Notes: a model not told the origin generated them from the sequence alone. A stretch of DNA of 64,000 nucleotides from a virus (IMGVR_UViG_3300033802_000463:72064-136063), one strand, 5' to 3'; counted from the first letter of the stretch, positions 1-64,000 are shown. Made by a program: numbers and translations.

Positions 1-1151
1 AGGCTTTGATGGCGCGCTCCCATCGATACAACACGAAAGCTTCCGACTTCCCTTGCTTCCCGGATATTGATTTGATCCCGCAGGTGAAGCAGTCCGCCGG
101 GCACCGTATTAGCTGCCTTTTTCTTTAGACCGAACATCATCTCGTCGAATACTTTGTAATCCGTATAATCAATGATGTTTCCTGCGCTGTCGGTTTTGAC
201 ATACAAATTGGCATCGAAGATTTGTTTGCGAAAATCATCATGCCGGCGAATCATGTCATTAAGTTGGGCGACGGAATCCGCATCCAGCTGTATTCTTCCC
301 GAGCTGTGCATAGCAAGAACATCTTCAACGGTTGCTTGCCGCTGTCCGCGAATATACCGGCTGAATGCAAATTCCCGCTTTACGACACCTTCTGCATTTG
401 CTGCTGCCATTGTTTTAAGTTTGTCTTGCATGACATTAACGTATTGGCGAAACTCATCGCTGGTTCGGTAATTTACATTTCGCAATGCGTTCCGTGCATC
501 CAATGCATGATCGATCAGGCTTTGTTCAATGCCCTGCTGATGCAAGAGTCCGCGAAGCTGATCGTCAGTATAATGACTCAAAAATCCAGGATCTTCCCGC
601 CAACCAACCTTCATTGCCTCACGAACACGCTGCATGGGCGCGTTGCCAGCGCGCCGTTCCAGCTCCAGCATTACATCGCGGAAGCGAAGCCGATTTTCAA
701 TGCGGTAAGGGATATCATTTTGCAGCCGCTGATTGACTTGCCGAATATACCGCAGCATATCGTATTCATTTTCCGGATCCCGCGCAGTAGCAAAATCGCT
801 AAATTTGGACCTACGTTCATCCACGATGCGCCGGCGCCGCTCTGCAAAGTCACGCATCATTCTATCCAGGCGAGAAACGCTCATATCTTGACGCAACGCT
901 CCCTGATGATCGAGCGTTTCTCGCAGGGCTAGAAGCGACCCCTTTCCTTCAATCTCAAGAAATCGAGCAAACCGTTTCAGTGCTCCGATTCGATGCAGGA
1001 CCGCTAATGCACCGACGCCAATGGCGGCATTAACAAGCAATGAACGAGCAGGCGATTGATCATCTTCGTCACTTGTCAAGAAGCGCGTAAGAGGCCGTTC
1101 ATCTGTGCCATAATACTGCGCATACCTGGATTGTCCTGTTTCATCCGCCAT
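1..1151 (-). CDS. Large virion protein, probably tape measure (5' part; runs off the left edge)
   Basis: ATG at 1151 after GGTGA SD; reads MADETGQSRYAQYYGTDERPLTRF... towards the window edge; lies directly after two tail assembly chaperones. Confidence 0.55.
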   Translation of the reverse strand, partial: MADETGQSRYAQYYGTDERPLTRFLTSDEDDQSPARSLLVNAAIGVGALAVLHRIGALKRFARFLEIEGKGSLLALRETLDHQGALRQDMSVSRLDRMMRDFAERRRRIVDERRSKFSDFATARDPENEYDMLRYIRQVNQRLQNDIPYRIENRLRFRDVMLELERRAGNAPMQRVREAMKVGWREDPGFLSHYTDDQLRGLLHQQGIEQSLIDHALDARNALRNVNYRTSDEFRQYVNVMQDKLKTMAAANAEGVVKREFAFSRYIRGQRQATVEDVLAMHSSGRIQLDADSVAQLNDMIRRHDDFRKQIFDANLYVKTDSAGNIIDYTDYKVFDEMMFGLKKKAANTVPGGLLHLRDQINIREAREVGSFRVVSMGARHQS

Positions 1152-1175
1152 AACATTCACCTGCTTTTCTTTGCA

Positions 1176-1904
1176 TTATTCAAAATCCCCTTTCAGCTCC
1201 TCCTCTGCTCGGAACCAAGCCAGCTCTGGGAATATGTCATTCATCGTGTTCGGTTGATCCAAATTGACGGGTCTCCCTTCGGCTTGCGATAACATCCTCT
1301 CCACTTCTTCTTTGGAAAGCTGTTGATTTTTAGGGGAAACAGAATTAGTTTCTTGGACCGGCGGAGGGCTTACCGTATGTTGTTGCGGCTGCGCACCCGA
1401 TCCAGGTTGATGATTTGCACTTGTCTCCTGTTCAATCGGAACCAGCTGCACGCCTCTCAAATTCACCAGTACCCATTCTGCCCGCGCAAGATAATACATC
1501 ATTTTCTTGACGGACCAACTCTGAATTTCTTCCATTGAGATGTTCGGGAAAGCTTCATGAATAATCACGTCGGCTTGATAATCGAATATTGTCATATCTT
1601 GACGATATTGTTCCAGCAGCGCCTTCGCTTGGCCCTCTTGCAATCCGGATGCTTCAAGAATGAAATTGCTGATCGTTTCAGCAATTCCGGCAACATTATC
1701 AACAAAGTCATATGCTTGAGGATACAGTACTGCCTTTTGGCAAATAGCTTCCTGCATATCACTTATATTTTCTACGGAAAGAAGAATCTCTTTATATTCT
1801 TCTCGGCCAATGACCCGGAACACAAACTGTTGCTCCAGAATCGTTACTAAATAAACTTCCTCATACATGGATTTCCATTGTGCAATCTGTTCGTCACTCA
1901 GCAT
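1176..1904 (-). CDS. Tail assembly chaperone-like protein
   Basis: Paralog of the upstream ORF (W-K-x-x-Y, F/W-R-V-x-x-R-x-E-Y, VLYP, AG...I motifs); position between tube genes and tape measure. Confidence 0.6.
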   Translation of the reverse strand: MLSDEQIAQWKSMYEEVYLVTILEQQFVFRVIGREEYKEILLSVENISDMQEAICQKAVLYPQAYDFVDNVAGIAETISNFILEASGLQEGQAKALLEQYRQDMTIFDYQADVIIHEAFPNISMEEIQSWSVKKMMYYLARAEWVLVNLRGVQLVPIEQETSANHQPGSGAQPQQHTVSPPPVQETNSVSPKNQQLSKEEVERMLSQAEGRPVNLDQPNTMNDIFPELAWFRAEEELKGDFE

Positions 1905-1965
1905 ATCGATCCGCCCTTATATAAAAATCAAGCAGGACTCGACAGCCCTGCTTCGTTCTCATTGT

Positions 1966-2418
1966 TTAGAGTTTGATCGGCGCACTTTGGGCGACGAAAC
2001 CGGATTTATCCATGATATTTTCAGACAGCAAACTTGGAACGCCGGCTTTTTCCGTCTGCAGCATTTCCCGTGTCAAATTGCGCGGATACAATACGCACAT
2101 CACCGTGATTTCTTCTTCCCGGTCCATGGTGGTCAAGCTTTTATTATTAATGAGCGCATTGTATTCCCTGCGCTCCAGTACGCGCCAAATGTACACTTCA
2201 TTTTCAATCGGCGTGAAATAGACGCCTTTGGGATATTTTTGTTTCCATTCTTCAACTTCCCGTCGCGTTGGACCGAATCCATCGAAGATGGGCGAGTTCC
2301 ATTCTTCCTCTGTGTATCCAAATTCATTTACCGGCTCTTGCCTTTCTTGCTGATTTGCATTCCCGTTCTCAGGCTCTTTATTGGGATCCATGGGCGATTT
2401 CACTTGCTCCTCTTTCAT
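1966..2418 (-). CDS. Tail assembly chaperone-like protein
   Basis: Start MKEEQ at 2418 after GAAGGGG SD; WKQKY...WRVLERREY...CVLYP...AGVPSLLSENIM; synteny. Confidence 0.6.
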   Translation of the reverse strand: MKEEQVKSPMDPNKEPENGNANQQERQEPVNEFGYTEEEWNSPIFDGFGPTRREVEEWKQKYPKGVYFTPIENEVYIWRVLERREYNALINNKSLTTMDREEEITVMCVLYPRNLTREMLQTEKAGVPSLLSENIMDKSGFVAQSAPIKL

Positions 2419-2482
2419 TTTCGTTCCCCTTCCTCGAATCATTTTGTAATGCATTATTTTATTTTTATTATACTTGATTATT

Positions 2483-3262
2483 CTAGCGATATAAAGGCCC
2501 ATTTAAGTCTCTTGCAATAAAGCCATAGTATTCGACGATTGGCATCCCTTGCGCATCCGTTCCAATCCCGTGTTTGATCATGCTGTTAATTTGAACCCCA
2601 TTTATGGTCTCCACCGTGATATTTGGCGGTTTGCGGCTGAGACTTGTTGTTGCGAAATTGGGCAGATTCGGATTCATGGCTTCGGATACTGCGCCATAAT
2701 TGATTTTAATGTCAAACCCGATCGGATCGTGACGGAAGTACGTACTTGCGCTGGATGACAGCAGATTCTTCTCATCATCTTTCAAACCCCATAATGCCCG
2801 CTCATAATCATCGGCAATCTGATCGAAACTCTCTTTTCCGTACATGCTCAAAATCTCATCGAGCTTATATTTTTTGAAGTCATCCGGTTTGATGACACCT
2901 TCTTTTTGAGCGCTTTGCACTGCATACATCACGGCATTGGCGTTTTCTAAAATCTGCTGCAGATATCCGACTTGCTTGAAGTTAATGCCAAATGATCCTT
3001 GAATCAGTCGGCGACCGCGCGCAACTGCATCAAACGTATAAGAAGCATATCCATAGATCGGTAATACTTCTTCCTGCAGCTGAAAATTGAGTGATATGGC
3101 CTCATCCACCCAAATATCCCCGAAGAACAAATTCACATCTGCACCGGAAAAATAATCCTCCGAAAACAATTGGTATTCCAGCCTTGTGTCCGGCCGTCGA
3201 TACAAATTTCCTTGCGGAGCCGGTTTCATGCCTCGAAAGTTACCGTATAAATTGTATGCCAT
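2483..3262 (-). CDS. Tail tube-like paralog (tube initiator/baseplate hub candidate)
   Basis: FSGADV...PIYG...ARGRRLIQGS motif shared with the tube protein. Confidence 0.55.
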   Translation of the reverse strand: MAYNLYGNFRGMKPAPQGNLYRRPDTRLEYQLFSEDYFSGADVNLFFGDIWVDEAISLNFQLQEEVLPIYGYASYTFDAVARGRRLIQGSFGINFKQVGYLQQILENANAVMYAVQSAQKEGVIKPDDFKKYKLDEILSMYGKESFDQIADDYERALWGLKDDEKNLLSSSASTYFRHDPIGFDIKINYGAVSEAMNPNLPNFATTSLSRKPPNITVETINGVQINSMIKHGIGTDAQGMPIVEYYGFIARDLNGPLYR

Positions 3263-3771
3263 TACATACCCGCTCCTTGTCTGATCCTTGTCAAAGGATC
3301 AATATCGAGTGCATAAAACTCATAAGTGTTTTCGATCAAAAGGTTGTTGGCGGACAATACTTTGCCCTCAGTATAGGTGGTGATGCCGTAGATCGTCATC
3401 TTGCTTCGCTGCCCATATTCGTTTGCCATACTGATGGTGACATCAAACATTGGCATTTCATCCATCAGCATTCGATAGCCTTGTGCAGCCACTTCTTCCA
3501 TCGCCCGATAAACGATTGTCTCATCGAAGACGGTGAAACTGAGAATCCCGGTAATTGTCCGCGCGCCGCGGGTAAATCCTTTCATGGTATGGCGACCGAG
3601 CGCTCGAACAGGATATTTTTCTCTGAATACGGAATACGAAATCGTTGACAGCTCGCCAAATACAACCGGACCTTGGCCTGGAATATTTAACGTCGCAACC
3701 ATGTCGGTTCCGCCATAACTGGTGAATGTTCGCATGTATTCGCTCGGCATGATTCTTGCCATGATTCTCAC
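3262..3771 (-). CDS. Tail tube-like paralog
   Basis: GELSTISYSVFRE...FTRGARTITG...ISMANEYGQR, closely similar to 3829-4557. Confidence 0.65.
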   Translation of the reverse strand: MRIMARIMPSEYMRTFTSYGGTDMVATLNIPGQGPVVFGELSTISYSVFREKYPVRALGRHTMKGFTRGARTITGILSFTVFDETIVYRAMEEVAAQGYRMLMDEMPMFDVTISMANEYGQRSKMTIYGITTYTEGKVLSANNLLIENTYEFYALDIDPLTRIRQGAGM

Positions 3772-3828
3772 CTCTTTCCGGTATGTAAAATGGGACAGCC
3801 GTACAGCTGCCCCATTGAAATTGGCGGC

Positions 3829-4557
3829 TTATGCGAACAAGTTTTTGAAGTAGTTCCCAACCGTCCCGTTGTAGGAGTCTTCGCCGGAGTTGCGGAGGTT
3901 CTCCTTTGGCGTAACTCCTTTGATCTTGCGGGCAACCCAAGTATATGCTTTTGCCGAAACGACATCATCAACAGAGAATCCGGAACCTTCGTTCAAAATT
4001 TGAACGCCATAGATCTCCATGCCTGCACGTTGGCCGAACTCGTTTGCCATCGAGATCGAGATATTGAACGGCATCAATTGGTCTGCATACTCCGGAGTAT
4101 AAAACCCGGTAATTGCAGCATCATTGAACTGACCTTCGCCTTGAACGTTCGCATAACCCAATTGCGTCATCACATCATCCCAGGCTCTTACGCCGTAGCC
4201 GCGCTCGGTCCCCTTGAGTCCTGAGAGGATCGCATTCTCGTATGGATCCATATTGGCGACAAATTGCTGGAATGTTTGCATGATCGGCGCGCCCTGATAT
4301 TGCTTTTTCATTTCATCCATCAATGCATCGCGGTCAAACTGGGTGAAAATCAGTGAACCGCTGATTCCCCTTTTGCCGCGGCTAAAGCTTCTTGGATCCG
4401 GAGAACCCATCGTGTAAATTGGGGCCACTTCACGGACAACTGAATAGCTGATGGCTTGCAATTCGCCAATCACCCGGCCGTTAAAGGTTGCCACAATATC
4501 CGCTCCGGAAAAAGAACTGAACGTTCGAGTATATCCTTCCATGTTCGGTCCAGCCAT
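3829..4557 (-). CDS. Major tail tube protein
   Basis: Immediately downstream of sheath; SFSGADIVATF...GELQAISYSV.RE...SRGKRGISGSL. Confidence 0.75.
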   Translation of the reverse strand: MAGPNMEGYTRTFSSFSGADIVATFNGRVIGELQAISYSVVREVAPIYTMGSPDPRSFSRGKRGISGSLIFTQFDRDALMDEMKKQYQGAPIMQTFQQFVANMDPYENAILSGLKGTERGYGVRAWDDVMTQLGYANVQGEGQFNDAAITGFYTPEYADQLMPFNISISMANEFGQRAGMEIYGVQILNEGSGFSVDDVVSAKAYTWVARKIKGVTPKENLRNSGEDSYNGTVGNYFKNLFA

Positions 4558-4583
4558 AATGATTTCACTCCTTTGGTTTAATT

Positions 4584-4611
4584 CATGCGGGAGCTCTACA
4601 GCCCCCGCATG
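4584..4611 (-). terminator. Hairpin between sheath and tube genes (weak terminator or processing site)
   Basis: CATGCGGG...CCCGCATG inverted repeat; no clear U-tract. Confidence 0.35.
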
Positions 4612-4653
4612 GTTGTATCATTTTGGTGTTGTTTATTAAACTAAACCAAACCT

Positions 4654-7452
4654 TTAGGAAGCTTTCAGCACAACTGAGGTCAAGAACTTCCTCGTTTCAA
4701 ATTGCGGCACAAGCTCCAGCGTGACAAATGCATTGCCAAGCACGGCATCTTGTACAGAGCTGTAGATCGTGAACTTGAAGCGCTGAATGACACCAAGCTC
4801 CTTCAGGCGATCCAGTCCTGCCTGGATTTCGGCCGACAGCGCATTTCGCTGTGCCAGACCATTTGGCAATCCGATGAACGGGTCAGCCTTTTTGCGGATG
4901 AGTTGAACCGCTGTGTGCGTGATTCGGAGCGTGGAAAGACGAGTGTAATCCGAAGTCGGGCTTGCTGCCGTGATGCCGTCTTTTACCACAAACCGAGATG
5001 AGTTCCCGGCATTGCCGCCGAAAATCTTACGGTCAAACGTCACGTATCGACCGCCTACAAGCTGATTGTGCTGCGCTTCCGACAAAATGTAACGGAGTCC
5101 GGTCACTGAATCCAATGCTTGGTTCGTAGTTGCCACTTCCGGATTCAATGTCGTAATCAGAGCGCCGTAGATTGTTGCCCCGCTCGTAACATAATTGCCG
5201 AGCTTGTCGCTCGATTGGCCAATCTCAGGTCCGAACAAAACGCTGATATAGCGGCCGACATCAATTCGATTGCCTTCATCATCCAGGACATATTCGAAGT
5301 TGGCCTCGTTGTACATGTAGTGTTCGTTCGTATAATCCAGGCGGATACCTTGCTCTTTGTACAAAGCTTGCCGGTCATCGCTGAGGCTTTGCGGCGAGAT
5401 GGCGCCCGTCAGCAAATCTACGTACTCTTGTACGGCCACCAGGCTGGAATCCAGAGCCGGTGCGACGCCGATTACCCCGATGGTCTCCCACGTTTTGGCC
5501 GTGACCACCGCGCAGTGTTGTGCCAGCTGTGTTGCGAAGTTCTTGTTCGGCTGCTCGCTATCAACAACCGTGTTTGCATAAGCATCCAACAGCACGATAA
5601 CATCCACGACATAGTTCTCCAAGCTGGAGTAGATGCCTTGCTTAACCAGCTTGGTTTCACCCTTCGCATTTTGTTCGTATACGCCGCCCAGTTTTTCAAA
5701 CAGCTTTTTCATGTCCTCTTCTTTGGTAACATCGAAAATGCCGTCTTGGCCAAGCCACGGATAACGTTCAGGCGTATGCTGCGGAGCCGAAGGATCTTCT
5801 TTCAGGACACTCGGTGCCTCTTGTCCAAGATAGACTGCTTCCGGAATAGCCCCTTCGCCGGTTTGCAGCAATCCTTTAATCGGTACACTGCCAAATGCGT
5901 TGTCGCAAGACAAGTACACGATATTGTTCATCGGGTCATTGTTGACATGCTTGATGAACTCGCGCATCGTGCGCACTTTGACTTTTGCCAGATCAGCCGT
6001 CTTGTACACCAATGCTTCATCCGATGCATACAGTTTCTTTTCTTCCGGTTTGAAGAACGTGATAATCTTTTCATTGTCAGCCGCATGCTCCGGATCGATT
6101 TCAACTTTCACGGATACACCGCGAATAGATTCGGGATCATAAATATCCGTCAGGCTGCCGTAAATGGAACCCGGATATTTCCCTTCAACGACCAGTTTCG
6201 GATCCTGCACAGTGCTCGCCGAAGTCTTATAGGAAGCAAACAATTGCGCTCCGACCGGAACCGCACCGGCAAATACCGTCACTTTCTTGTTGATCGCGCT
6301 GTAAGAGAAATCAACGCCTTCAACAAGCTCGTATTTGTTTGTGCCAACCATGTAGTAGACCTTGAAATTTTCCGCTTGCGGCGTGTAGTTCAGGTCATAC
6401 TCGGCATCAACACCCGGGATTCGCTCCGTCACTGAATTTTCATTGATCAGCGACGTATACCAGGCATATTCCACCATGACCTGCACGTTGCCGGTAATGC
6501 TTGGATACGTCCCTTTTGCCACTTCTGCATCATAAGCAGCTGTGAAGAAAATTCCGCCGTCCGCATAATCTTGATCAGACCATGGATCTCTCAGCGGATC
6601 CGCCACTTGACCTTTACCCACGCGATAGATATACTCGCCGGTCGGCGTCATAGATGGAATGGTATACACTTCATTATTCGTCAGGTCTTTCACCACGACG
6701 GTTGGGATATGGCCGCTTTCCAGCTTATTGGACCAATTGCGGCGAGACGAATAGAAGTAGTGCGTATTCACGGTGTCCCGTGTCAGCGTATAGTCCGGAT
6801 CGCTGTAGTCCGGGATGTCGCCTGAATCTCTCTTCGGAACCAGCGTATAGCTTCTGGTTTCGTAATTGTAGGTCACTTTAACATCATCCATCGGCCGCAT
6901 TTTATTGGCATAAAAGTAAGCCTTCTCTTGGCCGGGCGTGCGATCCACATAATCCAGGGCATTCGCAATAACCGTCGAATTGTTTTCCTTGTCGATCGCT
7001 TCGATCTTTGTAATTTCAACGAGCTCACCTCCGGCCGGAACATTCAGATTCACGCTAAACGCCGTGTTGCCGCCCGCATAATCAAGGAACTGCTCCATGT
7101 TGCGCGCAATATCTTTGGCCTTCAGTTCCGTCCGCGCGGATACGCCATCGATGCGCAGCAAACGAACATCTTCGTTGCCGGCGCGAATCGCTTCATACAT
7201 GCCACGAATCAGGCTTGCTCTGACCGGTTCTTTCGTTCTGCGGTCCACCAGTCCGCCGAACAGTTTTTCAGCGGATTTGATGCCGATATCACGAACCGAG
7301 ATCGGTTCTCCTACAGGACCATCCACCGCACTGCCAATGAGCAAAATCGATTGCGTATTTGCTGCAAGGCGCTGATCACCAGCATAAAGATTCCCATCTT
7401 CATAAGTGACTTTGACACCAGGGAGATTTTGATACTTCTCTGTCTGTGCCAT
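4654..7452 (-). CDS. Tail sheath protein (contractile tail) with large insertion domains
   Basis: N-terminal LPGV...IGSAVDGPVGEP; C-terminal YTRLSTLRI...FIG.PN...LELVPQFE typical of sheath; 932 aa. Confidence 0.85.
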   Translation of the reverse strand: MAQTEKYQNLPGVKVTYEDGNLYAGDQRLAANTQSILLIGSAVDGPVGEPISVRDIGIKSAEKLFGGLVDRRTKEPVRASLIRGMYEAIRAGNEDVRLLRIDGVSARTELKAKDIARNMEQFLDYAGGNTAFSVNLNVPAGGELVEITKIEAIDKENNSTVIANALDYVDRTPGQEKAYFYANKMRPMDDVKVTYNYETRSYTLVPKRDSGDIPDYSDPDYTLTRDTVNTHYFYSSRRNWSNKLESGHIPTVVVKDLTNNEVYTIPSMTPTGEYIYRVGKGQVADPLRDPWSDQDYADGGIFFTAAYDAEVAKGTYPSITGNVQVMVEYAWYTSLINENSVTERIPGVDAEYDLNYTPQAENFKVYYMVGTNKYELVEGVDFSYSAINKKVTVFAGAVPVGAQLFASYKTSASTVQDPKLVVEGKYPGSIYGSLTDIYDPESIRGVSVKVEIDPEHAADNEKIITFFKPEEKKLYASDEALVYKTADLAKVKVRTMREFIKHVNNDPMNNIVYLSCDNAFGSVPIKGLLQTGEGAIPEAVYLGQEAPSVLKEDPSAPQHTPERYPWLGQDGIFDVTKEEDMKKLFEKLGGVYEQNAKGETKLVKQGIYSSLENYVVDVIVLLDAYANTVVDSEQPNKNFATQLAQHCAVVTAKTWETIGVIGVAPALDSSLVAVQEYVDLLTGAISPQSLSDDRQALYKEQGIRLDYTNEHYMYNEANFEYVLDDEGNRIDVGRYISVLFGPEIGQSSDKLGNYVTSGATIYGALITTLNPEVATTNQALDSVTGLRYILSEAQHNQLVGGRYVTFDRKIFGGNAGNSSRFVVKDGITAASPTSDYTRLSTLRITHTAVQLIRKKADPFIGLPNGLAQRNALSAEIQAGLDRLKELGVIQRFKFTIYSSVQDAVLGNAFVTLELVPQFETRKFLTSVVLKAS

Positions 7453-7470
7453 GTTTTTCTCCTCCTTTAA

Positions 7471-8079
7471 TTAAGCTTGGGGCTTGACTGCTTTTGCTTG
7501 AGCAAGGATCTGCTCAATTTGATTTAGGAATACAGGGGTGACTTTTTCAAACCGCATTGTATATTGGATCGGCCTAACGGCAATTGGGAACCGATAGTCC
7601 GTGATCACCTTATCAGATTCTTGGGCGTAAAAAAGCATTTCTTGAACACCGTTTCGCTTGAAATAGCCTTTATACATCTGAATAAAGTCATCAAGCTCAT
7701 CTACGATGTAATCCGCATCTTCTGCGGACGTGGAATAAACGGTAAACTCCACCCAAACATCAAAAATTTGACCATAGAGTTGAACATATTGATCTGGAAC
7801 ATAAGGATGACGAATCGTTGTTCGAATCCTTGGTTTAATATCCTTGAAATCCTGATTCACCAGGCGCCGCAAAATCTTGAATGTAATCAAAGGAAATTCA
7901 GCTTCATCATCCAATGGTGTGTCCCGCTTAATGATTCCAGGCTTGCCAGCCAACTTCCATAGTCGATTCAGATCGTCAATGAAGCTTAGGAATGTGGCGG
8001 CTTTTTCCGATCGGAGCCGAGCATCAAGGTAAGGATCTTGCTCCGGATCATAGCCGTCTGCATAGATTTCCTGATTCAT
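7471..8079 (-). CDS. Tail completion/terminator-like protein
   Basis: Position just upstream of sheath; about 200 aa. Confidence 0.45.
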   Translation of the reverse strand: MNQEIYADGYDPEQDPYLDARLRSEKAATFLSFIDDLNRLWKLAGKPGIIKRDTPLDDEAEFPLITFKILRRLVNQDFKDIKPRIRTTIRHPYVPDQYVQLYGQIFDVWVEFTVYSTSAEDADYIVDELDDFIQMYKGYFKRNGVQEMLFYAQESDKVITDYRFPIAVRPIQYTMRFEKVTPVFLNQIEQILAQAKAVKPQA

Positions 8080-9110
8080 CTTCTCACCCTCACTTGTACC
8101 GTAGAACTCATGCGATACACCGAAAATATAGGCACAATCTCAATATCGGTGCGCATATAAGGACCATCAGCATAGACTTCAAAAGTTCCAGATGTAATGC
8201 GATTCAAATCAATATAAGATTGAATCGTACTTGCAGCAATGAGCCGCAAATCCTCAAGAACAGGAATATATCCAACGCGCCCCACCAAAAGATCCTGCTT
8301 CTCGGCAATCTCTTGAATAAGCCATTGTGCGATTCGAAAATTCGCAATGTGCTTATGCGCACTGCCTGGTGTGGAGACCGCACAGCTTGATGTTGCACAT
8401 ACAACGCCTTTCTTGAATGTTTTTTTGAAACACACAATTCCGGCCGCACCAAGCTCATCTATTTCTTTATTGCTATATTCGGTTGCGAGTTCTACATCAA
8501 GAGTTTTATTAACAGGACTGATTTCAGGATTCAGTGAAGACAAGAACCCGGCATATACCGCGGCAGCTTTCTTCTCCTTCATCTGATCAGCAACGACGGA
8601 AAGATATTTTCCTTGCTCCTCGATGCCATCTTCAACAGGAACTGACAATTTCATGATTGGAATATATAACTCCCGAAGGTTGTCCATTTCCTTTGATCCA
8701 GCATCGAAAAAACCATGGATGAGCTGCCCCATCTCCTCTTTTTCTTTGGCGAACGCAATAAACGATGAAATCAGCGAACCTGCTTCTGAAAAAGTGAGCC
8801 CATCATTGTAAATCAGGTCGAATGGAAATTTAATCAGATAACCCCATGCTTTTTGAAAAGCATTTGGTTCAATCCTCATCAGATAAACCCCAGAACTGTT
8901 GCCGGCAGCCACATCATTCAGACGATCGATCAGCGGACCAGAGCCAAATACTGCCTTGGCAATCTCTACATTAGAGATGGGAATTGGGTTGTATAATTCG
9001 CCTTGGGTTGACTCGCCAAGAAGCACAAGTCGCTTTCCTGTCGGCAAATACGTGGAGAAGTAGCTGTTTGGCAACTGGATATACTCAATGCTCTGTGAGG
9101 GCTGCATCAT
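8076..9110 (-). CDS. Short sheath-like paralog
   Basis: LLGESTQGELYNPI and C-terminal IANFRI...IEIVPIFSV mirror the sheath termini; start MMQPS at 9110. Confidence 0.6.
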   Translation of the reverse strand: MMQPSQSIEYIQLPNSYFSTYLPTGKRLVLLGESTQGELYNPIPISNVEIAKAVFGSGPLIDRLNDVAAGNSSGVYLMRIEPNAFQKAWGYLIKFPFDLIYNDGLTFSEAGSLISSFIAFAKEKEEMGQLIHGFFDAGSKEMDNLRELYIPIMKLSVPVEDGIEEQGKYLSVVADQMKEKKAAAVYAGFLSSLNPEISPVNKTLDVELATEYSNKEIDELGAAGIVCFKKTFKKGVVCATSSCAVSTPGSAHKHIANFRIAQWLIQEIAEKQDLLVGRVGYIPVLEDLRLIAASTIQSYIDLNRITSGTFEVYADGPYMRTDIEIVPIFSVYRMSSTVQVRVRR

Positions 9111-9567
9111 CTTCACTACCTTTGTAGATCGACCGTGTATACACCTGATAAAATTCGACCCGACCATTCTTCCCTCGCTTCACTGCTGAATAACTAATTT
9201 CCTGTTTATCCAAAATGCGAATCGGGTTGTTTCCTTTCCATTCAATTTCGAGGATCAAATCGTTATCTTTTGGGTTCACATCATGCTCGAAATAGTAGAT
9301 GTATGCTTTGGGAACCAGTCGGCCCGCCGGCGTCCCCTGGTTCACCCCTGAAAGCGTCATCGGCTCTGAATTGGGTCTTCGGAACGTTCGGATCTTATGA
9401 ATGGTCACGCAATAACCGGTCCCGTAGCATTTGGGGCATCCACCTCCAGACTCCCCGCTTCTTTCCACATAACATTCGCATCGAAACCTTATGTCACGCC
9501 TTACATAGATCACCGGATAACCGACTTGATCCAGAAGCTTGGCAAGATCAGCGCGCAAATCACGCAT
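9085..9567 (-). CDS. Neck/head-closure protein with Cys cluster
   Basis: RCEC...CPKC.GTG motif; position in head-tail junction. Confidence 0.5.
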   Translation of the reverse strand: MRDLRADLAKLLDQVGYPVIYVRRDIRFRCECYVERSGESGGGCPKCYGTGYCVTIHKIRTFRRPNSEPMTLSGVNQGTPAGRLVPKAYIYYFEHDVNPKDNDLILEIEWKGNNPIRILDKQEISYSAVKRGKNGRVEFYQVYTRSIYKGSEDDAALTEH

Positions 9568-10514
9568 CAGAATCCACCCCTATCATCTGGCGTTACCGTG
9601 TTTCTTCGGAATCCAGCAGAAATCGGAGCTGCGTATCCACGGCGATCACGGTTCATCAAATGATCCGTCCAGTATTTCGTTTGCAATTCCACTTCATTCA
9701 TCATGGCCTTAATCGCATCCAAGACCCCGGCCCCGATCAGCTTCGGATCCGCTTTCTCGGAAACGCTCAAATCGCCAAGTGAAGTCATCAGTTCGCTGGA
9801 AATACTGAACTCAGGATCGCCAAGTTTCATTTTCTCAGCAAGCCGAATGTAGAGCGTTCCAAGCAAAAATCTGGCTGCCTCATAAGGCACATATCGCGTG
9901 ACACCAAAATATTCGGTCCTTGAATCCAGGAGCGGCCGAAAACGCGGACTATTCACGTCAGGATGCATATTCAGAAGCACATAAGCCTTTTGTCCGGCGT
10001 CTCGAAGCGCAACATACACTTCATGAATCGTAAAATAATCACACAAACTCTTCATGATGTTTTGCACTTCAAGGAGCTGGTTGCCAAAAAGAGGACCATA
10101 CTGACTGGTAAAGATCTTCTTGATCTTTTCCTTCGGGCTTAGTCCAGATTCTGACTTCACAGATGTATCTACAACAACCGTATAGGTATGGTTGTACTGG
10201 AAGCCGTCTCTTGGCCTGAAAACCAGTTTCCTTGCCTTAACATCGGACAGCTTTGCATCCTCTAAAGTCATTCTTGTGCCATCTGCGGTTTCCACATAAA
10301 TAGTGCCCGGCATTCCATATACTGCAGAAGGTGTGAATGATTCAACAGGAATATTTAACATACTGCCATCACCTCCCATGAAATTTCGGCTTGAATCTTT
10401 TGGCGATGGCGATGTAATCACCGGGCAAAAACATAAAAACAGCCTGAAAGCAGATTCTTTGGCCTGTTTCTTCCAGTGTAACACGCGCAACGCCATAATG
10501 ACTATTTTCATCAA
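9567..10514 (-). CDS. Head-tail adaptor/neck protein with Ig-like N-terminal part (true start uncertain, possibly ATG 10361)
   Basis: LVFRP...YTVVV...VKS Ig-like pattern followed by a helical region; synteny. Confidence 0.45.
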   Translation of the reverse strand: MMKIVIMALRVLHWKKQAKESAFRLFLCFCPVITSPSPKDSSRNFMGGDGSMLNIPVESFTPSAVYGMPGTIYVETADGTRMTLEDAKLSDVKARKLVFRPRDGFQYNHTYTVVVDTSVKSESGLSPKEKIKKIFTSQYGPLFGNQLLEVQNIMKSLCDYFTIHEVYVALRDAGQKAYVLLNMHPDVNSPRFRPLLDSRTEYFGVTRYVPYEAARFLLGTLYIRLAEKMKLGDPEFSISSELMTSLGDLSVSEKADPKLIGAGVLDAIKAMMNEVELQTKYWTDHLMNRDRRGYAAPISAGFRRNTVTPDDRGGF

Positions 10515-10692
10515 AATAATTCAAGGGATACCGTACATGCAAAATCATTGGAATCACAGCAATATCCTAGCTTTAGTCAATAATTCTAAAATAATCATTG
10601 AGTTTTTGCTGTATTCTCGAACGATTTCACTGCACCATCACCCTTCTTCATCGTTATGTAACGCTCTCCAAAACACTTGGAGAGCATAATTG

Positions 10693-11604
10693 TTAATTCC
10701 TTTGAGCTATGACATAAAAGCTGCTGCTGTTAATGGTGGACAGATCCAGATCGTCATCAAACTCAACCACGATCTCAGTTAACGGATTATTCGTGATGTC
10801 ATACGAGATAGGAACGTTCACTTCCTGATCGGCCGGCGTCATTGAAACAACGTTGAGTGATTCCTCTTCTTCTTCTGAGCCGCCAAGTTCATCTTTGATC
10901 TGTTCCAACTCCTCATCGAGACCATCCGAACAACCCGGATCGGATCCATTTGGAGGCTCAGGATCTGGATGTTGATGCTGTGAGGATTTCTCCACATAGA
11001 ACTGGATCGGCTTGGAGTACGAACTTTTCTCTCCGCTGTGATTCACCGTGCGGATACGTGCATAATAGTTGCCAGGCTCATAAGAAATATCGGGAGTTAC
11101 TTGTGTCTCATAAACGCGTGATTCGCCCCGCGGCCATACCAACACATCAAATGTATTGCTCCGAGAAATCTCCAACTCATAGAAGTAAGCTTTTTCTGCC
11201 GCATTCCAGGCAAACGACACAGGACCGGTCAAGGAGGTTTGATGTGCAGGAGCGGTAAGTACCGGCGGCTTAATGTGATCAACGTCGGCAGTATAAAACT
11301 CAAAAAGATAGGATTGTTCAAGGAACCGGCCAGTAATATCCTTAATCCCGTTCTTACCCCCAACAAGCTCAATCTGATAGTGCGTATTTGGACTAAGCTT
11401 GTTTTCGGGCTTAATCAGGAGAACTTTATTCCGGTATTCAAGTGTAATCGATTCGCTTCTTTGCTCTTCGACATTAAGCAAGATCACATTTTGCGGCAAA
11501 ATGGTATCTGTAACAATGTCGATGACAAAGTAAATCTCTATCGTAACATCTTGCGGGACGGCCACCGCGAGATGATTGGGAAAAGTTCTTAATACGAACT
11601 TCAT
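10693..11604 (-). CDS. Ig-like (Big_5-type) plus FN3-like virion protein
   Basis: P...IEIYF...LLIKP...LSPNTHY.I...GIKDITG; FAWNA...YELEIS. Confidence 0.65.
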   Translation of the reverse strand: MKFVLRTFPNHLAVAVPQDVTIEIYFVIDIVTDTILPQNVILLNVEEQRSESITLEYRNKVLLIKPENKLSPNTHYQIELVGGKNGIKDITGRFLEQSYLFEFYTADVDHIKPPVLTAPAHQTSLTGPVSFAWNAAEKAYFYELEISRSNTFDVLVWPRGESRVYETQVTPDISYEPGNYYARIRTVNHSGEKSSYSKPIQFYVEKSSQHQHPDPEPPNGSDPGCSDGLDEELEQIKDELGGSEEEEESLNVVSMTPADQEVNVPISYDITNNPLTEIVVEFDDDLDLSTINSSSFYVIAQRN

Positions 11605-11912
11605 TGCTGCGGATCCATGGTTTTATAGTTTACGACGATCACCGCACGATCAGATGGCGCTTCAGCAAAGACAATGACCTTTCCATTGATCACATAGTCT
11701 TTATCTACGCCACGCATCATGAACATGCCGTCTTTGAAGATTTGTTCACTTTGCGGGATCGGCGTGTTACTCAAAACAAATTGCTTATTTTCGCCGTCTT
11801 TTACACCCATTGGCTCTTCCTGGCTGATCTGACGGGTGCCTGAAAACTCTGGCATAACGCCAATTTTCACACGATACTGCGGGAACCTATCATGCTGAAC
11901 GACTCTTGCCAT
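11601..11912 (-). CDS. Small virion protein, beta-sandwich repeat
   Basis: EEPMGVKDGENKQFVL...DY..NG..I.F..AP, also present inside 14242-16338. Confidence 0.5.
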   Translation of the reverse strand: MARVVQHDRFPQYRVKIGVMPEFSGTRQISQEEPMGVKDGENKQFVLSNTPIPQSEQIFKDGMFMMRGVDKDYVINGKVIVFAEAPSDRAVIVVNYKTMDPQQ

Positions 11913-11924
11913 ATCCTTCCCTCC

Positions 11925-12437
11925 CTATTTCCACTGTACGCAGAAATCGTAAACAACCGGCCGAACTGTTCCTTTATACAAGCAATCGACCTTGATCTGA
12001 AGAAATTTGGTCGGCGCCGGCAAATAAATGGGTTCGTCCAAATTGCACGGAATCCATGGGCCGGCCGACCCTGTTCGATAATTGAATTGGACCTTCGCAT
12101 CATTGGCCGGATCTTCTTCAATATTGCCGTACAGGTAAATTTCGCTTGTTGGAGCAGGCAGTTCCAAGAGGGTAGTGATCCAAGAGTCGGCATTAATCGA
12201 GTACGACAGTGGGTTTAGCACTGCCGTACTCGACGGATCGCGACGACTCGTATCGATGAAGGGTTCGGCGAAGTACATTTGATAAGGCGACACCATCAGC
12301 AACATGTCATAGCGCTCATACATGGTTTTGAGCTTGATCGCTTGTGAGATGTTGGATTGCATGGTATTCAGATGGAAGTCATGCAATACCTGGCCATCCA
12401 GAAAGCTGATCCGCTTCATGTAGTTGCCTGTTGCCAT
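11925..12437 (-). CDS. Hypothetical structural protein
   Basis: ORF with SD in the structural operon. Confidence 0.5.
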   Translation of the reverse strand: MATGNYMKRISFLDGQVLHDFHLNTMQSNISQAIKLKTMYERYDMLLMVSPYQMYFAEPFIDTSRRDPSSTAVLNPLSYSINADSWITTLLELPAPTSEIYLYGNIEEDPANDAKVQFNYRTGSAGPWIPCNLDEPIYLPAPTKFLQIKVDCLYKGTVRPVVYDFCVQWK

Positions 12438-12455
12438 TATCCTTCACCGCCTATC

Positions 12456-14222
12456 TTAGAATGTGACCGACCACGTAATCCGCATGCCTGTGTTTTTATC
12501 TTTGGTAACCGGACCAATACCGGAAATATTGAACATCTTGCCTGCTGTTTGCTCAGTGAACATGGCCACTTGATAAATGTCGTGGGTCTCTTTGTACCAC
12601 TTGTAGGAGATCGCCAGCGTATCACCTGTCGCTACAGCAATATTCAGGATGATTTGCGCTCCATCTGCAGACAGATTGTAGTCTGTGCCTTCAGTAAGCT
12701 CGGTCGTTCCTTTTTTGACCGAATCGATAACGAATTTCCCGCTTCCGTCTTTCGCTACCGGATGCTGCAGCGAATACGTGGTTTGCCCTGTGTTCATCGG
12801 AATTAATTCCTGATGGCTTGTGAGCATCGGGCCGGGAATCCCCTTCGGGAAGTCCGCGACAAATTGAACAGTTGTGCCGGAGTTAATCCGATATTGGAAC
12901 GTGAGCTGCCCAGGCTTATCGACAGGCGGCGCAGGATTTAGCGGGTCTTTCCCTTTGGGTTCTGTTGAGAACTGCACAATGCCTTTGCTCGGGTTGAGCA
13001 GCCATACATCCCCATTTCCAACCACAAGACCGCCATTAGTGATTTGATAGGCTGTTACCTTGCCATTCAAATCTTCGTGCGTCACGCTGATCAGTTCCAA
13101 AACCGGACCTTGCGACAAACTAAAGATGGTGTAGTTCACATTCTCTCGGACCTTGTAACGCACCTCAATGACGTTGCCTTCCGTCAGTTCCGTGTTAAAT
13201 TTGATAGTTGCCCTATTTGCATCTTGAATGGCTACATTCTCGGTAAGATCAACCGGATTTTCCGAATCGGTTACATCTGTCACGCTGACCAAATCGGTCA
13301 GCAGCCTGCCGGCCGCACCGGAGAGTACATATGTGTCTTCTGTCGTTGCAGTGATTGTGTCTGTTACTTCAACCTTGGCCATGACTTGCGTCGGAAATAC
13401 TTCCACTTCCGGCTCACCGGTGCCAATCGGAGCGGGATAACGAATCAGTTGACGGCAGCCTTCAAATTCGGCATCCATAAACGTCTTCATTTTGTCGAGA
13501 TTCGAAAATTCCACCGGTTTGTAATCCGGGTGACCTTCCGGCTTGCCGCCAAGCCCCATGAACCCGAGACCATAAGCAACTTTGTACACGTAGCTGACCG
13601 ATACACCCGATTTCGCAGATTCAAAATAAACTTTGCCGGCGCCGTAATCGATTGTGTACGTTTTGTTTGCATCCGATGGTTCGGTTCCGCGCATGTAAGC
13701 CACTCCGCCAACCGTGACCGTTTCTGTACCGGCCACAATCTCCACATAGGGATTGTATACGCGCCGGTACTCAACGGTAACTCGGCCTTTGGGCGCGACA
13801 GCAAAATACAGGATACCCGCATCTGCATCTTTCAGAAATACATCCTGATCGATGACTTGCTCCACATCGTCCACGAGAACTTTCTTGAGCTGAACGATAT
13901 TGGTTACATTCGTCAGCACCAAATCTTGATTCGTATTCGTGGAACCCAAATCGACGGTATAGCTGCCATCGATTTGCGGCTGCAGCGACAAGTTGAAGCA
14001 ATATTTCCCGTCCGGATCGGCCGTCAGATTGGATGAACCTTCATCCGTCTGATTGGCCCGAACCGTTTTCTTGGGATCCGCAAAAGCGGCACCCACAATT
14101 TCATTTGCCGAAAGCACGACAAGGTTTTTCTTTTCTTTGGTGAAGAACACTTCACCATTCTCGTCGTAGAGCTCAAGCTTTACGTGTCCCTTTGCGTTAA
14201 TGAAAGCATCGTCTCTCAACAT
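12456..14222 (-). CDS. Multi-beta-sandwich virion appendage protein
   Basis: Repeated Y.ID...G.V.F...V.Y modules; termini shared with the upstream paralog; ATG at 14222 after a G-rich SD. Confidence 0.55.
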   Translation of the reverse strand: MLRDDAFINAKGHVKLELYDENGEVFFTKEKKNLVVLSANEIVGAAFADPKKTVRANQTDEGSSNLTADPDGKYCFNLSLQPQIDGSYTVDLGSTNTNQDLVLTNVTNIVQLKKVLVDDVEQVIDQDVFLKDADAGILYFAVAPKGRVTVEYRRVYNPYVEIVAGTETVTVGGVAYMRGTEPSDANKTYTIDYGAGKVYFESAKSGVSVSYVYKVAYGLGFMGLGGKPEGHPDYKPVEFSNLDKMKTFMDAEFEGCRQLIRYPAPIGTGEPEVEVFPTQVMAKVEVTDTITATTEDTYVLSGAAGRLLTDLVSVTDVTDSENPVDLTENVAIQDANRATIKFNTELTEGNVIEVRYKVRENVNYTIFSLSQGPVLELISVTHEDLNGKVTAYQITNGGLVVGNGDVWLLNPSKGIVQFSTEPKGKDPLNPAPPVDKPGQLTFQYRINSGTTVQFVADFPKGIPGPMLTSHQELIPMNTGQTTYSLQHPVAKDGSGKFVIDSVKKGTTELTEGTDYNLSADGAQIILNIAVATGDTLAISYKWYKETHDIYQVAMFTEQTAGKMFNISGIGPVTKDKNTGMRITWSVTF

Positions 14223-14241
14223 GGATATGTCCCCTCCTGTA

Positions 14242-16338
14242 TTAGAATCCGCCAGTAAACGGTTGTCCATCTTTATTGAGCAGCGTGATTGTCCACGTTA
14301 CGCGGATGCCCGTAGATACTTCTTTGCGAGTTTCGCCGACGCGCACCAAGGAAAATGCATCAACCGGATAATTATTGAACCCTTCGATTTTGTCATCGGC
14401 ACGCGGCCCGTCAAACAAACCCATTTCACGGATCGTAACTTGATAATTCGGCACATTCTCCGGAAACTCCGCGATGAAGCTGACCGAACCTTTGTCCAGC
14501 TGATACCACGGATACGCCGTTCCGGCTTTCGGCTTCTCGATAACCGCACGGGCATAGCCAGTAGGCACACCAGGGACTTCATCCGATGTCATGAAGATCT
14601 CATAAGCCGCAATTTCATTACCTTCGCTGTTGCGATTGCTTACAATGATCTTTTTGTTGTTTGCATCGACCTTGAATGTACCCTTGCCAAACTGATTATC
14701 GTCGGTTACCAGAGTAAGCTCTTTTCCGGTCCCGTACTCCAACACCTGAACCGTATTTGGCACATGCTCCAAATCAATTTCTTTGGAAGGTGTTGTGTTT
14801 TGATAGTCAACCAGCAGTGATTCACCTGCTTTCGGCTTCTTATTCTCATTAAAGGTGATCTTGCCGTTTGCGTTGTCCACCACATAATCCGAAGGTGCCA
14901 CAATTACCGGTTCTTCACTGTCTGCAGGGATTTTTCGAACCACAACACTTCCTGCAACCAAATTTTGATTGGCCAGCGTAAAGACGCGGTTCACGCCATC
15001 GATAACACCTTGCGGCTCTTCTCCTTCCACAGAACGTGTTACCATTCCGGAAGTGAGCCCAGAAGCTTGCCGGGTCAGATAGAGTTCTCCGGTCACGTTG
15101 TAGGTGACGAGCAGATTGGACAACGAACGGTTGAAGTAGACCTTTCCATACTTTGGATCGACATAGTATTTCCCTTCAGCCAATTCTGACAGATCGTTGA
15201 CCGGTTCCAGCTTCACAGAGTTATATTCAACATTCAAGCTTTCCGGAACAATCGGGAAATGCTCCAGCTGAATATAGAACGGGGCCACCGTCGTAGTACT
15301 GTAAAAAGTCGGCGTATCAAACGTTCGGGTGAAAGACTCGAACTCATGAATGAGGGCGTTCATGTCCTTGCTCAGCGCATCAAAACGAAGAGAAGTGATC
15401 ACCACTTTCGGCTCAGCCACGGATTCGTCAGCGCCGCTAAATACGATGTTGATTTCTGTTTCTGCTTCATGGTTCAACGCATTGTATTCTTTGAACCCTT
15501 CCACCGGCTCATCCAGGGTTGAGTCCAGCGTTTCAATGGTATCTTTCAGCACGCCGTTGATATATACGCTGATCTGGCCACCTGTATTGGACTTCTGATA
15601 GCCAAGCACAAAGTTGCTGATTTTCTCCTTGAACGAAAGGCTTTCTCCCATCTCAGCAGCAACTTTATGGCCATCTTCATCCGACCAATTTGCGGAATAG
15701 GTCAGGCGAGTGTCGCTCAAATCAACAGCATAGTTTTTGCCGTCGCCGATACCGATAAACAAGTTGGTGTGCGTGCTGTAGATCTCCGAACCGATCGGAA
15801 TGCAGCCTGAAACATCATTCTTGGCGTGAATCGTAAAGGCCTTCTTGCCAACTTCGGATACATCCGGCGTTTCTTCTTTGAGGTATACCGTGTGCGGCCG
15901 GTAACTGTAAAACACGTCGAAATCCTTGTCATCGACAACGCGCCAGAAAATGTTCGGCGCAAAGTTCAGCTGATCAACGCCGTTTTCGACTCTGGAGATG
16001 GTATCGCTAAGGCCGATATGATATTTCGGTGAAACGCCGTTTTTCGGAATGCGAACTTTGTACAGGATCTGATCGGGATCTCCGGAAAATGCGCGCAGCA
16101 AAATTTCTTCTGCACCCTTCACGACCAGGTTTGCTTGATCGGCAAGTACGCCCGTCACATGGCCGTTCGAGTCAATGGTTTCAATTTTAATATGTCCCTT
16201 CGGCGCAAACTCAAATGTGTCATGAAGTCCCGTTTTTGCTTTACCGCCAACAACTTGATTGAATTTGGCCATGAGCTCCCTCTTTTTCTCACCTTCAGGA
16301 AGCATGCCGATCAACTTTTTGATGACATTGAGGTTCAT
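14242..16338 (-). CDS. Multi-beta-sandwich virion appendage protein (paralog)
   Basis: KGHIKIE...NLVV at the N-terminus and FIAEFP...GIRVTWTI at the C-terminus match 12456-14222. Confidence 0.55.
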   Translation of the reverse strand: MNLNVIKKLIGMLPEGEKKRELMAKFNQVVGGKAKTGLHDTFEFAPKGHIKIETIDSNGHVTGVLADQANLVVKGAEEILLRAFSGDPDQILYKVRIPKNGVSPKYHIGLSDTISRVENGVDQLNFAPNIFWRVVDDKDFDVFYSYRPHTVYLKEETPDVSEVGKKAFTIHAKNDVSGCIPIGSEIYSTHTNLFIGIGDGKNYAVDLSDTRLTYSANWSDEDGHKVAAEMGESLSFKEKISNFVLGYQKSNTGGQISVYINGVLKDTIETLDSTLDEPVEGFKEYNALNHEAETEINIVFSGADESVAEPKVVITSLRFDALSKDMNALIHEFESFTRTFDTPTFYSTTTVAPFYIQLEHFPIVPESLNVEYNSVKLEPVNDLSELAEGKYYVDPKYGKVYFNRSLSNLLVTYNVTGELYLTRQASGLTSGMVTRSVEGEEPQGVIDGVNRVFTLANQNLVAGSVVVRKIPADSEEPVIVAPSDYVVDNANGKITFNENKKPKAGESLLVDYQNTTPSKEIDLEHVPNTVQVLEYGTGKELTLVTDDNQFGKGTFKVDANNKKIIVSNRNSEGNEIAAYEIFMTSDEVPGVPTGYARAVIEKPKAGTAYPWYQLDKGSVSFIAEFPENVPNYQVTIREMGLFDGPRADDKIEGFNNYPVDAFSLVRVGETRKEVSTGIRVTWTITLLNKDGQPFTGGF

Positions 16339-18431
16339 CAGGAAGTACCTCCCTTTAGTGTATTGGTGCCAATTTTGAATTTACCAAGCGGCCATCCTGT
16401 ATCCGACATTTCACCAAGGGCGTACAAGACCCGCTCCTTGCCGTTCAACTCATACTTGTCTTTAATATCGGACAACATCAGAATGTCGCATGATTCCTGT
16501 TTATCTCGACCATAACTGTCCTTTGGATGGGGCAGATATGTCGGTGAAACATTTCGAGAAAACGTCATCTGCAAATATTCAGATGGTGAGGAAACCAGAT
16601 CGAAATGCTTTTCAATTCGCTCTTCCGGACCAATATCAAAATAGTCATAGAGGCTGGATATGAGATCAAGACGACCAGACACGCTATCGAAAGATTCAAA
16701 TGTCAATTCATCCAGCATCTGCTTTTGAGTCCAGGGGCGGATATACAGCAAATCATCCAATTTCATATTAAGATGATCCGACAATGATTGGGTAAGTGTC
16801 GGGGAAATATTCAGGATTTCACCATTTAACAACGAAAGCACTTCGTTCTTGCTCGGAGAAAAATCCGGCAGCAAGTCGGTTTCATCTTGCAAATCGAACG
16901 CGATATCTTCTTTTTGATCTGCAAAAATCGCGTTATAATGCGCAGCAAATTGCTCTCCCATGAGCGATATGCAATCAAAGTATTCAATCCAATGATTGTT
17001 GATATAAAGCGCAGTCCGATCTGTCACCAAACGGATCAGTTCATCGATGAGCTCGATTTCATAGGAGCGGCGAAGATGCACATCATTCAAGAGCAACGTC
17101 TTGACCATATCACGAACCAGCAGGGTTCTGAATATGCCATCTTCTGATTCCAAATCATACTCCACAACAGCATCATCAACTTGAACCTTGTCTCTGGTAT
17201 CATCAAGATCGATGGTAATTTCGGCCAGCCGCTGATCCACGATCAGGTGCGGCACATACAAATCCTTCATGATCATGCGAAGGAATTTGGAAATTTCCTC
17301 AGATGGATGAACCTCTAAGGTTTCGCTGACAAGCTTTTTGAATAAAAGCAGCGATTGCCGCAAAGAGCTGATCATCTGGTAATCCATCGATTCACGAGCC
17401 ACGGGTTCTGCTATTAATTGTACCGTACTGGTTGCGTTAAGGAAAAAGCGATCTTCAGGCATTAAGGTATAGGAGTGACGCAAGAGTTCTCCTTTTATAT
17501 CGAAATTGTAATGCCCTTCTAAATAAATCTGCTGATTTTCCTCATTATCTAAGAAGACTTCAATCTTGGTCGATTGAACAACCTTCTCTATGGCTTCTTC
17601 CAGATAATGCTGAACAAGAAGACCTGCCAAGTCACTGAGGCTCTGCGTAAACACATCCTGCCTTTGATACCTTTTGAGAATATTCGAGTCTTCGTTTATT
17701 GTTGTGCAAAGCATTTCCTTAAATGATTCATGGAGCTTCGAGCTTATATGTTGCATCATCCCTTCAATGCGTGCAACAAACTTCTCGTCTACTCCGGGTA
17801 TCGCTTGATTGCTTGTTGTTTTAATCTGCTCTTGTAAATAATGCTCAACTTGCTCAAGCGAATCCAGTCCCAATGCATACAGAGGCGACCCCTCTTGGAA
17901 CAAGATTGCATGAAAGGAATCCTGCACAAGCGTTGTCAAAAAAGTTTCCAGCTCGTCATCATATACCATTGCTGCCAAATCCAGAATATCATGCAGCAGC
18001 TGGAAGATTTCGAGGCGATTTTCTCGATCGCGAAGCTCGGAATACACCCAATCCGTATACCAGCCTTGTTTCGTGACGCCGCGAACCCGGTACTGATTAT
18101 GATCTTGAATCAGATCCGCATAATCCTGATGATGCATGGTGAGCCAGTATGATTCGGACACGCCATCAATGGACTCACTTAACACTGCTTTAATTCGGAA
18201 TCGTTTCCCATCAACATTCTCAATCGGAATGCCTGTTTCAACAGCCCTCCGGATAACCGTACTCAATGTTTTTAGATTTTTACCCTTAGCCCGGATCCGA
18301 TAGGTGCCAACCGTTCCAGGAAAGACAACTTGCCGATAGAGACGATCATCGGATTGATCCTTGAAATCAACAGGGAAAGGCACGGCTCTTGCTGTCGCGC
18401 TTGCCGCTATGGACAGTTTTGACTCAAGCAT
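16338..18431 (-). CDS. Hypothetical acidic structural protein
   Basis: 697-aa ORF translationally coupled within the structural operon. Confidence 0.5.
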   Translation of the reverse strand: MLESKLSIAASATARAVPFPVDFKDQSDDRLYRQVVFPGTVGTYRIRAKGKNLKTLSTVIRRAVETGIPIENVDGKRFRIKAVLSESIDGVSESYWLTMHHQDYADLIQDHNQYRVRGVTKQGWYTDWVYSELRDRENRLEIFQLLHDILDLAAMVYDDELETFLTTLVQDSFHAILFQEGSPLYALGLDSLEQVEHYLQEQIKTTSNQAIPGVDEKFVARIEGMMQHISSKLHESFKEMLCTTINEDSNILKRYQRQDVFTQSLSDLAGLLVQHYLEEAIEKVVQSTKIEVFLDNEENQQIYLEGHYNFDIKGELLRHSYTLMPEDRFFLNATSTVQLIAEPVARESMDYQMISSLRQSLLLFKKLVSETLEVHPSEEISKFLRMIMKDLYVPHLIVDQRLAEITIDLDDTRDKVQVDDAVVEYDLESEDGIFRTLLVRDMVKTLLLNDVHLRRSYEIELIDELIRLVTDRTALYINNHWIEYFDCISLMGEQFAAHYNAIFADQKEDIAFDLQDETDLLPDFSPSKNEVLSLLNGEILNISPTLTQSLSDHLNMKLDDLLYIRPWTQKQMLDELTFESFDSVSGRLDLISSLYDYFDIGPEERIEKHFDLVSSPSEYLQMTFSRNVSPTYLPHPKDSYGRDKQESCDILMLSDIKDKYELNGKERVLYALGEMSDTGWPLGKFKIGTNTLKGGTS

Positions 18432-18454
18432 AGCGATCCCTGCCTTTCACCGGA

Positions 18455-19000
18455 TTATTGTTTGCGCCCACGTCTGCTGCTCTTTTTCACTTCTTCTTGG
18501 GAATCTTCTTCATTTTCTTCTTGTTCTGCAAAGTCATTTGCTTCTTGTTCTGCAAAGTCATTTGCTTCTTGTTCTGGGTTTTCTTCAGCGCCTACATCTG
18601 ACGACTGATTTTCCAGGTCCAAAGCAAGTTCAGCGTCACCAACAGATTGCGGCGTAATCGCATCAGCAGGATTTGTTTTCACTTGACCGAAACCTTGCGA
18701 GCTCACGTCTGACACCGGTGGCCTTTCGATTCCTGCAATATGGTCAGCTCTTGCCTTAGCCTGCCGGCCAGCAAGGTCAAATTTCGCCTTATATGCATCA
18801 ACAGCCGCTTGCGGCAATTCACCTTCATAAAGTTTGAGCGCCGGAGCAGATCCCAAAATAGCATGCGCAATCCCCGAGAGATCGGTGCTTCCATCAAAAC
18901 GGATCACTTGAACCGGATTGCTTGGCGTAATGTAGGTGTTTGTTTTTGGATCATAATAGCTTCCAGATGGCGAAGACAATCCAACTTTGATTTCAGGCAT
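18455..19000 (-). CDS. Hypothetical protein downstream of capsid, acidic tail
   Basis: GGAGG SD; EQEANDFA repeat. Confidence 0.55.
   Translation of the reverse strand: MPEIKVGLSSPSGSYYDPKTNTYITPSNPVQVIRFDGSTDLSGIAHAILGSAPALKLYEGELPQAAVDAYKAKFDLAGRQAKARADHIAGIERPPVSDVSSQGFGQVKTNPADAITPQSVGDAELALDLENQSSDVGAEENPEQEANDFAEQEANDFAEQEENEEDSQEEVKKSSRRGRKQ
18517..18576. repeat. 24-bp tandem repeat (2.5 copies), coding
   Basis: CTTCTTGTTCTGCAAAGTCATTTG x2 plus a partial copy. Confidence 0.9.
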
Positions 19001-19086
19001 GGTAGTATCCTCCTTTAATCATGATCAACATTAGAAAAGGCAGGCGAACAGACATCTATTCGCCCGCCTTGAGATCAAGAGCAGTA

Positions 19087-20172
19087 TTAAGATACGATCT
19101 TCATGCGATCCGGTTGCGGATAAGACTTCGCAAACGCCAGGTTGCGGGCTGTTGCAACAGCTTTTCCTTCATTCAGGATGCCGATGCCGTAGCGCTCTTT
19201 TACTTTGATCGTTTGGATGTCGCGCGTCGGATCGTCAAACTGCTCGGTCGAAAGCGGATCTTTCACAAGCAGAATGCCGATATTGTTGCGGTCAACAACG
19301 TACATGTCGAATTTCTTGGTTTCAAAGTTGAACGGCGCAAACGGCGTGAAATTGATATTGATCGCAAATGGGATGCGTCCTTGAACCTGCTCCGGATTGA
19401 TTTGCAGATTCGTAATTTGGCTGCCGCCAAGAGCTGCATAGCTCAGCGAGCTGATCAAATCGTTCTTGAAGAACACGCTCCAGGTCAGCGGATGCATGAT
19501 GATGTCGCTTGGCGTGAAGCCATTGGCCATAACTGCAATGAACAGGTCGATCAAATCTTCCGTGCTCATCGTGTTATTGAAGTTGCCGTCGATATCGCAG
19601 CCGGTCGTACCTGCTTCCGGATATTTCTGACGGATATCGTTGTCAAATACGATATGTCCGTGCTTGGAGAACTGGATAAAGATCTTCTCCTCTTTCAAGC
19701 GCGCCATCGCTTCCCCGGCTTTGCGAACCAAGATCCCGATTACGTCCCATTGCGAATCGTTGATCATTTCATCCGTAACCCGGACGACCATACCGGACTT
19801 GCCAACCTTCACCTCTTGCGTCCGATGCAGTTGGAAGTCCACCGTTTCTTCAAGGTACGATTGGCTTTCACCAATATCATGCGCCCGCATCGCGCCGATG
19901 GATGGGAACTCAATGGAGCGGCCTTCCGTGAGCCGTACCGTTTGCAGAAGCTGCGTGCCGATATACATCGGTTCTGCCGCCTCGCGCATCATTCCGGTAA
20001 TAACACGCGGGATCAAGATGGAAGCGTCCTGGGTTGTCAGAGCTTCTTTTACGGTCACCAGTTCATTTTTTGGAATTTGTGTCCAGTCTTCAGAAAGATT
20101 CAACTGGCGCTGCATGCGCTTAAGGACATTCATGGATTGTTCGCTAAGTTTCAGATCATTTACATTAATCAT
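19087..20172 (-). CDS. Major capsid protein (HK97 fold)
   Basis: 361 aa; LIPRVI...VKVGKSG...TDEMINDSQWDVI...IIMHP...KERYG; follows the protease gene block. Confidence 0.85.
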   Translation of the reverse strand: MINVNDLKLSEQSMNVLKRMQRQLNLSEDWTQIPKNELVTVKEALTTQDASILIPRVITGMMREAAEPMYIGTQLLQTVRLTEGRSIEFPSIGAMRAHDIGESQSYLEETVDFQLHRTQEVKVGKSGMVVRVTDEMINDSQWDVIGILVRKAGEAMARLKEEKIFIQFSKHGHIVFDNDIRQKYPEAGTTGCDIDGNFNNTMSTEDLIDLFIAVMANGFTPSDIIMHPLTWSVFFKNDLISSLSYAALGGSQITNLQINPEQVQGRIPFAININFTPFAPFNFETKKFDMYVVDRNNIGILLVKDPLSTEQFDDPTRDIQTIKVKERYGIGILNEGKAVATARNLAFAKSYPQPDRMKIVS

Positions 20173-20194
20173 GGCTCCTCAGACCTCCCTTTCT

Positions 20195-21427
20195 TTATTT
20201 TTGAAGCAGGATGCGAACGGCACCTACGGAGCCTTTCCAATCCCAGTTGGTTGGTACGCCTGGAATTTGTCCCGTCGCTTTGAACGTAGCCTTGATGTCA
20301 ACCGGAGCCGAACCAGACGAGTTGTCATAGTTCACAACAACAAGACCCGTTTCATAGTCCACATAGGCCGGCTGGATCGGAGTTCCGTTTGCGGTCAGCG
20401 TCAAGGAACCTTCAACAATCGGCACTTGCCAGATGCGGAAATCATGGCGACCAGATTGACCTGGCTGAACGGTGCCGATGACAATATCGGTGAACGGTAC
20501 TTCGATATTGGCGCCGTTGGTCAAACCAGGAATAGCGCGAGGGAAGTATTTCGCACCTTCCATATTTCGGTACGTTTTTTCATATGGATAGCCCGGGAAT
20601 CCATCTTGCGCGCCGATGTCCTGCGGGCGGAAGCCGCTGTTGTTGATCCATCTGTCATCTTGCCGCATGTCTTCCATGGACCAAGTAACCCATTTCAACC
20701 AGCCTTGCGGAGGCAGATTCGTTTCAACGGACCATACTTGGCCGATGACTTGTTCCTGCAAACGGCCGAGCTCTTTGACCAGCTTGTTGTATTCAACCAG
20801 GTCGCCGGCTGCTGCGGCAGCGTCAAGCTGTGCATAGATTTTCTCAAACGGTGCTTTGATAAAGCGGCCGTTTTCGTCGGACATTACAAAGTCGCCGTTT
20901 TTCACAGGGTCGCTCAAATCGTAGTCGTAGAAGCTGCCCCATTCGATTTCTTCTGCGTCTTCTTTTTTCGGAATGTACGGCAGCTCGATGTAAATTTCAT
21001 TCTCGATGGTCGGCTGCATGCCGTTGAAGCCATCGACAAATTCCTCATACAAGTTGCCGTAAGCCACCCCAATAGCCCTGTTCGCCTTGCGAACGTGCTG
21101 CGTGCCGTCTTTTCCGATTTCGGTTACATCCTTGCCGCCATTGGCCAGGGTAAGAACCGGACGCTTTACATTGCCGTCAAAATCATGCATCACACCGTCT
21201 TGGTTTTCACCGAAATTATCGGTCGCCGGCGCCACGATGCGTCCCTTTGGAATGACTACCCAGCCATCGCCGCCGAAGTGGTAACGGAACAAACGTTTCA
21301 GCCGCGGGTCAACCAGGAATTTTTCACCTGGGGAATCGTGCGTACCAGCTTGAAGCTTGGTATTTGTGCGCATATATTGGTCTGGGGTCGATTTAATTGG
21401 ACCGGCAATACCACGAAATAGTGCCAT
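20195..21427 (-). CDS. Capsid decoration/cement-like protein
   Basis: Between scaffold and capsid genes; VIPKGRIVA motif. Confidence 0.5.
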   Translation of the reverse strand: MALFRGIAGPIKSTPDQYMRTNTKLQAGTHDSPGEKFLVDPRLKRLFRYHFGGDGWVVIPKGRIVAPATDNFGENQDGVMHDFDGNVKRPVLTLANGGKDVTEIGKDGTQHVRKANRAIGVAYGNLYEEFVDGFNGMQPTIENEIYIELPYIPKKEDAEEIEWGSFYDYDLSDPVKNGDFVMSDENGRFIKAPFEKIYAQLDAAAAAGDLVEYNKLVKELGRLQEQVIGQVWSVETNLPPQGWLKWVTWSMEDMRQDDRWINNSGFRPQDIGAQDGFPGYPYEKTYRNMEGAKYFPRAIPGLTNGANIEVPFTDIVIGTVQPGQSGRHDFRIWQVPIVEGSLTLTANGTPIQPAYVDYETGLVVVNYDNSSGSAPVDIKATFKATGQIPGVPTNWDWKGSVGAVRILLQK

Positions 21428-21454
21428 TTGAACTCACTCCTCATTCAAAATGTG

Positions 21455-22948
21455 TTATTTTCTTTTTCTTTTGCTGCTGAACATGCTGGAGATGATGCTT
21501 TCAGCTTCGGCTACCGTGTAGGTTTTGTCGTTTTCGTTTTCCTCGCCGGACCAACCAGGATTTGTGACACTTCCTGGCGCCGGACGCTGGCTTTTCATTT
21601 CCAGCTGCAGATCTGCGAGTGTATTTTCGAGCGACTCTTTTGTACGCTCCGCATGAGCCGCAATTGCCGCTTCACGCTCAACGCCAATCACATCCGGTTT
21701 GTTCAAGCTTCGCTTGAGATCAACCACTTTTTCCGCCAAGTTGCGATGGAGTTTTGCAAGCAGTTCAGCATTTTCAGCCAACAGCCGCTGTGTTTCTTGC
21801 TCTGCAGTCGAGACGCGCGTCGCCAGACGTTGGTTTTCCATTACCAGGTTGGTAATCGTCCCTTGCATCTCGGTGACCTTTGTGCGAAGCGCAGTCAGGT
21901 CATTTTCTTGAACAGATGTCGCAGGAGGCGTTGCTGCAGGTTCAGCCGGATTTGCCGGTGATTGTTGCCCTTCTTGCACAACAGGAGGTTCACCTTCCTG
22001 CTCCGGAGGCGCAGACTGTTGCTGCTGTCCTTCCTGAACAGGCGTTTCAGTCGGATTGTTTGCAGGCACCGGGGGTTCAGGAGCTTGTTGTCCTTCTTGA
22101 ACCGGTACTTGCTGATTTTGATTTTCAGGTTCAGGGTCCATCTTTGGATCGCTCCTTTCTGCGGTCACAAGACCTGTGATGAGTCGCCTTACATTTTCAT
22201 TCAGCTGATGATACAGATTCACATCAGGCTGGCGTATATTTTGAAACAGCCCTTCGGCGATTTGGTAAATCTCCATATACGCCGATTCATTCGAGCTGGA
22301 AGGTTGCTGGTTGTCGCCTTCAACAACAGACACGCTGATGTTTCCAGCATCTTGGTCTGCGGGTACATTCACATAAGAGACTTCGCGCCCATAAGTGGTT
22401 CCAATAATGAAATGTGCGGTTTGTCCATCGTATTCTTCCCCTGGATAGTGATCACACCACTCTTGAGTGCGGTCTGTACCGCAAATGTTACACGTTACTT
22501 TATCCGTCGTAGCCCCAATTGAGACGGTTTGGTAACGCCCATCGAGCACCTTCTCGATGGCCTCGGGATCCGTAATCTCACATGTGAATACCAGACCTGC
22601 CCGGCCGGATTTTGTTGTTTCATGAAATTCAGCCTTCAGAATGCGGCCGATCGGCTCTCCGAAATAATCGTTATGATGGGTGAGAACCGGTTTATTGTAC
22701 GGCGTCGTCCAACTGGTAAGTCCTGCACTTAGCCCCTCTTTCGTGTAGTACGTGTAGTTGGCCGTCCGTCCAACGTGAATCGCCTCCATCTGAACGATCA
22801 GCTTCCGTTTGCCGGCGTTTTTCGCCGATTCATTCAGCTGCTGGACAGCTTCCTTCGAGAGCTTCGGAATGGAGCATACATACTCGGTGACGCTTCTCGG
22901 GACCAGCTTCCTGGATTGATGCTCTGCAAGAGAATACAAGTGCTTCAA
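21455..22948 (-). CDS. Prohead protease-scaffold fusion
   Basis: PVL.HH...IGRI...VSIG...C.IC...C.H.PG..Y...EVSYVN.PAD, then a Q/P-rich linker and coiled coil. Confidence 0.8.
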   Translation of the reverse strand: MKHLYSLAEHQSRKLVPRSVTEYVCSIPKLSKEAVQQLNESAKNAGKRKLIVQMEAIHVGRTANYTYYTKEGLSAGLTSWTTPYNKPVLTHHNDYFGEPIGRILKAEFHETTKSGRAGLVFTCEITDPEAIEKVLDGRYQTVSIGATTDKVTCNICGTDRTQEWCDHYPGEEYDGQTAHFIIGTTYGREVSYVNVPADQDAGNISVSVVEGDNQQPSSSNESAYMEIYQIAEGLFQNIRQPDVNLYHQLNENVRRLITGLVTAERSDPKMDPEPENQNQQVPVQEGQQAPEPPVPANNPTETPVQEGQQQQSAPPEQEGEPPVVQEGQQSPANPAEPAATPPATSVQENDLTALRTKVTEMQGTITNLVMENQRLATRVSTAEQETQRLLAENAELLAKLHRNLAEKVVDLKRSLNKPDVIGVEREAAIAAHAERTKESLENTLADLQLEMKSQRPAPGSVTNPGWSGEENENDKTYTVAEAESIISSMFSSKRKRK

Positions 22949-22963
22949 AACAGTTCACCTCCT

Positions 22964-25162
22964 TCAATCATGGCGCCCAATCTCCTTTTCATCTGATAAA
23001 GCTTCATCCGAATGGATCGTCAGATCGCACTCGCAGTTTGTATGAAACGGCGGAATCTGATGAAACAGGATGGCTTCATCAATTTTGCCGGGATTGGATA
23101 TATCAATCGGGATCTTCGATTTTTCGTGACAATGCATGCATTCGCTTGCGGAAGCCTTCGGATATAACGTGGTTTCCCCGTAACGAATCATTGCCAGTGC
23201 ATACCCGTAATGATGGGTCTTCATCAAAATCGATTTGGAGATCGATGCAAGCCGATGCCTGATCGACTGGAACGCGCCTTTCACAGCCAATATGGAATCA
23301 AGGAGATTATCTGTTCCTTCAAGTCGCTTAACCAGAAGTTCATGAAGGTTTTTTTCGATGAGATCAATCGAGTTCATCGCTGATTCGTTAATCAAACGCA
23401 GTGCCATCGAAGCATCGATCGCTGCGAGCTTTGTTCGTCTCGCATCTTCCATTGCCCGATGAACGCCAGTTTGCAAGATGGAATATGCTTCTTTTTGGAT
23501 CAGCTGCTTCATGCGATCTTTTCCGAAGTAGATCGAAGATACCATTTGCTTCACGTTGTGAAGCGGGAACGCTTTTCGTTCACTGTAGCGTTTAAGCTCT
23601 TGAATCACATCGGTTTCCATTTGCTGATAGATGGATTCCAATGCGTTGGTCAGATCAGTGATACTCTGCCTTGGAATCTTATCCAAGGCGGATTCTTTGA
23701 GACTTTCAAGAACAATCGATTCTGTACTTCGTTTTGGACCTGATCGCTTGCCATGCTGATTCTCTGGCTGCTGCTTGTTATTGGTTTCACTATTTCCGGC
23801 TTCGGTAGTTTTGGCGCCGGCCAGAAGCTTTGGAATCTCGATCATATTCAGATATAGGCGAGATTCATCGACTACCGGTTCCATCGACATGTTCTTGCGT
23901 GTTTCTTCGAAGGTCTGAATATTGTGCTCGAACTTGTAAATTTCGTGTGTATCGAGCTTGATCCGCATTTCAGCTTCGATCTCGTTGAACACGAAGTTAA
24001 CTGCGAAATCAGGATTGACAACTGGATCAAATCCGCCTTCGATCAACAGCTCATCAATGATGAGGTTTGTAATTTGATATTGAAGAGCTTGCTGCCATCC
24101 TTTTACCCGGTCGGCTTTGATGCCGGTCATAGCATCTGCCGTGTTTCGGTTTGCGGTATCCCCGCGGCCCATGTCCACAGAAGACATGCCCATTCCGGTA
24201 AAGACCCGCTGCTCGAAATAATCAAGATACGGCTTACCGTCAATTGCAGTGAGCTTGACCGCCTCAATCTTATGGCGCTCCGGCAAGAGAATGGCGCCAT
24301 CGGTTGGCATATCCTCAATCACGGATCGAAGCTGTTCAAGCTCTGTATCAGTTGCCTCATATCCAGGCTTATCAATACCGACCGTGTAAGCCAAAAGCGG
24401 AAAAATATGTCGATACAGCAATAACGCGGCATTTTCTTCTATCTTTCGCAGAAGTCGTACATCATCAAGCACGGGAGCCAGCCACGGGAGCCCAAACGCC
24501 TCACCGGACGGCACATTGACTTTGATATGAACGACATCTTCAGGCCTGAATGTCAGTTTGGTTTGCTGGCCAGGCACCTCCTGTTGATAGGAGAGAACCG
24601 TACCGTTTGCATCTCTGGCAATCTGAATCGTAGATGGCGGTAACAAAAAGTACCCGGCAATCGGATCTTTGGCCGGCGGCACTGCCGTTACAGAAATCCC
24701 CGGCATGAGCCCTTTTCCGCCTTTGGCCCTTGCTTTTACAATAAAGGCGTTCGAATATCGGACCACATCTCGTGCAATTCCATGCCACAATTCTTCCGTT
24801 TGAACCCCTGTCGCAATGGCCATAGCTTCCAGGCGAAGCCTTAAATATTCAAGGGCTTGGTCGTTTTTCGCCTGATAAGAATATCCGGACTTAAAGATCA
24901 ATTCTTCATATTTCATAACCCCTTGCATGATATAACTATCACGCTCGATAGCGGTTTGAATAACCGAAAAATCAACCTTTGGCCCTTCAAAATTGTCTCG
25001 TCCGCTGCCTCCGCCTTGCGAGTTGGAGATTTGATAGCCAACTCGCTTGACGCCGATCGCTTTCGGGTCACGCTGGATGGCTCCTCCGCCGCCGCCTTTT
25101 TTGGGAGCGGGTGCATTTTTGAAGCCAAATTTTGATATGAAGCGATCGAACAATTTAGCCAA
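22964..25162 (-). CDS. Portal protein with C-terminal MuF/gp7-like domain
   Basis: F.PEDVVHIK...FG.PWL.PVLDD.R.LR; C-terminal C..C...PPFHTNCEC; TTG start at 25162. Confidence 0.8.
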   Translation of the reverse strand: MAKLFDRFISKFGFKNAPAPKKGGGGGAIQRDPKAIGVKRVGYQISNSQGGGSGRDNFEGPKVDFSVIQTAIERDSYIMQGVMKYEELIFKSGYSYQAKNDQALEYLRLRLEAMAIATGVQTEELWHGIARDVVRYSNAFIVKARAKGGKGLMPGISVTAVPPAKDPIAGYFLLPPSTIQIARDANGTVLSYQQEVPGQQTKLTFRPEDVVHIKVNVPSGEAFGLPWLAPVLDDVRLLRKIEENAALLLYRHIFPLLAYTVGIDKPGYEATDTELEQLRSVIEDMPTDGAILLPERHKIEAVKLTAIDGKPYLDYFEQRVFTGMGMSSVDMGRGDTANRNTADAMTGIKADRVKGWQQALQYQITNLIIDELLIEGGFDPVVNPDFAVNFVFNEIEAEMRIKLDTHEIYKFEHNIQTFEETRKNMSMEPVVDESRLYLNMIEIPKLLAGAKTTEAGNSETNNKQQPENQHGKRSGPKRSTESIVLESLKESALDKIPRQSITDLTNALESIYQQMETDVIQELKRYSERKAFPLHNVKQMVSSIYFGKDRMKQLIQKEAYSILQTGVHRAMEDARRTKLAAIDASMALRLINESAMNSIDLIEKNLHELLVKRLEGTDNLLDSILAVKGAFQSIRHRLASISKSILMKTHHYGYALAMIRYGETTLYPKASASECMHCHEKSKIPIDISNPGKIDEAILFHQIPPFHTNCECDLTIHSDEALSDEKEIGRHD

Positions 25163-25244
25163 ATGCTCTCCCCCTTCCCCAATTTGGCGCATAGATATGT
25201 CTTCATCAATTATAAACCGAAATTGTAAAGCATTACACTTTTAA

Positions 25245-26489
25245 TCAGGCATCGTATCCGTGATCTGATACATACTCGTCAACCCATTCTGCCGTGATTG
25301 CATTCGCATCTTGCAAATCCTCTATTATTCTAAAAAATTGTCGGATTTGCTCTTTCTTCTGGATCATCATGATCTGCTTTTCATAAAAAAACGACTCTTG
25401 TTGGTAAAATTTCAGCATATCGATTACGCTGGAATCGTATTTTTCTTGATTCTTTTGAATCGAATCGACCAGGATGCTGGCAAATGAATCGAAAGCAGGG
25501 CTTCCTTCTGTTTGATTGTACAGCCAGGTGGTGATCGAATGCGTGCTTTCTGTTTTCACTTTCTGATGAAACCACTGCTGGCGATTCACAAATTGCTCCA
25601 TCTGATCATCAATCATGACAAACTGCGCCTTGCTGGCTTGATGTGTTTGCTTGATATCCGCAAAACTAAGCATCAAATGGGCTTTTGCCGATCCAAGATC
25701 ACTGAGCGTGGACAGCCGCAGCACAAACTCCTTCATCCCGGACGGCATCACCACCTGCGGGGCTTGTACCAACATGCGAATAGTGTTCAAGATGCCGGCA
25801 AACATGACGGTCCGATTTCGATGTACATAAGCAGTGTCCGCCAGTGTCGTATGGAAGCTTTCCATATGACGCTTATTGATTTCGGTCGCAAGCAATGCTT
25901 TTTCTATAGCCGCAACCGCTGCGCTGTACTCTTCCGAATCGTCTTCATGCCCAAAAGAGGATTTCAGCTGGTCTGATAGCATAATGAACTGCTGCTCCAG
26001 ATCAATCCAGTTATCAATGCTTTGGTATTCCGCCTCAGTGATCTCTTTGCTGTCGGTTCGATCCGTGATCTGTGTTCGAAAATGTTCATCGACAAACGAG
26101 CGGCGCAGCTCGCATGACTTCTTCATGCGATAAAGAATGGTGTAAATCTCCATGTCGCCCGATCCTCGAATCCCGCTAAACGCTTCTTCATCGTCGATGA
26201 TGTCTTTGTAGGATCCGGCCTGCAAATGTTGCAGGTATGAAGCAAATGCCTCTGTCTGGTTGCGCTTCTCAATGATAGCCATCAGCGCTTCAATTTCTTG
26301 GATCAGCTGATCATAATCCATTAAGGTTCGGGCGATCGTAAAGTCTCTGGAGCGCTCAATTTTCTGAATGATCTTGGGATCGATTCGCATATCATGACGA
26401 TTTTTCTGAGGCTTCAGCTCTGGCCGGTATTCGATCTTTTCTCGTTCATATGGCGTATCAATCCCTTGTTTTCCGTATAGATCCTCCAA
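25245..26489 (-). CDS. Hypothetical helical protein
   Basis: TTG start after GGAGTG; between terminase and portal. Confidence 0.55.
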   Translation of the reverse strand: MEDLYGKQGIDTPYEREKIEYRPELKPQKNRHDMRIDPKIIQKIERSRDFTIARTLMDYDQLIQEIEALMAIIEKRNQTEAFASYLQHLQAGSYKDIIDDEEAFSGIRGSGDMEIYTILYRMKKSCELRRSFVDEHFRTQITDRTDSKEITEAEYQSIDNWIDLEQQFIMLSDQLKSSFGHEDDSEEYSAAVAAIEKALLATEINKRHMESFHTTLADTAYVHRNRTVMFAGILNTIRMLVQAPQVVMPSGMKEFVLRLSTLSDLGSAKAHLMLSFADIKQTHQASKAQFVMIDDQMEQFVNRQQWFHQKVKTESTHSITTWLYNQTEGSPAFDSFASILVDSIQKNQEKYDSSVIDMLKFYQQESFFYEKQIMMIQKKEQIRQFFRIIEDLQDANAITAEWVDEYVSDHGYDA

Positions 26490-26742
26490 AGCAATCACTC
26501 CAGTACACGTATGTAAAGCGCGGTGTTTCCACCGCGCCCCCAGGGAAGGAGAGATGAAGATGAGCCTTGCCACAAGAAAGGATACAGGGGATGATTTGCC
26601 TTCCACCTATTCGGGCCCGGCAACCGAACAGGGTCAACGCATTACTTCAGGCGTTCCAATCCTTTCTTTTGGCGGGTATTCGGATTTCATGGAAGAAATC
26701 ACCATTTCGATTTCCAGTAGTTTGTTTCGCTATTTGATCATA

Positions 26743-26934
26743 CTACGCCATAAAGTATCCTTGTTTCTGTACTGTTTCCCACTCTTTTTCTCCAAACCAT
26801 CGAGTATATTCACGTTCGTTTCCGTAACAATTTGCGATTAAAGTAACTTCTACATATGAATGCTTCATCCAATCCACTTGTTTTACAGGTCTGACACTTA
26901 TCACGCGCTTAATGTAATGTTTAAGCAAGTTCAC
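26743..26934 (-). CDS. Small hypothetical protein
   Basis: GGAG SD, 63 aa. Confidence 0.5.
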   Translation of the reverse strand: MNLLKHYIKRVISVRPVKQVDWMKHSYVEVTLIANCYGNEREYTRWFGEKEWETVQKQGYFMA

Positions 26935-26982
26935 AGGTTCACTCCTTCCGCCAATTGGTTAAGTTAAATAAACTTAACTAAA

Positions 26983-27780
26983 CTAGAATTTAGCACGAGT
27001 CGGCTTGTACCGCGTATTGCCGCGCCCCCAAGGCGACGCTGCTGCAGCGCGCTTGGAATAACCAAGCGGAACCTTATTCCAATGCCATGCCGGATTGTCT
27101 TTTGGCTCTCTTTCTCTCGTTTTTTGCTGCGGCTTAAACACATCGCGTGCGCCGCCAAATACTTTTTCGGCAATTTTTTCTTCCGTTTTGCTTTTGATTG
27201 GAATGGTTTTACGAGCCACTTTGACTTCTTCCAGAATCTTTGTGATGTCCGGAAACTCCAGCGTAAATCCAAGAATGGTAAGCATGAAGGCATCAAGCGC
27301 GTGCTCGTTTTCAGATGTGTAAATTGGTCGCCCGTTTTGTGTGATTTTGACGACCTGATAATCCATCATTTGCTTCCAGATCATCTCATCGAAAGGCGAG
27401 AGCAGGATTTGATCCCGATCCAACAAAATGGAAGTCTGATTCACCATGAACGGTTTGACATCTTTCATGTCCACTTCCCGGGTTCCAGGGTCGCGAATTT
27501 CAATCTTTGAACCAAAGTGAATGCCTTTGACCTTTCGATCCAGTCCTGATCTTGGATTTTCCCGGCCGTGCAGCCGCAGCATTTCAATCTGATATTCACC
27601 GAAACCGCGGTCAATGTAAATGAATTTTGGATCATAAATCTCGTTTAATTCGATGATCTTTTTCACTGCGTTGTCCAGCGTAAATTCGCCGCGCGTGATC
27701 TCTGCGCGCATACAAACTCTGAACTTTTTGTAAAGCTCATCAAATTCAGTCACAACAATTTGAGTGGCTGCACCATATTT
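26983..27780 (-). CDS. terL: Terminase large subunit, exon 2 (nuclease domain)
   Basis: KYGAATQIVV...IYIDRGFGE...EHALDAFML; joins exon 1 in frame as GVDWD-KYGA. Confidence 0.85.
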   Translation of the reverse strand, partial: KYGAATQIVVTEFDELYKKFRVCMRAEITRGEFTLDNAVKKIIELNEIYDPKFIYIDRGFGEYQIEMLRLHGRENPRSGLDRKVKGIHFGSKIEIRDPGTREVDMKDVKPFMVNQTSILLDRDQILLSPFDEMIWKQMMDYQVVKITQNGRPIYTSENEHALDAFMLTILGFTLEFPDITKILEEVKVARKTIPIKSKTEEKIAEKVFGGARDVFKPQQKTREREPKDNPAWHWNKVPLGYSKRAAAASPWGRGNTRYKPTRAKF

Positions 27781-28728
27781 CAGTTGTGTTACGTCCCACC
27801 CGCTTCCGATAGGACTCTGCATGTTTCCATGCAGCTCAGACTATATCATCACCCTCTTTTGAGGGGCCGGGCGCTTCGAGCTCGCTTGAACCCTACTCCC
27901 TTGCGGGATAGTCGTTGCACCTTCCTGCCTTCTGGCAGGCTTGGCTCAGGATTGCCCTCGTCTTTACGTTAGGGGTTTCCCTGAGTTCACCCGGTTTTAT
28001 TCGACGGGATTACTCCCGAAGGGGACTTAAATTGTTAACATATCGCTCGAACTTTTCGAGCTTTCGGTGAAGATAGATTGTTGATCCATCGTACAAATAC
28101 CGATGCATTTTCTCAACATTCTCTCTGGAATGAATGCTTAACATCCATGCTTGGCTTTTCACGTTTTGATCCATTGCTTTCTCGGATAATGAAACCCCAG
28201 CTTCTGTCTCTAACGTATTAGCCAATTTTTCAAGAAACTTCTTGCCGCCAATAAAATCAATTCTTGCTCTGTTGCCATAGAGCTTGATGCTACCATCACC
28301 ATCGAAGAACCCTCGAACATAGTGTCTCATCAAGCCACCATGAAGATCAGGAAAATGATCATTGAGTGTTTTCTGAGGCACGATTCCTTGGTGCATCAAA
28401 GCCTCACAGAATGGCTTAGAATTGATTTTAACTGTGCAGCTCGTGTATTCTTTTCCGTTTGCTCTAATGAGCTTGTCGGACACCTTATAGGTTGAATCCA
28501 CGGCTTCGTTGAATTTTATCAAATGATCTTTATCCTTACCAGATAAATTCATTTGAAAGCGGTAGGTGGTTTCCTGGATGTAAATGCATCCATCTGCCTG
28601 AATGAATCCCAGCCAATATGCTTTTGCCTCAGAATCAATCGCTTTGAAGTAATCTTCATTCACATGATTTCTTCTGGCATTTGCATTATAGCCTCGACCC
28701 ATTCGTTTCACCTCTATGCCACTTTTCT
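27781..28728 (-). mobile_element. Group I intron (948 nt) in terL
   Basis: Exon ends in U (GGGAU); IGS GUCCC at 28022-28026; terminal G at 27781; core CCGGGTGAACTCAGGGAAAC, GCAATCCTGAGCCAAG, GCAACGACTA (27909-27918), GATATAGTCTG (27837-27847). Confidence 0.9.
28010..28711 (-). CDS. LAGLIDADG homing endonuclease (intron-encoded, two motifs; likely ATG 28702)
   Basis: AYWLGFIQADGCI and HYVRGFFDGDGSI; YL.RK. Confidence 0.9.
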   Translation of the reverse strand: MKRMGRGYNANARRNHVNEDYFKAIDSEAKAYWLGFIQADGCIYIQETTYRFQMNLSGKDKDHLIKFNEAVDSTYKVSDKLIRANGKEYTSCTVKINSKPFCEALMHQGIVPQKTLNDHFPDLHGGLMRHYVRGFFDGDGSIKLYGNRARIDFIGGKKFLEKLANTLETEAGVSLSEKAMDQNVKSQAWMLSIHSRENVEKMHRYLYDGSTIYLHRKLEKFERYVNNLSPLRE

Positions 28729-29685
28729 ATCCCAGTCTACCCCGATAATGCGATAAGCTGGAGGTGCGGGCTTATTTTTAGTATAAGGCCCAAAGTACAC
28801 AATGTCATCCAGATTTATCCCTTGATTGCTGTACTGTTCCTTCTCCCACTCATTTAATTCACGATAAGAATACAAGTATTGCGATTTTGCTCGCTCTACC
28901 GCGGATTTATTGAAAACTCCAACCGTCTCTTCACCAAATTCAGCCAACACCTCATGAATGTAGGCCTGTTCGGTCATTGTCGCACGCAGCTCGCCTTCGA
29001 ACTTGGGATCCCAGTCAGGGTTTACCATCGAAGGAAAGTAGTATGATTTATAGCCGGTTTTCGGATTTGTGCAGATCTCATAGAAGAAGTCGCGTTTTCC
29101 TGTCGGCGTGGACGAACACCATATGCCGATCCGCTTCGGATCTTCGTTGGCGATCGCCGTTGTGGCGTCAATACCATTCCGATCCATATAGTCGCATTCA
29201 TCAAGAAACAACCAATCTGCCCGCTGACCGCGGATGGAAGCGCCAGCATTACCGCTGGTTGCGCCGACCGTGAACCCCATGATCGTGGAACCATTCGCAA
29301 ACTGAATGATGAAAGGATTCTTGGTTCTCGACACCTGGGAGCTCAGCAGCTCTTCGCAGCCATCGATCATTTCAGCAAGACGCATGAAGATCAAGCGAAC
29401 TTGGTTTTCATATGGGGCCGCAATGATAAGCCTTGCATTTTCGTGATGGAACGCATACCAGAGACAGAATACGACCATGGTTTCCGTCTTTCCTACCCGC
29501 CGCCCCATACGAACAGCAAGACGCCTTACACCCTTCATGATGTCTCGAATGAGCTTCTTTTGATACCATCTGGCTTTCCATGGATTTCCCTTTGGGTCTT
29601 TCAGTTTCCAATAGGCCCACTTTACAGGGTCAGAACGTATTTCCAGTTCAAGTTTTTCAAGATCCTGTTCCTGGATTGCATTCAT
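28729..29685 (-). CDS. terL: Terminase large subunit, exon 1 (ATPase domain)
   Basis: WYQ motif, GRRVGKT Walker A, LFLDE Walker B, SSTP, EVLAEF, IIGVDWD. Confidence 0.9.
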
Positions 29686-29697
29686 AAATGCTCACCG

Positions 29698-31274
29698 TCA
29701 TCGCAGGACTCGGCCAGTTGAAGACTGCTTCACTCCGTCTGATGCGCCTCCGCCTATCGTGACCGTTCCAAGTTCATTTCTGATTACGGTAGCGCCAGCG
29801 TCTCCCCCGGCTTGCGACGCTTTCCATTTCCGATGTGCCTCCCGCAAAGCATCCCAATCTTTATCACTGGCTGCGACCTGTGATGCCCGGCTTGCGACGC
29901 TTTCGCCAATTGCTTGAGCCCGCTGCGCGGTTCTGCTAAAGAGCCCTTTGATTGCGTGGCGGTTTCGATACCCAAGGAAGCCGGCACCGGCTACCGCGGC
30001 CATTCCGAAGATGCCGCTCCACGAAATTCCTTGATCTGCTGATTGATACGGTTGATTACTTTGAAGCATTGGACCTCATCCTCCTTTTGTCTTGGCTACG
30101 AATCAATAAGGCTTTGCGGCGCCGCGGGCGTGATTAGCCATGATCGCGGAAGCGTTCTGTCGAGCACTCATGACATTGCTAAGCCCCATTTGCTTCATGT
30201 ATTGTTGACCTTCGTTTTGTGTGAATCCGCCGCTAAAGCCAATGCTCTTGGCGCCGATTCCTGATTTCATCTGATCAAAGCTTCTGGCGACTTCGGGGGC
30301 TACTTGAAGGGCTGCCAAACCAAGCATCGTGGCAAATCCGCCAGGCACCATATTCCACAATGCGTTGGTGACCAACGCCTTGCCAATCGCCACCGGCGCT
30401 GATTTTCCCTCTCTCATGCTCATGTATGCATCTATCCCGATGAAGCCATAGCCGGCTATGCTGCCGATGGATTTCATGATGCCGCCTTTCGCGGTAGCAG
30501 GAATCGGATTTTGAGTGTTGGCATTCGGGTTTTTTGCCATGACTCATCATCCTCCATGCCTTAAATTATGAAGTGCAAAAACCAGATCTCCGGAAGCGAC
30601 TACTGGATCGAAGGATTCTACTCTTTGACCACTGCTTTCGCCGCGCCTTTGATATGCGGCCGGATACATTACGCCGTCTGCTGTCGTTTGCGGCAGCGCA
30701 TAAATATTCGGATCCAGATTATAAACCAGAGCTGTGTCACGATGATATTGGTTCTTCTGAGAGATCCCAGTGCCAACCGCATAGGCGCTGATCCCCGTAA
30801 ACGCGATTGCTTTTCCTTTTCCGGATAAACCAATCCCGGTCCACAGATTGTTTACGTTTCTTGGATTTCCTGTCTCGAACAAACTACGTATGAATTTCCC
30901 GTTAAATCTCGCCATCTGAATCCACCGCCTTAAATGAGCGGCAAGCCGACTAAATCCCGTCGCCCTGATGCATTTCTAGTAACGCTGCCTCCGGATGCAA
31001 CCCTTCCGACCGCATCCAAGACAGCATATCCGCCCAGTCCAACTGCCGCTACACGGCCCATGCTAAAGCTTCCTGGACCATAAGTGAACTCGTCGGCTGT
31101 CCCATTGCGCACCGCAGCGCGATAAGCCGCTTTGGCTTTTTCATTGCGCAAAATGTACGTCAGGTTGTTGAACGAAGCATCTCCGCGCCAAGTTCGTTGC
31201 GCATCCAGAGCAAAACGCTTGGCGCTTCTTGAAATTCCATTCCAAGCATTCAGGGCAATGTTTGCTTTTGTCAT
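29698..31274 (-). CDS. Four small Gly/Ala-rich basic proteins with hydrophobic segments (29698-30069, 30103-30540, 30547-30915, 30930-31274)
   Basis: Consecutive ORFs with SDs; grouped, function unknown. Confidence 0.55.
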
Positions 31275-31314
31275 TTCAATCCTTCCTTTCCGTGTGGTGT
31301 GGTTTTATGAGAAC

Positions 31315-32058
31315 TTATTCGGTCTCATCCAATCCAATCGGTTCCACATCAATGATCGTATTATTGCTTTGAGCCATTCGACGGTAATACGCCTCTTCAG
31401 CTTCTTGTTCCTCTTCTTCCAATTTTTTAAGATCGTTTTGCAGCTTGAGCATTTCTGCTGCCCGCTGAGAGGCATCCAGCACAAAGGTTGTCTTGCTGCC
31501 TTCCCGATCCTTCCGTGTGCTGTTTAAGAGCTGAAGCGTTTTGTGTTTCGAAGCCAGAAGCTTTTGTTTGTATTCAACGGCCGGATGGAGTTCGGATCGG
31601 GTAAGAGCGTCCCCGTCTTCTGTAACGCTAACGGTATTCTCAATAATAAAGTCAGCATCAATGGCCATTTTATTATCACAACGGAGAATCTGGATATCCA
31701 GATCTACAACCTCTTTCACCATAATCAAATCCACCGTGCTGTTCGGATCATCCCGATCAATCTTCAGCGCCGTGATATACCGGTCAAACAAGTCTTCGAT
31801 CGCTGCAATTTCAATCGGACATTTTTCCCCGTGCGGCGCCAGCTGCATTTGAAACAGTTGACAAGAATCTTTATAAGGACAGCCATTGGATTTGCATATA
31901 ATCGGAACGCTGGCATAAAGGCCGTGCTTTGTATTGCGCAATCGTTTGGCCACTTCAATGGCCTGAACCGCATTCGGGTTTTGCGTCCATGCGGTTGGGT
32001 TCAGATTTTGGGACACCACAAGCTTTCCCGCTTCTGTTTTCGGCCCTGTTCTGCTCAT
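31315..32058 (-). CDS. Putative terminase small subunit
   Basis: TGPKTEAGK and NTKHGLYA motifs, Cys cluster, HPAV; first gene of the late operon. Confidence 0.55.
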   Translation of the reverse strand: MSRTGPKTEAGKLVVSQNLNPTAWTQNPNAVQAIEVAKRLRNTKHGLYASVPIICKSNGCPYKDSCQLFQMQLAPHGEKCPIEIAAIEDLFDRYITALKIDRDDPNSTVDLIMVKEVVDLDIQILRCDNKMAIDADFIIENTVSVTEDGDALTRSELHPAVEYKQKLLASKHKTLQLLNSTRKDREGSKTTFVLDASQRAAEMLKLQNDLKKLEEEEQEAEEAYYRRMAQSNNTIIDVEPIGLDETE

Positions 32059-32240
32059 CGGTCATCCTCCCTCCAAAAGCAATAAGAGGTAGCACCATGC
32101 CCCCTCTATGTCCGAATCGGTGCTTTATAGGCGGTCTACCCCTTATAAATTATTGTACATATTATTGAGACTGTACCCGAATGCAATCAAAGATGATCAC
32201 AAAAAAGGAGCCACATCTAGGAGCTCCAATGAATCATATC

Positions 32241-32417
32241 TTATCCGGTTTCGTTGTTTTTCTTTACATTCCTGAAATTACCTCTTAATTTTTCGTCTGC
32301 CTCAAGTCCAAGAAGCATAAGCCGTCTTGCCTCGTGGGCTTGATCGCCTTTTGCGATGGGTTTGAAATGATCTCTTAACTTACTGTCTGATTCGCGCAAT
32401 GTAACCTGAAGTCTCAT
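32241..32417 (-). CDS. ParR-like ribbon-helix-helix protein (58 aa, absent from ORF track)
   Basis: ATGA overlap with the ParM stop; MRLQVTLRESDSKLRDHF...AHEARRLMLLGL strand-helix-helix pattern. Confidence 0.6.
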   Translation of the reverse strand: MRLQVTLRESDSKLRDHFKPIAKGDQAHEARRLMLLGLEADEKLRGNFRNVKKNNETG

Positions 32418-33613
32418 GCCGCATTCGCTCCAAATACCGGAATTACATATTGTTCAAACGCTGCCGTCTCTCCGATCATTTTGGATTGCACCAATGCGCC
32501 AACCATATAGAATCCAATGACGTTCGCAAATTGCGGATTTTCGAGCGATACCAAGATGTCGATGCCTTTCTCGGCAAGCAATTCGCGGATCGCATTGTCG
32601 AAAATATGCGCGCCGCCTCCGGTGAGGTAGATCGCATTCAAGCGGAACACTTCGTCTCCCCAGGCATCCAGCACAGCTTTGACAATGATCGGCGCAACTT
32701 CATCAACGGCCGCTTTGATTTCTTCCTCAACCGGAACGGGTTTGTTCAGATGAATAATTTCTTTTGTTCGGATGGCTTGATCCAAATCTTCATCCGTTAC
32801 TTTGATCCGTTTGCCCATGCTGTCAAATTTGGCAACAATCAGTTTGCGCAGGGCGTCGTATACTGCCGTGGTGGCCACCGTAGAAATAATGTGGTCTTTC
32901 CGGCGATCATCGATGGTTCCGTTAATGAACAGTGCCGCATCGGTTGTACCATGACCAATATCGATGACACCCAGGTTTTTGTGCTTCACATTGTTGATGA
33001 TAAAATTCACCGGGTCGAACACAAAGCTGTCGTAGGTGACTGATCCTTCTGGCTGGCGAAGAACCAGATTTCCAACAATATTGATCTTTTTCCTGACGGT
33101 AATCGGCTTCTTTTGATGGCGATCATAGCCAACGTGGAAATCAATTTCATAGCTTCCGGTCAAAAACTCTTCGAGATCCGCCCGGATGTTCAAATCATAA
33201 TCTTCGTTTGGAACGCCTGTAACGACAAACACATCATATTCGCCTTCTTCGTGAGGAACACTCATGGCGATCGCTGTCTTAAACAGAACGCGGCTGACAG
33301 GATCTTTGGCGCGGTTCCGGTCGCGCGTCCGGTTTGAAGCCCCCATGTCTACCTGAAGCGCCTGAAGTCCGACGTAATGCGTTTCACCATCAATGGTCAC
33401 AAGCAGCTCGTCTTTATGTATCCTTCCGCTGAATCCGCTTGCCCCTTCTGCCCTTCCGGACATCGCTGTGCTCGGGAAGTTGTCCCCGTCCGTGACATAA
33501 TTGGAAAGAAACTTGGTAATCCCAAATCCGATGTCGATTCCAGCCAAATAAGGATACGTTTGCTTTGTCCCTTCTTCCCTGGCGATACCCGCTTGTTTGA
33601 TCTTGGACGGCAT
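32414..33613 (-). CDS. ParM/StbA-family actin-like ATPase
   Basis: GIDIGFGITK, VTGVP, QPEG, VIDIGHGTTD, LTGGGA, ANVIGF. Confidence 0.9.
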   Translation of the reverse strand: MPSKIKQAGIAREEGTKQTYPYLAGIDIGFGITKFLSNYVTDGDNFPSTAMSGRAEGASGFSGRIHKDELLVTIDGETHYVGLQALQVDMGASNRTRDRNRAKDPVSRVLFKTAIAMSVPHEEGEYDVFVVTGVPNEDYDLNIRADLEEFLTGSYEIDFHVGYDRHQKKPITVRKKINIVGNLVLRQPEGSVTYDSFVFDPVNFIINNVKHKNLGVIDIGHGTTDAALFINGTIDDRRKDHIISTVATTAVYDALRKLIVAKFDSMGKRIKVTDEDLDQAIRTKEIIHLNKPVPVEEEIKAAVDEVAPIIVKAVLDAWGDEVFRLNAIYLTGGGAHIFDNAIRELLAEKGIDILVSLENPQFANVIGFYMVGALVQSKMIGETAAFEQYVIPVFGANAA

Positions 33614-33629
33614 AAATTTTCCTCCTCGT

Positions 33630-33664
33630 TACTCAAATATACTCAAAATTACTCTTTATGAGTA
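33630..33664. repeat. parC-like iterons/operator upstream of the actin gene
   Basis: TACTC at 33630, 33640, 33650 and inverted GAGTA at 33660; exact 10-bp period. Confidence 0.6.
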
Positions 33665-33742
33665 AATTCTATCATGTTTCTTTTATAAAAACAAGAAATA
33701 CTTTCCTCTATAAATCTTGCAAAATCTCTATTTTTCTACAAA

Positions 33743-33785
33743 ATGAAGCAGCCTGCAGATGTGCCGTTTCTGCAGGCTGCTTCAT
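33743..33785 (-). terminator. Intrinsic terminator after the tRNA operon
   Basis: 17-bp perfect inverted repeat ATGAAGCAGCCTGCAGA with a T-run on minus. Confidence 0.75.
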
Positions 33786-34072
33786 GATGTGCGGGGTTGT
33801 CACGAAAGGTGGAGATCCTTCGCAAGTGACTATTTCAAGCCTTTCGGCTCAAAATACAATGATTATTCGGTTTGCTCGATATCTTCTTCGGGTTCAGCGG
33901 CCAGGCAAGACTCACATGGTTCATTTGCCTGCTCTTGCGTGCTTTTAGGAGATCCGACACAATAATCGCTGATGACCTTAATCAGATTTCCGCAGACCGG
34001 GCAGATGACTTCTCTGCGCCATGGCCATACGTTTCGATCAATGGGCATCGGAATCACCCTCTTAAACGTTTA

Positions 34073-34150
34073 TGGTCGGGACGGCAGGACTCGAACCTGC
34101 GATCCCGCGCTCCCAAGGCGTGTGCGCTAACCAAGCTGCGCTACGTCCCG
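34073..34150 (-). tRNA. tRNA-Pro(UGG)
   Basis: Cloverleaf, loop CT-TGG-GA, GTTCGAGTC, CCA end. Confidence 0.9.
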
Positions 34151-34153
34151 CTA

Positions 34154-34244
34154 TGAATCAGGAGGAGGATTCGAACCGCCGATATTGACACCCATTCTCT
34201 TCGCGAGCAGGAATCGAACCTGCGTGTCAATACCCCATGCCTGA
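34154..34244 (-). ncRNA. tRNA-like element with two T-arms and no anticodon arm
   Basis: TCAGG/CCTGA outer stem; TATTGACAC/GTGTCAATA stem; GCAGG-TTCGATT-CCTGC and GGCGG-TTCGAAT-CCTCC. Confidence 0.55.
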
Positions 34245-34246
34245 TA

Positions 34247-34335
34247 TGGCGGATGGAGAGGGATTCGAACCCCCGTAGACTTTCGCCCTAACGGTTTTCA
34301 AGACCGCCCCGTTATGACCACTTCGGTATCCATCC
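34247..34335 (-). tRNA. tRNA-Ser(UGA)
   Basis: CT-TGA-AA loop, long variable arm, GCCA end. Confidence 0.9.
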
Positions 34336-34338
34336 GAA

Positions 34339-34411
34339 TGCTGCCGAGAGGAATCGAACCTCCAACCTGCTGATTACAAGTCAGCTGCTCTGCCTGTTGA
34401 GCTACAGCAGC
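34339..34411 (-). tRNA. tRNA-Thr(UGU)
   Basis: CT-TGT-AA loop; CCA not encoded. Confidence 0.9.
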
Positions 34412-34417
34412 AGATTA

Positions 34418-34493
34418 TGGCGGAACCGACGGGATTTGAACCCGCGATCTCCTGCGTGACAGGCAGGTATGCTAACCGCTGCACCACGGTTCC
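34418..34493 (-). tRNA. tRNA-Asp(GUC)
   Basis: CT-GTC-AC loop, GCCA end. Confidence 0.9.
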
Positions 34494-34503
34494 GAATGAA
34501 GAA

Positions 34504-34576
34504 TGGATCCTGCAGGACTTGAACCTACAACCAACCGGTTATGAGCCGGCTGCTCTACCAGTTAAGCTAAGGATCC
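34504..34576 (-). tRNA. tRNA with CAU anticodon, probably Ile2 (lysidine type)
   Basis: CGGCTCATAACCG anticodon arm as in Bacillus tRNA-Ile2; CCA not encoded. Confidence 0.8.
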
Positions 34577-34577
34577 A

Positions 34578-34653
34578 TGGCTCCCCGAACAGGACTCGAA
34601 CCTGTGACCCGCAGATTAACAGTCCGCTGCTCTACCGACTGAGCTATCAGGGA
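34578..34653 (-). tRNA. tRNA-Asn(GUU)
   Basis: CT-GTT-AA loop, GCCA end. Confidence 0.9.
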
Positions 34654-34654
34654 A

Positions 34655-34729
34655 TGGCACCGGCTCAGGGATTCGAACCCCGACTGACGGTTTTGGAGAC
34701 CGCTGTTCTGCCAATTAAACTAATCCGAT
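34655..34729 (-). tRNA. tRNA-Trp(CCA)
   Basis: CT-CCA-AA loop, GCCA end. Confidence 0.85.
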
Positions 34730-34739
34730 TTGATGAAAA

Positions 34740-34825
34740 TGGGAAAGGAGAGATTCGAACTCCCTGCGTTTCTAATGTGCCGGATTTACAGTCCGGTGCC
34801 ACTCCGCCATTGTGACCGCTTTCCC
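34740..34825 (-). tRNA. tRNA-Tyr(GUA)
   Basis: CT-GTA-AA loop, long variable arm. Confidence 0.85.
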
Positions 34826-34826
34826 A

Positions 34827-34973
34827 TGGATTCATGTTCCTCTCCTCTCGCAACTTTCTCCATGAACACTCTCATTATGTATGCACCGCCCCTGCTGTGG
34901 ATTGGCGGCGAAACAGGGGCGGTGCGTCGTCAGATACCGTCCAAAAACCGAGAGAGGAGAGGCTATCATGAAC
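34827..34973 (-). ncRNA. Putative rod-shaped RNA at the head of the tRNA operon
   Basis: TTCATG..CCTCTCCTCTC pairs with GAGAGGAGAGG..CATGAA; inner 12-bp GCACCGCCCCTG/CAGGGGCGGTGC. Confidence 0.45.
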
Positions 34974-34999
34974 AGCCCAGGCATCGCTGCCTGTTTCTT

Positions 35000-35029
35000 A
35001 TTATACACATATTGTAATGCATTACAATA
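35000..35029 (-). promoter_or_regulatory. Sigma-A-like promoter of the tRNA operon overlapped by a palindromic operator
   Basis: Minus strand TTGTAA-N16-TATAAT; 20-bp palindrome TATTGTAATGCATTACAATA at 35010-35029. Confidence 0.65.
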
Positions 35030-35056
35030 CATTTTTTGTGTTTTTCTTCAACTTCC

Positions 35057-35767
35057 TCACCAATCCATAACCATAGCATTGCGATGCGGCTCATTCTCGC
35101 TCGCTTCCACATCGCACATGTATTCCATCCGCCAAACTTGATCACTCATATACCGTCTGGATTCCTGCATGGCCTCATATAGGGACGGAAACATATTTCC
35201 CGTAATCGTCGTTACATAACCGCCCATCATTTGTGCATACCGATGATACTGCTTAAATACGGTATCTTCTCGCCTGACCATCGAACCGGCCATCACTACG
35301 TCGCTATTCAGCTGATTAAGATATCGAATCATCGTATTCATGTTCCCGATGCCGCGGCGGATCTCCGGCTCATCAAAAAGCAGCTGCTTATTGCTCCGAT
35401 AGGACGAAACGTAGCCTTCCAGCGAATGCTCAATATGAATGAAATGGTCATTGACGTAAAGTTCCATCATGTCATTACTGTCTCGTGTGATCTGAGCGTC
35501 CATGTCCATTTCCAAGATCAATCGGCACAGCATATCAAAATAATGGCGCCTTAATTGACTGGACGGCACAATGAGTATTGCATCTTTATCTTTCTTTAGA
35601 ATCGCCCGTTTCATAAGCGCCGTGGTCTTCCCGCTCTTGCGGCAGGCGATGGCCGAAATGCAACGCGCATCACTGTTGATGAAGTCATCCCAAATCCTAT
35701 ACTCGCCCTCGCCTCGATACGGCGGAAGACCGGGATGCACCTCCAAATACTGGGCTAACAGATCCAT
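35057..35767 (-). CDS. Stand-alone terminase-ATPase-like P-loop protein
   Basis: ACRKSGKTT, ILIVPS, LLFDE, RMEYMC; ATG at 35767. Confidence 0.5.
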   Translation of the reverse strand: MDLLAQYLEVHPGLPPYRGEGEYRIWDDFINSDARCISAIACRKSGKTTALMKRAILKKDKDAILIVPSSQLRRHYFDMLCRLILEMDMDAQITRDSNDMMELYVNDHFIHIEHSLEGYVSSYRSNKQLLFDEPEIRRGIGNMNTMIRYLNQLNSDVVMAGSMVRREDTVFKQYHRYAQMMGGYVTTITGNMFPSLYEAMQESRRYMSDQVWRMEYMCDVEASENEPHRNAMVMDW

Positions 35768-35984
35768 GCGAATCACCTGCCTCGATAAAGCGCGGACCTC
35801 TGTATCCGTCTTTGTTGATTTCTTCAAACCACATCGAAAGCGGCCGGAAAAACAGCTCACCTTCTTCATTTGTGTAAGACACCATATCTTCCATCGTTTC
35901 TGAATGCTTTCCAATTCCAATGACCCTGTACACCTTGCCGTTCTTCCAATGGCGATACAGAGCCCCAATCCTTGGTGTTCTCAT
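35697..35984 (-). CDS. DUF1653-like protein
   Basis: LYRHWKNGKVYRVIGIGKHSETMEDMVSY...FFRPLSMW...RF. Confidence 0.75.
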   Translation of the reverse strand: MRTPRIGALYRHWKNGKVYRVIGIGKHSETMEDMVSYTNEEGELFFRPLSMWFEEINKDGYRGPRFIEAGDSHGSVSPVFGGASRSSAVSRRGRV

Positions 35985-36361
35985 GGTCCTATTCTCCTTA
36001 TAAAAAAAGGCCGTGGGCCTTCAATGTTTCTTTTCTTCTGAGTTTCCCAATGTTGTTTGAGCTTGCCTTTTATCGAAATAGCCGTCACAGATCTTCGTAT
36101 CATGAATGACGGTTTTCTTTCTGCAGCAGAAACCAATGAACTCGGGAGTATACCGGTCTTGACACAACTCCACACATAATAAGCATGACTCTTCATGTTC
36201 GGCTTTCATAATAAACACCTGCCGCTTGCAGAAGCTCGCGGGCAAGTGAAAATCGGCCAAACCAATAATCATCTGAGGTCCGTACTTCTGCGTTTTTATA
36301 TTCGTTTTTAATTCTGTCAATCAGTTCCTGGAACTTTTGCGGATCCATGTGCATCCTCCTG

Positions 36362-36745
36362 TCAATTGTGATAAACAATCCAATCGTCAGCCATCATATC
36401 GTCGCCATCTGCCGTGTATTCTGTCGGCTCATGTCCCGGAATCACGATCTGCTCCATGATCGTTCCCGTATTTTCATCCAGATACAGATAAGAATTGATT
36501 TTACTAAATCGTGTTACTTTCCATCCAGACTTGACCAATGTCAGTGCGATGCTGAAATCAAAGTGCCTCAGATACTGAAGATCTTCATTATTCGGAACAA
36601 TAATCAGCACTTTGCTGTCGCCAAATTGCTCTTGCCATGCTTCGGCAAACCGAGCTGCATCTTCATAGGGCATATCGCCGGCTTTAAGAACATAAACCCC
36701 CTGAACATACTGAGCCCGATGAATATACTCTTGCAAGAGCTCCAT
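36362..36745 (-). CDS. DUF2829-like phage protein
   Basis: DFSIAL..VK.G.KVTR...DMMADDW. Confidence 0.55.
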   Translation of the reverse strand: MELLQEYIHRAQYVQGVYVLKAGDMPYEDAARFAEAWQEQFGDSKVLIIVPNNEDLQYLRHFDFSIALTLVKSGWKVTRFSKINSYLYLDENTGTIMEQIVIPGHEPTEYTADGDDMMADDWIVYHN

Positions 36746-36939
36746 TCGGTCACCGACACCTCCAGGAGCACGCTAGTAGCCGTTTCATGATAACCTCTCC
36801 CCTGTCACAGCCAGTCTTCTTCCATCAATTGAGCTGTGGATTGTCCGCTGTCCGGCAGCTTTAATTCGATCAAAGCCTTGAAACGCATAACGAAACAGTG
36901 GATTTGCTGTTACCGCCTTGTTACTAAAAAGCACCGCAA

Positions 36940-37305
36940 TCACCTCCTTTCGGATTCGTTGCGGTTTCCTGCCTTTCTCTTTAACCGACTATTCTTTTTG
37001 TACTGGCTTCGCTTCACTTTACAGGATGAACAATAGACCGTCGTGCGGTCATTTTCTTTCCCGCACATGACGCAGAGTCCTTTCTCCAATCTGTCTTGAT
37101 ATTGCTTTTTCTGATAGTGCTTTTGGCAAAGACCTGCGCCAAATGCTTTGCGGTTGCATTCCGGCTCACTGCATGTACCCGCTTCTTTTCGCATGACCGC
37201 ATTCGCATCCCCATAACGAAGCTCACGCCTGTAGTGCTTCCAACACTTCCCCCTGGCGACAACTTTTTCTTCTGTGCATCCTTCGACACTGCAGCCCATC
37301 TCCAT
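36940..37305 (-). CDS. Zinc-finger repeat protein
   Basis: Two CS..GC/EC...A.G.C.KHY repeats and GLCVMCG...YCSSC. Confidence 0.6.
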   Translation of the reverse strand: MEMGCSVEGCTEEKVVARGKCWKHYRRELRYGDANAVMRKEAGTCSEPECNRKAFGAGLCQKHYQKKQYQDRLEKGLCVMCGKENDRTTVYCSSCKVKRSQYKKNSRLKRKAGNRNESERR

Positions 37306-37511
37306 CCCCCTTTACTCAAATACATCATCTCTACATTGTTGTTCTTTGATACTCCTTACACGGATTCGAATCTTCTTGTCAGCTTGGATCTTCTTCTCAG
37401 CCTCCTCTCCTGAAGAAGCCTCAACAAGTGCGAAATAAATCGCTCTCAATGGCGGAATTTCGTATTCCACACCGTAGGTACGCATCACTTTTACCACCCT
37501 CTTTATCTTAT

Positions 37512-37525
37512 TGTAATGCATTACA
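37512..37525. promoter_or_regulatory. Palindromic operator TGTAATGCATTACA over a leftward promoter
   Basis: Perfect 14-bp palindrome within minus-strand TTGTCA-N18-TACAAT. Confidence 0.6.
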
Positions 37526-37531
37526 TTACAC

Positions 37532-37653
37532 TTTGACAAGACAGAAAAAACCCTATATAGCCCCAAATTTTTATAAAAAAATTTTGGGCCAAGCCTCTTC
37601 ATTTGACACTCTGGAAAAAACCCCATATAGGGCCATTTTTATAAAAAAAAATT
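37532..37653 (+). repeat. Imperfect 52-bp direct repeat (70-bp period) at the strand-switch point
   Basis: TTTGACA..GAAAAAACCC.ATATAG..CC.ATTTTTATAAAAAAA twice. Confidence 0.75.
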
Positions 37654-37746
37654 GCGCGTGGTAGTAGGTTTCCTTGAGTTGGGTATGGGCGGCGTTCGGA
37701 GCCCCACCCACCTCTAATACCAAATACGATGAAAGGATGATTTCGC

Positions 37747-37929
37747 ATGGCACAACAAAAACAAAGACTGAAACTGATCATGGAGTATCTGAAGGAGAAC
37801 GGGAAAGCTGTTCGATTTGGTGACCTGATGAGACAAGGATTCTATTCCTTTGTCATCAAGATGGTGGCTGAAGAAGTGGGAGCAAAGCTTGATTATGACG
37901 ATCAAGGGTACAGCATCATCGCCTTCTGA
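37747..37929 (+). CDS. Small hypothetical protein (possible HTH)
   Basis: AAGGA SD; first rightward gene. Confidence 0.55.
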   Translation: MAQQKQRLKLIMEYLKENGKAVRFGDLMRQGFYSFVIKMVAEEVGAKLDYDDQGYSIIAF

Positions 37930-38101
37930 TGATGCTCCCTCTCTTGCCTGCACCGTGCTGGCCTCCCCGTGGCGCAGGTGGATACCCAACCAACAGCACG
38001 ATTGGCACGCTGATGACAGTATGCGTGTTCAATTAAAACCTGTCACACCAATCAGGGTTGGCAGTGATCCCGCAAAACTGACCATAAGAAAGGAGTTTAA
38101 C

Positions 38102-38635
38102 ATGAAAAACGCAGCAGCAAACATCAAATTCGGTTATGAGCTGAAGAACGCCCTGGGCAAGATTGTGGTTATGCCAAGGGCACACAAGGCAATGGTAATC
38201 GGCAAGTCTGTAAGCAAGGGCAAGATGGTTTTCGATGCAGTTGTGACCTATGGTGGCAAGGCTCTGAACGCCGTATGGAAAGGCATCAAGTGGACCGGAC
38301 GCATGCTCTGGAGGAATCGTGCAGCGATTACCATTGGTGCAGTGTCGGCTATTGCAGCCGGCGCCATGACGAGTAGCATGACAGGTGCAGTCATGGCAGC
38401 TTCAGCAATTGCTCCCGCAGCGATGATGGCATGGGATTCGATTATTGCATCGATCCGGGAACGCAAGATGCAATTCCGCTTGAATCTGAGGAGGATGTTG
38501 AATGCATCCATTGCGGGATCCATGTTCCCTTGCTTGTTTATCTATGGCTTCTTTGGCCTGGCGCTTGCTTTGGATTATGCCTTCTATGCTGCACTGGATG
38601 GGCTGTTCTATAGCCTGGTGCTGTTCTACCTGTAA
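38102..38635 (+). CDS. Predicted membrane protein
   Basis: AAGGAG SD, ATG 38102; several hydrophobic segments. Confidence 0.6.
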   Translation: MKNAAANIKFGYELKNALGKIVVMPRAHKAMVIGKSVSKGKMVFDAVVTYGGKALNAVWKGIKWTGRMLWRNRAAITIGAVSAIAAGAMTSSMTGAVMAASAIAPAAMMAWDSIIASIRERKMQFRLNLRRMLNASIAGSMFPCLFIYGFFGLALALDYAFYAALDGLFYSLVLFYL

Positions 38636-38912
38636 TTAGGTAGACAGTACAGGTGATGATGCATATGCCTGACGTGATGACGACGGATGAAGGCATGGTG
38701 TAGGCGTCACCAGGCGCGGCGCAGGCATGCGCGCCCTATAAATACATGGCTGTTGGATTGATGCCTCCATTACCGGCATCCGCAGTGATGACAAGCGCAT
38801 TGTTATCCGTATTGGCCACTCGTCATGATGGCCCGCAGTAGCGCCGGCGATATAGGTGCTCTTTGTCGTTTAGTGGGAATCACCCGCCGGCATCGTACCC
38901 GTCATTTGCAGA

Positions 38913-38940
38913 GGTTTCATCCTCTTGGCGGGACTCATGC
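38913..38940 (+). repeat. Left arm of a 28-bp inverted repeat
   Basis: GGTTTCATCCTCTTGGCGGGACTCATGC; reverse complement at 43257-43284 (27/28). Confidence 0.9.
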
Positions 38941-39045
38941 TTGATCACTTGCAGTATATAAGCTGCTTTTTCTAATTTTCTATTTTTCTGCTTTTATATC
39001 AATTTTCAAGATCAACAAATTCACATAAAAGGAGAATGATTCACT

Positions 39046-42000
39046 ATGCAACAAAATCAAATCAACAAGTTCATGTCTGCAGCTGATGTTCTTGGTGCTT
39101 TGGCTTCCTTCCCGGGCATCCGTGAAGGCGGCAAGAACTTTGATCTCGTAACCAGTGCTATGACGGAGGGGAACAATATCTTGAACATTCTGCGTGACCC
39201 GGTTGGTATTGCAGGGATTGCGCCTCAGCAAGCGCATCATTTCGCTCGCTTTGTTGAAACCTACAAGGATCAGCTTCCAGAACGCTTGATGCCGAAGAAG
39301 CGGGATTCCATCCAAATCCTGATTGCAGACATCAACTTCATGAAGCGAGATGAAGATGGATGGATGGTGTCCACATTTAAGTACAATGATCCAACGAAAG
39401 ACAACGGATTTGACTTCAAGAGTGAGAATCAAATGGCTGATGTATTTGCATCGGAGCCGGTTATTCTGCAAATTCGCCGCAAGTTTAACAAAGGCGAGAT
39501 GGTTGTAGAGAAGCGTGCTCGTCTGATGCATGACATTGTAACGGTCAACATGAACTGGGTCCTGGAGGAAGGCCAATCCGAGCCGACCGCCGAGCAGCTG
39601 GCCATCCAAGCGGAGCTGATGGAAAAAGGCTTCAAGATCATGATGAATGGTGAAGCTAAGTATTGCAAAATGATTCAGCAAACCAACAGCCAGGCACGCC
39701 AAGTTATGGCCAATTTCTTGGTTTGCGACAATGAGTTTGATGCTGTTCCTGAGTTCTTCATGAAGCTGGGACACAACCTTGTTGCTTATGGAAAGAAGAA
39801 TGCAGATGGAACCATTACGATTGATTGCACCAAATATATGAGCCGTATTGGTCTGTCTGGAACCAGCTCCATCCTCTGCCGCGCCATTCAAATCGGAGAT
39901 CAGATTCAAGAGAATGGAGATGGCAGCTATTCCATCCTGGGTGGCAATATGACGATGCGTGTTCAGCCGGATGTGCATGTCATGGTTCGCATCGGCAAAT
40001 ATAAAGTCATCAATGCACAAACCAAAGAGTTTGAAGTCTTCGATGCTTCCGAACATCCGGTAAAGATGGTGGCTGGCGATGGCCTGATCTTTGTAAACAA
40101 GCGTATGTATAAGGCACTCGTTGCTGAACATGGCGTTAATGTCGATGCTTGGCAAGTTCGGATTACGCCGTTTGGCAAAGGGCTGGCTGTCTATGTCCCT
40201 GGCCTGGAGAAAACATTCGAGGAAGATATTGTGGCATTTAGCTCCGCCATCAAAGGTGACTTCCGCGATGTTGTAGGCGTACACAAGATCCAATTCCGTG
40301 TCGCACTTTTCAATAAGCCGGCCAAGAAGATTAAGAAGTATACGGAGTATCCGTATCAATTTGTCCATGGAACCAGCCTGACTGCTGAAGATATGATGAA
40401 TCTGGTAAAACCTCATATGGAGAAAGTCAAGGCAATGCTTGAAGATCCGGAGCTTCTGATGGATTATCTTGGCATGGATCGTCTGGAAGGTGCATCCGAC
40501 GAAGAACTGGACAAGGCACTGGTGACAACGTTGATGACATTCCTGCATGAGGCGCCGTTCACTTACAAGGATGTCCAAATGAAGAAGTATGCAATGCAAC
40601 ACATTATGGACATGATCAAGAACTGGGTTGTCGGTTCGATCCCTGTTGAAGCCAATTACAAGTTCATGGTTCATGATCCGCTGGCCATCCTGGAGACGCT
40701 GCGCTTGGATCGCTTGCTCCCAGGCAAGCTGCGTGATGAAGATGGCGATCTTGTTATTCCTCCGAATGTGGGCTTGCCTGCAGGTACGGTTGTCGTTCGT
40801 GATATGAATGACGAGTATCTTGAAGGTGAAATTGGCATGCAGCGCAATCCGTTGATTGCCAAGAGTGAATCTGCGGTTGCTGTGGCTATGAAAGATCCGA
40901 AATATGTTCGTGTCGGCCATTTCCGTAATCTTTGCGTCATGAGCGTTCATGACTTCAATACCGCAAAGCAAGGTGGAGCCGACAATGACGGTGACAAAAC
41001 ACTGGTTATTAAGGATCCTGTGATCATCAATGCCATCAAGCGCAATGCTCACCTTCCTGCCCTGCTGGATATTCATGTGGTTGAATATGTGGATGGTCAA
41101 CCGGTATTCGATAGCGGCTGCCCGAAATCCTGGAGCGCGAAGCCAGAGAATGTGTATTCCATTCCCGCTCCCATGATTGTTAAGCAAGACGGCTTCAAAG
41201 TGACATTCGCTAAGGATCAGTATAATGAAACGCTCATTAATGAGCTTCATAAACTAACCAAGGATTACATCACTCGCACACTGAAGCCGAACCAAATCGG
41301 CTTGTTGACCAATTATGCCACGAAGCTTGCAGATGCCGTGCGTTCACTTGGTTATCAATACAAGCTTGGCGTAGACAAGGATGGTCTGCCGCTTTCTCAG
41401 AAAGATAAGCAAGACATTCTGAATAAGATCAAACAATTCGAAGAATGGATTGATCTTCTCCGCCTGTGCCAAGGATGGGAGATTGACGCCGCGAAGCATG
41501 GCGGTGCATTCTGGGAGGCGCTTGAGAATGAGCTGAGCTTCATCAAGAATCCGCCGGAGGAAGTTGGATACGTTAGCGAGAAGACCAGCAGGACTGTATG
41601 GTATACGCCGGACTGGATGGCTGAGCGCAATAACAAAGAATTTGGTGTATACACCGGTTCGGTTCTTTCCCGCTTGTTTGTCGATATGGTGAAAGAACGC
41701 GCTGACATCTCGAAGTTTGTTGATGAAATGGACAAGCGTTCTGAAGGAGCCAACATTTACGGTGAGCTGAATGCAGCGATTTCCATGTCTCCGGAACGTT
41801 ATGAAATGATCAAGGCACATGTGGTAGACATCGATCGTGAGTATCGCATGGGTATGCAGAACCTTATCAAGAAAGAATCCGAAGCAATAGATCGCGCGGT
41901 CGCTCTGGCTGAAGGCAACAAGCACAAGCTGGAGTATCTCATGGAAATGGTTCATACCAAGATGAAAGAGGAACGAGCTTTGCTCATTGAGTCCTGCGCC

Positions 42001-42477
42001 GCGCAGCTGGAGAAGCTGGAAGATGTATTTGCGCCGGAAGAGATCGGATTCGTGGCTTACAAGCTCACTTATATTGACTCCAAGTCTGAATCCACTTCTT
42101 TCCCGTGGACCGTAGCTAAGCGTCAGTTCCTGGCAACTTGCCAAGTTGCGGCCGGCAAAAATCCATCCCGTCTGCCGAAGATCGCAACACGCAAGGCCGA
42201 CGCGGAGATTAACCTGATGCTGGTGAATCCGAAGCATGCAGAGTTGATCGATCGGGCAACGCGCAATGGTTATATGGACGTGAAGTTGGTGCAAGATCAA
42301 TTAACCGGCAATCTGGTGTATGCCGTTGGCGTCGAGAATGTCCTGCTTGGCTATGTATACAACAAGTCGGCCATTTGGTTCTCTGGCGCAGCGCAAGCTC
42401 GTGTATATTTCTCTGAACATCGCTACATGTCTCAGAAGTCGGCTGCAATCAGAGCAACCACTATCAATCTTGCTTAA
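39046..42477 (+). CDS. Single-subunit double-barrel RNA polymerase, YonO/RdRP-like
   Basis: GDGLIFV, WQVRITPFGKG, QRNP, GGADNDGD (DxDGD), IGLLTN, EIDAAKHG in the order seen in RdRP/YonO-type enzymes. Confidence 0.85.
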   Translation: MQQNQINKFMSAADVLGALASFPGIREGGKNFDLVTSAMTEGNNILNILRDPVGIAGIAPQQAHHFARFVETYKDQLPERLMPKKRDSIQILIADINFMKRDEDGWMVSTFKYNDPTKDNGFDFKSENQMADVFASEPVILQIRRKFNKGEMVVEKRARLMHDIVTVNMNWVLEEGQSEPTAEQLAIQAELMEKGFKIMMNGEAKYCKMIQQTNSQARQVMANFLVCDNEFDAVPEFFMKLGHNLVAYGKKNADGTITIDCTKYMSRIGLSGTSSILCRAIQIGDQIQENGDGSYSILGGNMTMRVQPDVHVMVRIGKYKVINAQTKEFEVFDASEHPVKMVAGDGLIFVNKRMYKALVAEHGVNVDAWQVRITPFGKGLAVYVPGLEKTFEEDIVAFSSAIKGDFRDVVGVHKIQFRVALFNKPAKKIKKYTEYPYQFVHGTSLTAEDMMNLVKPHMEKVKAMLEDPELLMDYLGMDRLEGASDEELDKALVTTLMTFLHEAPFTYKDVQMKKYAMQHIMDMIKNWVVGSIPVEANYKFMVHDPLAILETLRLDRLLPGKLRDEDGDLVIPPNVGLPAGTVVVRDMNDEYLEGEIGMQRNPLIAKSESAVAVAMKDPKYVRVGHFRNLCVMSVHDFNTAKQGGADNDGDKTLVIKDPVIINAIKRNAHLPALLDIHVVEYVDGQPVFDSGCPKSWSAKPENVYSIPAPMIVKQDGFKVTFAKDQYNETLINELHKLTKDYITRTLKPNQIGLLTNYATKLADAVRSLGYQYKLGVDKDGLPLSQKDKQDILNKIKQFEEWIDLLRLCQGWEIDAAKHGGAFWEALENELSFIKNPPEEVGYVSEKTSRTVWYTPDWMAERNNKEFGVYTGSVLSRLFVDMVKERADISKFVDEMDKRSEGANIYGELNAAISMSPERYEMIKAHVVDIDREYRMGMQNLIKKESEAIDRAVALAEGNKHKLEYLMEMVHTKMKEERALLIESCAAQLEKLEDVFAPEEIGFVAYKLTYIDSKSESTSFPWTVAKRQFLATCQVAAGKNPSRLPKIATRKADAEINLMLVNPKHAELIDRATRNGYMDVKLVQDQLTGNLVYAVGVENVLLGYVYNKSAIWFSGAAQARVYFSEHRYMSQKSAAIRATTINLA

Positions 42478-42482
42478 TGCAT

Positions 42483-42511
42483 GAAGGGGAGAGTGACAAG
42501 CTCTCCCCTTC
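42483..42511 (+). terminator. Hairpin after the RNAP gene
   Basis: GAAGGGGAGAG/CTCTCCCCTTC 11-bp stem. Confidence 0.6.
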
Positions 42512-42544
42512 TCTATATTCATTATTCATTTAGGAGGAATCAAT

Positions 42545-43189
42545 ATGGCAACTTTGTACAATCGTGTGGCAGCATGGATCAATCCCAAGCATATCAAGGT
42601 CCGCCGGGATGGCAATACGGTATACATCAATATTGCAGGAAAGGAACACACCATAACATTCTACAATCTTCAAGAGCCGGTGGAGTTGGAAGTCTCCGCC
42701 CATGTCGTAGAGTTTGTGAATGTATCCTATTTCCGCCGCACAGGAAAGCGTATTGAGAGATCCTATTATTCGACGGTGATTGCATTTGAAAATAAACTTA
42801 ACGAGGATCACCGCATTTCCCCTTACAAGTTGTGCGAGTTTCGCACTGATATCCAAGACGCATTGAACGCATTAAAGTCGCTTGCCGATCTTCCGATGCC
42901 GACTGATAAACAACTTCAGCTTCTTGTTTATCAAGCATTGATTCAAGCTTGCAAAGAGAGCAAGTACAAGACAGCTACTTATACTCAATGGGAAAGCACA
43001 TGGTTTAATCTGCTTGATCAATTCGATATGGTTTACTTGCCGCGAGACATTTTCAAAACATTAGCTGCAAAGTATCTTGAAGCCGGTTATGCAGATGCTA
43101 TTGAACGAAATGGTCAGTATGGATCATTTAATGTCTTCAAGCCATCCCAAAAAGGATTGACTCGTTGGAATCAGCATACAGGTCAATGA
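42545..43189 (+). CDS. Hypothetical protein
   Basis: AGGAGG SD; 214 aa; inside the inverted repeat with the RNAP gene. Confidence 0.7.
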   Translation: MATLYNRVAAWINPKHIKVRRDGNTVYINIAGKEHTITFYNLQEPVELEVSAHVVEFVNVSYFRRTGKRIERSYYSTVIAFENKLNEDHRISPYKLCEFRTDIQDALNALKSLADLPMPTDKQLQLLVYQALIQACKESKYKTATYTQWESTWFNLLDQFDMVYLPRDIFKTLAAKYLEAGYADAIERNGQYGSFNVFKPSQKGLTRWNQHTGQ

Positions 43190-43256
43190 GGCCCTTCGGG
43201 CACGGGTGCGGCGGTCATAACTGCAGCTGCCGCACCACTGCAACATCGTGACACTT

Positions 43257-43284
43257 GCATGAGTCCCGCCAAGAGCATGAAACC
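43257..43284 (-). repeat. Right arm of the 28-bp inverted repeat
   Basis: GCATGAGTCCCGCCAAGAGCATGAAACC. Confidence 0.9.
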
Positions 43285-43695
43285 CAGCCACTGCATATTT
43301 GATCCTCTTTATCTCTCCATGACTTCTCCTCTATTTCTCTCCCCTCTTTCCTCATGATGCTCATCATGCTCATATATCCAATTATGCGAATCATCTCTCC
43401 TCTGCCCCATCAACATCAAACCTGAGGTATTTCAGCATTATTCTTGCTCCCCTAACCATCTGCTCCCGGAACGGGGTTTTGTAAGCTCCTCCTCCCTCCT
43501 CACACTGTTCTTTCACATCATAATAGCTTCTCTTCGCTGGAAATTTTCTCCCTAAGTTATACCTTCGGCATGATGCTATTCTTATTTATGTTTCATGCAT
43601 GTGTAATGCGTTACGAATCTCTCCCGTGCTTTATTTGATGCTTATAAGTATCAATGTTGCTTGGTTTCGTTCGTGCTATTAGGATGACTAGAGGT

Positions 43696-43717
43696 GCGCC
43701 TGACGGCGCGCTTCACT
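43696..43717 (+). promoter_or_regulatory. TGAC-hairpin element 1
   Basis: GCGCC-TGAC-GGCGC-GC-TTCACT. Confidence 0.75.
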
Positions 43718-43750
43718 GCAGATAAATTTTTCTTTCAAGGAGGAACTACG

Positions 43751-44191
43751 ATGAAAGAAGTTACGATTTACACTGACGGCGCCTGCTCCGGCAATCCTGG
43801 TCCTGGAGGCTGGGGAGCCGTTCTAACATATAAAGACAAGCAAAAGACGGCTTTTGGCTACGAGCCGCATACGACAAACAATCGTATGGAGCTTGTAGCC
43901 GTTATTGAGTCGTTGAAGCTTTTGAACCAACCCTGCCACGTCCAAGTGTATAGCGATTCAGCCTACTTGGTGAATTGCTTCAACAACAATTGGATCGAGG
44001 GTTGGCAAAAGAACGGCTGGAGAACCAGCAAAAATCAACCGGTGGAAAACCGGGAATTGTGGGAGGCGTTGCTTGAACTAATGAAGATTCATCAAGTTGA
44101 ATACTTCAAAGTCAAGGGGCACTCCCACGTTACATTAAACGAAATGGCTGATCGGTTAGCGCGTGAAGCCATTAAACGACATCGTTCTTGA
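43751..44191 (+). CDS. rnhA: Ribonuclease HI
   Basis: YTDGACSGNPGPGGWG, TTNNRMEL, SDSAY, KVKGHS, NEMADRLA. Confidence 0.95.
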   Translation: MKEVTIYTDGACSGNPGPGGWGAVLTYKDKQKTAFGYEPHTTNNRMELVAVIESLKLLNQPCHVQVYSDSAYLVNCFNNNWIEGWQKNGWRTSKNQPVENRELWEALLELMKIHQVEYFKVKGHSHVTLNEMADRLAREAIKRHRS

Positions 44192-44770
44192 TTTTACTGG
44201 CGGCATGTTTTTGCCGCCAGTGTGTGTTTATCTCTGTCTGCAGAGTAACAGCTGCACTGATGAGTCTTATTGGAGACGAAATAGAGAATCTATCATGGAG
44301 GCAATGCGAATGGCTGATCCGTCTATTTTTTTCTTATCAGAGATTGATTCTGCGAGTTTATATACTCGTGAAAATATTAAACGTGTAAAGGAGATGTTTG
44401 TTGAAGGGCTAAAAGCAGATGTAGAATCAAACCATATTGATCGTCAATTGGCGAATAAATGGTTTCGTATGATGATTCAGAATAAGATGGCTTTCGCCAT
44501 TGCCCTTGGGTCCGACTTTAAGGGTTTCCGTGTTGCTAAGAGCAAGTCAGATTTTCATCCTTATACGGAGAATCTGGCAATATGGCCCAGACAGCTTTTT
44601 TTATGATCGTTTGTCTAATTACGATCTTATTTACCAAGAAGTATATTCATGGAGAGGTGATAAGTTTAAGAGTGACACATTATACTTTATGTCTCGTAAG
44701 TTGAGGTTAGATGTTGGTTTGATAGGATCCCCTCGGACGATGGTCCGGCCGCCTATTCAATTTGAAGACT

Positions 44771-44803
44771 GAGGAGATATGATTCTTTTATCTCCTCTTT
44801 TTT
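44771..44803 (+). terminator. Intrinsic terminator
   Basis: GAGGAGATA/TATCTCCTC plus T-tract. Confidence 0.7.
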
Positions 44804-44888
44804 ATTTTCCTTCTCCTGTCCCGCTTCCACTTCACCTCCATTGAATGATGTTACTTTTTTATGTTCGACGTAAAAGATCATGCCAGGA

Positions 44889-44910
44889 GCGGCTGACGCC
44901 GCATTTCCAT
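44889..44910 (+). promoter_or_regulatory. TGAC-hairpin element 2
   Basis: GCGGC-TGAC-GCCGC-AT-TTCCAT. Confidence 0.75.
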
Positions 44911-45146
44911 CACAGATGTAGGCGAAACTTCTACATCAATCTTAGTCGTGGAGGTATTGCTTATGGTGGAGCAAGAGATCATGGAAATCATTCCAAGAGG
45001 AAACATGAAGCAATCGCAATATGATCTGCTTGTGAAACTGATAGGGATCTACTATCGTGCAAATGGATTAATGCTTCACATTGTTCCTGCTCCTGATACA
45101 CGTAACAAGAAATTGCGATTGATACGTGGGGATAAATGATGCATGA

Positions 45147-45168
45147 ATGCCTGACGGCATAATTCATT
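45147..45168 (+). promoter_or_regulatory. TGAC-hairpin element 3
   Basis: ATGCC-TGAC-GGCAT-AA-TTCATT. Confidence 0.75.
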
Positions 45169-45433
45169 ATCCAGCGTTGATTCACAAGGAGATGATATTG
45201 TGGAGTTGATCGATCCATGTCGTCGTCTTCATCTGCTTCGGCCAGGCAACCTGGTTGTAATTCAAGGCACTGTCATTGGCTGTTTAGGTGCGGAAGGAAA
45301 AATTGGTGTGATTACCGATGAGCCTAATCAGTCTGGATTATTGTCTCATAAGCCCGGTGTGAATGTAAAGCTTGATGCAGGCTTCGTATGGCTTGTCAAC
45401 AAAGATGCTGTAAAACCTTTTGGCAAGTGAATA

Positions 45434-45889
45434 TTGAGGAAGGATGTGCATGGAATGAAATATGAGATCTATCAGATCAAGGATGAGTATCGCAGGCAAT
45501 ATGGTTTTGCAAACTTGGATATATTGCCGATGAGATATAGAGAGGATACGGATCATCCTGTATTGATTTCAAATGGTGTTGTTCCTGTTCTAAATATCGA
45601 TGCTTATAACAAGGTGTATGAGGGTGATACTGCATCTATTGGTGGTATTGATCGTTTTGTTATTAACGATCCGGCCAACCCGATGCATAAGCAGCAAATG
45701 AGGTTGCTTGAGCATATGTTTGAAGTGTTTAATCTTTATCATCCTTCGGATTATCGCGCCCCCTCTATGAGTGTAGGCGATCTTGTTGTATTGTATCCGT
45801 ATGATGATAGTAACAGGGAAGCATTCTTTTGCGACAGCTTTTCCTGGAAACCAATTGAGTTAATGTCCCGCTCCGGGTCATGGAGTTGA
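45434..45889 (+). CDS. YodL-like domain protein
   Basis: YEIYQIK...Y.KVYEG...LE..FE.FN..HPSDYRAPSMSVGDLVVL...FCDSF. Confidence 0.75.
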   Translation: MRKDVHGMKYEIYQIKDEYRRQYGFANLDILPMRYREDTDHPVLISNGVVPVLNIDAYNKVYEGDTASIGGIDRFVINDPANPMHKQQMRLLEHMFEVFNLYHPSDYRAPSMSVGDLVVLYPYDDSNREAFFCDSFSWKPIELMSRSGSWS

Positions 45890-46066
45890 TCATTATGTAC
45901 AAAGCAACAATTTATTATCGATCGGGTCATACGGCGACTATTCGTTGTGACTCTATTTCTCTTGCACGTATGTATCTGTTTGGCCGTGGTGTGGATCATA
46001 TTGTAATGGCCATGCCCGGCCGCCCCTCTCTCCCTCCTATTATCCTTCGTCATTCATCCGATTCAT

Positions 46067-46088
46067 GCGGCTGATGCCGCTTTTCATT
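46067..46088 (+). promoter_or_regulatory. TGAC-hairpin element 4 (TGAT loop)
   Basis: GCGGC-TGAT-GCCGC-TT-TTCATT. Confidence 0.7.
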
Positions 46089-46896
46089 TTGATGTGCTAT
46101 AATACTGCTTGCATGAGGAGGATACAGAATGTTTAAAAAGAAACCAACGCTTAATAACGCATGACTGGCAGCCGGTTGATTCCCAAGGCTATGGGATGGA
46201 ATGCTCCAATTGCGGCAAATACATCTCTGCATTTGAGCCGGACGCTTGGAAGGCCGGCCAGGAGTCGCTTTGCATCCCGACGGCACGACTACAGAAGAGA
46301 AAATACGGAGGTGATATTCAGATGACAAAACCGGAAGGCGCATATTATTTTGACCAAGAATCAGGACTGTGGGTTACGGATGGAAAGCATGACAAACAGC
46401 ATTATTTTTGGTATTTGGAACATAGGCTAGGTTTTTCGCAAGAAGCAATATCTGCCATGAGCGATGAAGATCATTTCAATATGGCAGATATGTACGCGGC
46501 TGATTATTTATCATTTTGATGCTTTTGGGCTGATTCCATGCAGTGTTCCGTTTGTCGGAATAAAATTCAGTGTCCTTATACTTCGCTGCGCGGCAAGCTC
46601 TTTTGCATGTTTTTCACCAATAAAAATAAAGAGCTTGTCGCTCGCGGCGTCGTTGACTTCATGTTCATGGTTATGTATGATCAGCTGCCTTCGGATATTC
46701 AGAAACGCGTGCAAAAAATCATCGAAGGCAAGATTTCTCGTTTCGGCGTCTCCTTTGAGGAGATCGTGCAACAATATGCCGATATCGAAAAGACGTACCA
46801 GGAGTGGCTATTCAGAGAAAAATATGCTTGATAAGCCTGTCGGCTTGATTTCTGTAAATGGTTAATGCACACAACATTTAAGGAGGCATATGGTCT

Positions 46897-47337
46897 ATGC
46901 ATGCAAGATTCAATGCAAAATTCACATGCTGCCCGGAATGTTCTAACGTATGGCTTTTACCCGCGTTTGTGAAAGATTCCGATGTTCGATGGAAACTGTG
47001 CCCCAAATGCCGCGCAAGAAAGCGTGCGTTTTATGCGGTATTTTGGGGGAAGTATGTAAAAGCCATGCAAAATGGTGATTTAACCGAAGACGGTCTTATG
47101 GTTGCTCGCATCGATGGTGAGCATTACGTTATTGGTCCTGAAAATACTGTCGGCTTCCGAGGCTTCAGCGGACGCCGCTTTGTCATTCGGTTTACGGTTG
47201 GCCCGCATGCCGGCGAGATTGTGGAGACTACGAATCTGTGGCATCAAGGCACGATCTCACATGGATACGAGAAGATCCTGCATGACAATGCAGTGTTTGT
47301 GCCGCAAGAGTATCCTTCGTTGATCTCGGTATCATAG
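46897..47337 (+). CDS. Hypothetical phage protein with N-terminal Cys pairs
   Basis: AGGAGG SD; CPEC...CPKC; TTNLWHQG. Confidence 0.6.
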   Translation: MHARFNAKFTCCPECSNVWLLPAFVKDSDVRWKLCPKCRARKRAFYAVFWGKYVKAMQNGDLTEDGLMVARIDGEHYVIGPENTVGFRGFSGRRFVIRFTVGPHAGEIVETTNLWHQGTISHGYEKILHDNAVFVPQEYPSLISVS

Positions 47338-48486
47338 CATTTTCAAGCGGCTTACAATGCCGCTGCTGTCGTAGGGTTGTGCCCTGCCTGATGATGGCTT
47401 CTCTAAGCCGAAACAGCAAAACGATTATACTATGTGGAGGTTGATAAAATGCCTTATCAGCATACTTTGGAAGATCGCATTTACATCCTGCAGAAAACCA
47501 ATCTTCCGGATGATCTTTCCTATATGCTTCAACAGGCAGATCAGTATTATGTTCAATATCTGGACAAACAAGCTGAAGAGTTGGTTGCTCAAATTGAAAA
47601 AGAGTGTGTCGCAAGGAATATCAAATTGTTTAAGCCGCTTAATTGTTTTGCGGAGCTCATTTACACATAATTTTTGTTGAGCATTACAACATGATCTTTT
47701 TTTATACATAACAATGAATACCGTAAATATTTCGTTTGAAAGGATGATTAATTGTGCTTCAACGGTTTTTCATTCGTCCGTCTGGATCGGAATTTGCAAT
47801 TATCGCGGTTGTCGGCGGCGTGGAGACGGAGGTCGAGCGCGGCGCAAAGGCGCTTATTCGAGGCAAGTTTTTGCATTACGTGAAGAATCGATCGGCACTT
47901 ATTGAGAAAATTGGTGATCTGGCATGAGGCGTCATCTTGCTTTTTGGATTGCCGTCGGCCTGTTGCTTCTCTTTACCATCCGCATCTGGCTTCCAGTTCT
48001 GATTGGATTGGCGCTTGCTATCATCGCCATTTGCTTTGTGGTCAAAGTATTTGCAGACGGTTATGATTTATGGAGGACTCTTTCTCGCAAGCGGTGACGC
48101 TTGCTTCTTGCCCTCCCCCGGGATCAGACCATTGCATCCTATTGGGGCCACCCTGGCCCCCCTTTAAGAGGGCATACTTCCCCCAAAGGTATGAAGGTGC
48201 ATGTTTTGGAACAATCAGCGATTCTTGATTGACTGTCATGCTGCTTTTGCCGTATAGTGAGAAATGCTTCATGGCATCTATCAAGATTCTTTTTAGCGCT
48301 GTTCATTTTCCATTTTTGGAATCTTGTTCCATGTTTATTCGTGCCATTTCTCACTTGCTTGCTGCATGATTAAAAATGCACCTATAAATTATACATAGCG
48401 GAAAACCTGGGGTATTTTAACCCCAGTTATTTCCATCTGGTATATTTCACAAAATTGTCACATTTTGTTCGCATTTTTTATCTATT

Positions 48487-48508
48487 ATGGCTGACGCCAT
48501 GTTTCCTT
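48487..48508 (+). promoter_or_regulatory. TGAC-hairpin element 5
   Basis: ATGGC-TGAC-GCCAT-GT-TTCCTT. Confidence 0.75.
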
Positions 48509-48524
48509 TTGGGGTGAGTTTTCC

Positions 48525-49046
48525 ATGTATGTAATACAGTATCGTGATCACGCATCATTCGGTGAACTCCGCGTCGATCAAGTTCAGACTGAATCAGAAT
48601 TGTACGGATTCTTTCGAGAAGATGGCGGCGCTATCGATGTTATTCATTATTGGGAGATCCCTGGTACTGCAAATTTGTTTCGCCTAATTGTTGCAGGCAG
48701 CCGCGATTTCAATGATTACCCTCTACTCTGCTCCAAGCTTGATTATTTGCTTCAGAGACAGCCGTATACAATCATCGTATCGGGCGCAGCTCGCGGAGCT
48801 GATTCGCTTGGAGAAAGGTATGCACGAGAACACGGTCTGCCGATTGATCAATATCCTGCAGATTGGGTCAATTTAGGGAAGCGTGCAGGATATGTTCGAA
48901 ACGAACAAATGGCGAAAGTGGCGAATGCATGTGTTTGCTTTTGGGATGGAGTTTCCCCTGGCACAAAAAGTATGATCAAGCTTGCCCGCCAGTATAATTT
49001 GGATACGCGCGTGATCATATATAAAAACAATCTTATCACAAATTAA
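48525..49046 (+). CDS. SLOG/YspA (DUF2493-like) protein
   Basis: LIVAGSRDF, IVSGAARGAD, YPADW...GKRAGYVRNEQM, FWDG.S.GT. Confidence 0.85.
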   Translation: MYVIQYRDHASFGELRVDQVQTESELYGFFREDGGAIDVIHYWEIPGTANLFRLIVAGSRDFNDYPLLCSKLDYLLQRQPYTIIVSGAARGADSLGERYAREHGLPIDQYPADWVNLGKRAGYVRNEQMAKVANACVCFWDGVSPGTKSMIKLARQYNLDTRVIIYKNNLITN

Positions 49047-49063
49047 TTTTTGGAGGCATTTGG

Positions 49064-49597
49064 ATGATACAAAACCCTTCCATGCAACGAGAAGATATTG
49101 AACGTTTTCTCTCTATTTGTCGTGAAAGTACGCCGGCTCTGCTTCAAGCAGCCGGCGTTTTTGTTGATTATTCAGAAGAATCGTTATCGCATTGCGAGGA
49201 CTTTATCAATGCGATTTATCCGGTTGGACACATCCCGCATCCAACGACGGTCCTCCCTTTCGGCTATTACTTGGGAGAAACGATCATACGGAACATTCCA
49301 GATTCAAAGTGGGATGTTGATACACCAGCTGAAACGGTTTGGGATATTGGCGTCAAAATTGAAATACCTTTTGCAAGCGAAGACATGCCTCGAACACAAA
49401 TCGTTCGGCCGTTTATGCGTGCTCAGAAGTTTTGGCGAGATCGATCGGATGGTCTTCGCGCCATGTACATACTTGTCAATCAATTGTCACTTGGATTTGT
49501 TGATCCCACGAAAGCCAAACCTGGCGAATGGATAGAATTGCCTGTTGGCATCAAATTCCGTTACACAATTGCAATCAAGGAGGATTTAACAGAGTGA
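49064..49597 (+). CDS. Hypothetical protein (DUF3806-like)
   Basis: DYSEESL...FGYYLGETI...W pattern. Confidence 0.5.
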   Translation: MIQNPSMQREDIERFLSICRESTPALLQAAGVFVDYSEESLSHCEDFINAIYPVGHIPHPTTVLPFGYYLGETIIRNIPDSKWDVDTPAETVWDIGVKIEIPFASEDMPRTQIVRPFMRAQKFWRDRSDGLRAMYILVNQLSLGFVDPTKAKPGEWIELPVGIKFRYTIAIKEDLTE

Positions 49598-50034
49598 AAG
49601 AAGTAACGATCTATACAGATGGCGCATGCAGCGGCAATCCTGGCCCAGGGGGCTGGGGTGCCGTTTTAATTTATGGAGAAATAACGGAGCAACTCAGTGG
49701 TTACGAACCGCATGCAACCAACAATCGCATGGAGCTGATCGCAGTTATTGAATCACTAAAAGCGCTCAAAGAGCCTTGCCGCGTAAAAATCATCAGCGAT
49801 TCGGCTTATGTCGTCAATTGCTTCAAACACAAATGGTACGAATCCTGGATTGCAAAAGGCTGGAAAAACTCTCAAGGCAAGAAGGTCGAAAACCAGGAGC
49901 TTTGGGAGGAACTCCTGCATCTGATGACAATTCATCAGGTATTCTACCAAAAAACAAGAGGTCATGCTGATGATCAGTACAATAATCTAGCTGATCAGCT
50001 GGCTCGAAATGCAATTAAACAGCATGGTGCCTGA
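49594..50034 (+). CDS. rnhA: Ribonuclease HI (second copy)
   Basis: GTG start; YTDGACSGNPGPGGWG, TNNRMEL, SDSAY, RGHA, NNLADQLA. Confidence 0.95.
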   Translation: MKEVTIYTDGACSGNPGPGGWGAVLIYGEITEQLSGYEPHATNNRMELIAVIESLKALKEPCRVKIISDSAYVVNCFKHKWYESWIAKGWKNSQGKKVENQELWEELLHLMTIHQVFYQKTRGHADDQYNNLADQLARNAIKQHGA

Positions 50035-50048
50035 CGGCACAATTCGCT
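50027..50048 (+). promoter_or_regulatory. TGAC-hairpin element 6 (loop supplies the rnhA stop codon)
   Basis: GTGCC-TGAC-GGCAC-AA-TTCGCT. Confidence 0.75.
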
Positions 50049-50773
50049 TCAGATTCCATCAGTTTTCATCAGATCACATCATATTCTATTCAAATTGGAG
50101 GTTTTTACCATGAAACTCAGCTATTCCGTAAAAGATTTGCAAGTGAATATCCCGCTGCCAGAAGAGTTCACCGGTGCAGACGAACTTCTTTCCGTCAACA
50201 TTCATATTGGCGAATTGAATTATTCTCTTGAAGATGTGACGGTTACTGATTTGGTCAGTGGCTTGAAGGAGATTATTTCCCTATTTCTTGACAAATAAAA
50301 ACTGGCCGCATTTTCCACTTCTTTGATTCATAACAAGGAGAGTAGAAGCCATAAACTTGATTGATACAATTCTAAATCATGGGGTCGAGAACGTCTTCTT
50401 TCTCGCAAAGGCACGGCCGTTGAGGAAAGTCCTTTTTGTCTCCTACACATCTTCAAGCGATCCGGCAATTGAAATGATGTGCAAGATCGACACTAGCCGG
50501 TATAAGCTCGAAGACCAATACAAGATTACCATTGCTCCGATCTATGTAGGGTATGCTAAAGAAGATTACTATGTTACTGACTTGCAATCCATGCTGAATC
50601 GAGGATATGCCAAAATGTTGGTTCAGCTGCCTGTTGAGATACCGGCCAGGAAAACACTGCCGGTTATTTGATTTTCATATTCCCTATTTTTCATAGAAAA
50701 TATATTCTTATATGCTTATTATTGATGTTTATATATCATATGTGTATTTGAATATATTTTCTAATGAACAATG

Positions 50774-50810
50774 AAATAGGCGACATCCGAATCATGGGTG
50801 TCGCCTATTT
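50774..50810 (-). terminator. Terminator between convergent genes
   Basis: AAATAGGCGACA/TGTCGCCTATTT inverted repeat. Confidence 0.7.
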
Positions 50811-51647
50811 CTTAATAAACCATCTTACGAAGAATGGAAGCGAGTTGATTATCTCCTGTTTCATTTCTTGCCTTAATTGTTTATCTTCCAGTCTTTGATT
50901 CAATTGTTCCATCAACACTCTGTCTCGGACTTCAACATCTTGCCGCATGGTATTTACGGCATGATCGATGAGCTCCTTTTGCTTCTCATCTGAAGCCATG
51001 CTTTGCAAGGCGTTCATTGTTTCTGCTATTTTTTCTATTTTTTCTTGCATCTCATCAATCCGGCTATCTCCTGGAAGCATAAGCATCTTCTCTTCCAATC
51101 GCTTATCGATGAGTGCGTTCATCCATTCCGTCAATTTTTGGATTTGTTCCTCGCTGGCTCCAGCGAACGGATCGGCCAGGTTCGTGTCGCGTCTTGGTTC
51201 GTCATCGTAGTCATCCCGATCAATGATGCGAAATGCATCTGCCGAAACGATGCCAACCAGCTCCGCACAGCGCGACAGTTTGATGTTGTGGTGTTTTCGA
51301 AGCAGCAGCGCCATTTTGAGGCGAAAGACGGCTTGGTAGTCCATGATGACTGTGCGTCCACTCATCCGTGCCTCTATGTAATGGTTGAGCTGCTTTTGCC
51401 AGCTCCTCATGGTTGAAGGCTTGCAAAGGAAGTTGATCGCCTGCTCATGGGTGCAGTACCACTCTTCAAAATCTGTAGTGGTATAGTCTGCCCCCTCTTT
51501 CAGGTTCTCGATGTAGTCGTCAAACAGATATTCAACAAGATCAAGCTTCACTATGAGCTTGAACAGTGGATCTTGCTTAAATTCTTGGCTCAATCGCTCA
51601 CTCATGGGCATGCTAAGCGATGATGGTCGAATATGTTCATCCATCAA
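50805..51647 (-). CDS. MerR-like HTH plus coiled-coil protein with amphipathic C-terminus
   Basis: EQAINFL.KPSTMRSWQKQL; long coiled coil; ends LPFFVRWFIKK. Confidence 0.55.
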   Translation of the reverse strand: MMDEHIRPSSLSMPMSERLSQEFKQDPLFKLIVKLDLVEYLFDDYIENLKEGADYTTTDFEEWYCTHEQAINFLCKPSTMRSWQKQLNHYIEARMSGRTVIMDYQAVFRLKMALLLRKHHNIKLSRCAELVGIVSADAFRIIDRDDYDDEPRRDTNLADPFAGASEEQIQKLTEWMNALIDKRLEEKMLMLPGDSRIDEMQEKIEKIAETMNALQSMASDEKQKELIDHAVNTMRQDVEVRDRVLMEQLNQRLEDKQLRQEMKQEIINSLPFFVRWFIKK

Positions 51648-51872
51648 ATCAGATCACCTCAAATTTTATTCTAACCCAATGTGGCCTGATCTGTCACGAT
51701 TTAGCTTTGTTTACCTTTTATCATATTTCATCAGATTTTATCAGGTTTTATTATTCTTTGTTTTTCTATTGTATTCTGATATGTTCTGATTGATTCTGTT
51801 AGTTTATGTTTCATTATTTATCCATTTAGAACATATCAGATCAAATCTGATAATTTTCCGATGAAATCTGAT
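51648..51872. repeat. Helically phased ATCAGA/TCTGAT iterons
   Basis: Copies or one-mismatch variants at 51648, 51685, 51730, 51740, 51775, 51785, 51795, 51835, 51846, 51857, 51867. Confidence 0.7.
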
Positions 51873-51893
51873 GTGGAAGAGAGGAGGATTTCA

Positions 51894-52493
51894 TTGAAAC
51901 CGACAACATTGGGTGGAATCTACACCTCAATATTACTGTTAGTCGGATACGTGTTAAATTATCTTATCGTTCCAATTGCTTTATTATCTGCCGCGGTCGT
52001 AATCGCCGCGAGTTACTTTATTTTCAGCCGATTCACATGGCAAAAGGATGCCAAAATCGATCAGCTAACCGGCTGCCACAATCGCGCTGCTTTAGAATCC
52101 TACCTGGAATCTTTCAACGGTCGGCAAGCATGCGTCATGATGATCGACATTGACGATTTCAAGATGATCAATGACACCTTCGGTCATGATGCGGGTGATC
52201 GGATCCTCCGTGAGGTTGGCTACTTGCTTTCCAGTTACGTGCGACCTGGCGAAGTATATCGATATGGGGGAGAGGAGTTTGCCATCATCATGAAAGATGT
52301 TCCGAATCACCATGTGTATGAGATTGCCGACCGGATCCGGAAAGCTGTTGAGCATAACGTAAACATCAATGGCCATCCGATCACTGTTTCCATTGGCATT
52401 GCATGTAGTGTGAATCCAAAAGTAGCACTGAAAGCAGCTGACGAGTTTCTTTATATATCCAAACGCAAAGGCAAAAACACAATTACCTATTGA
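51894..52493 (+). CDS. Membrane-anchored GGDEF diguanylate cyclase
   Basis: DQLTGCHNR, IDIDDFKMINDTFGHDAGD, RYGGEEF, TVSIG, AD..LY.SK..GKN; two TM segments. Confidence 0.9.
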   Translation: MKPTTLGGIYTSILLLVGYVLNYLIVPIALLSAAVVIAASYFIFSRFTWQKDAKIDQLTGCHNRAALESYLESFNGRQACVMMIDIDDFKMINDTFGHDAGDRILREVGYLLSSYVRPGEVYRYGGEEFAIIMKDVPNHHVYEIADRIRKAVEHNVNINGHPITVSIGIACSVNPKVALKAADEFLYISKRKGKNTITY

Positions 52494-52513
52494 GCCTGAC
52501 GACTCGCTTCATT
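52492..52513 (+). promoter_or_regulatory. TGAC-hairpin element 7
   Basis: GAGCC-TGAC-GACTC-GC-TTCATT (one C-A mismatch on plus, G-T on minus). Confidence 0.7.
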
Positions 52514-52570
52514 TTAGAGAGTCGCAAATGCGGTTCTTTTTTGATTTCAAGAGAAAGGAGGTTGTTACGA

Positions 52571-53080
52571 TTGGCCGCTCTGTCTGGAAAATTCCACTAC
52601 GATAAACTCCGTGTGGAAATGTGGGTGTCAGGTACAGCAGGAGAGGATGGTGCTGGTGGTTATTGCGCTCATTTGCACAGTGTGCTGGATGGGAACAAGT
52701 ACACCAAAACTATCGCAGGCTTTGGGATTGGCGTGACGCCGACTCGAATGACGCTGAAGGCCGTTCTGGAAGGCCTCAAGCAGATCAAGAATAAATGTTT
52801 TATCCATATTTACACCGGTATTCCGCAAGTGAGTGTTGGTTTGAACAAACATATTCATAGCTGGGCTAAAAAAGACTTCAAGCGATTGAATGGCGAAGAC
52901 CTTCAACATGAAGATCTCTGGCGTCAAATCTACCATTTGCTTCAGGAAAAGGCGATCAGCTACAAAGTGCATTATTTGGGTGATTCGCCGATACCGGACA
53001 ACAATGTAATGGTGATTCATACGGCCAGTCAATATGCCCAGCGCGCCAGAAAAAACTTCATGGAGGTGTCTTTATCTTGA
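52571..53080 (+). CDS. RNase H-fold protein lacking catalytic carboxylates
   Basis: WVSGTA..GAGGY, TPTRMTLKAV, IYTG, HEDLW align to YTDGAC, TNNRMEL, SDS, N.ELW; strong SD, TTG start. Confidence 0.7.
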   Translation: MAALSGKFHYDKLRVEMWVSGTAGEDGAGGYCAHLHSVLDGNKYTKTIAGFGIGVTPTRMTLKAVLEGLKQIKNKCFIHIYTGIPQVSVGLNKHIHSWAKKDFKRLNGEDLQHEDLWRQIYHLLQEKAISYKVHYLGDSPIPDNNVMVIHTASQYAQRARKNFMEVSLS

Positions 53081-53495
53081 ACATGAATCGAATCGGTCCT
53101 ATTATCGATCGAATTGCCGACAGCAATCGTCTGCTCATACTTGTCTTTATTATCATTTTAGGTTTGTCATTGCTTATGGGTATCTATGCAGTCGTTTTGT
53201 TTATCGGGATTTCTATCTTGATGTATAGCTACATTCGCTGGTCGATCAATCAGGAAGCTGCCGAAGAGGAGAGTGAGCTGCATGAAACAAGTCAAAACCA
53301 CTTGCAACAAATGCAAAACCGAAATCACGCTTGATTTTACCGGTCTTTCCTATGAAGAAGCGATTCGTCAAGTTGAGCGACTCGATAACCTTCCAAAAGA
53401 ATGTCCAGGATTTCATGTTGAAATCGGCGGATGGAGAAAACGCTGGAATATGGATGAAGCCCTTCGGCAGGCTTATCCGGAGCAATACAAAAATT

Positions 53496-53517
53496 GAGCC
53501 TGACGGCTCGCTTCATT
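53496..53517 (+). promoter_or_regulatory. TGAC-hairpin element 8
   Basis: GAGCC-TGAC-GGCTC-GC-TTCATT. Confidence 0.75.
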
Positions 53518-53957
53518 GTAGAAAAATTAATCCGAGAGGAGATCATTTCTATGCAGAATGTTGCCAATCAAATAATTGCGGCCGGCAGTGCAAAGGAAGT
53601 TCGTATGGCTATTTCGTCGCTCACTCCTGAACAACAATATGAAGCGCTGAAAATGTCGGCCGAGCAAATTCTCGTCTCTGTTGAAGTCAACATCGCGCAG
53701 AAAAATCACCAAATCGCAATTTGGGAGCTGTCCAAACTTGCGATTGTGGAAGATGAATTGCTCAAGGCTGAACGCCGCATGAACAACATTGTATCGGCTG
53801 GTGTTCACTTCTAATGTTTTGGTTTTTTCTATTCTGCTTCATTGTTTTATCGGGGCAAATACAGTATCTGCCCCTTCTCTTTATTTTTTACTTCGTGGTC
53901 ATGGCTTACAAGAAAACGAATTGAACATCATTCAAACAAAACAATGGAGGGATTCAC

Positions 53958-54995
53958 ATGTTGGATCAAGTAAAAGCAATTGTCGAAAACGGTGTTAAAG
54001 TTGAAGTTCGCGATCAAAATCAATACTCGCAATATCCGGTCATTGTTACCGATGTTGCTCCGGAGTCCATCACAAACGGCTGGTTTTTGACGTACTATCC
54101 GCGTCTGATTACGAAAGGAAATCCGCGGCTGTACGACGGTAAGGAAGCATTCTCGTCGCTGACGATTACCCATTTCAAGCGACTCTATGATCGGCTGATG
54201 GAGATCGACGCGCGATTTGCTTCCGGCGAAGGCGTAACGGTTGGTGCGAACAATCAACGTACCGCGACTTATGAGTTCCCGGGTAAAGCTCGTTTCCATG
54301 TGCGCCAATTCAATGACAGCGTGACGATCAGTCTGTCGATTACGGATCCCGCTTCGCCGTTCCACATGCTGGCGATCAATTTCCGGATCGTGAACAGCAA
54401 GAAGGAGCAAGGCAAGCGGCATCTGATCGGCTCGGAGTCCCAATGGGATCTGAATACTGACTCGTTTGTGGAGCACAATGCGATTCTGTCTCCGAAGAAG
54501 AAACGCTATCTGCAAGTGTTCCAGGAGGATCAAAACACGATCCCGTATGTTAAGGCGCCGAGCCGACCTGGTATGAATGGAACGACGCAAGTGGATCCGA
54601 ACAACAGCGAGTTCCTGTATCTCATGGATATCGACAATGCATACCGCGCACTTGCGTTCATCTATGAGCAAACGATTCTGGAACATGCAATGGCTGTAGC
54701 ACTGCCTCTGGTACAAGCAAAACAAGCTCCGGCTTCCAATGCATTCGGCGCTCCTGCAACTGGCGGCTTCGATGGACAACATGCATTCGGCGCACCGGCG
54801 CAAACGGGATTCGGCTTCCCGGCTGCAGGCTTTGGCGATCAAGCTGCTTCGTTCCAAAATCAAGCTTTTGGCGTTCAAGCGCAAGCACCAGCCAACAATC
54901 AATCGCAAAACGGGTTTGTGAAAGAGCCAGTAATGCAAAGCAGCAACCCGTTTATGCAAAAAGTAAATTGGGGCGATAATGACCGGGTATTCTAA
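53958..54995 (+). CDS. Hypothetical protein with low-complexity AFG-repeat tail (possible ssDNA-binding protein)
   Basis: GGAGG SD; beta-rich core; AFGAPA repeats; ends WGDNDRVF. Confidence 0.6.
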   Translation: MLDQVKAIVENGVKVEVRDQNQYSQYPVIVTDVAPESITNGWFLTYYPRLITKGNPRLYDGKEAFSSLTITHFKRLYDRLMEIDARFASGEGVTVGANNQRTATYEFPGKARFHVRQFNDSVTISLSITDPASPFHMLAINFRIVNSKKEQGKRHLIGSESQWDLNTDSFVEHNAILSPKKKRYLQVFQEDQNTIPYVKAPSRPGMNGTTQVDPNNSEFLYLMDIDNAYRALAFIYEQTILEHAMAVALPLVQAKQAPASNAFGAPATGGFDGQHAFGAPAQTGFGFPAAGFGDQAASFQNQAFGVQAQAPANNQSQNGFVKEPVMQSSNPFMQKVNWGDNDRVF

Positions 54996-55012
54996 TGCCC
55001 GGCCATTATCCT

Positions 55013-55051
55013 TAAAAAAAGAGAGCAGATTTTCTCTGCTCTCTTTTTTTA
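55013..55051. terminator. Bidirectional intrinsic terminator
   Basis: AAAAAAAGAGAGCAGA/TCTGCTCTCTTTTTTT. Confidence 0.85.
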
Positions 55052-55258
55052 TAAAAGATTACCCCCCCAGGGATGCGCCCCCCTCAGATGCAGCGATGTC
55101 TTGAAATTTATTTCAACAAGCTGTTATAAATGTATTGTTGTGGGCCGCTTTCTGATGGTATATTTGTATTTCTGATATATTTCTGCAATAGTTTGGGATT
55201 TACTGTGATTTTTCTTTAGAATTTGGTATACTATTTATATTGGAAAGGAGGGAATCGG

Positions 55259-57148
55259 ATGATACAAGTGCGAATGCAGTACGGTAATATTTATCTGAAG
55301 ATTCTCGACAGCATGGAAACATTCGATCATACACTTGAAAAAGTTCGCATGATTCGAAACCGCGGTTTTAACCTGGAAACCGGCGAATGGATGTTTGACC
55401 GGGAATACATCGGCGATTTGCTTGTGCTGTTTGGCAATCAGATTACATGGATGACGCCTCTGCACGAAATTGTCAACGGTCTCTCCCTGGATCATGAACT
55501 GGTGCAAAAGCATCTTCAATGGGAAGCGGATAACGAATTTAAGAACTTTTTGCTGCCCATGTATCCTTATCAGAAAGTGGGCGCGAACTTTTTGATTGAC
55601 CGAGGCTGCGCAGCAATTTTTGACGGTTGCGGCCTGGGCAAAACCCCCCAGCTCATAGGCGCATGCGAAAAGCTGTATGAACAGGGACTTGCAAAAAAAA
55701 TGCTGATTATCACGCTCAGTTCGCTCAAGCGCCAGTGGGTCAAGGAGATTGAGAAATTTACCGGCAAGCCGGCCATTGCGGTAACCGGCACTCCTTCGAG
55801 ACGAGCTTCGTTAATCAAAGAGTTTGCGAAGAAGAAAGATGTGCAGTACTTGGTCATCAATTACGAAATCCTTTGGAACGATACATTGCGCAAGTTGATT
55901 AAAAATACACCATTTGATGTGGTAGCGCTCGATGAGGCCCAAAAAATAAAGAACGGCGTGCGCGACAAAACTCTCAATATGGAGCCGAGCCAAATTGCTG
56001 CGGCAACATACGAGCTAAAACACATCAAATATCGTTTTGTGGCCACGGCTACACCGCTGCAAGGAAAAGCGGAAGAGATCTGGAGCATTTTCTATTTCAT
56101 TGACGAGAATATTCTCGGCAGTTGGGAGATGTTCCGGGAACGCTATTGCAAGTATCATTGGAAATATGGGATCACAGGTTATCAAAACCTGGGTGAATTG
56201 TACTACCGGATTGCACCATATTTTATCCGACGGACGAAAGAGATGCCGGAGATTCAGCAGCAGCTGCCGAAAGTGCAACACAGCCATATCTTCTTGGAAA
56301 TGACTGATGCGCAGGAAAAACTGCATGACTATCTGGTAAACAAGCTTGCTGAAGTGAAAGAACAGGCGCGCGGTATCCATGGATATACGTTTATTAACGG
56401 GCAATCCATGAGTCCGCAGGAGGCCAAAGAATATTACGATGCGCTTATACAGGGGTATCAAATCTTTTTGCTTGGTGTTTGTGACAGTCCGGAGCTTCTG
56501 CTTATGTCTCAAACCCCAATGGCCGAAAAAATCCTCAAAGATATTCCTTTAACTGATAAAGACTTGAAGTCACCAAAGATTGATCAGCTTAAAGAGTTTT
56601 TCAGCAGTATGACATACGATGAGCCCAATTCCAAAGTGGTTATTTTTACACGCTTTGAACGCATGGTTGAAATTCTGCATCGTGAGTTGAATAAAGATTC
56701 CCGCGGCCGGCCGTTAAGCGATCCAGTGGCTGTCATGTATCATGGCCAAATGACTGAAGCTGCCAAGGAATATGCAAAGGATCAGTTCGTCAATAATCCA
56801 AACATCAAGGCAATCATTTGCACCGACGCTGGCTCGACTGGACTCAATCTACAGGTTGCAAATTATATGGTTCATATTGATTTGCCCTGGGATCCAACGC
56901 TATTGGAGCAGCGCAACGGACGTATCGATCGTACAGGTAATGCCTTCAGCAATGTGACCATTTATTATTACTGTATGGAAAACAGTTATGATGAACATTT
57001 GTTGACCATTTTGGATCGCAAAGCTGAATTGGCGAATCAAGTGCTTACTGGCGGCCGTGATAGTACCAGTCGTGAAAAAGATGTAAATCGCTTGGCGATG
57101 GAGCGGCTGCTTCGTAAACGATATAAACAAAATGTATCTTCGGGGTAA
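55259..57148 (+). CDS. SNF2-family helicase/ATPase
   Basis: YPYQ, GLGKT, LDEAQKIKN, TATP, RRTK, GLNLQ, QRNGRIDR. Confidence 0.92.
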   Translation: MIQVRMQYGNIYLKILDSMETFDHTLEKVRMIRNRGFNLETGEWMFDREYIGDLLVLFGNQITWMTPLHEIVNGLSLDHELVQKHLQWEADNEFKNFLLPMYPYQKVGANFLIDRGCAAIFDGCGLGKTPQLIGACEKLYEQGLAKKMLIITLSSLKRQWVKEIEKFTGKPAIAVTGTPSRRASLIKEFAKKKDVQYLVINYEILWNDTLRKLIKNTPFDVVALDEAQKIKNGVRDKTLNMEPSQIAAATYELKHIKYRFVATATPLQGKAEEIWSIFYFIDENILGSWEMFRERYCKYHWKYGITGYQNLGELYYRIAPYFIRRTKEMPEIQQQLPKVQHSHIFLEMTDAQEKLHDYLVNKLAEVKEQARGIHGYTFINGQSMSPQEAKEYYDALIQGYQIFLLGVCDSPELLLMSQTPMAEKILKDIPLTDKDLKSPKIDQLKEFFSSMTYDEPNSKVVIFTRFERMVEILHRELNKDSRGRPLSDPVAVMYHGQMTEAAKEYAKDQFVNNPNIKAIICTDAGSTGLNLQVANYMVHIDLPWDPTLLEQRNGRIDRTGNAFSNVTIYYYCMENSYDEHLLTILDRKAELANQVLTGGRDSTSREKDVNRLAMERLLRKRYKQNVSSG

Positions 57149-57321
57149 TGCACATGGAGAAGAACAAGGATCGTTATATGGAGCTTCTTCGAATGGATCC
57201 GCAACAAGTGCTGGATTTGTATGTGGAAGCCGTGCAATCGAACAATGCGGAGACTGCCGAAGAACTCCGGGAGTTCATTACGGATCGCATGACGCAAGCT
57301 AACTTTTGTTGAATAAGGGGT

Positions 57322-57343
57322 AGGCCTGACGGCCTGCCTCTTT
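57322..57343 (+). promoter_or_regulatory. TGAC-hairpin element 9 (may also act as a terminator)
   Basis: AGGCC-TGAC-GGCCT-GC-CTCTTT. Confidence 0.65.
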
Positions 57344-57465
57344 TTAATTGTGTGAAAGACCGTTTTTTCTGGAATCTTTGAAATGCATTACAATAAATTT
57401 GTTGTTTTTTAATGTTTACACAGTGTATAATGCCTTATAGCATTGATCTTTAAGGAGTTGATCAA

Positions 57466-58320
57466 ATGAGCGCCAAAAAGCTCAAAGAATATCCTCCTAT
57501 CGAAAAATATTTCTGGTGGAACAAGAAAAAAGAAAAAGTTCCACCTCATGATCTGATTCGGTTGGAAGCAACCGGAAGTGCGGACATGTGGGGCGAATGG
57601 AGCTGGAGCGGCGGATATAATATCCAAGTCAATGTGGGCGATATTAATAATGCCTACGAATACGAGGGCCATTTGTGGGGGAAAGAGTATTATTATTATG
57701 ACAGCAAAAAGAAGCGTCGTGTAAGGCGTTACAAATACGATCTCTGCTTAAAAGTTCTAGCAGGAAACCGTCAATCACATATAATTGGACGTGCTAAAAA
57801 TCTAAGCAAGTTGAATTGTAAACGTCTGATTGTTCATATGATCTATGAGTATGAAAAGACGGATCATTTCAAAACAGAACTTTGGCCGAGAGCACTGGAT
57901 CCGGATAACCGCCAGCCTATTTTGAAGGAGATTGGCGGTGAGCTTTTCTGGATCGCAACGACTTGGAGAAGCTTATGGACCGCCGTTCGACAAGAAAAGG
58001 AATGCGGTTATTACAGCGGAAGCTACGTGTTTTCGCCAGGTACATACTATTCAAGGGAAACGAAATGGGAATGGGAATATCCCCATAAAGGAGAAGATGG
58101 TTGGAAGGATTATTCCCGTGGCGTTAAAGTATACAAGCCATATATTTATCATCAAGTGGATCATCATTTCGGATACTGCAGCGGCTCCGGGCTTGATCGT
58201 GACAAGCAAGGGATTTATGAAGCGCGGATCGATGAAGCAATTTGGGATGTTAATGATTTACTGATGAAATATATTATGATGGATCAATACCGCAAAATTA
58301 TTGGAAAGGAATATTTTTAA
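57466..58320 (+). CDS. Hypothetical aromatic-rich protein
   Basis: AAGGAG SD; 284 aa rich in W/Y. Confidence 0.6.
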   Translation: MSAKKLKEYPPIEKYFWWNKKKEKVPPHDLIRLEATGSADMWGEWSWSGGYNIQVNVGDINNAYEYEGHLWGKEYYYYDSKKKRRVRRYKYDLCLKVLAGNRQSHIIGRAKNLSKLNCKRLIVHMIYEYEKTDHFKTELWPRALDPDNRQPILKEIGGELFWIATTWRSLWTAVRQEKECGYYSGSYVFSPGTYYSRETKWEWEYPHKGEDGWKDYSRGVKVYKPYIYHQVDHHFGYCSGSGLDRDKQGIYEARIDEAIWDVNDLLMKYIMMDQYRKIIGKEYF

Positions 58321-58994
58321 TGTCCCGAATTTTGTATGAACCATTTAACATTCAAAAGCACAAGGAACATTTCATTGATTACTTGGAAATTGTCGTACTG
58401 GAAGATGGGGCAGTGGAATATGCCGTTCCATCCCACCAAGAAAAAATGATCTCGTTGTGCTGCAAAAAGCTTTCGGTTACCAGGGATGAGCTGAATGACA
58501 TGTGTCCGGTCGAATACTACATGAATTTTATGGAATGGTTATGTAAAATATCCGGCGCCATCCCTGTGTGGTTTAATTTCTTCATGGGAACTCCTAACGC
58601 ACAGCAGATTGAAACTCTGCGAATCCTGAAAGAGGAAGGTCTTTATGCAGGAGAAATCCCGAATTTATACAGATAAAAAGGAGTGTAGCGCCATGAGAAT
58701 AGACAATCTTGCCTTAACGCGGAAGCAGTATGAGGAAATTATGCTCGAAATTTGGGAATATCATCGATTTGGTGGGTTAAGTAAGAGCGACAAGGAACCA
58801 TGCCGCAACATCAAATACGTTGATCCTGTTTGGGATATGAGAGACGGAAGGTGCTTTGCCATAACATTTAGAGGACTTTGTACTGTGAATTTTGATTTTA
58901 GGCAAAGCGATCGGTCGATGTTCGAACGGATAATGGATTGGCTAGACGGCGACAAACCAGAAGATGTTGAAGCTGATGTGGAGATGAGGTTGGC

Positions 58995-59312
58995 ATGAGT
59001 AAATCAATCAGTAGGGCGAAAAAATACCGTAAAAAGCCTGTTGTTATTGAAGCGATTCAGTGGAAGCCATATGAAATGCTTATAAAAGATGTAATGGATT
59101 TCATGGGTATTTCTGGTGGAATGATGAAAAAAGGAGTTTTGTCTATCGGCAAGCGTAAGGGAGAATTGATTATTAAAACGCTGGAAGGCAATATGACGGT
59201 TTCAGACGGTGATTACATCATCAAAGGCGTGAAGGGAGAATTTTACCCATGCAAACCTGATATCTTTGATAAAACGTATGAATTGGTGGAGGGTGAAGCG
59301 TTTGTACAATGA
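58995..59312 (+). CDS. Conserved phage protein
   Basis: KYRKKPVVIEAIQW...IKTLEG.M....GDYIIKGV.GEFYPCKPDIF.KTYE. Confidence 0.8.
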   Translation: MSKSISRAKKYRKKPVVIEAIQWKPYEMLIKDVMDFMGISGGMMKKGVLSIGKRKGELIIKTLEGNMTVSDGDYIIKGVKGEFYPCKPDIFDKTYELVEGEAFVQ

Positions 59313-60274
59313 AGAAGACCTGGATTTTGATCAAATCTACCATGATAAGCCTATTCTGATTTCACCCTTAGCCGAAATTGAGGTCAGGCCAGTTGCCCAT
59401 GATCACATCAAAATTGACGGTCAATTGTATTCAGTTGGTATTGTGAATTATGTGAATAAAATTGCTTTTGTGAAACCGATTGATATTGACGGTGAACATG
59501 ACACCGAATACACTCAATATGCTGTATGTCCACATTGCGGCCACAAACATGTGGATTGTTTTGAATGGGAAGATGAAGGCGAAAACAATTGCAATCGCTG
59601 CGATTTGCCATTTTCTTATAGTCGGATTGTGACCATCGAGTATAAAACGGAGAAGATGAAAGGCCATAAGCCCGTGTTGGTGGAGGTGTAGAAGATGAGC
59701 AAGAAGAAGATAGAACGCGGCGGTAGCATCATAATGAGCGAGCCTTTGTTCAATGACATGCTTTCAAGGTATTTTGGCCTTGAACCCGAAACACTTCGAG
59801 TCGCTTGCGTGACAACAGAACACCATAAGAGAGCTGTAAAGATCTCATTTGTTACCGATGACGAACGATTTCCGGAGCTGATTGAAGGTCAACCATATCC
59901 GGAAATTACGATCGCCACCGAAATGATGAAACCCGCCGACAAACCGAATCGAAGTGAAATCAAGGTGCTGGGATTCGAGGGGATCACAAAATGATCGTTC
60001 CGATTGTCAAATTCATTGGCATAATGTTGTTATTATTTGTTGTCCTTATTGGTCTTTTGCAACTGATTTTCGTGATTTCGCTTTATACTTTCAACAAGGT
60101 CTTGTCTGAAGCCGGCATCGATCCTCTTTCTGCAGATGAAGCCAGAAAGGCGTTGAGAGGAGAGTGGGATTAGGTGACAACCGAAACGGATTACAAGTAT
60201 GAGAAAGAAATCTCCGAATCATACTATATCCAGCTCAACAACCATCGCTGCAATTGGGCTTACCACAACCACCA

Positions 60275-60384
60275 CAAGAAAGCCCCTGCCTTTAGGCATG
60301 GGGAGTGTCAAATGGTGACATGACCGGGAAATAAACGGGTATTACTACCCAAGAACCCCACGGCTTTAGCCGCTGGGAGGTTCA
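60275..60384 (+). mobile_element. Non-autonomous IS200/IS605-family mini-element (two end hairpins, no transposase)
   Basis: CAAGAAAGCCCCTGCCTTTAGGCATGGGGAGTGTCAA and CAAGAACCCCACGGCTTTAGCCGCTGGGAGGTTCA. Confidence 0.65.
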
Positions 60385-60879
60385 GGATAATTATGCTAAA
60401 GGCCATAAAACAGATATTTTATAGGAGGGGAAGAATATGAAACATTATTGTACAATTACAACGGAAGTGTATTTTTATAATGATATTAGTGAGATGAGAA
60501 AACATCGTGAAGAGATGGAATCTAAAGGGTGGAGAGTGGACGGTTGGGATGAGAATGGATTGCAAGCTTTTTATGAAATTGAAGTAAAACATTAATTAGA
60601 TAATAAAATTTAATTAAGGAGGAAATATTTATTAGAAGTTGGCAAGAACACCCGTCTCCATGGACTATTTTTATGCCGCTGTTATGCATAATACAGATAT
60701 ATCCGATCTGTTTTTTGATGGCGAGTATCTCGCGCATTGTTTGGATGTCGAGAGAACCGGTGACCGGCAGGCAATCACGTTTTGTGAAGTGGTTGCACCC
60801 GTTTTCTCTGAGATCCTTCGGAGAGAAAAGAATGCAGTCGAACATTTATAATTTTTAATGCAAAAATGTTGTGCATTAC

Positions 60880-60903
60880 ACACGCCTGACGGCGTGTTTC
60901 TTT
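60880..60903 (+). promoter_or_regulatory. TGAC-hairpin element 10
   Basis: ACACGCC-TGAC-GGCGTGT-TTCTTT. Confidence 0.75.
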
Positions 60904-61086
60904 TTGTATTAATCAAAAAATAGAGGTGATGTCCGTTTTTTTGAGCATTGACATACAAGATGTAGTATTCGTGATGATATATTGCATCTATTTATGATTA
61001 TTCGTCTTTTTCATTTTGTAATGCCTTGCAAAACCTGGGGTAGTATGTTAGTATAAGCCTACAGCGACAACCCAATAACAAGTGAG

Positions 61087-61689
61087 GTGAATGCGATGAA
61101 GAAGCGCAGATTTATTGCGATTTGCTTCGGCTTTTCACTACTTGCTACTGGACTTGTTATAGAAGCTAAGAGCATCTATGACTTGAAAAAAGAGCGAAAC
61201 GTGATACAAGCGGCCAATACGGAGCTCCGGCAGCAAATCGAATATCATAAAACCATGCATGAGGAGCTTCAAGAACAGTATAACGGTCTGATGGATCAAA
61301 ATCGTTCGCTTCAACAAGAAGTGGATGATCTGAAAGAGCAGCTGGAACAAGCAAAGGAAAATCAATGGTTGTCGTTCAGGGCTACATATTACGATGCATA
61401 CGAACCTTCTACAGGAAAAAAGCCTGGAGATCCGGGTTTTGGAATCACGCGATCAGGACGACCGGTAACCGAAGGGGTAACGATCGCCGTTGACCCTAAA
61501 GTGATTCCTTTGGGATCGTGGGTTGAGATCATGTACCCGGATGGAACAATTGAGAGGCGCCGCGCCGATGATACAGGAGGTCTTATCAAAGGAAGGCGCA
61601 TCGATATCTACGTCCCCAAAGCCACACTGGCGATGGGCGTTGATGAGGTTAAAGTGAGAATGATTTCCAAGCCGGGCAAAAACACCTAA
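61087..61689 (+). CDS. 3D-domain cell-wall protein with signal anchor and coiled coil
   Basis: ATYY...GIT.SG...TIAVDPKVIPLGS...ADDTGG.IKG.RIDIY. Confidence 0.9.
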   Translation: MNAMKKRRFIAICFGFSLLATGLVIEAKSIYDLKKERNVIQAANTELRQQIEYHKTMHEELQEQYNGLMDQNRSLQQEVDDLKEQLEQAKENQWLSFRATYYDAYEPSTGKKPGDPGFGITRSGRPVTEGVTIAVDPKVIPLGSWVEIMYPDGTIERRRADDTGGLIKGRRIDIYVPKATLAMGVDEVKVRMISKPGKNT

Positions 61690-61969
61690 TCGCACAGAGA
61701 AAGAAGCTAATCAGCCAGTTAGGAGGTAACGATATGCCGCCAAAACAAGGGGATTTGTTTGAAGATGCTTTTGATGAAATGATTCCGAAACGCAACACGA
61801 ATCAAGAGCAGCCGGCCAATAATAACGAGATCTCCAAAGACGAAGTTCGCACCTCGTATCTTTTGGTCAATGTCCTGCTCACGTTGCTGATTGAAAAAGG
61901 CTACATTCAGCAGCAGGAAGTTGATGTCTTGCTGGAAGAAATGTATGCCGAATATAAGCGGAAAGTAGG

Positions 61970-62314
61970 TTGATCACTATGCCTACGGTTTCCCAATTGC
62001 GTCCTTATGTCACGCATTTTTCCGAAGAACTCAAGCTGAAAGCCCGGGCAAGAGACCAGGTTACAGTTGCCGGCCGCATTGATTCCGTTAGCCGTATTGA
62101 TGATGATTACACGGTCATGGTGTTGGATGATTTCGTCGGCCAGACGCGCATCATCATGTCCAATATCATGTACAATCATTTCAAATCGATCATCGACATC
62201 GGCAACTTTGTATCGGTTGAAGGCTACGTGAACGTGGTTACCCGAAAAGTTGCCGGCCAAATGGAAAGCGAATATTCCATCATTGGCTACGACATGAACA
62301 TTCTGACGTTCTAA
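61970..62314 (+). CDS. Stand-alone OB-fold protein (DnaE C-terminal OB-like)
   Basis: VTVAGRI...MVLDDFVG...V.VEG.V. Confidence 0.6.
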   Translation: MITMPTVSQLRPYVTHFSEELKLKARARDQVTVAGRIDSVSRIDDDYTVMVLDDFVGQTRIIMSNIMYNHFKSIIDIGNFVSVEGYVNVVTRKVAGQMESEYSIIGYDMNILTF

Positions 62315-62325
62315 GGAGGACCATC

Positions 62326-62505
62326 ATGCGCAATATTTTGGTTTTCCCAGATGGCACGCAGCAGGATTTCATGTATCCGCAAGATCGAGACATTGAAGTG
62401 GGAACCGAACTTCAAGTCACGATGATGGACGATTCGGTGCATAGGATGAAGGTTTCCTCAATTGAACGCGAAGAAAAGCGTATCCTGTACCGGTTAACGT
62501 ATTAA
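62326..62505 (+). CDS. Small hypothetical protein (59 aa, absent from ORF track)
   Basis: AAGGAGG SD; MRNILVFPDGTQQDF... Confidence 0.6.
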   Translation: MRNILVFPDGTQQDFMYPQDRDIEVGTELQVTMMDDSVHRMKVSSIEREEKRILYRLTY

Positions 62506-62506
62506 T

Positions 62507-62528
62507 GTCGCTGACACTCCAATTCATT
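62507..62528 (+). promoter_or_regulatory. TGAC element 11 (stem degenerate) upstream of ssb
   Basis: GTCGC-TGAC-ACTCC-AA-TTCATT; loop and TTC spacing retained. Confidence 0.5.
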
Positions 62529-62571
62529 GTAATAAAAATTATTAATCCAAAATTGAGAAAGGTGATGTTAC

Positions 62572-63360
62572 ATGAACGGTCAACAAGCATTTCAAGGTGG
62601 ATTTCCGCAACAACAAGGCGGCTGGGGAGCCGGTCCGCAAGGAAACTGGGGCGCACCTCCTCAAGCTGGAGGTTATCCGCAAGGCTCGCAAGGCGGCTAT
62701 CAAGGCGGAGGACAAACTGGTGGGAACAGCAACGGGAACGGCAATAAAGGCAACTATGATTCGTTCTGCGAAATTACGCTGATCGGCAACATCTCCGGAA
62801 TCACGGATCCGGAGACCAATCAGCGCGTTCATGCGTATTCCAAGCCGATGAACAATGGCGCTAAAGTAGCCAATACGAATATTGCCGTCAATCATTATGG
62901 CAAAGATGAAGCAGATTTCTGGAAGCTTGAAGTATGGGCAAATTCTCCGGAACGCAGCCGTCTTCATAATTTCCTGATGGATCATTGCTCGATCGGCCGG
63001 AAGCTGTTTATCAAAGGCATTCCGATGCTGAACTACGACAAGGAGAAGAAAGTTTACTATCCGACTATTCGGGTAACCGAATTGATCGGCCTTGGCGGCG
63101 GACAAAACAGCAATGGAAATGGAAACAGCAATGGTAGTGGCGGCGGACAAGCAAATGGTGGTTACCAGCAGCAATCCGGCCAGCAAGGCTGGGGCAATCA
63201 ACAAGGTTTCCCGCCGCAGCAAAATGGTTTTGCCGGCCCGAATCCGAATATGCAGCAACAGGGTGCTGGATGGGGAGGCCCGCAAGGCGGTTTTGCTGGC
63301 CCGCAAGGCGGATTCGGAGCTCCGCAAGGCGCACCTGGGCAATTCCAAGGTCAGCGCTAA
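62572..63360 (+). CDS. ssb: Single-stranded DNA-binding protein with G/Q/N-rich termini
   Basis: ITLIGNI...VAN..IAVN...ADFW.LEVW...G.KLFI.G OB core. Confidence 0.8.
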   Translation: MNGQQAFQGGFPQQQGGWGAGPQGNWGAPPQAGGYPQGSQGGYQGGGQTGGNSNGNGNKGNYDSFCEITLIGNISGITDPETNQRVHAYSKPMNNGAKVANTNIAVNHYGKDEADFWKLEVWANSPERSRLHNFLMDHCSIGRKLFIKGIPMLNYDKEKKVYYPTIRVTELIGLGGGQNSNGNGNSNGSGGGQANGGYQQQSGQQGWGNQQGFPPQQNGFAGPNPNMQQQGAGWGGPQGGFAGPQGGFGAPQGAPGQFQGQR

Positions 63361-63795
63361 TTGGTTTTTACGGCGCTCCCAAACAAGGGGGCGCTGGATT
63401 CAATCCAAACAAAGAATGCATTGGAGCTTGATAGCATGAGCCAGGCCGTAAAACCTGCAGACGCATTAGGTCGTTTCATGTATGGCATTTTTGACTTTTA
63501 TCGCGACAATGGACTCACCATTCCTGCAGCCAAGGCACGCATGTATGATGAGGCCCTTCAAACATGTGCCCAAATGATGAAGGTGGATCCGGATATTCCC
63601 GATCATGCTCTTGTGATTGCGGCGCAGATGATGTCGCAGCTGCTGAATCATCGCGGCTATCAGCTCACCGAAGCCGCCAAGAAAGAGCAAAAACCTAACG
63701 AGTCTCGCTTGGAAGCATTGCGTCAAATCAAGGCGGCAAAAGATGCAATAGATGCGTTTATTTCAACTTACAAAGGAGGAACGCAACATGGCTAA
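63361..63795 (+). CDS. Hypothetical protein (true start probably ATG 63436)
   Basis: ORF between ssb and recA. Confidence 0.55.
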   Translation: MVFTALPNKGALDSIQTKNALELDSMSQAVKPADALGRFMYGIFDFYRDNGLTIPAAKARMYDEALQTCAQMMKVDPDIPDHALVIAAQMMSQLLNHRGYQLTEAAKKEQKPNESRLEALRQIKAAKDAIDAFISTYKGGTQHG

Positions 63796-64000
63796 AGAAA
63801 AAACCCATTCTGACAAGCTGGAAGAAGCATTTTCCGGATCAAAGGATATTCGCGAAACGTTTGACAAGCGCTTTGGGCCAGGTACATTTTTCACGTTTGG
63901 GGAAACAGCGAAGGCTGAAGTTTATCCGATCCCGACTGGCATTCCAACAGTTGACTATGCATCTGGTATTGGAGGCATTCCGCTTGGCCGCATTATTGAA
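63788..64000 (+). CDS. recA: RecA-like recombinase (5' part)
   Basis: KRFGPG...IPTG...D.A.GIGGIPLGRIIE; AGGAGG SD. Confidence 0.85.
   Translation, partial: MAKEKTHSDKLEEAFSGSKDIRETFDKRFGPGTFFTFGETAKAEVYPIPTGIPTVDYASGIGGIPLGRIIE

Follow-up and report, generated by a model that had tools for sequence, protein, structure and literature searches.

The early promoters P1-P3 of coliphage N4 are read by its virion RNA polymerase, gp50 (PMC4496689). Their stems combine conserved bases with variable bases that need only pair, and the loop has a sheared G:A pair (PMC4496689). For the cultured Bacillus thuringiensis phage 0305phi8-36, Hardies, Thomas and Serwer (2007, PMC2147016) proposed that the Pfam05183 polymerase gp99 acts on 14 phage-specific 21-bp candidate 'middle' promoters, a proposal that, like the present one, is computational only. 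YonO has a single mapped start site in prophage SPbeta, P_YONO, the promoter sequence of which was left undefined (Forrest et al. 2017, PMC5467207). Promoter-early stem-loop (PeSL) cassettes are present in the T4-type phages RB49 and phi1 (Arbiol et al. 2010, PMC2839356).

The window analysed here is a stretch of 64,000 nt from a 136-kb viral contig. It has the following polymerase gene:

39046..42477, + strand: single-chain two-barrel RNA polymerase gene of the QDE-1/YonO/RdRP type, 1143 aa

The earlier note had called this product a YonO/RdRP-like polymerase, and the two-barrel type is borne out by Pfam (PF05183, 36.1 bits; cut-off 23.8), by a DxDGD motif that does not vary among 11 homologues and by the fold. 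The AlphaFold model (pLDDT 82.5) is closest in fold to QDE-1 (2j7n, E 4.7e-19), RDR2, the P23-45-type gp64 (8f72) and crAss gp66 (6vr4). The family is shared with 0305phi8-36 (profile of A1 against gp99, E 2.5e-11); YonO is very distant, with 24.5% identity over a part. This is the sole recognisable RNA polymerase gene of the contig and its one PF05183 gene, and searches of the contig for sigma-70 region 2, a T7-type polymerase and a beta-subunit gave no matches. No alternative reader of the elements described below is therefore found, which favours their being promoters; as the contig is 69% complete, the missing part could hold a further polymerase or specificity factor.

Ten co-oriented elements are located on the + strand at 43696-60907, each with a covarying 5-bp stem, a TGAC loop and a TTC box. 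These, together with a degenerate copy, a weak candidate and one terminator, are as follows (CM, covariance model):

43696..43721, + strand: element 1, GCGCC-TGAC-GGCGC gc TTC, perfect stem, CM 38.2 bits; previous stop 506 nt upstream, RNase H gene start 36 nt downstream
44771..44797, + strand: ordinary intrinsic terminator 92 nt ahead of element 2, a 9-bp stem then TTTTTTATT
44889..44914, + strand: element 2, GCGGC-TGAC-GCCGC at TTC, perfect stem, CM 29.0 bits; next start 55 nt downstream
45147..45172, + strand: element 3, ATGCC-TGAC-GGCAT aa TTC, perfect stem, CM 31.0 bits; next start 34 nt downstream
46067..46092, + strand: element 4, GCGGC-TGAT-GCCGC tt TTC, perfect stem, CM 37.6 bits; loop TGA doubles as the upstream ORF's stop codon
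46833..46858, + strand: weak twelfth candidate of uncertain membership, AAGCC-TGTC-GGCTT with shifted box, CM 15.7 bits, E 0.24; 45 nt ahead of the start at 46897
48487..48512, + strand: element 5, ATGGC-TGAC-GCCAT gt TTC, perfect stem, CM 38.8 bits; previous stop 389 nt and terminator-like hairpin (48407-48426) upstream, ATG 48525 19 nt downstream
50027..50052, + strand: element 6, GTGCC-TGAC-GGCAC aa TTC, perfect stem, CM 29.7 bits; loop TGA doubles as the upstream ORF's stop codon
52492..52517, + strand: element 7, GAGCC-TGAC-GACTC gc TTC, one C.A mismatch, CM 38.2 bits
53496..53521, + strand: element 8, GAGCC-TGAC-GGCTC gc TTC, perfect stem, CM 41.1 bits; next start 36 nt downstream
57322..57347, + strand: element 9, AGGCC-TGAC-GGCCT gc CTC, stem extending to 12 bp (57315-57342) with a T-run after it
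60882..60907, + strand: element 10, ACGCC-TGAC-GGCGT gt TTC, perfect stem, CM 39.5 bits
62507..62532, + strand: element 11, degenerate, GTCGC-TGAC-ACTCC aa TTC, 2/5 pairs, CM E 5.1; start at 62572, 46 nt downstream
43700, 44893, 45151, 46071, 48491, 50031, 53500, 57326 and 60886, + strand: closing-pair C of the copies with a perfect stem

The earlier note listed eleven elements at these places, and all of its coordinates hold. Its counts also survive a recount: the 5-bp stem is perfectly Watson-Crick paired in 9/11 copies, the loop is TGAC in 10/11 and TGAT in one, and the TTC box is 7 nt past the loop in 10/11, the exception being the CTC of copy 57326. Copy 7 (52496) pairs at 4/5 stem positions. 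Copy 11 (62511) is degenerate, and its imperfect arms, GTCGC/GCTCC, recur at 60079 and 76100 in a relative, G001 (polymerase 76% identical), and at 127122 in the relative G002, and at 139317 with GCTCT.

The sequence pattern CTGACGN6TTC, which demands no pairing, has 9 matches in the window compared with 0.61 +/- 0.78 expected, and none of 100 shuffles reaches 9. Eight of the nine are on the + strand at 43700-60900, and seven of these have perfect stems; the ninth is on the minus strand (554-568) and has no stem. Over the 136-kb contig there are 8 forward matches and 1 reverse (1 and 0 for the pattern read backwards). No stemmed copies occur in the other 110 kb, which holds structural and other genes, in keeping with the earlier note's finding of elements only downstream of the polymerase gene. 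None precedes that gene; the first copy is 1.2 kb after it, on the same strand. Among same-loop 5-bp hairpins on the + strand at 39000-64000, the biggest class has 8 members, compared with at most 3 in 100 Markov shuffles.

An alignment of 26 copies (10 from the window and 16 from G001) has 96.9% of stem cells paired, compared with 69.3 +/- 2.6% in shuffles and 26-60% in slid controls, and both sides change at 4/5 stem pairs (33 cells). These rows were chosen partly for pairing, so that the seven perfect stems among eight sequence-only matches are the unbiased check. Conservation spans only positions -4 to +21 relative to the closing C; none is seen at -40 to -5 or past +25. The hairpin is thus the upstream edge of the signal. 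The 26-nt unit consists of a 5-bp inverted repeat, in which three positions keep pairing alone, around a fixed core G.C TGAC G.C, with the box NN-TTC-(A)T-Y3-RR at a fixed distance.

This design resembles N4 P1-P3, as given in the available passages of PMC4496689, in several respects: a small strand-specific inverted repeat with a GC-rich core, stem bases of which some are fixed and others only paired, and a short fixed stretch between the stem and the presumed start. The template-strand loop can also close with a G...A pair as in N4. In 7/10 lineage loop types the template-strand loop has G first and A last (GTCA, GACA, GTTA, GATA, GCGA, GGA and GAA); the exceptions are GGAT, GAAT and GAAC. 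There are also differences. The N4 enzyme is T7-like, whereas the only polymerase in this contig is of the two-barrel type; the N4 loop is 3 nt rather than 4 nt; and the three N4 promoters lie together at one end of the genome and serve an injected enzyme, whereas the elements number 10-20 copies over 17-53 kb of replication genes with no sign of enzyme packaging. Extrusion, an SSB requirement and start sites have been shown for N4; the TGAC elements would, by analogy, be extruded too.

A fixed loop with a box at fixed distance fits a sequence-specific RNA binder as much as a DNA binder. The elements could be hairpins in polycistronic phage RNA that are bound or cut by a phage RNA-binding protein or nuclease, where a cut would leave a 3' hairpin stabilising the upstream message and free the downstream cistron. 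This is considered unlikely, and the stems give mixed indications. The non-Watson-Crick cells are two C.A, one G.T and two neutral. The G.T cell favours a fold of the + strand or of RNA. An RNA stem would be disrupted at the C.A cells, which are G.T on the template strand and favour that strand; one of them is in copy 7, which the earlier note took to favour the minus strand. Folded as DNA, the two strands differ in energy by only 0.1-0.4 kcal/mol (1.1 for the mismatched copy 7). A sub-threshold hammerhead at 44231-44287 suggests that RNA processing may take place in the region; no candidate nuclease was found.

The location of the elements relative to genes bears on the same question. Of 30 copies (12 from the window and 18 from G001), 22 have their next start codon 18-65 nt past the end of the TTC; the previous stop is -8 to 506 nt from the element. 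In 13/30 the element overlaps or adjoins the stop codon before it (-8 to +9 nt), as would suit an RNA processing site. Little read-through RNA is expected, however, for four elements that lie 33-92 nt behind independent terminators. These are copy 2, the terminator of which had been pointed out in the earlier note, and G001 37082, 43784 and 58391; the last is the orthologue of element 10, with its terminator 33 nt upstream. In two further cases a terminator is 183-220 nt upstream, and this order favours promoters. Elements 1 and 5, earlier described as following long gaps, are at the far end of gaps of 506 and 389 nt and adjoin the following gene, and two tandem copies in G001 are 77 nt apart with no ORF in between; both arrangements argue against a role in separating messages.

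A weak intrinsic or phage-polymerase-specific terminator or pause signal that closes each short transcription unit is an improbable explanation. The stems are GC-rich and T-rich sequence follows, and a terminator filter is passed by 3/10 window copies and 3/18 G001 copies. The strongest is element 9, whose 12-bp hairpin and T-run look like a true terminator and count against a promoter there; the design is retained in G001 at 52817. The SNF2 gene is covered by a metatranscriptome contig whose end, at 57299, is just ahead of element 9, a weak hint of termination, since the two runs with this phage consist of assembled contigs of patchy coverage. The U-tract is absent in 7/10 window copies, U-rich tails being confined to 3/10 there and 3/18 in G001, and intrinsic termination needs neither a fixed loop sequence nor a fixed TTC box. 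Several elements behind ordinary terminators would be redundant. The only convergent junction in the block (50671/50805) is served by an ordinary terminator at 50641-50664, with no TGAC hairpin. This and the rarity of U-rich tails indicate that the elements are not of terminator design. In long gaps, the elements adjoin the downstream gene in 9 cases compared with 6. The order of element then terminator is found at one orthologous site only, copy 7, where an intrinsic terminator (52516-52539 plus a T-run) is directly 3' of the element. The G001 orthologue, which has a perfect stem, has a terminator 13 nt downstream. A terminator within 13-20 nt is odd for a promoter, and the first + strand gene after the minus-strand gene 50805-51647 has no element, which also counts against promoters. 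On the whole, position favours start signals over terminators.

A scan of relatives, as the earlier note had advised, finds hairpin-plus-box arrays behind the homologous polymerase genes, each lineage with its own loops. In G001 the pattern matches 20 times forward and 5 times in reverse (controls 2 and 1); 15/20 of the forward matches, which span 36472-89626, have at least 4/5 pairs. In G002 (complete, 229 kb), 8/8 matches are forward and lie no more than 44 kb past the polymerase gene, and in G003 (complete, 216 kb) the polymerase strand carries 8/8. Arrays are also present in the distant polymerase-bearing contigs L028/L029 and L025. The loops of distant relatives are TGTC, TAAC, TCC, ATCC, TATC and TCGC, on the polymerase strand from just past the polymerase gene. 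Loop type follows polymerase clade (TGAC in the window and L009, TGTC in L021 and L012, TAAC/TAC in L020 and L015, TCC in L016), a match that is no proof of co-evolution because kin have motifs in common. Among close-family loci, only 5/13 have at least 3 same-loop hairpins within the available flank, which counts against promoters; 4/8 of the others have less than 5 kb of flank. In several lineages the stems have T-rich tails, which also count against promoters. The L028/L029 box, TAATAGTA, is not U-rich, which argues against terminators; CCC-TTC-GGG in these contigs is also readable as a C(UUCG)G RNA tetraloop, in favour of an RNA site. The C(UUCG)G tetraloop is stable in RNA.

Phage 0305phi8-36 has 16 hairpins of the form NNNCGT-TCGC-ACGNNN plus TgTTtTGTA on the polymerase strand, in an array that begins 28 nt past the gp99 stop and runs down to 144277. 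These are likely the 21-bp motif of 2007. The candidates described in the available passages of PMC2147016 are, like the TGAC elements, a phage-specific motif that follows gene orientation and occupies short non-coding gaps in the arm with the polymerase gene; loop and box differ (TCGC and TgTTtTGTA compared with TGAC and NNTTC). The earlier note knew of no description of such promoters, which needs qualifying. Promoters of a polymerase of this family, gp99, had been proposed in 2007; a hairpin or covariation is not mentioned in the passages of PMC2147016 that match the search. The 13 hairpins placed by annotation start a median of 5 nt past the previous stop codon, where a terminator or a 3' stabiliser would also be expected. 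The hairpin after orf81, called a terminator by Hardies et al. (2007, PMC2147016), appears from its position to be of the TCGC-loop type.

YonO resembles the window polymerase as a single-chain two-barrel phage enzyme (PMC5467207, in part). It transcribes late genes from one start upstream of yonK, whereas the window elements are many sites heading replication genes, with none at structural genes. The yonN-yonK gap has three single hairpins, none repeated.

PeSLs, as described in the available passages of PMC2839356, are likewise small cassettes repeated among early genes, with stem-loop and promoter set between the stop codon of one gene and the Shine-Dalgarno sequence of the next. Since they join promoters with stem-loops, the elements might be host sigma-A promoter cassettes of this kind, with cTGACg as the -35 box and the stem-loop attenuating upstream transcription. 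This is very improbable. TGAC is the core of TTGACA, and a -10-like hexamer (at least 4/6, with A2 and T6 required) is 16-18 nt from CTGACG taken as -35 in 6/26 copies, compared with 6.5% of random positions; at least 5/6 is reached in 3/26, compared with 0.85% of random positions. Element 4 has an extended -10-like TGcTATAAT at 46095-46103, with TGcTACAAT as its G001 counterpart. PeSL promoters match the sigma-70 consensus, whereas 20/26 TGAC copies lack a properly spaced -10, and the PeSL stem-loop varies in position relative to the boxes while spacing is fixed here. Moreover, loops of relatives (TCC, TAAC, TCGC, ATCC) are unlike a -35, and sigma-70-like sites in the region number 37, compared with 37.9 expected from shuffles.

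From sequence comparison, the elements are best read as hairpin promoters of N4-like design specific to the phage two-barrel (QDE-1/YonO-type) polymerase, with a probability of about 0.57. Of the earlier note's promoter reading, enzyme type, recurrence and position are supportive, and we infer the start, the reader and folding at the DNA instead of the RNA level. Since no element precedes the polymerase gene, its first transcription would fall to another enzyme, presumably the host RNA polymerase. On the model of coliphage N4, the inverted repeat would form a small extruded hairpin with C-GTCA-G as the template-strand loop, and transcription may start a few to about 12 nt past the stem, resulting in short leaders that bear the ribosome-binding site. 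The genes in the element block are for replication and DNA metabolism, including RNase H and an SNF2 helicase, to which the relative adds an AAA ATPase, UvrD, a primase and a sliding clamp. The phage polymerase, alone or with a cofactor, would initiate at roughly 10-12 sites, each at the head of a unit of one to five genes.

Eleven mini-hairpin elements, each with a TGAC-type loop and a TTC box, are present between positions 43696 and 62528. All of the coordinates in the earlier note hold:

43696 (+), element 1
44889 (+), element 2
45147 (+), element 3
46067 (+), element 4
48487 (+), element 5
50027 (+), element 6
52492 (+), element 7
53496 (+), element 8
57322 (+), element 9
60882 (+), element 10
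62507 (+), element 11

The description of these elements is also accurate. Nine copies have a perfect 5-bp stem; copy 7 has one C.A mismatch, and copy 11 pairs at 2 of 5 positions only. The loop is TGAC in ten copies and TGAT in one, and TTC is found 7 nt past the loop in 10 of the 11. The sequence-only pattern CTGACGN6TTC has nine matches in the window versus 0.61 expected, a number reached in 0 of 100 shuffles. Eight of the nine are on the + strand (43700–60900), and seven of these eight have perfect stems, though the pattern demands no stem. The ninth match, at 554–568 on the minus strand, is stemless. The rest of the contig holds no stemmed copy, in agreement with the claim that the elements are found only downstream of the polymerase gene.

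It had been proposed that structure and not stem sequence is conserved. Among 26 copies, 10 from the window and 16 from the related provirus record G001, 96.9% of stem cells pair versus 69.3% in shuffles, and four of the five pairs vary on both sides, which bears out the proposal. These 26 rows were partly chosen for pairing, so the seven perfect stems in eight pattern matches represent the unbiased figure. The core G.C-TGAC-G.C is fixed. Conservation is limited to positions -4 to +21 around the closing C in the range scanned (-40 to +70), with the consensus RNGSC-TGAC-GSCNY-NN-TTC-(A)T-YYY-RR. A covariance-model scan, which had been recommended, recovers the training copies when built from the 26 copies, and all further matches are weak: one with a TGTC loop at 46833 (E 0.24), copy 11 (E 5.1), a pair of degenerate copies in G001, and four others (E 0.8–8). 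Wobble cells are split as to the strand of the element (2 C.A, 1 G.T, 2 neither), and energy models of DNA folding do not separate the strands. Folded as RNA, the 5-bp stems have values of -6 to -12 kcal/mol.

The imperfect arms GTCGC / GCTCC are found at window 62507 (GTCGC-TGAC-ACTCC), at G001 60079 and 76100, and at 127122 and 139317 (GCTCT) in G002, the genome of another relative. Since the imperfect arm pair is kept in three genomes and with two loop types, some copies seem to be maintained deliberately as poor hairpins.

Almost the whole 109 kb at the start of the contig is coded on the minus strand. This stretch includes myovirus structural genes, and a + strand gene run begins with the polymerase gene at window 39046:

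4654–7452, tail sheath gene
22964–25192, portal gene
protease-like gene, among the structural genes
39046–42477 (+), polymerase gene, 1143 aa

The polymerase matches Pfam PF05183 (RdRP) with 36.1 bits (cut-off 23.8) at residues 448–787. The metal-binding DxDxD signature is conserved, and D646, D648, G649 and D650 of its DxDGD motif are invariant among 11 homologues. A structure model (pLDDT 82.5) matches QDE-1 (E 4.7e-19) and RDR2 (1.5e-16) in Foldseek, with weaker matches to P32 gp64, a P23-45-type non-virion polymerase (2e-4), and crAss gp66 (2.3e-4); a PDB search with the polymerase sequence profile gave no match. PF05183, DxDGD and the fold matches place the protein in the two-barrel type, so that its assignment as YonO/RdRP-like stands. 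No other RNA polymerase gene is recognisable in the contig, an IMG/VR virus record of 136,063 nt with a GC content of 46% that is 69% complete as determined by CheckV and of which the window forms the last 64 kb. A 2325-aa protein of the tail operon, encoded ahead of the window (contig 60321–67298, minus strand), may be a virion RNA polymerase; it gave neither a Pfam family nor a sequence match in the PDB. This 69% complete contig has no match to sigma-70 region 2, no beta-subunit homologues and no T7-type polymerase (PF00940), the last being a weak check as control genomes are also without PF00940. The best result of a search for an SSB is a sub-threshold 13.3 bits for the ORF at 62572–63360.

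A 28-nt inverted repeat (38913–38940 / 43257–43284, 27 of 28 complementary) flanks the polymerase gene together with a 214-aa gene. The same repeat in G001 (32474 and 36155) flanks only the polymerase gene. Both arms carry changes at two positions, and complementarity is thereby preserved. The repeat may serve as a stalk for RNA processing or as a site of DNA inversion. At 27817–28067 (-) and 34076–34808 (-) there are a group I intron (92 bits), between predicted ORFs of the minus-strand block, and, nearby, a cluster of 8 tRNA genes. A partition-protein homologue is encoded at 32414–33613 (-) (PHROG 691, E 2e-50). Homologues of the polymerase are found in contigs and plasmids of ~190–260 kb from Paenibacillus, Bacillus and Alicyclobacillus; the plasmid records and the partition-protein homologue suggest a phage-plasmid lifestyle.

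Megablast and tblastn searches of the phage collection with the polymerase region gave no matches, and the 451-aa polymerase core matched SPbeta-like phages only, with 24.5% identity. Further polymerase loci were found by an alignment-based search; a word-based search with a single protein gave none. The cultured jumbo phage 0305phi8-36 (NC_009760) was confirmed by a profile search: its gp99 is a more distant member of the polymerase family.

G001 is a 99.9-kb record whose polymerase has 76% identity to that of the window. The pattern matches it 20 times in forward and 5 times in reverse orientation, versus 2 and 1 in controls. At least 4 of 5 pairs are present in 15 of the 20 forward matches (11 perfect), which begin 430 nt past the polymerase gene and reach as far as 53 kb downstream. 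Elements in G001 precede genes for an AAA ATPase, a UvrD helicase, a DnaG-type primase and a sliding clamp. Polymerases of 31–41% identity are accompanied by different, analogous elements on the polymerase strand, and versions are also found with more distant polymerases (L numbers are loci with homologous polymerase genes):

Versions of the element in relatives
G002, complete, 229 kb: NGGCC-TGTC-GGCCN-CATTC, 8 of 8 forward
G003, complete, 216 kb: NNGCC-TCC-GGCNN-RTTTGGTG, 8 of 8 on the polymerase strand
L018: loop ATCC
L020: loop TAAC with GGCTTTATGA; one TAC copy in L015
L010: loop TATC with TTGGTGAAT
0305phi8-36: NNNCGT-TCGC-ACGNNN with TgTTtTGTA, 16 copies from 207998 to 144277, gp99 strand
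L028 and L029, still more distant polymerases: CCC-(A/G)TTC-GGG with TAATAGTA
L025, still more distant polymerase: TATC array

The loop type tracks the polymerase tree, an agreement that is not proof of co-evolution because kin share features. A same-loop class of at least three is present in only 5 of 13 close-family loci within the flank compared; four of the other eight (L011, L014, L017 and L019) have less than 5 kb of downstream flank, and L012, L013 and L015 have no such class in 10 kb. It is the whole-record counts that carry weight, since a class of three in 13 kb arises in 1–7 of 100 shuffles. In the SPbeta yonN-yonK gap there are three hairpins, each of them single, and no class is repeated. 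At NC_009760 211787 (-), ~90 nt ahead of the gp99 gene, 0305phi8-36 has a TCGC hairpin whose box is divergent, which hints at autoregulation in this phage. The window's polymerase gene has no element copy of this kind.

The TTC box ends 18–65 nt ahead of the following start codon in 22 of the 30 copies (12 window, 18 G001). The distance from the preceding stop ranges from -8 to 506 nt. Where gaps are long, the element adjoins the downstream gene in nine cases versus six, and for some of these six a small ORF or a possible RNA follows. Independent intrinsic terminators are found upstream of the elements, at 33–92 nt for four and at 183–220 nt for two more. RNA from upstream should mostly end before such elements, and this order favours putative start signals over processing sites or terminators. 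The reverse order is found at one orthologous site, element 7 / G001 48155, where an intrinsic terminator lies 13–20 nt past the element (window 52516–52545, G001 48182–48199), its structure but not its sequence conserved in both. This terminator may act as an attenuator, delimit a very short RNA, or block host read-through.

Several observations count against a promoter. Element 7 directly meets this conserved terminator, and the 12-bp hairpin of element 9 is terminator-like. In 0305phi8-36 the median distance from stop codon to hairpin is 5 nt, by arithmetic on hairpin and annotation coordinates, and in the available part of PMC2147016 the 2007 authors took the hairpin after orf81, by position apparently one of the TCGC hairpins, for a terminator. 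These points keep two other roles under consideration: RNA punctuation, which we regard as unlikely, and a terminator or pause, which appears improbable. The terminators already present upstream of several elements speak against either a terminator or a processing role. A U-rich tail directly after the stem is found in only 6 of 28 copies (3 of 10 in the window, 3 of 18 in G001), which does not fit the stable stem and U-tract of a terminator. Two metatranscriptome runs cover parts of the stretch as assembled contigs, in a patchy manner, and support neither reading, except that coverage within the 20 kb compared is best over the SNF2 helicase gene (55250–57299). This gene is without an element, has a sigma-70-like site at 55193–55222, and may be expressed in the carrier state.

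A hammerhead type III match with a CUGAUGA...GAAA core is located at 44231–44287 (+), just past the RNase H gene and a hairpin at 44195–44222. It has 38 bits (gathering score 48.5) and an E of 5.3e-5. Rfam gave no match to an HDV-like ribozyme at E up to 1 in positions 37500–64000.

The TGAC loop was also considered as a sigma-A -35 box, similar to the promoter-early stem-loop (PeSL) cassette of T4-type phages. This was rejected for 20 of 26 copies, which have no -10 at 16–18 nt spacing; 6 of 26 have a -10 that matches at 4 or more of 6 positions. Sigma-70-like sites are not enriched (37 found versus 37.9 expected). A palindrome, TTGTAATG-CATTACAA, or its half-site is intergenic at window 35012–35027, 37518, 2451 and 57386 and at G001 26337, 31346, 63891 and 68819. 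Several sites adjoin TATAAT-like boxes, and the palindrome resembles the operator of a dimeric regulator that acts on promoters of the host type.

As candidate promoters, the elements match in design the early promoters of coliphage N4. The latter are described, in the available part of PMC4496689, as inverted repeats with a GC-rich core, variable stem bases that need only pair, a loop stabilised by a sheared G:A pair and a short ruler between stem and +1. The elements likewise are short inverted repeats with a GC-rich core and both fixed and freely covarying stem positions. The N4 loop is 3 nt with the sheared G:A on the template strand, whereas the element loop is 4 nt; its template strand reads GTCA, so that a G...A pair is possible. 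Template-strand loops start with G and end with A in 7 of 10 loop types across lineages. The N4 promoters are read by a T7-like single-subunit virion polymerase, whereas the polymerase here is two-barrel, a different fold. Supercoil-driven extrusion, SSB dependence and a start at a set distance from the stem are further traits of the N4 promoters.

A literature search gave hairpin promoters only for N4-type phages and no paper defining a YonO-type promoter. The available part of Forrest et al. 2017 (PMC5467207) leaves the YonO promoter undefined, and the word hairpin is absent from that of PMC10770324. The earlier note, which knew of no described hairpin promoters for a YonO-type polymerase, is upheld to this extent; promoter candidates for the 0305phi8-36 polymerase had, however, already been proposed. 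Hardies, Thomas and Serwer 2007 (PMC2147016) give 14 phage-specific 21-bp candidates suitably placed for middle expression. In the available text, stem-loop and palindrome are absent and hairpin is used once, for terminators. Like those candidates, the TGAC elements are a phage-specific repeated motif in gene orientation, on an arm with a Pfam05183 polymerase gene. The published motif may correspond to the TCGC hairpins of 0305phi8-36, which differ from the TGAC elements in loop and box.

The observation of the elements is confirmed, and their interpretation as hairpin promoters for a YonO-type polymerase is partly supported. In the contig no element is present at the polymerase gene itself or at the structural genes. 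In the simplest scheme, the polymerase would be made by another enzyme, it would then drive the replication block from the hairpin elements, and the structural genes would be read some other way. The whole clade of single-chain two-barrel phage polymerases (QDE-1/YonO/gp99 type) may recognise promoters by shape, i.e., by small hairpins extruded from the template strand with lineage-specific loop 'codes' (GTCA, GACA, GTTA, GATA, GCGA, GGA, GAA) and a short start box, convergent with the unrelated T7-like polymerase of N4. We assign this reading a probability of about 0.4. If true, the clade would represent a naturally occurring set of polymerase-promoter pairs that are mutually orthogonal.

Forrest 2017, the first to characterise a YonO-type polymerase, left open by what means such enzymes find promoters. 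The elements provide a concrete, mutable candidate signal with compensatory-mutation tests built in, and the question is directly testable because the cultured phage 0305phi8-36 has its own version. If the elements are instead RNA processing or termination signals, they would represent a new family of phage message punctuation. If they are hairpin promoters, the lineage-specific loops would yield compact orthogonal transcription parts, and structure-specific promoter recognition would have arisen twice, in unrelated polymerase folds.
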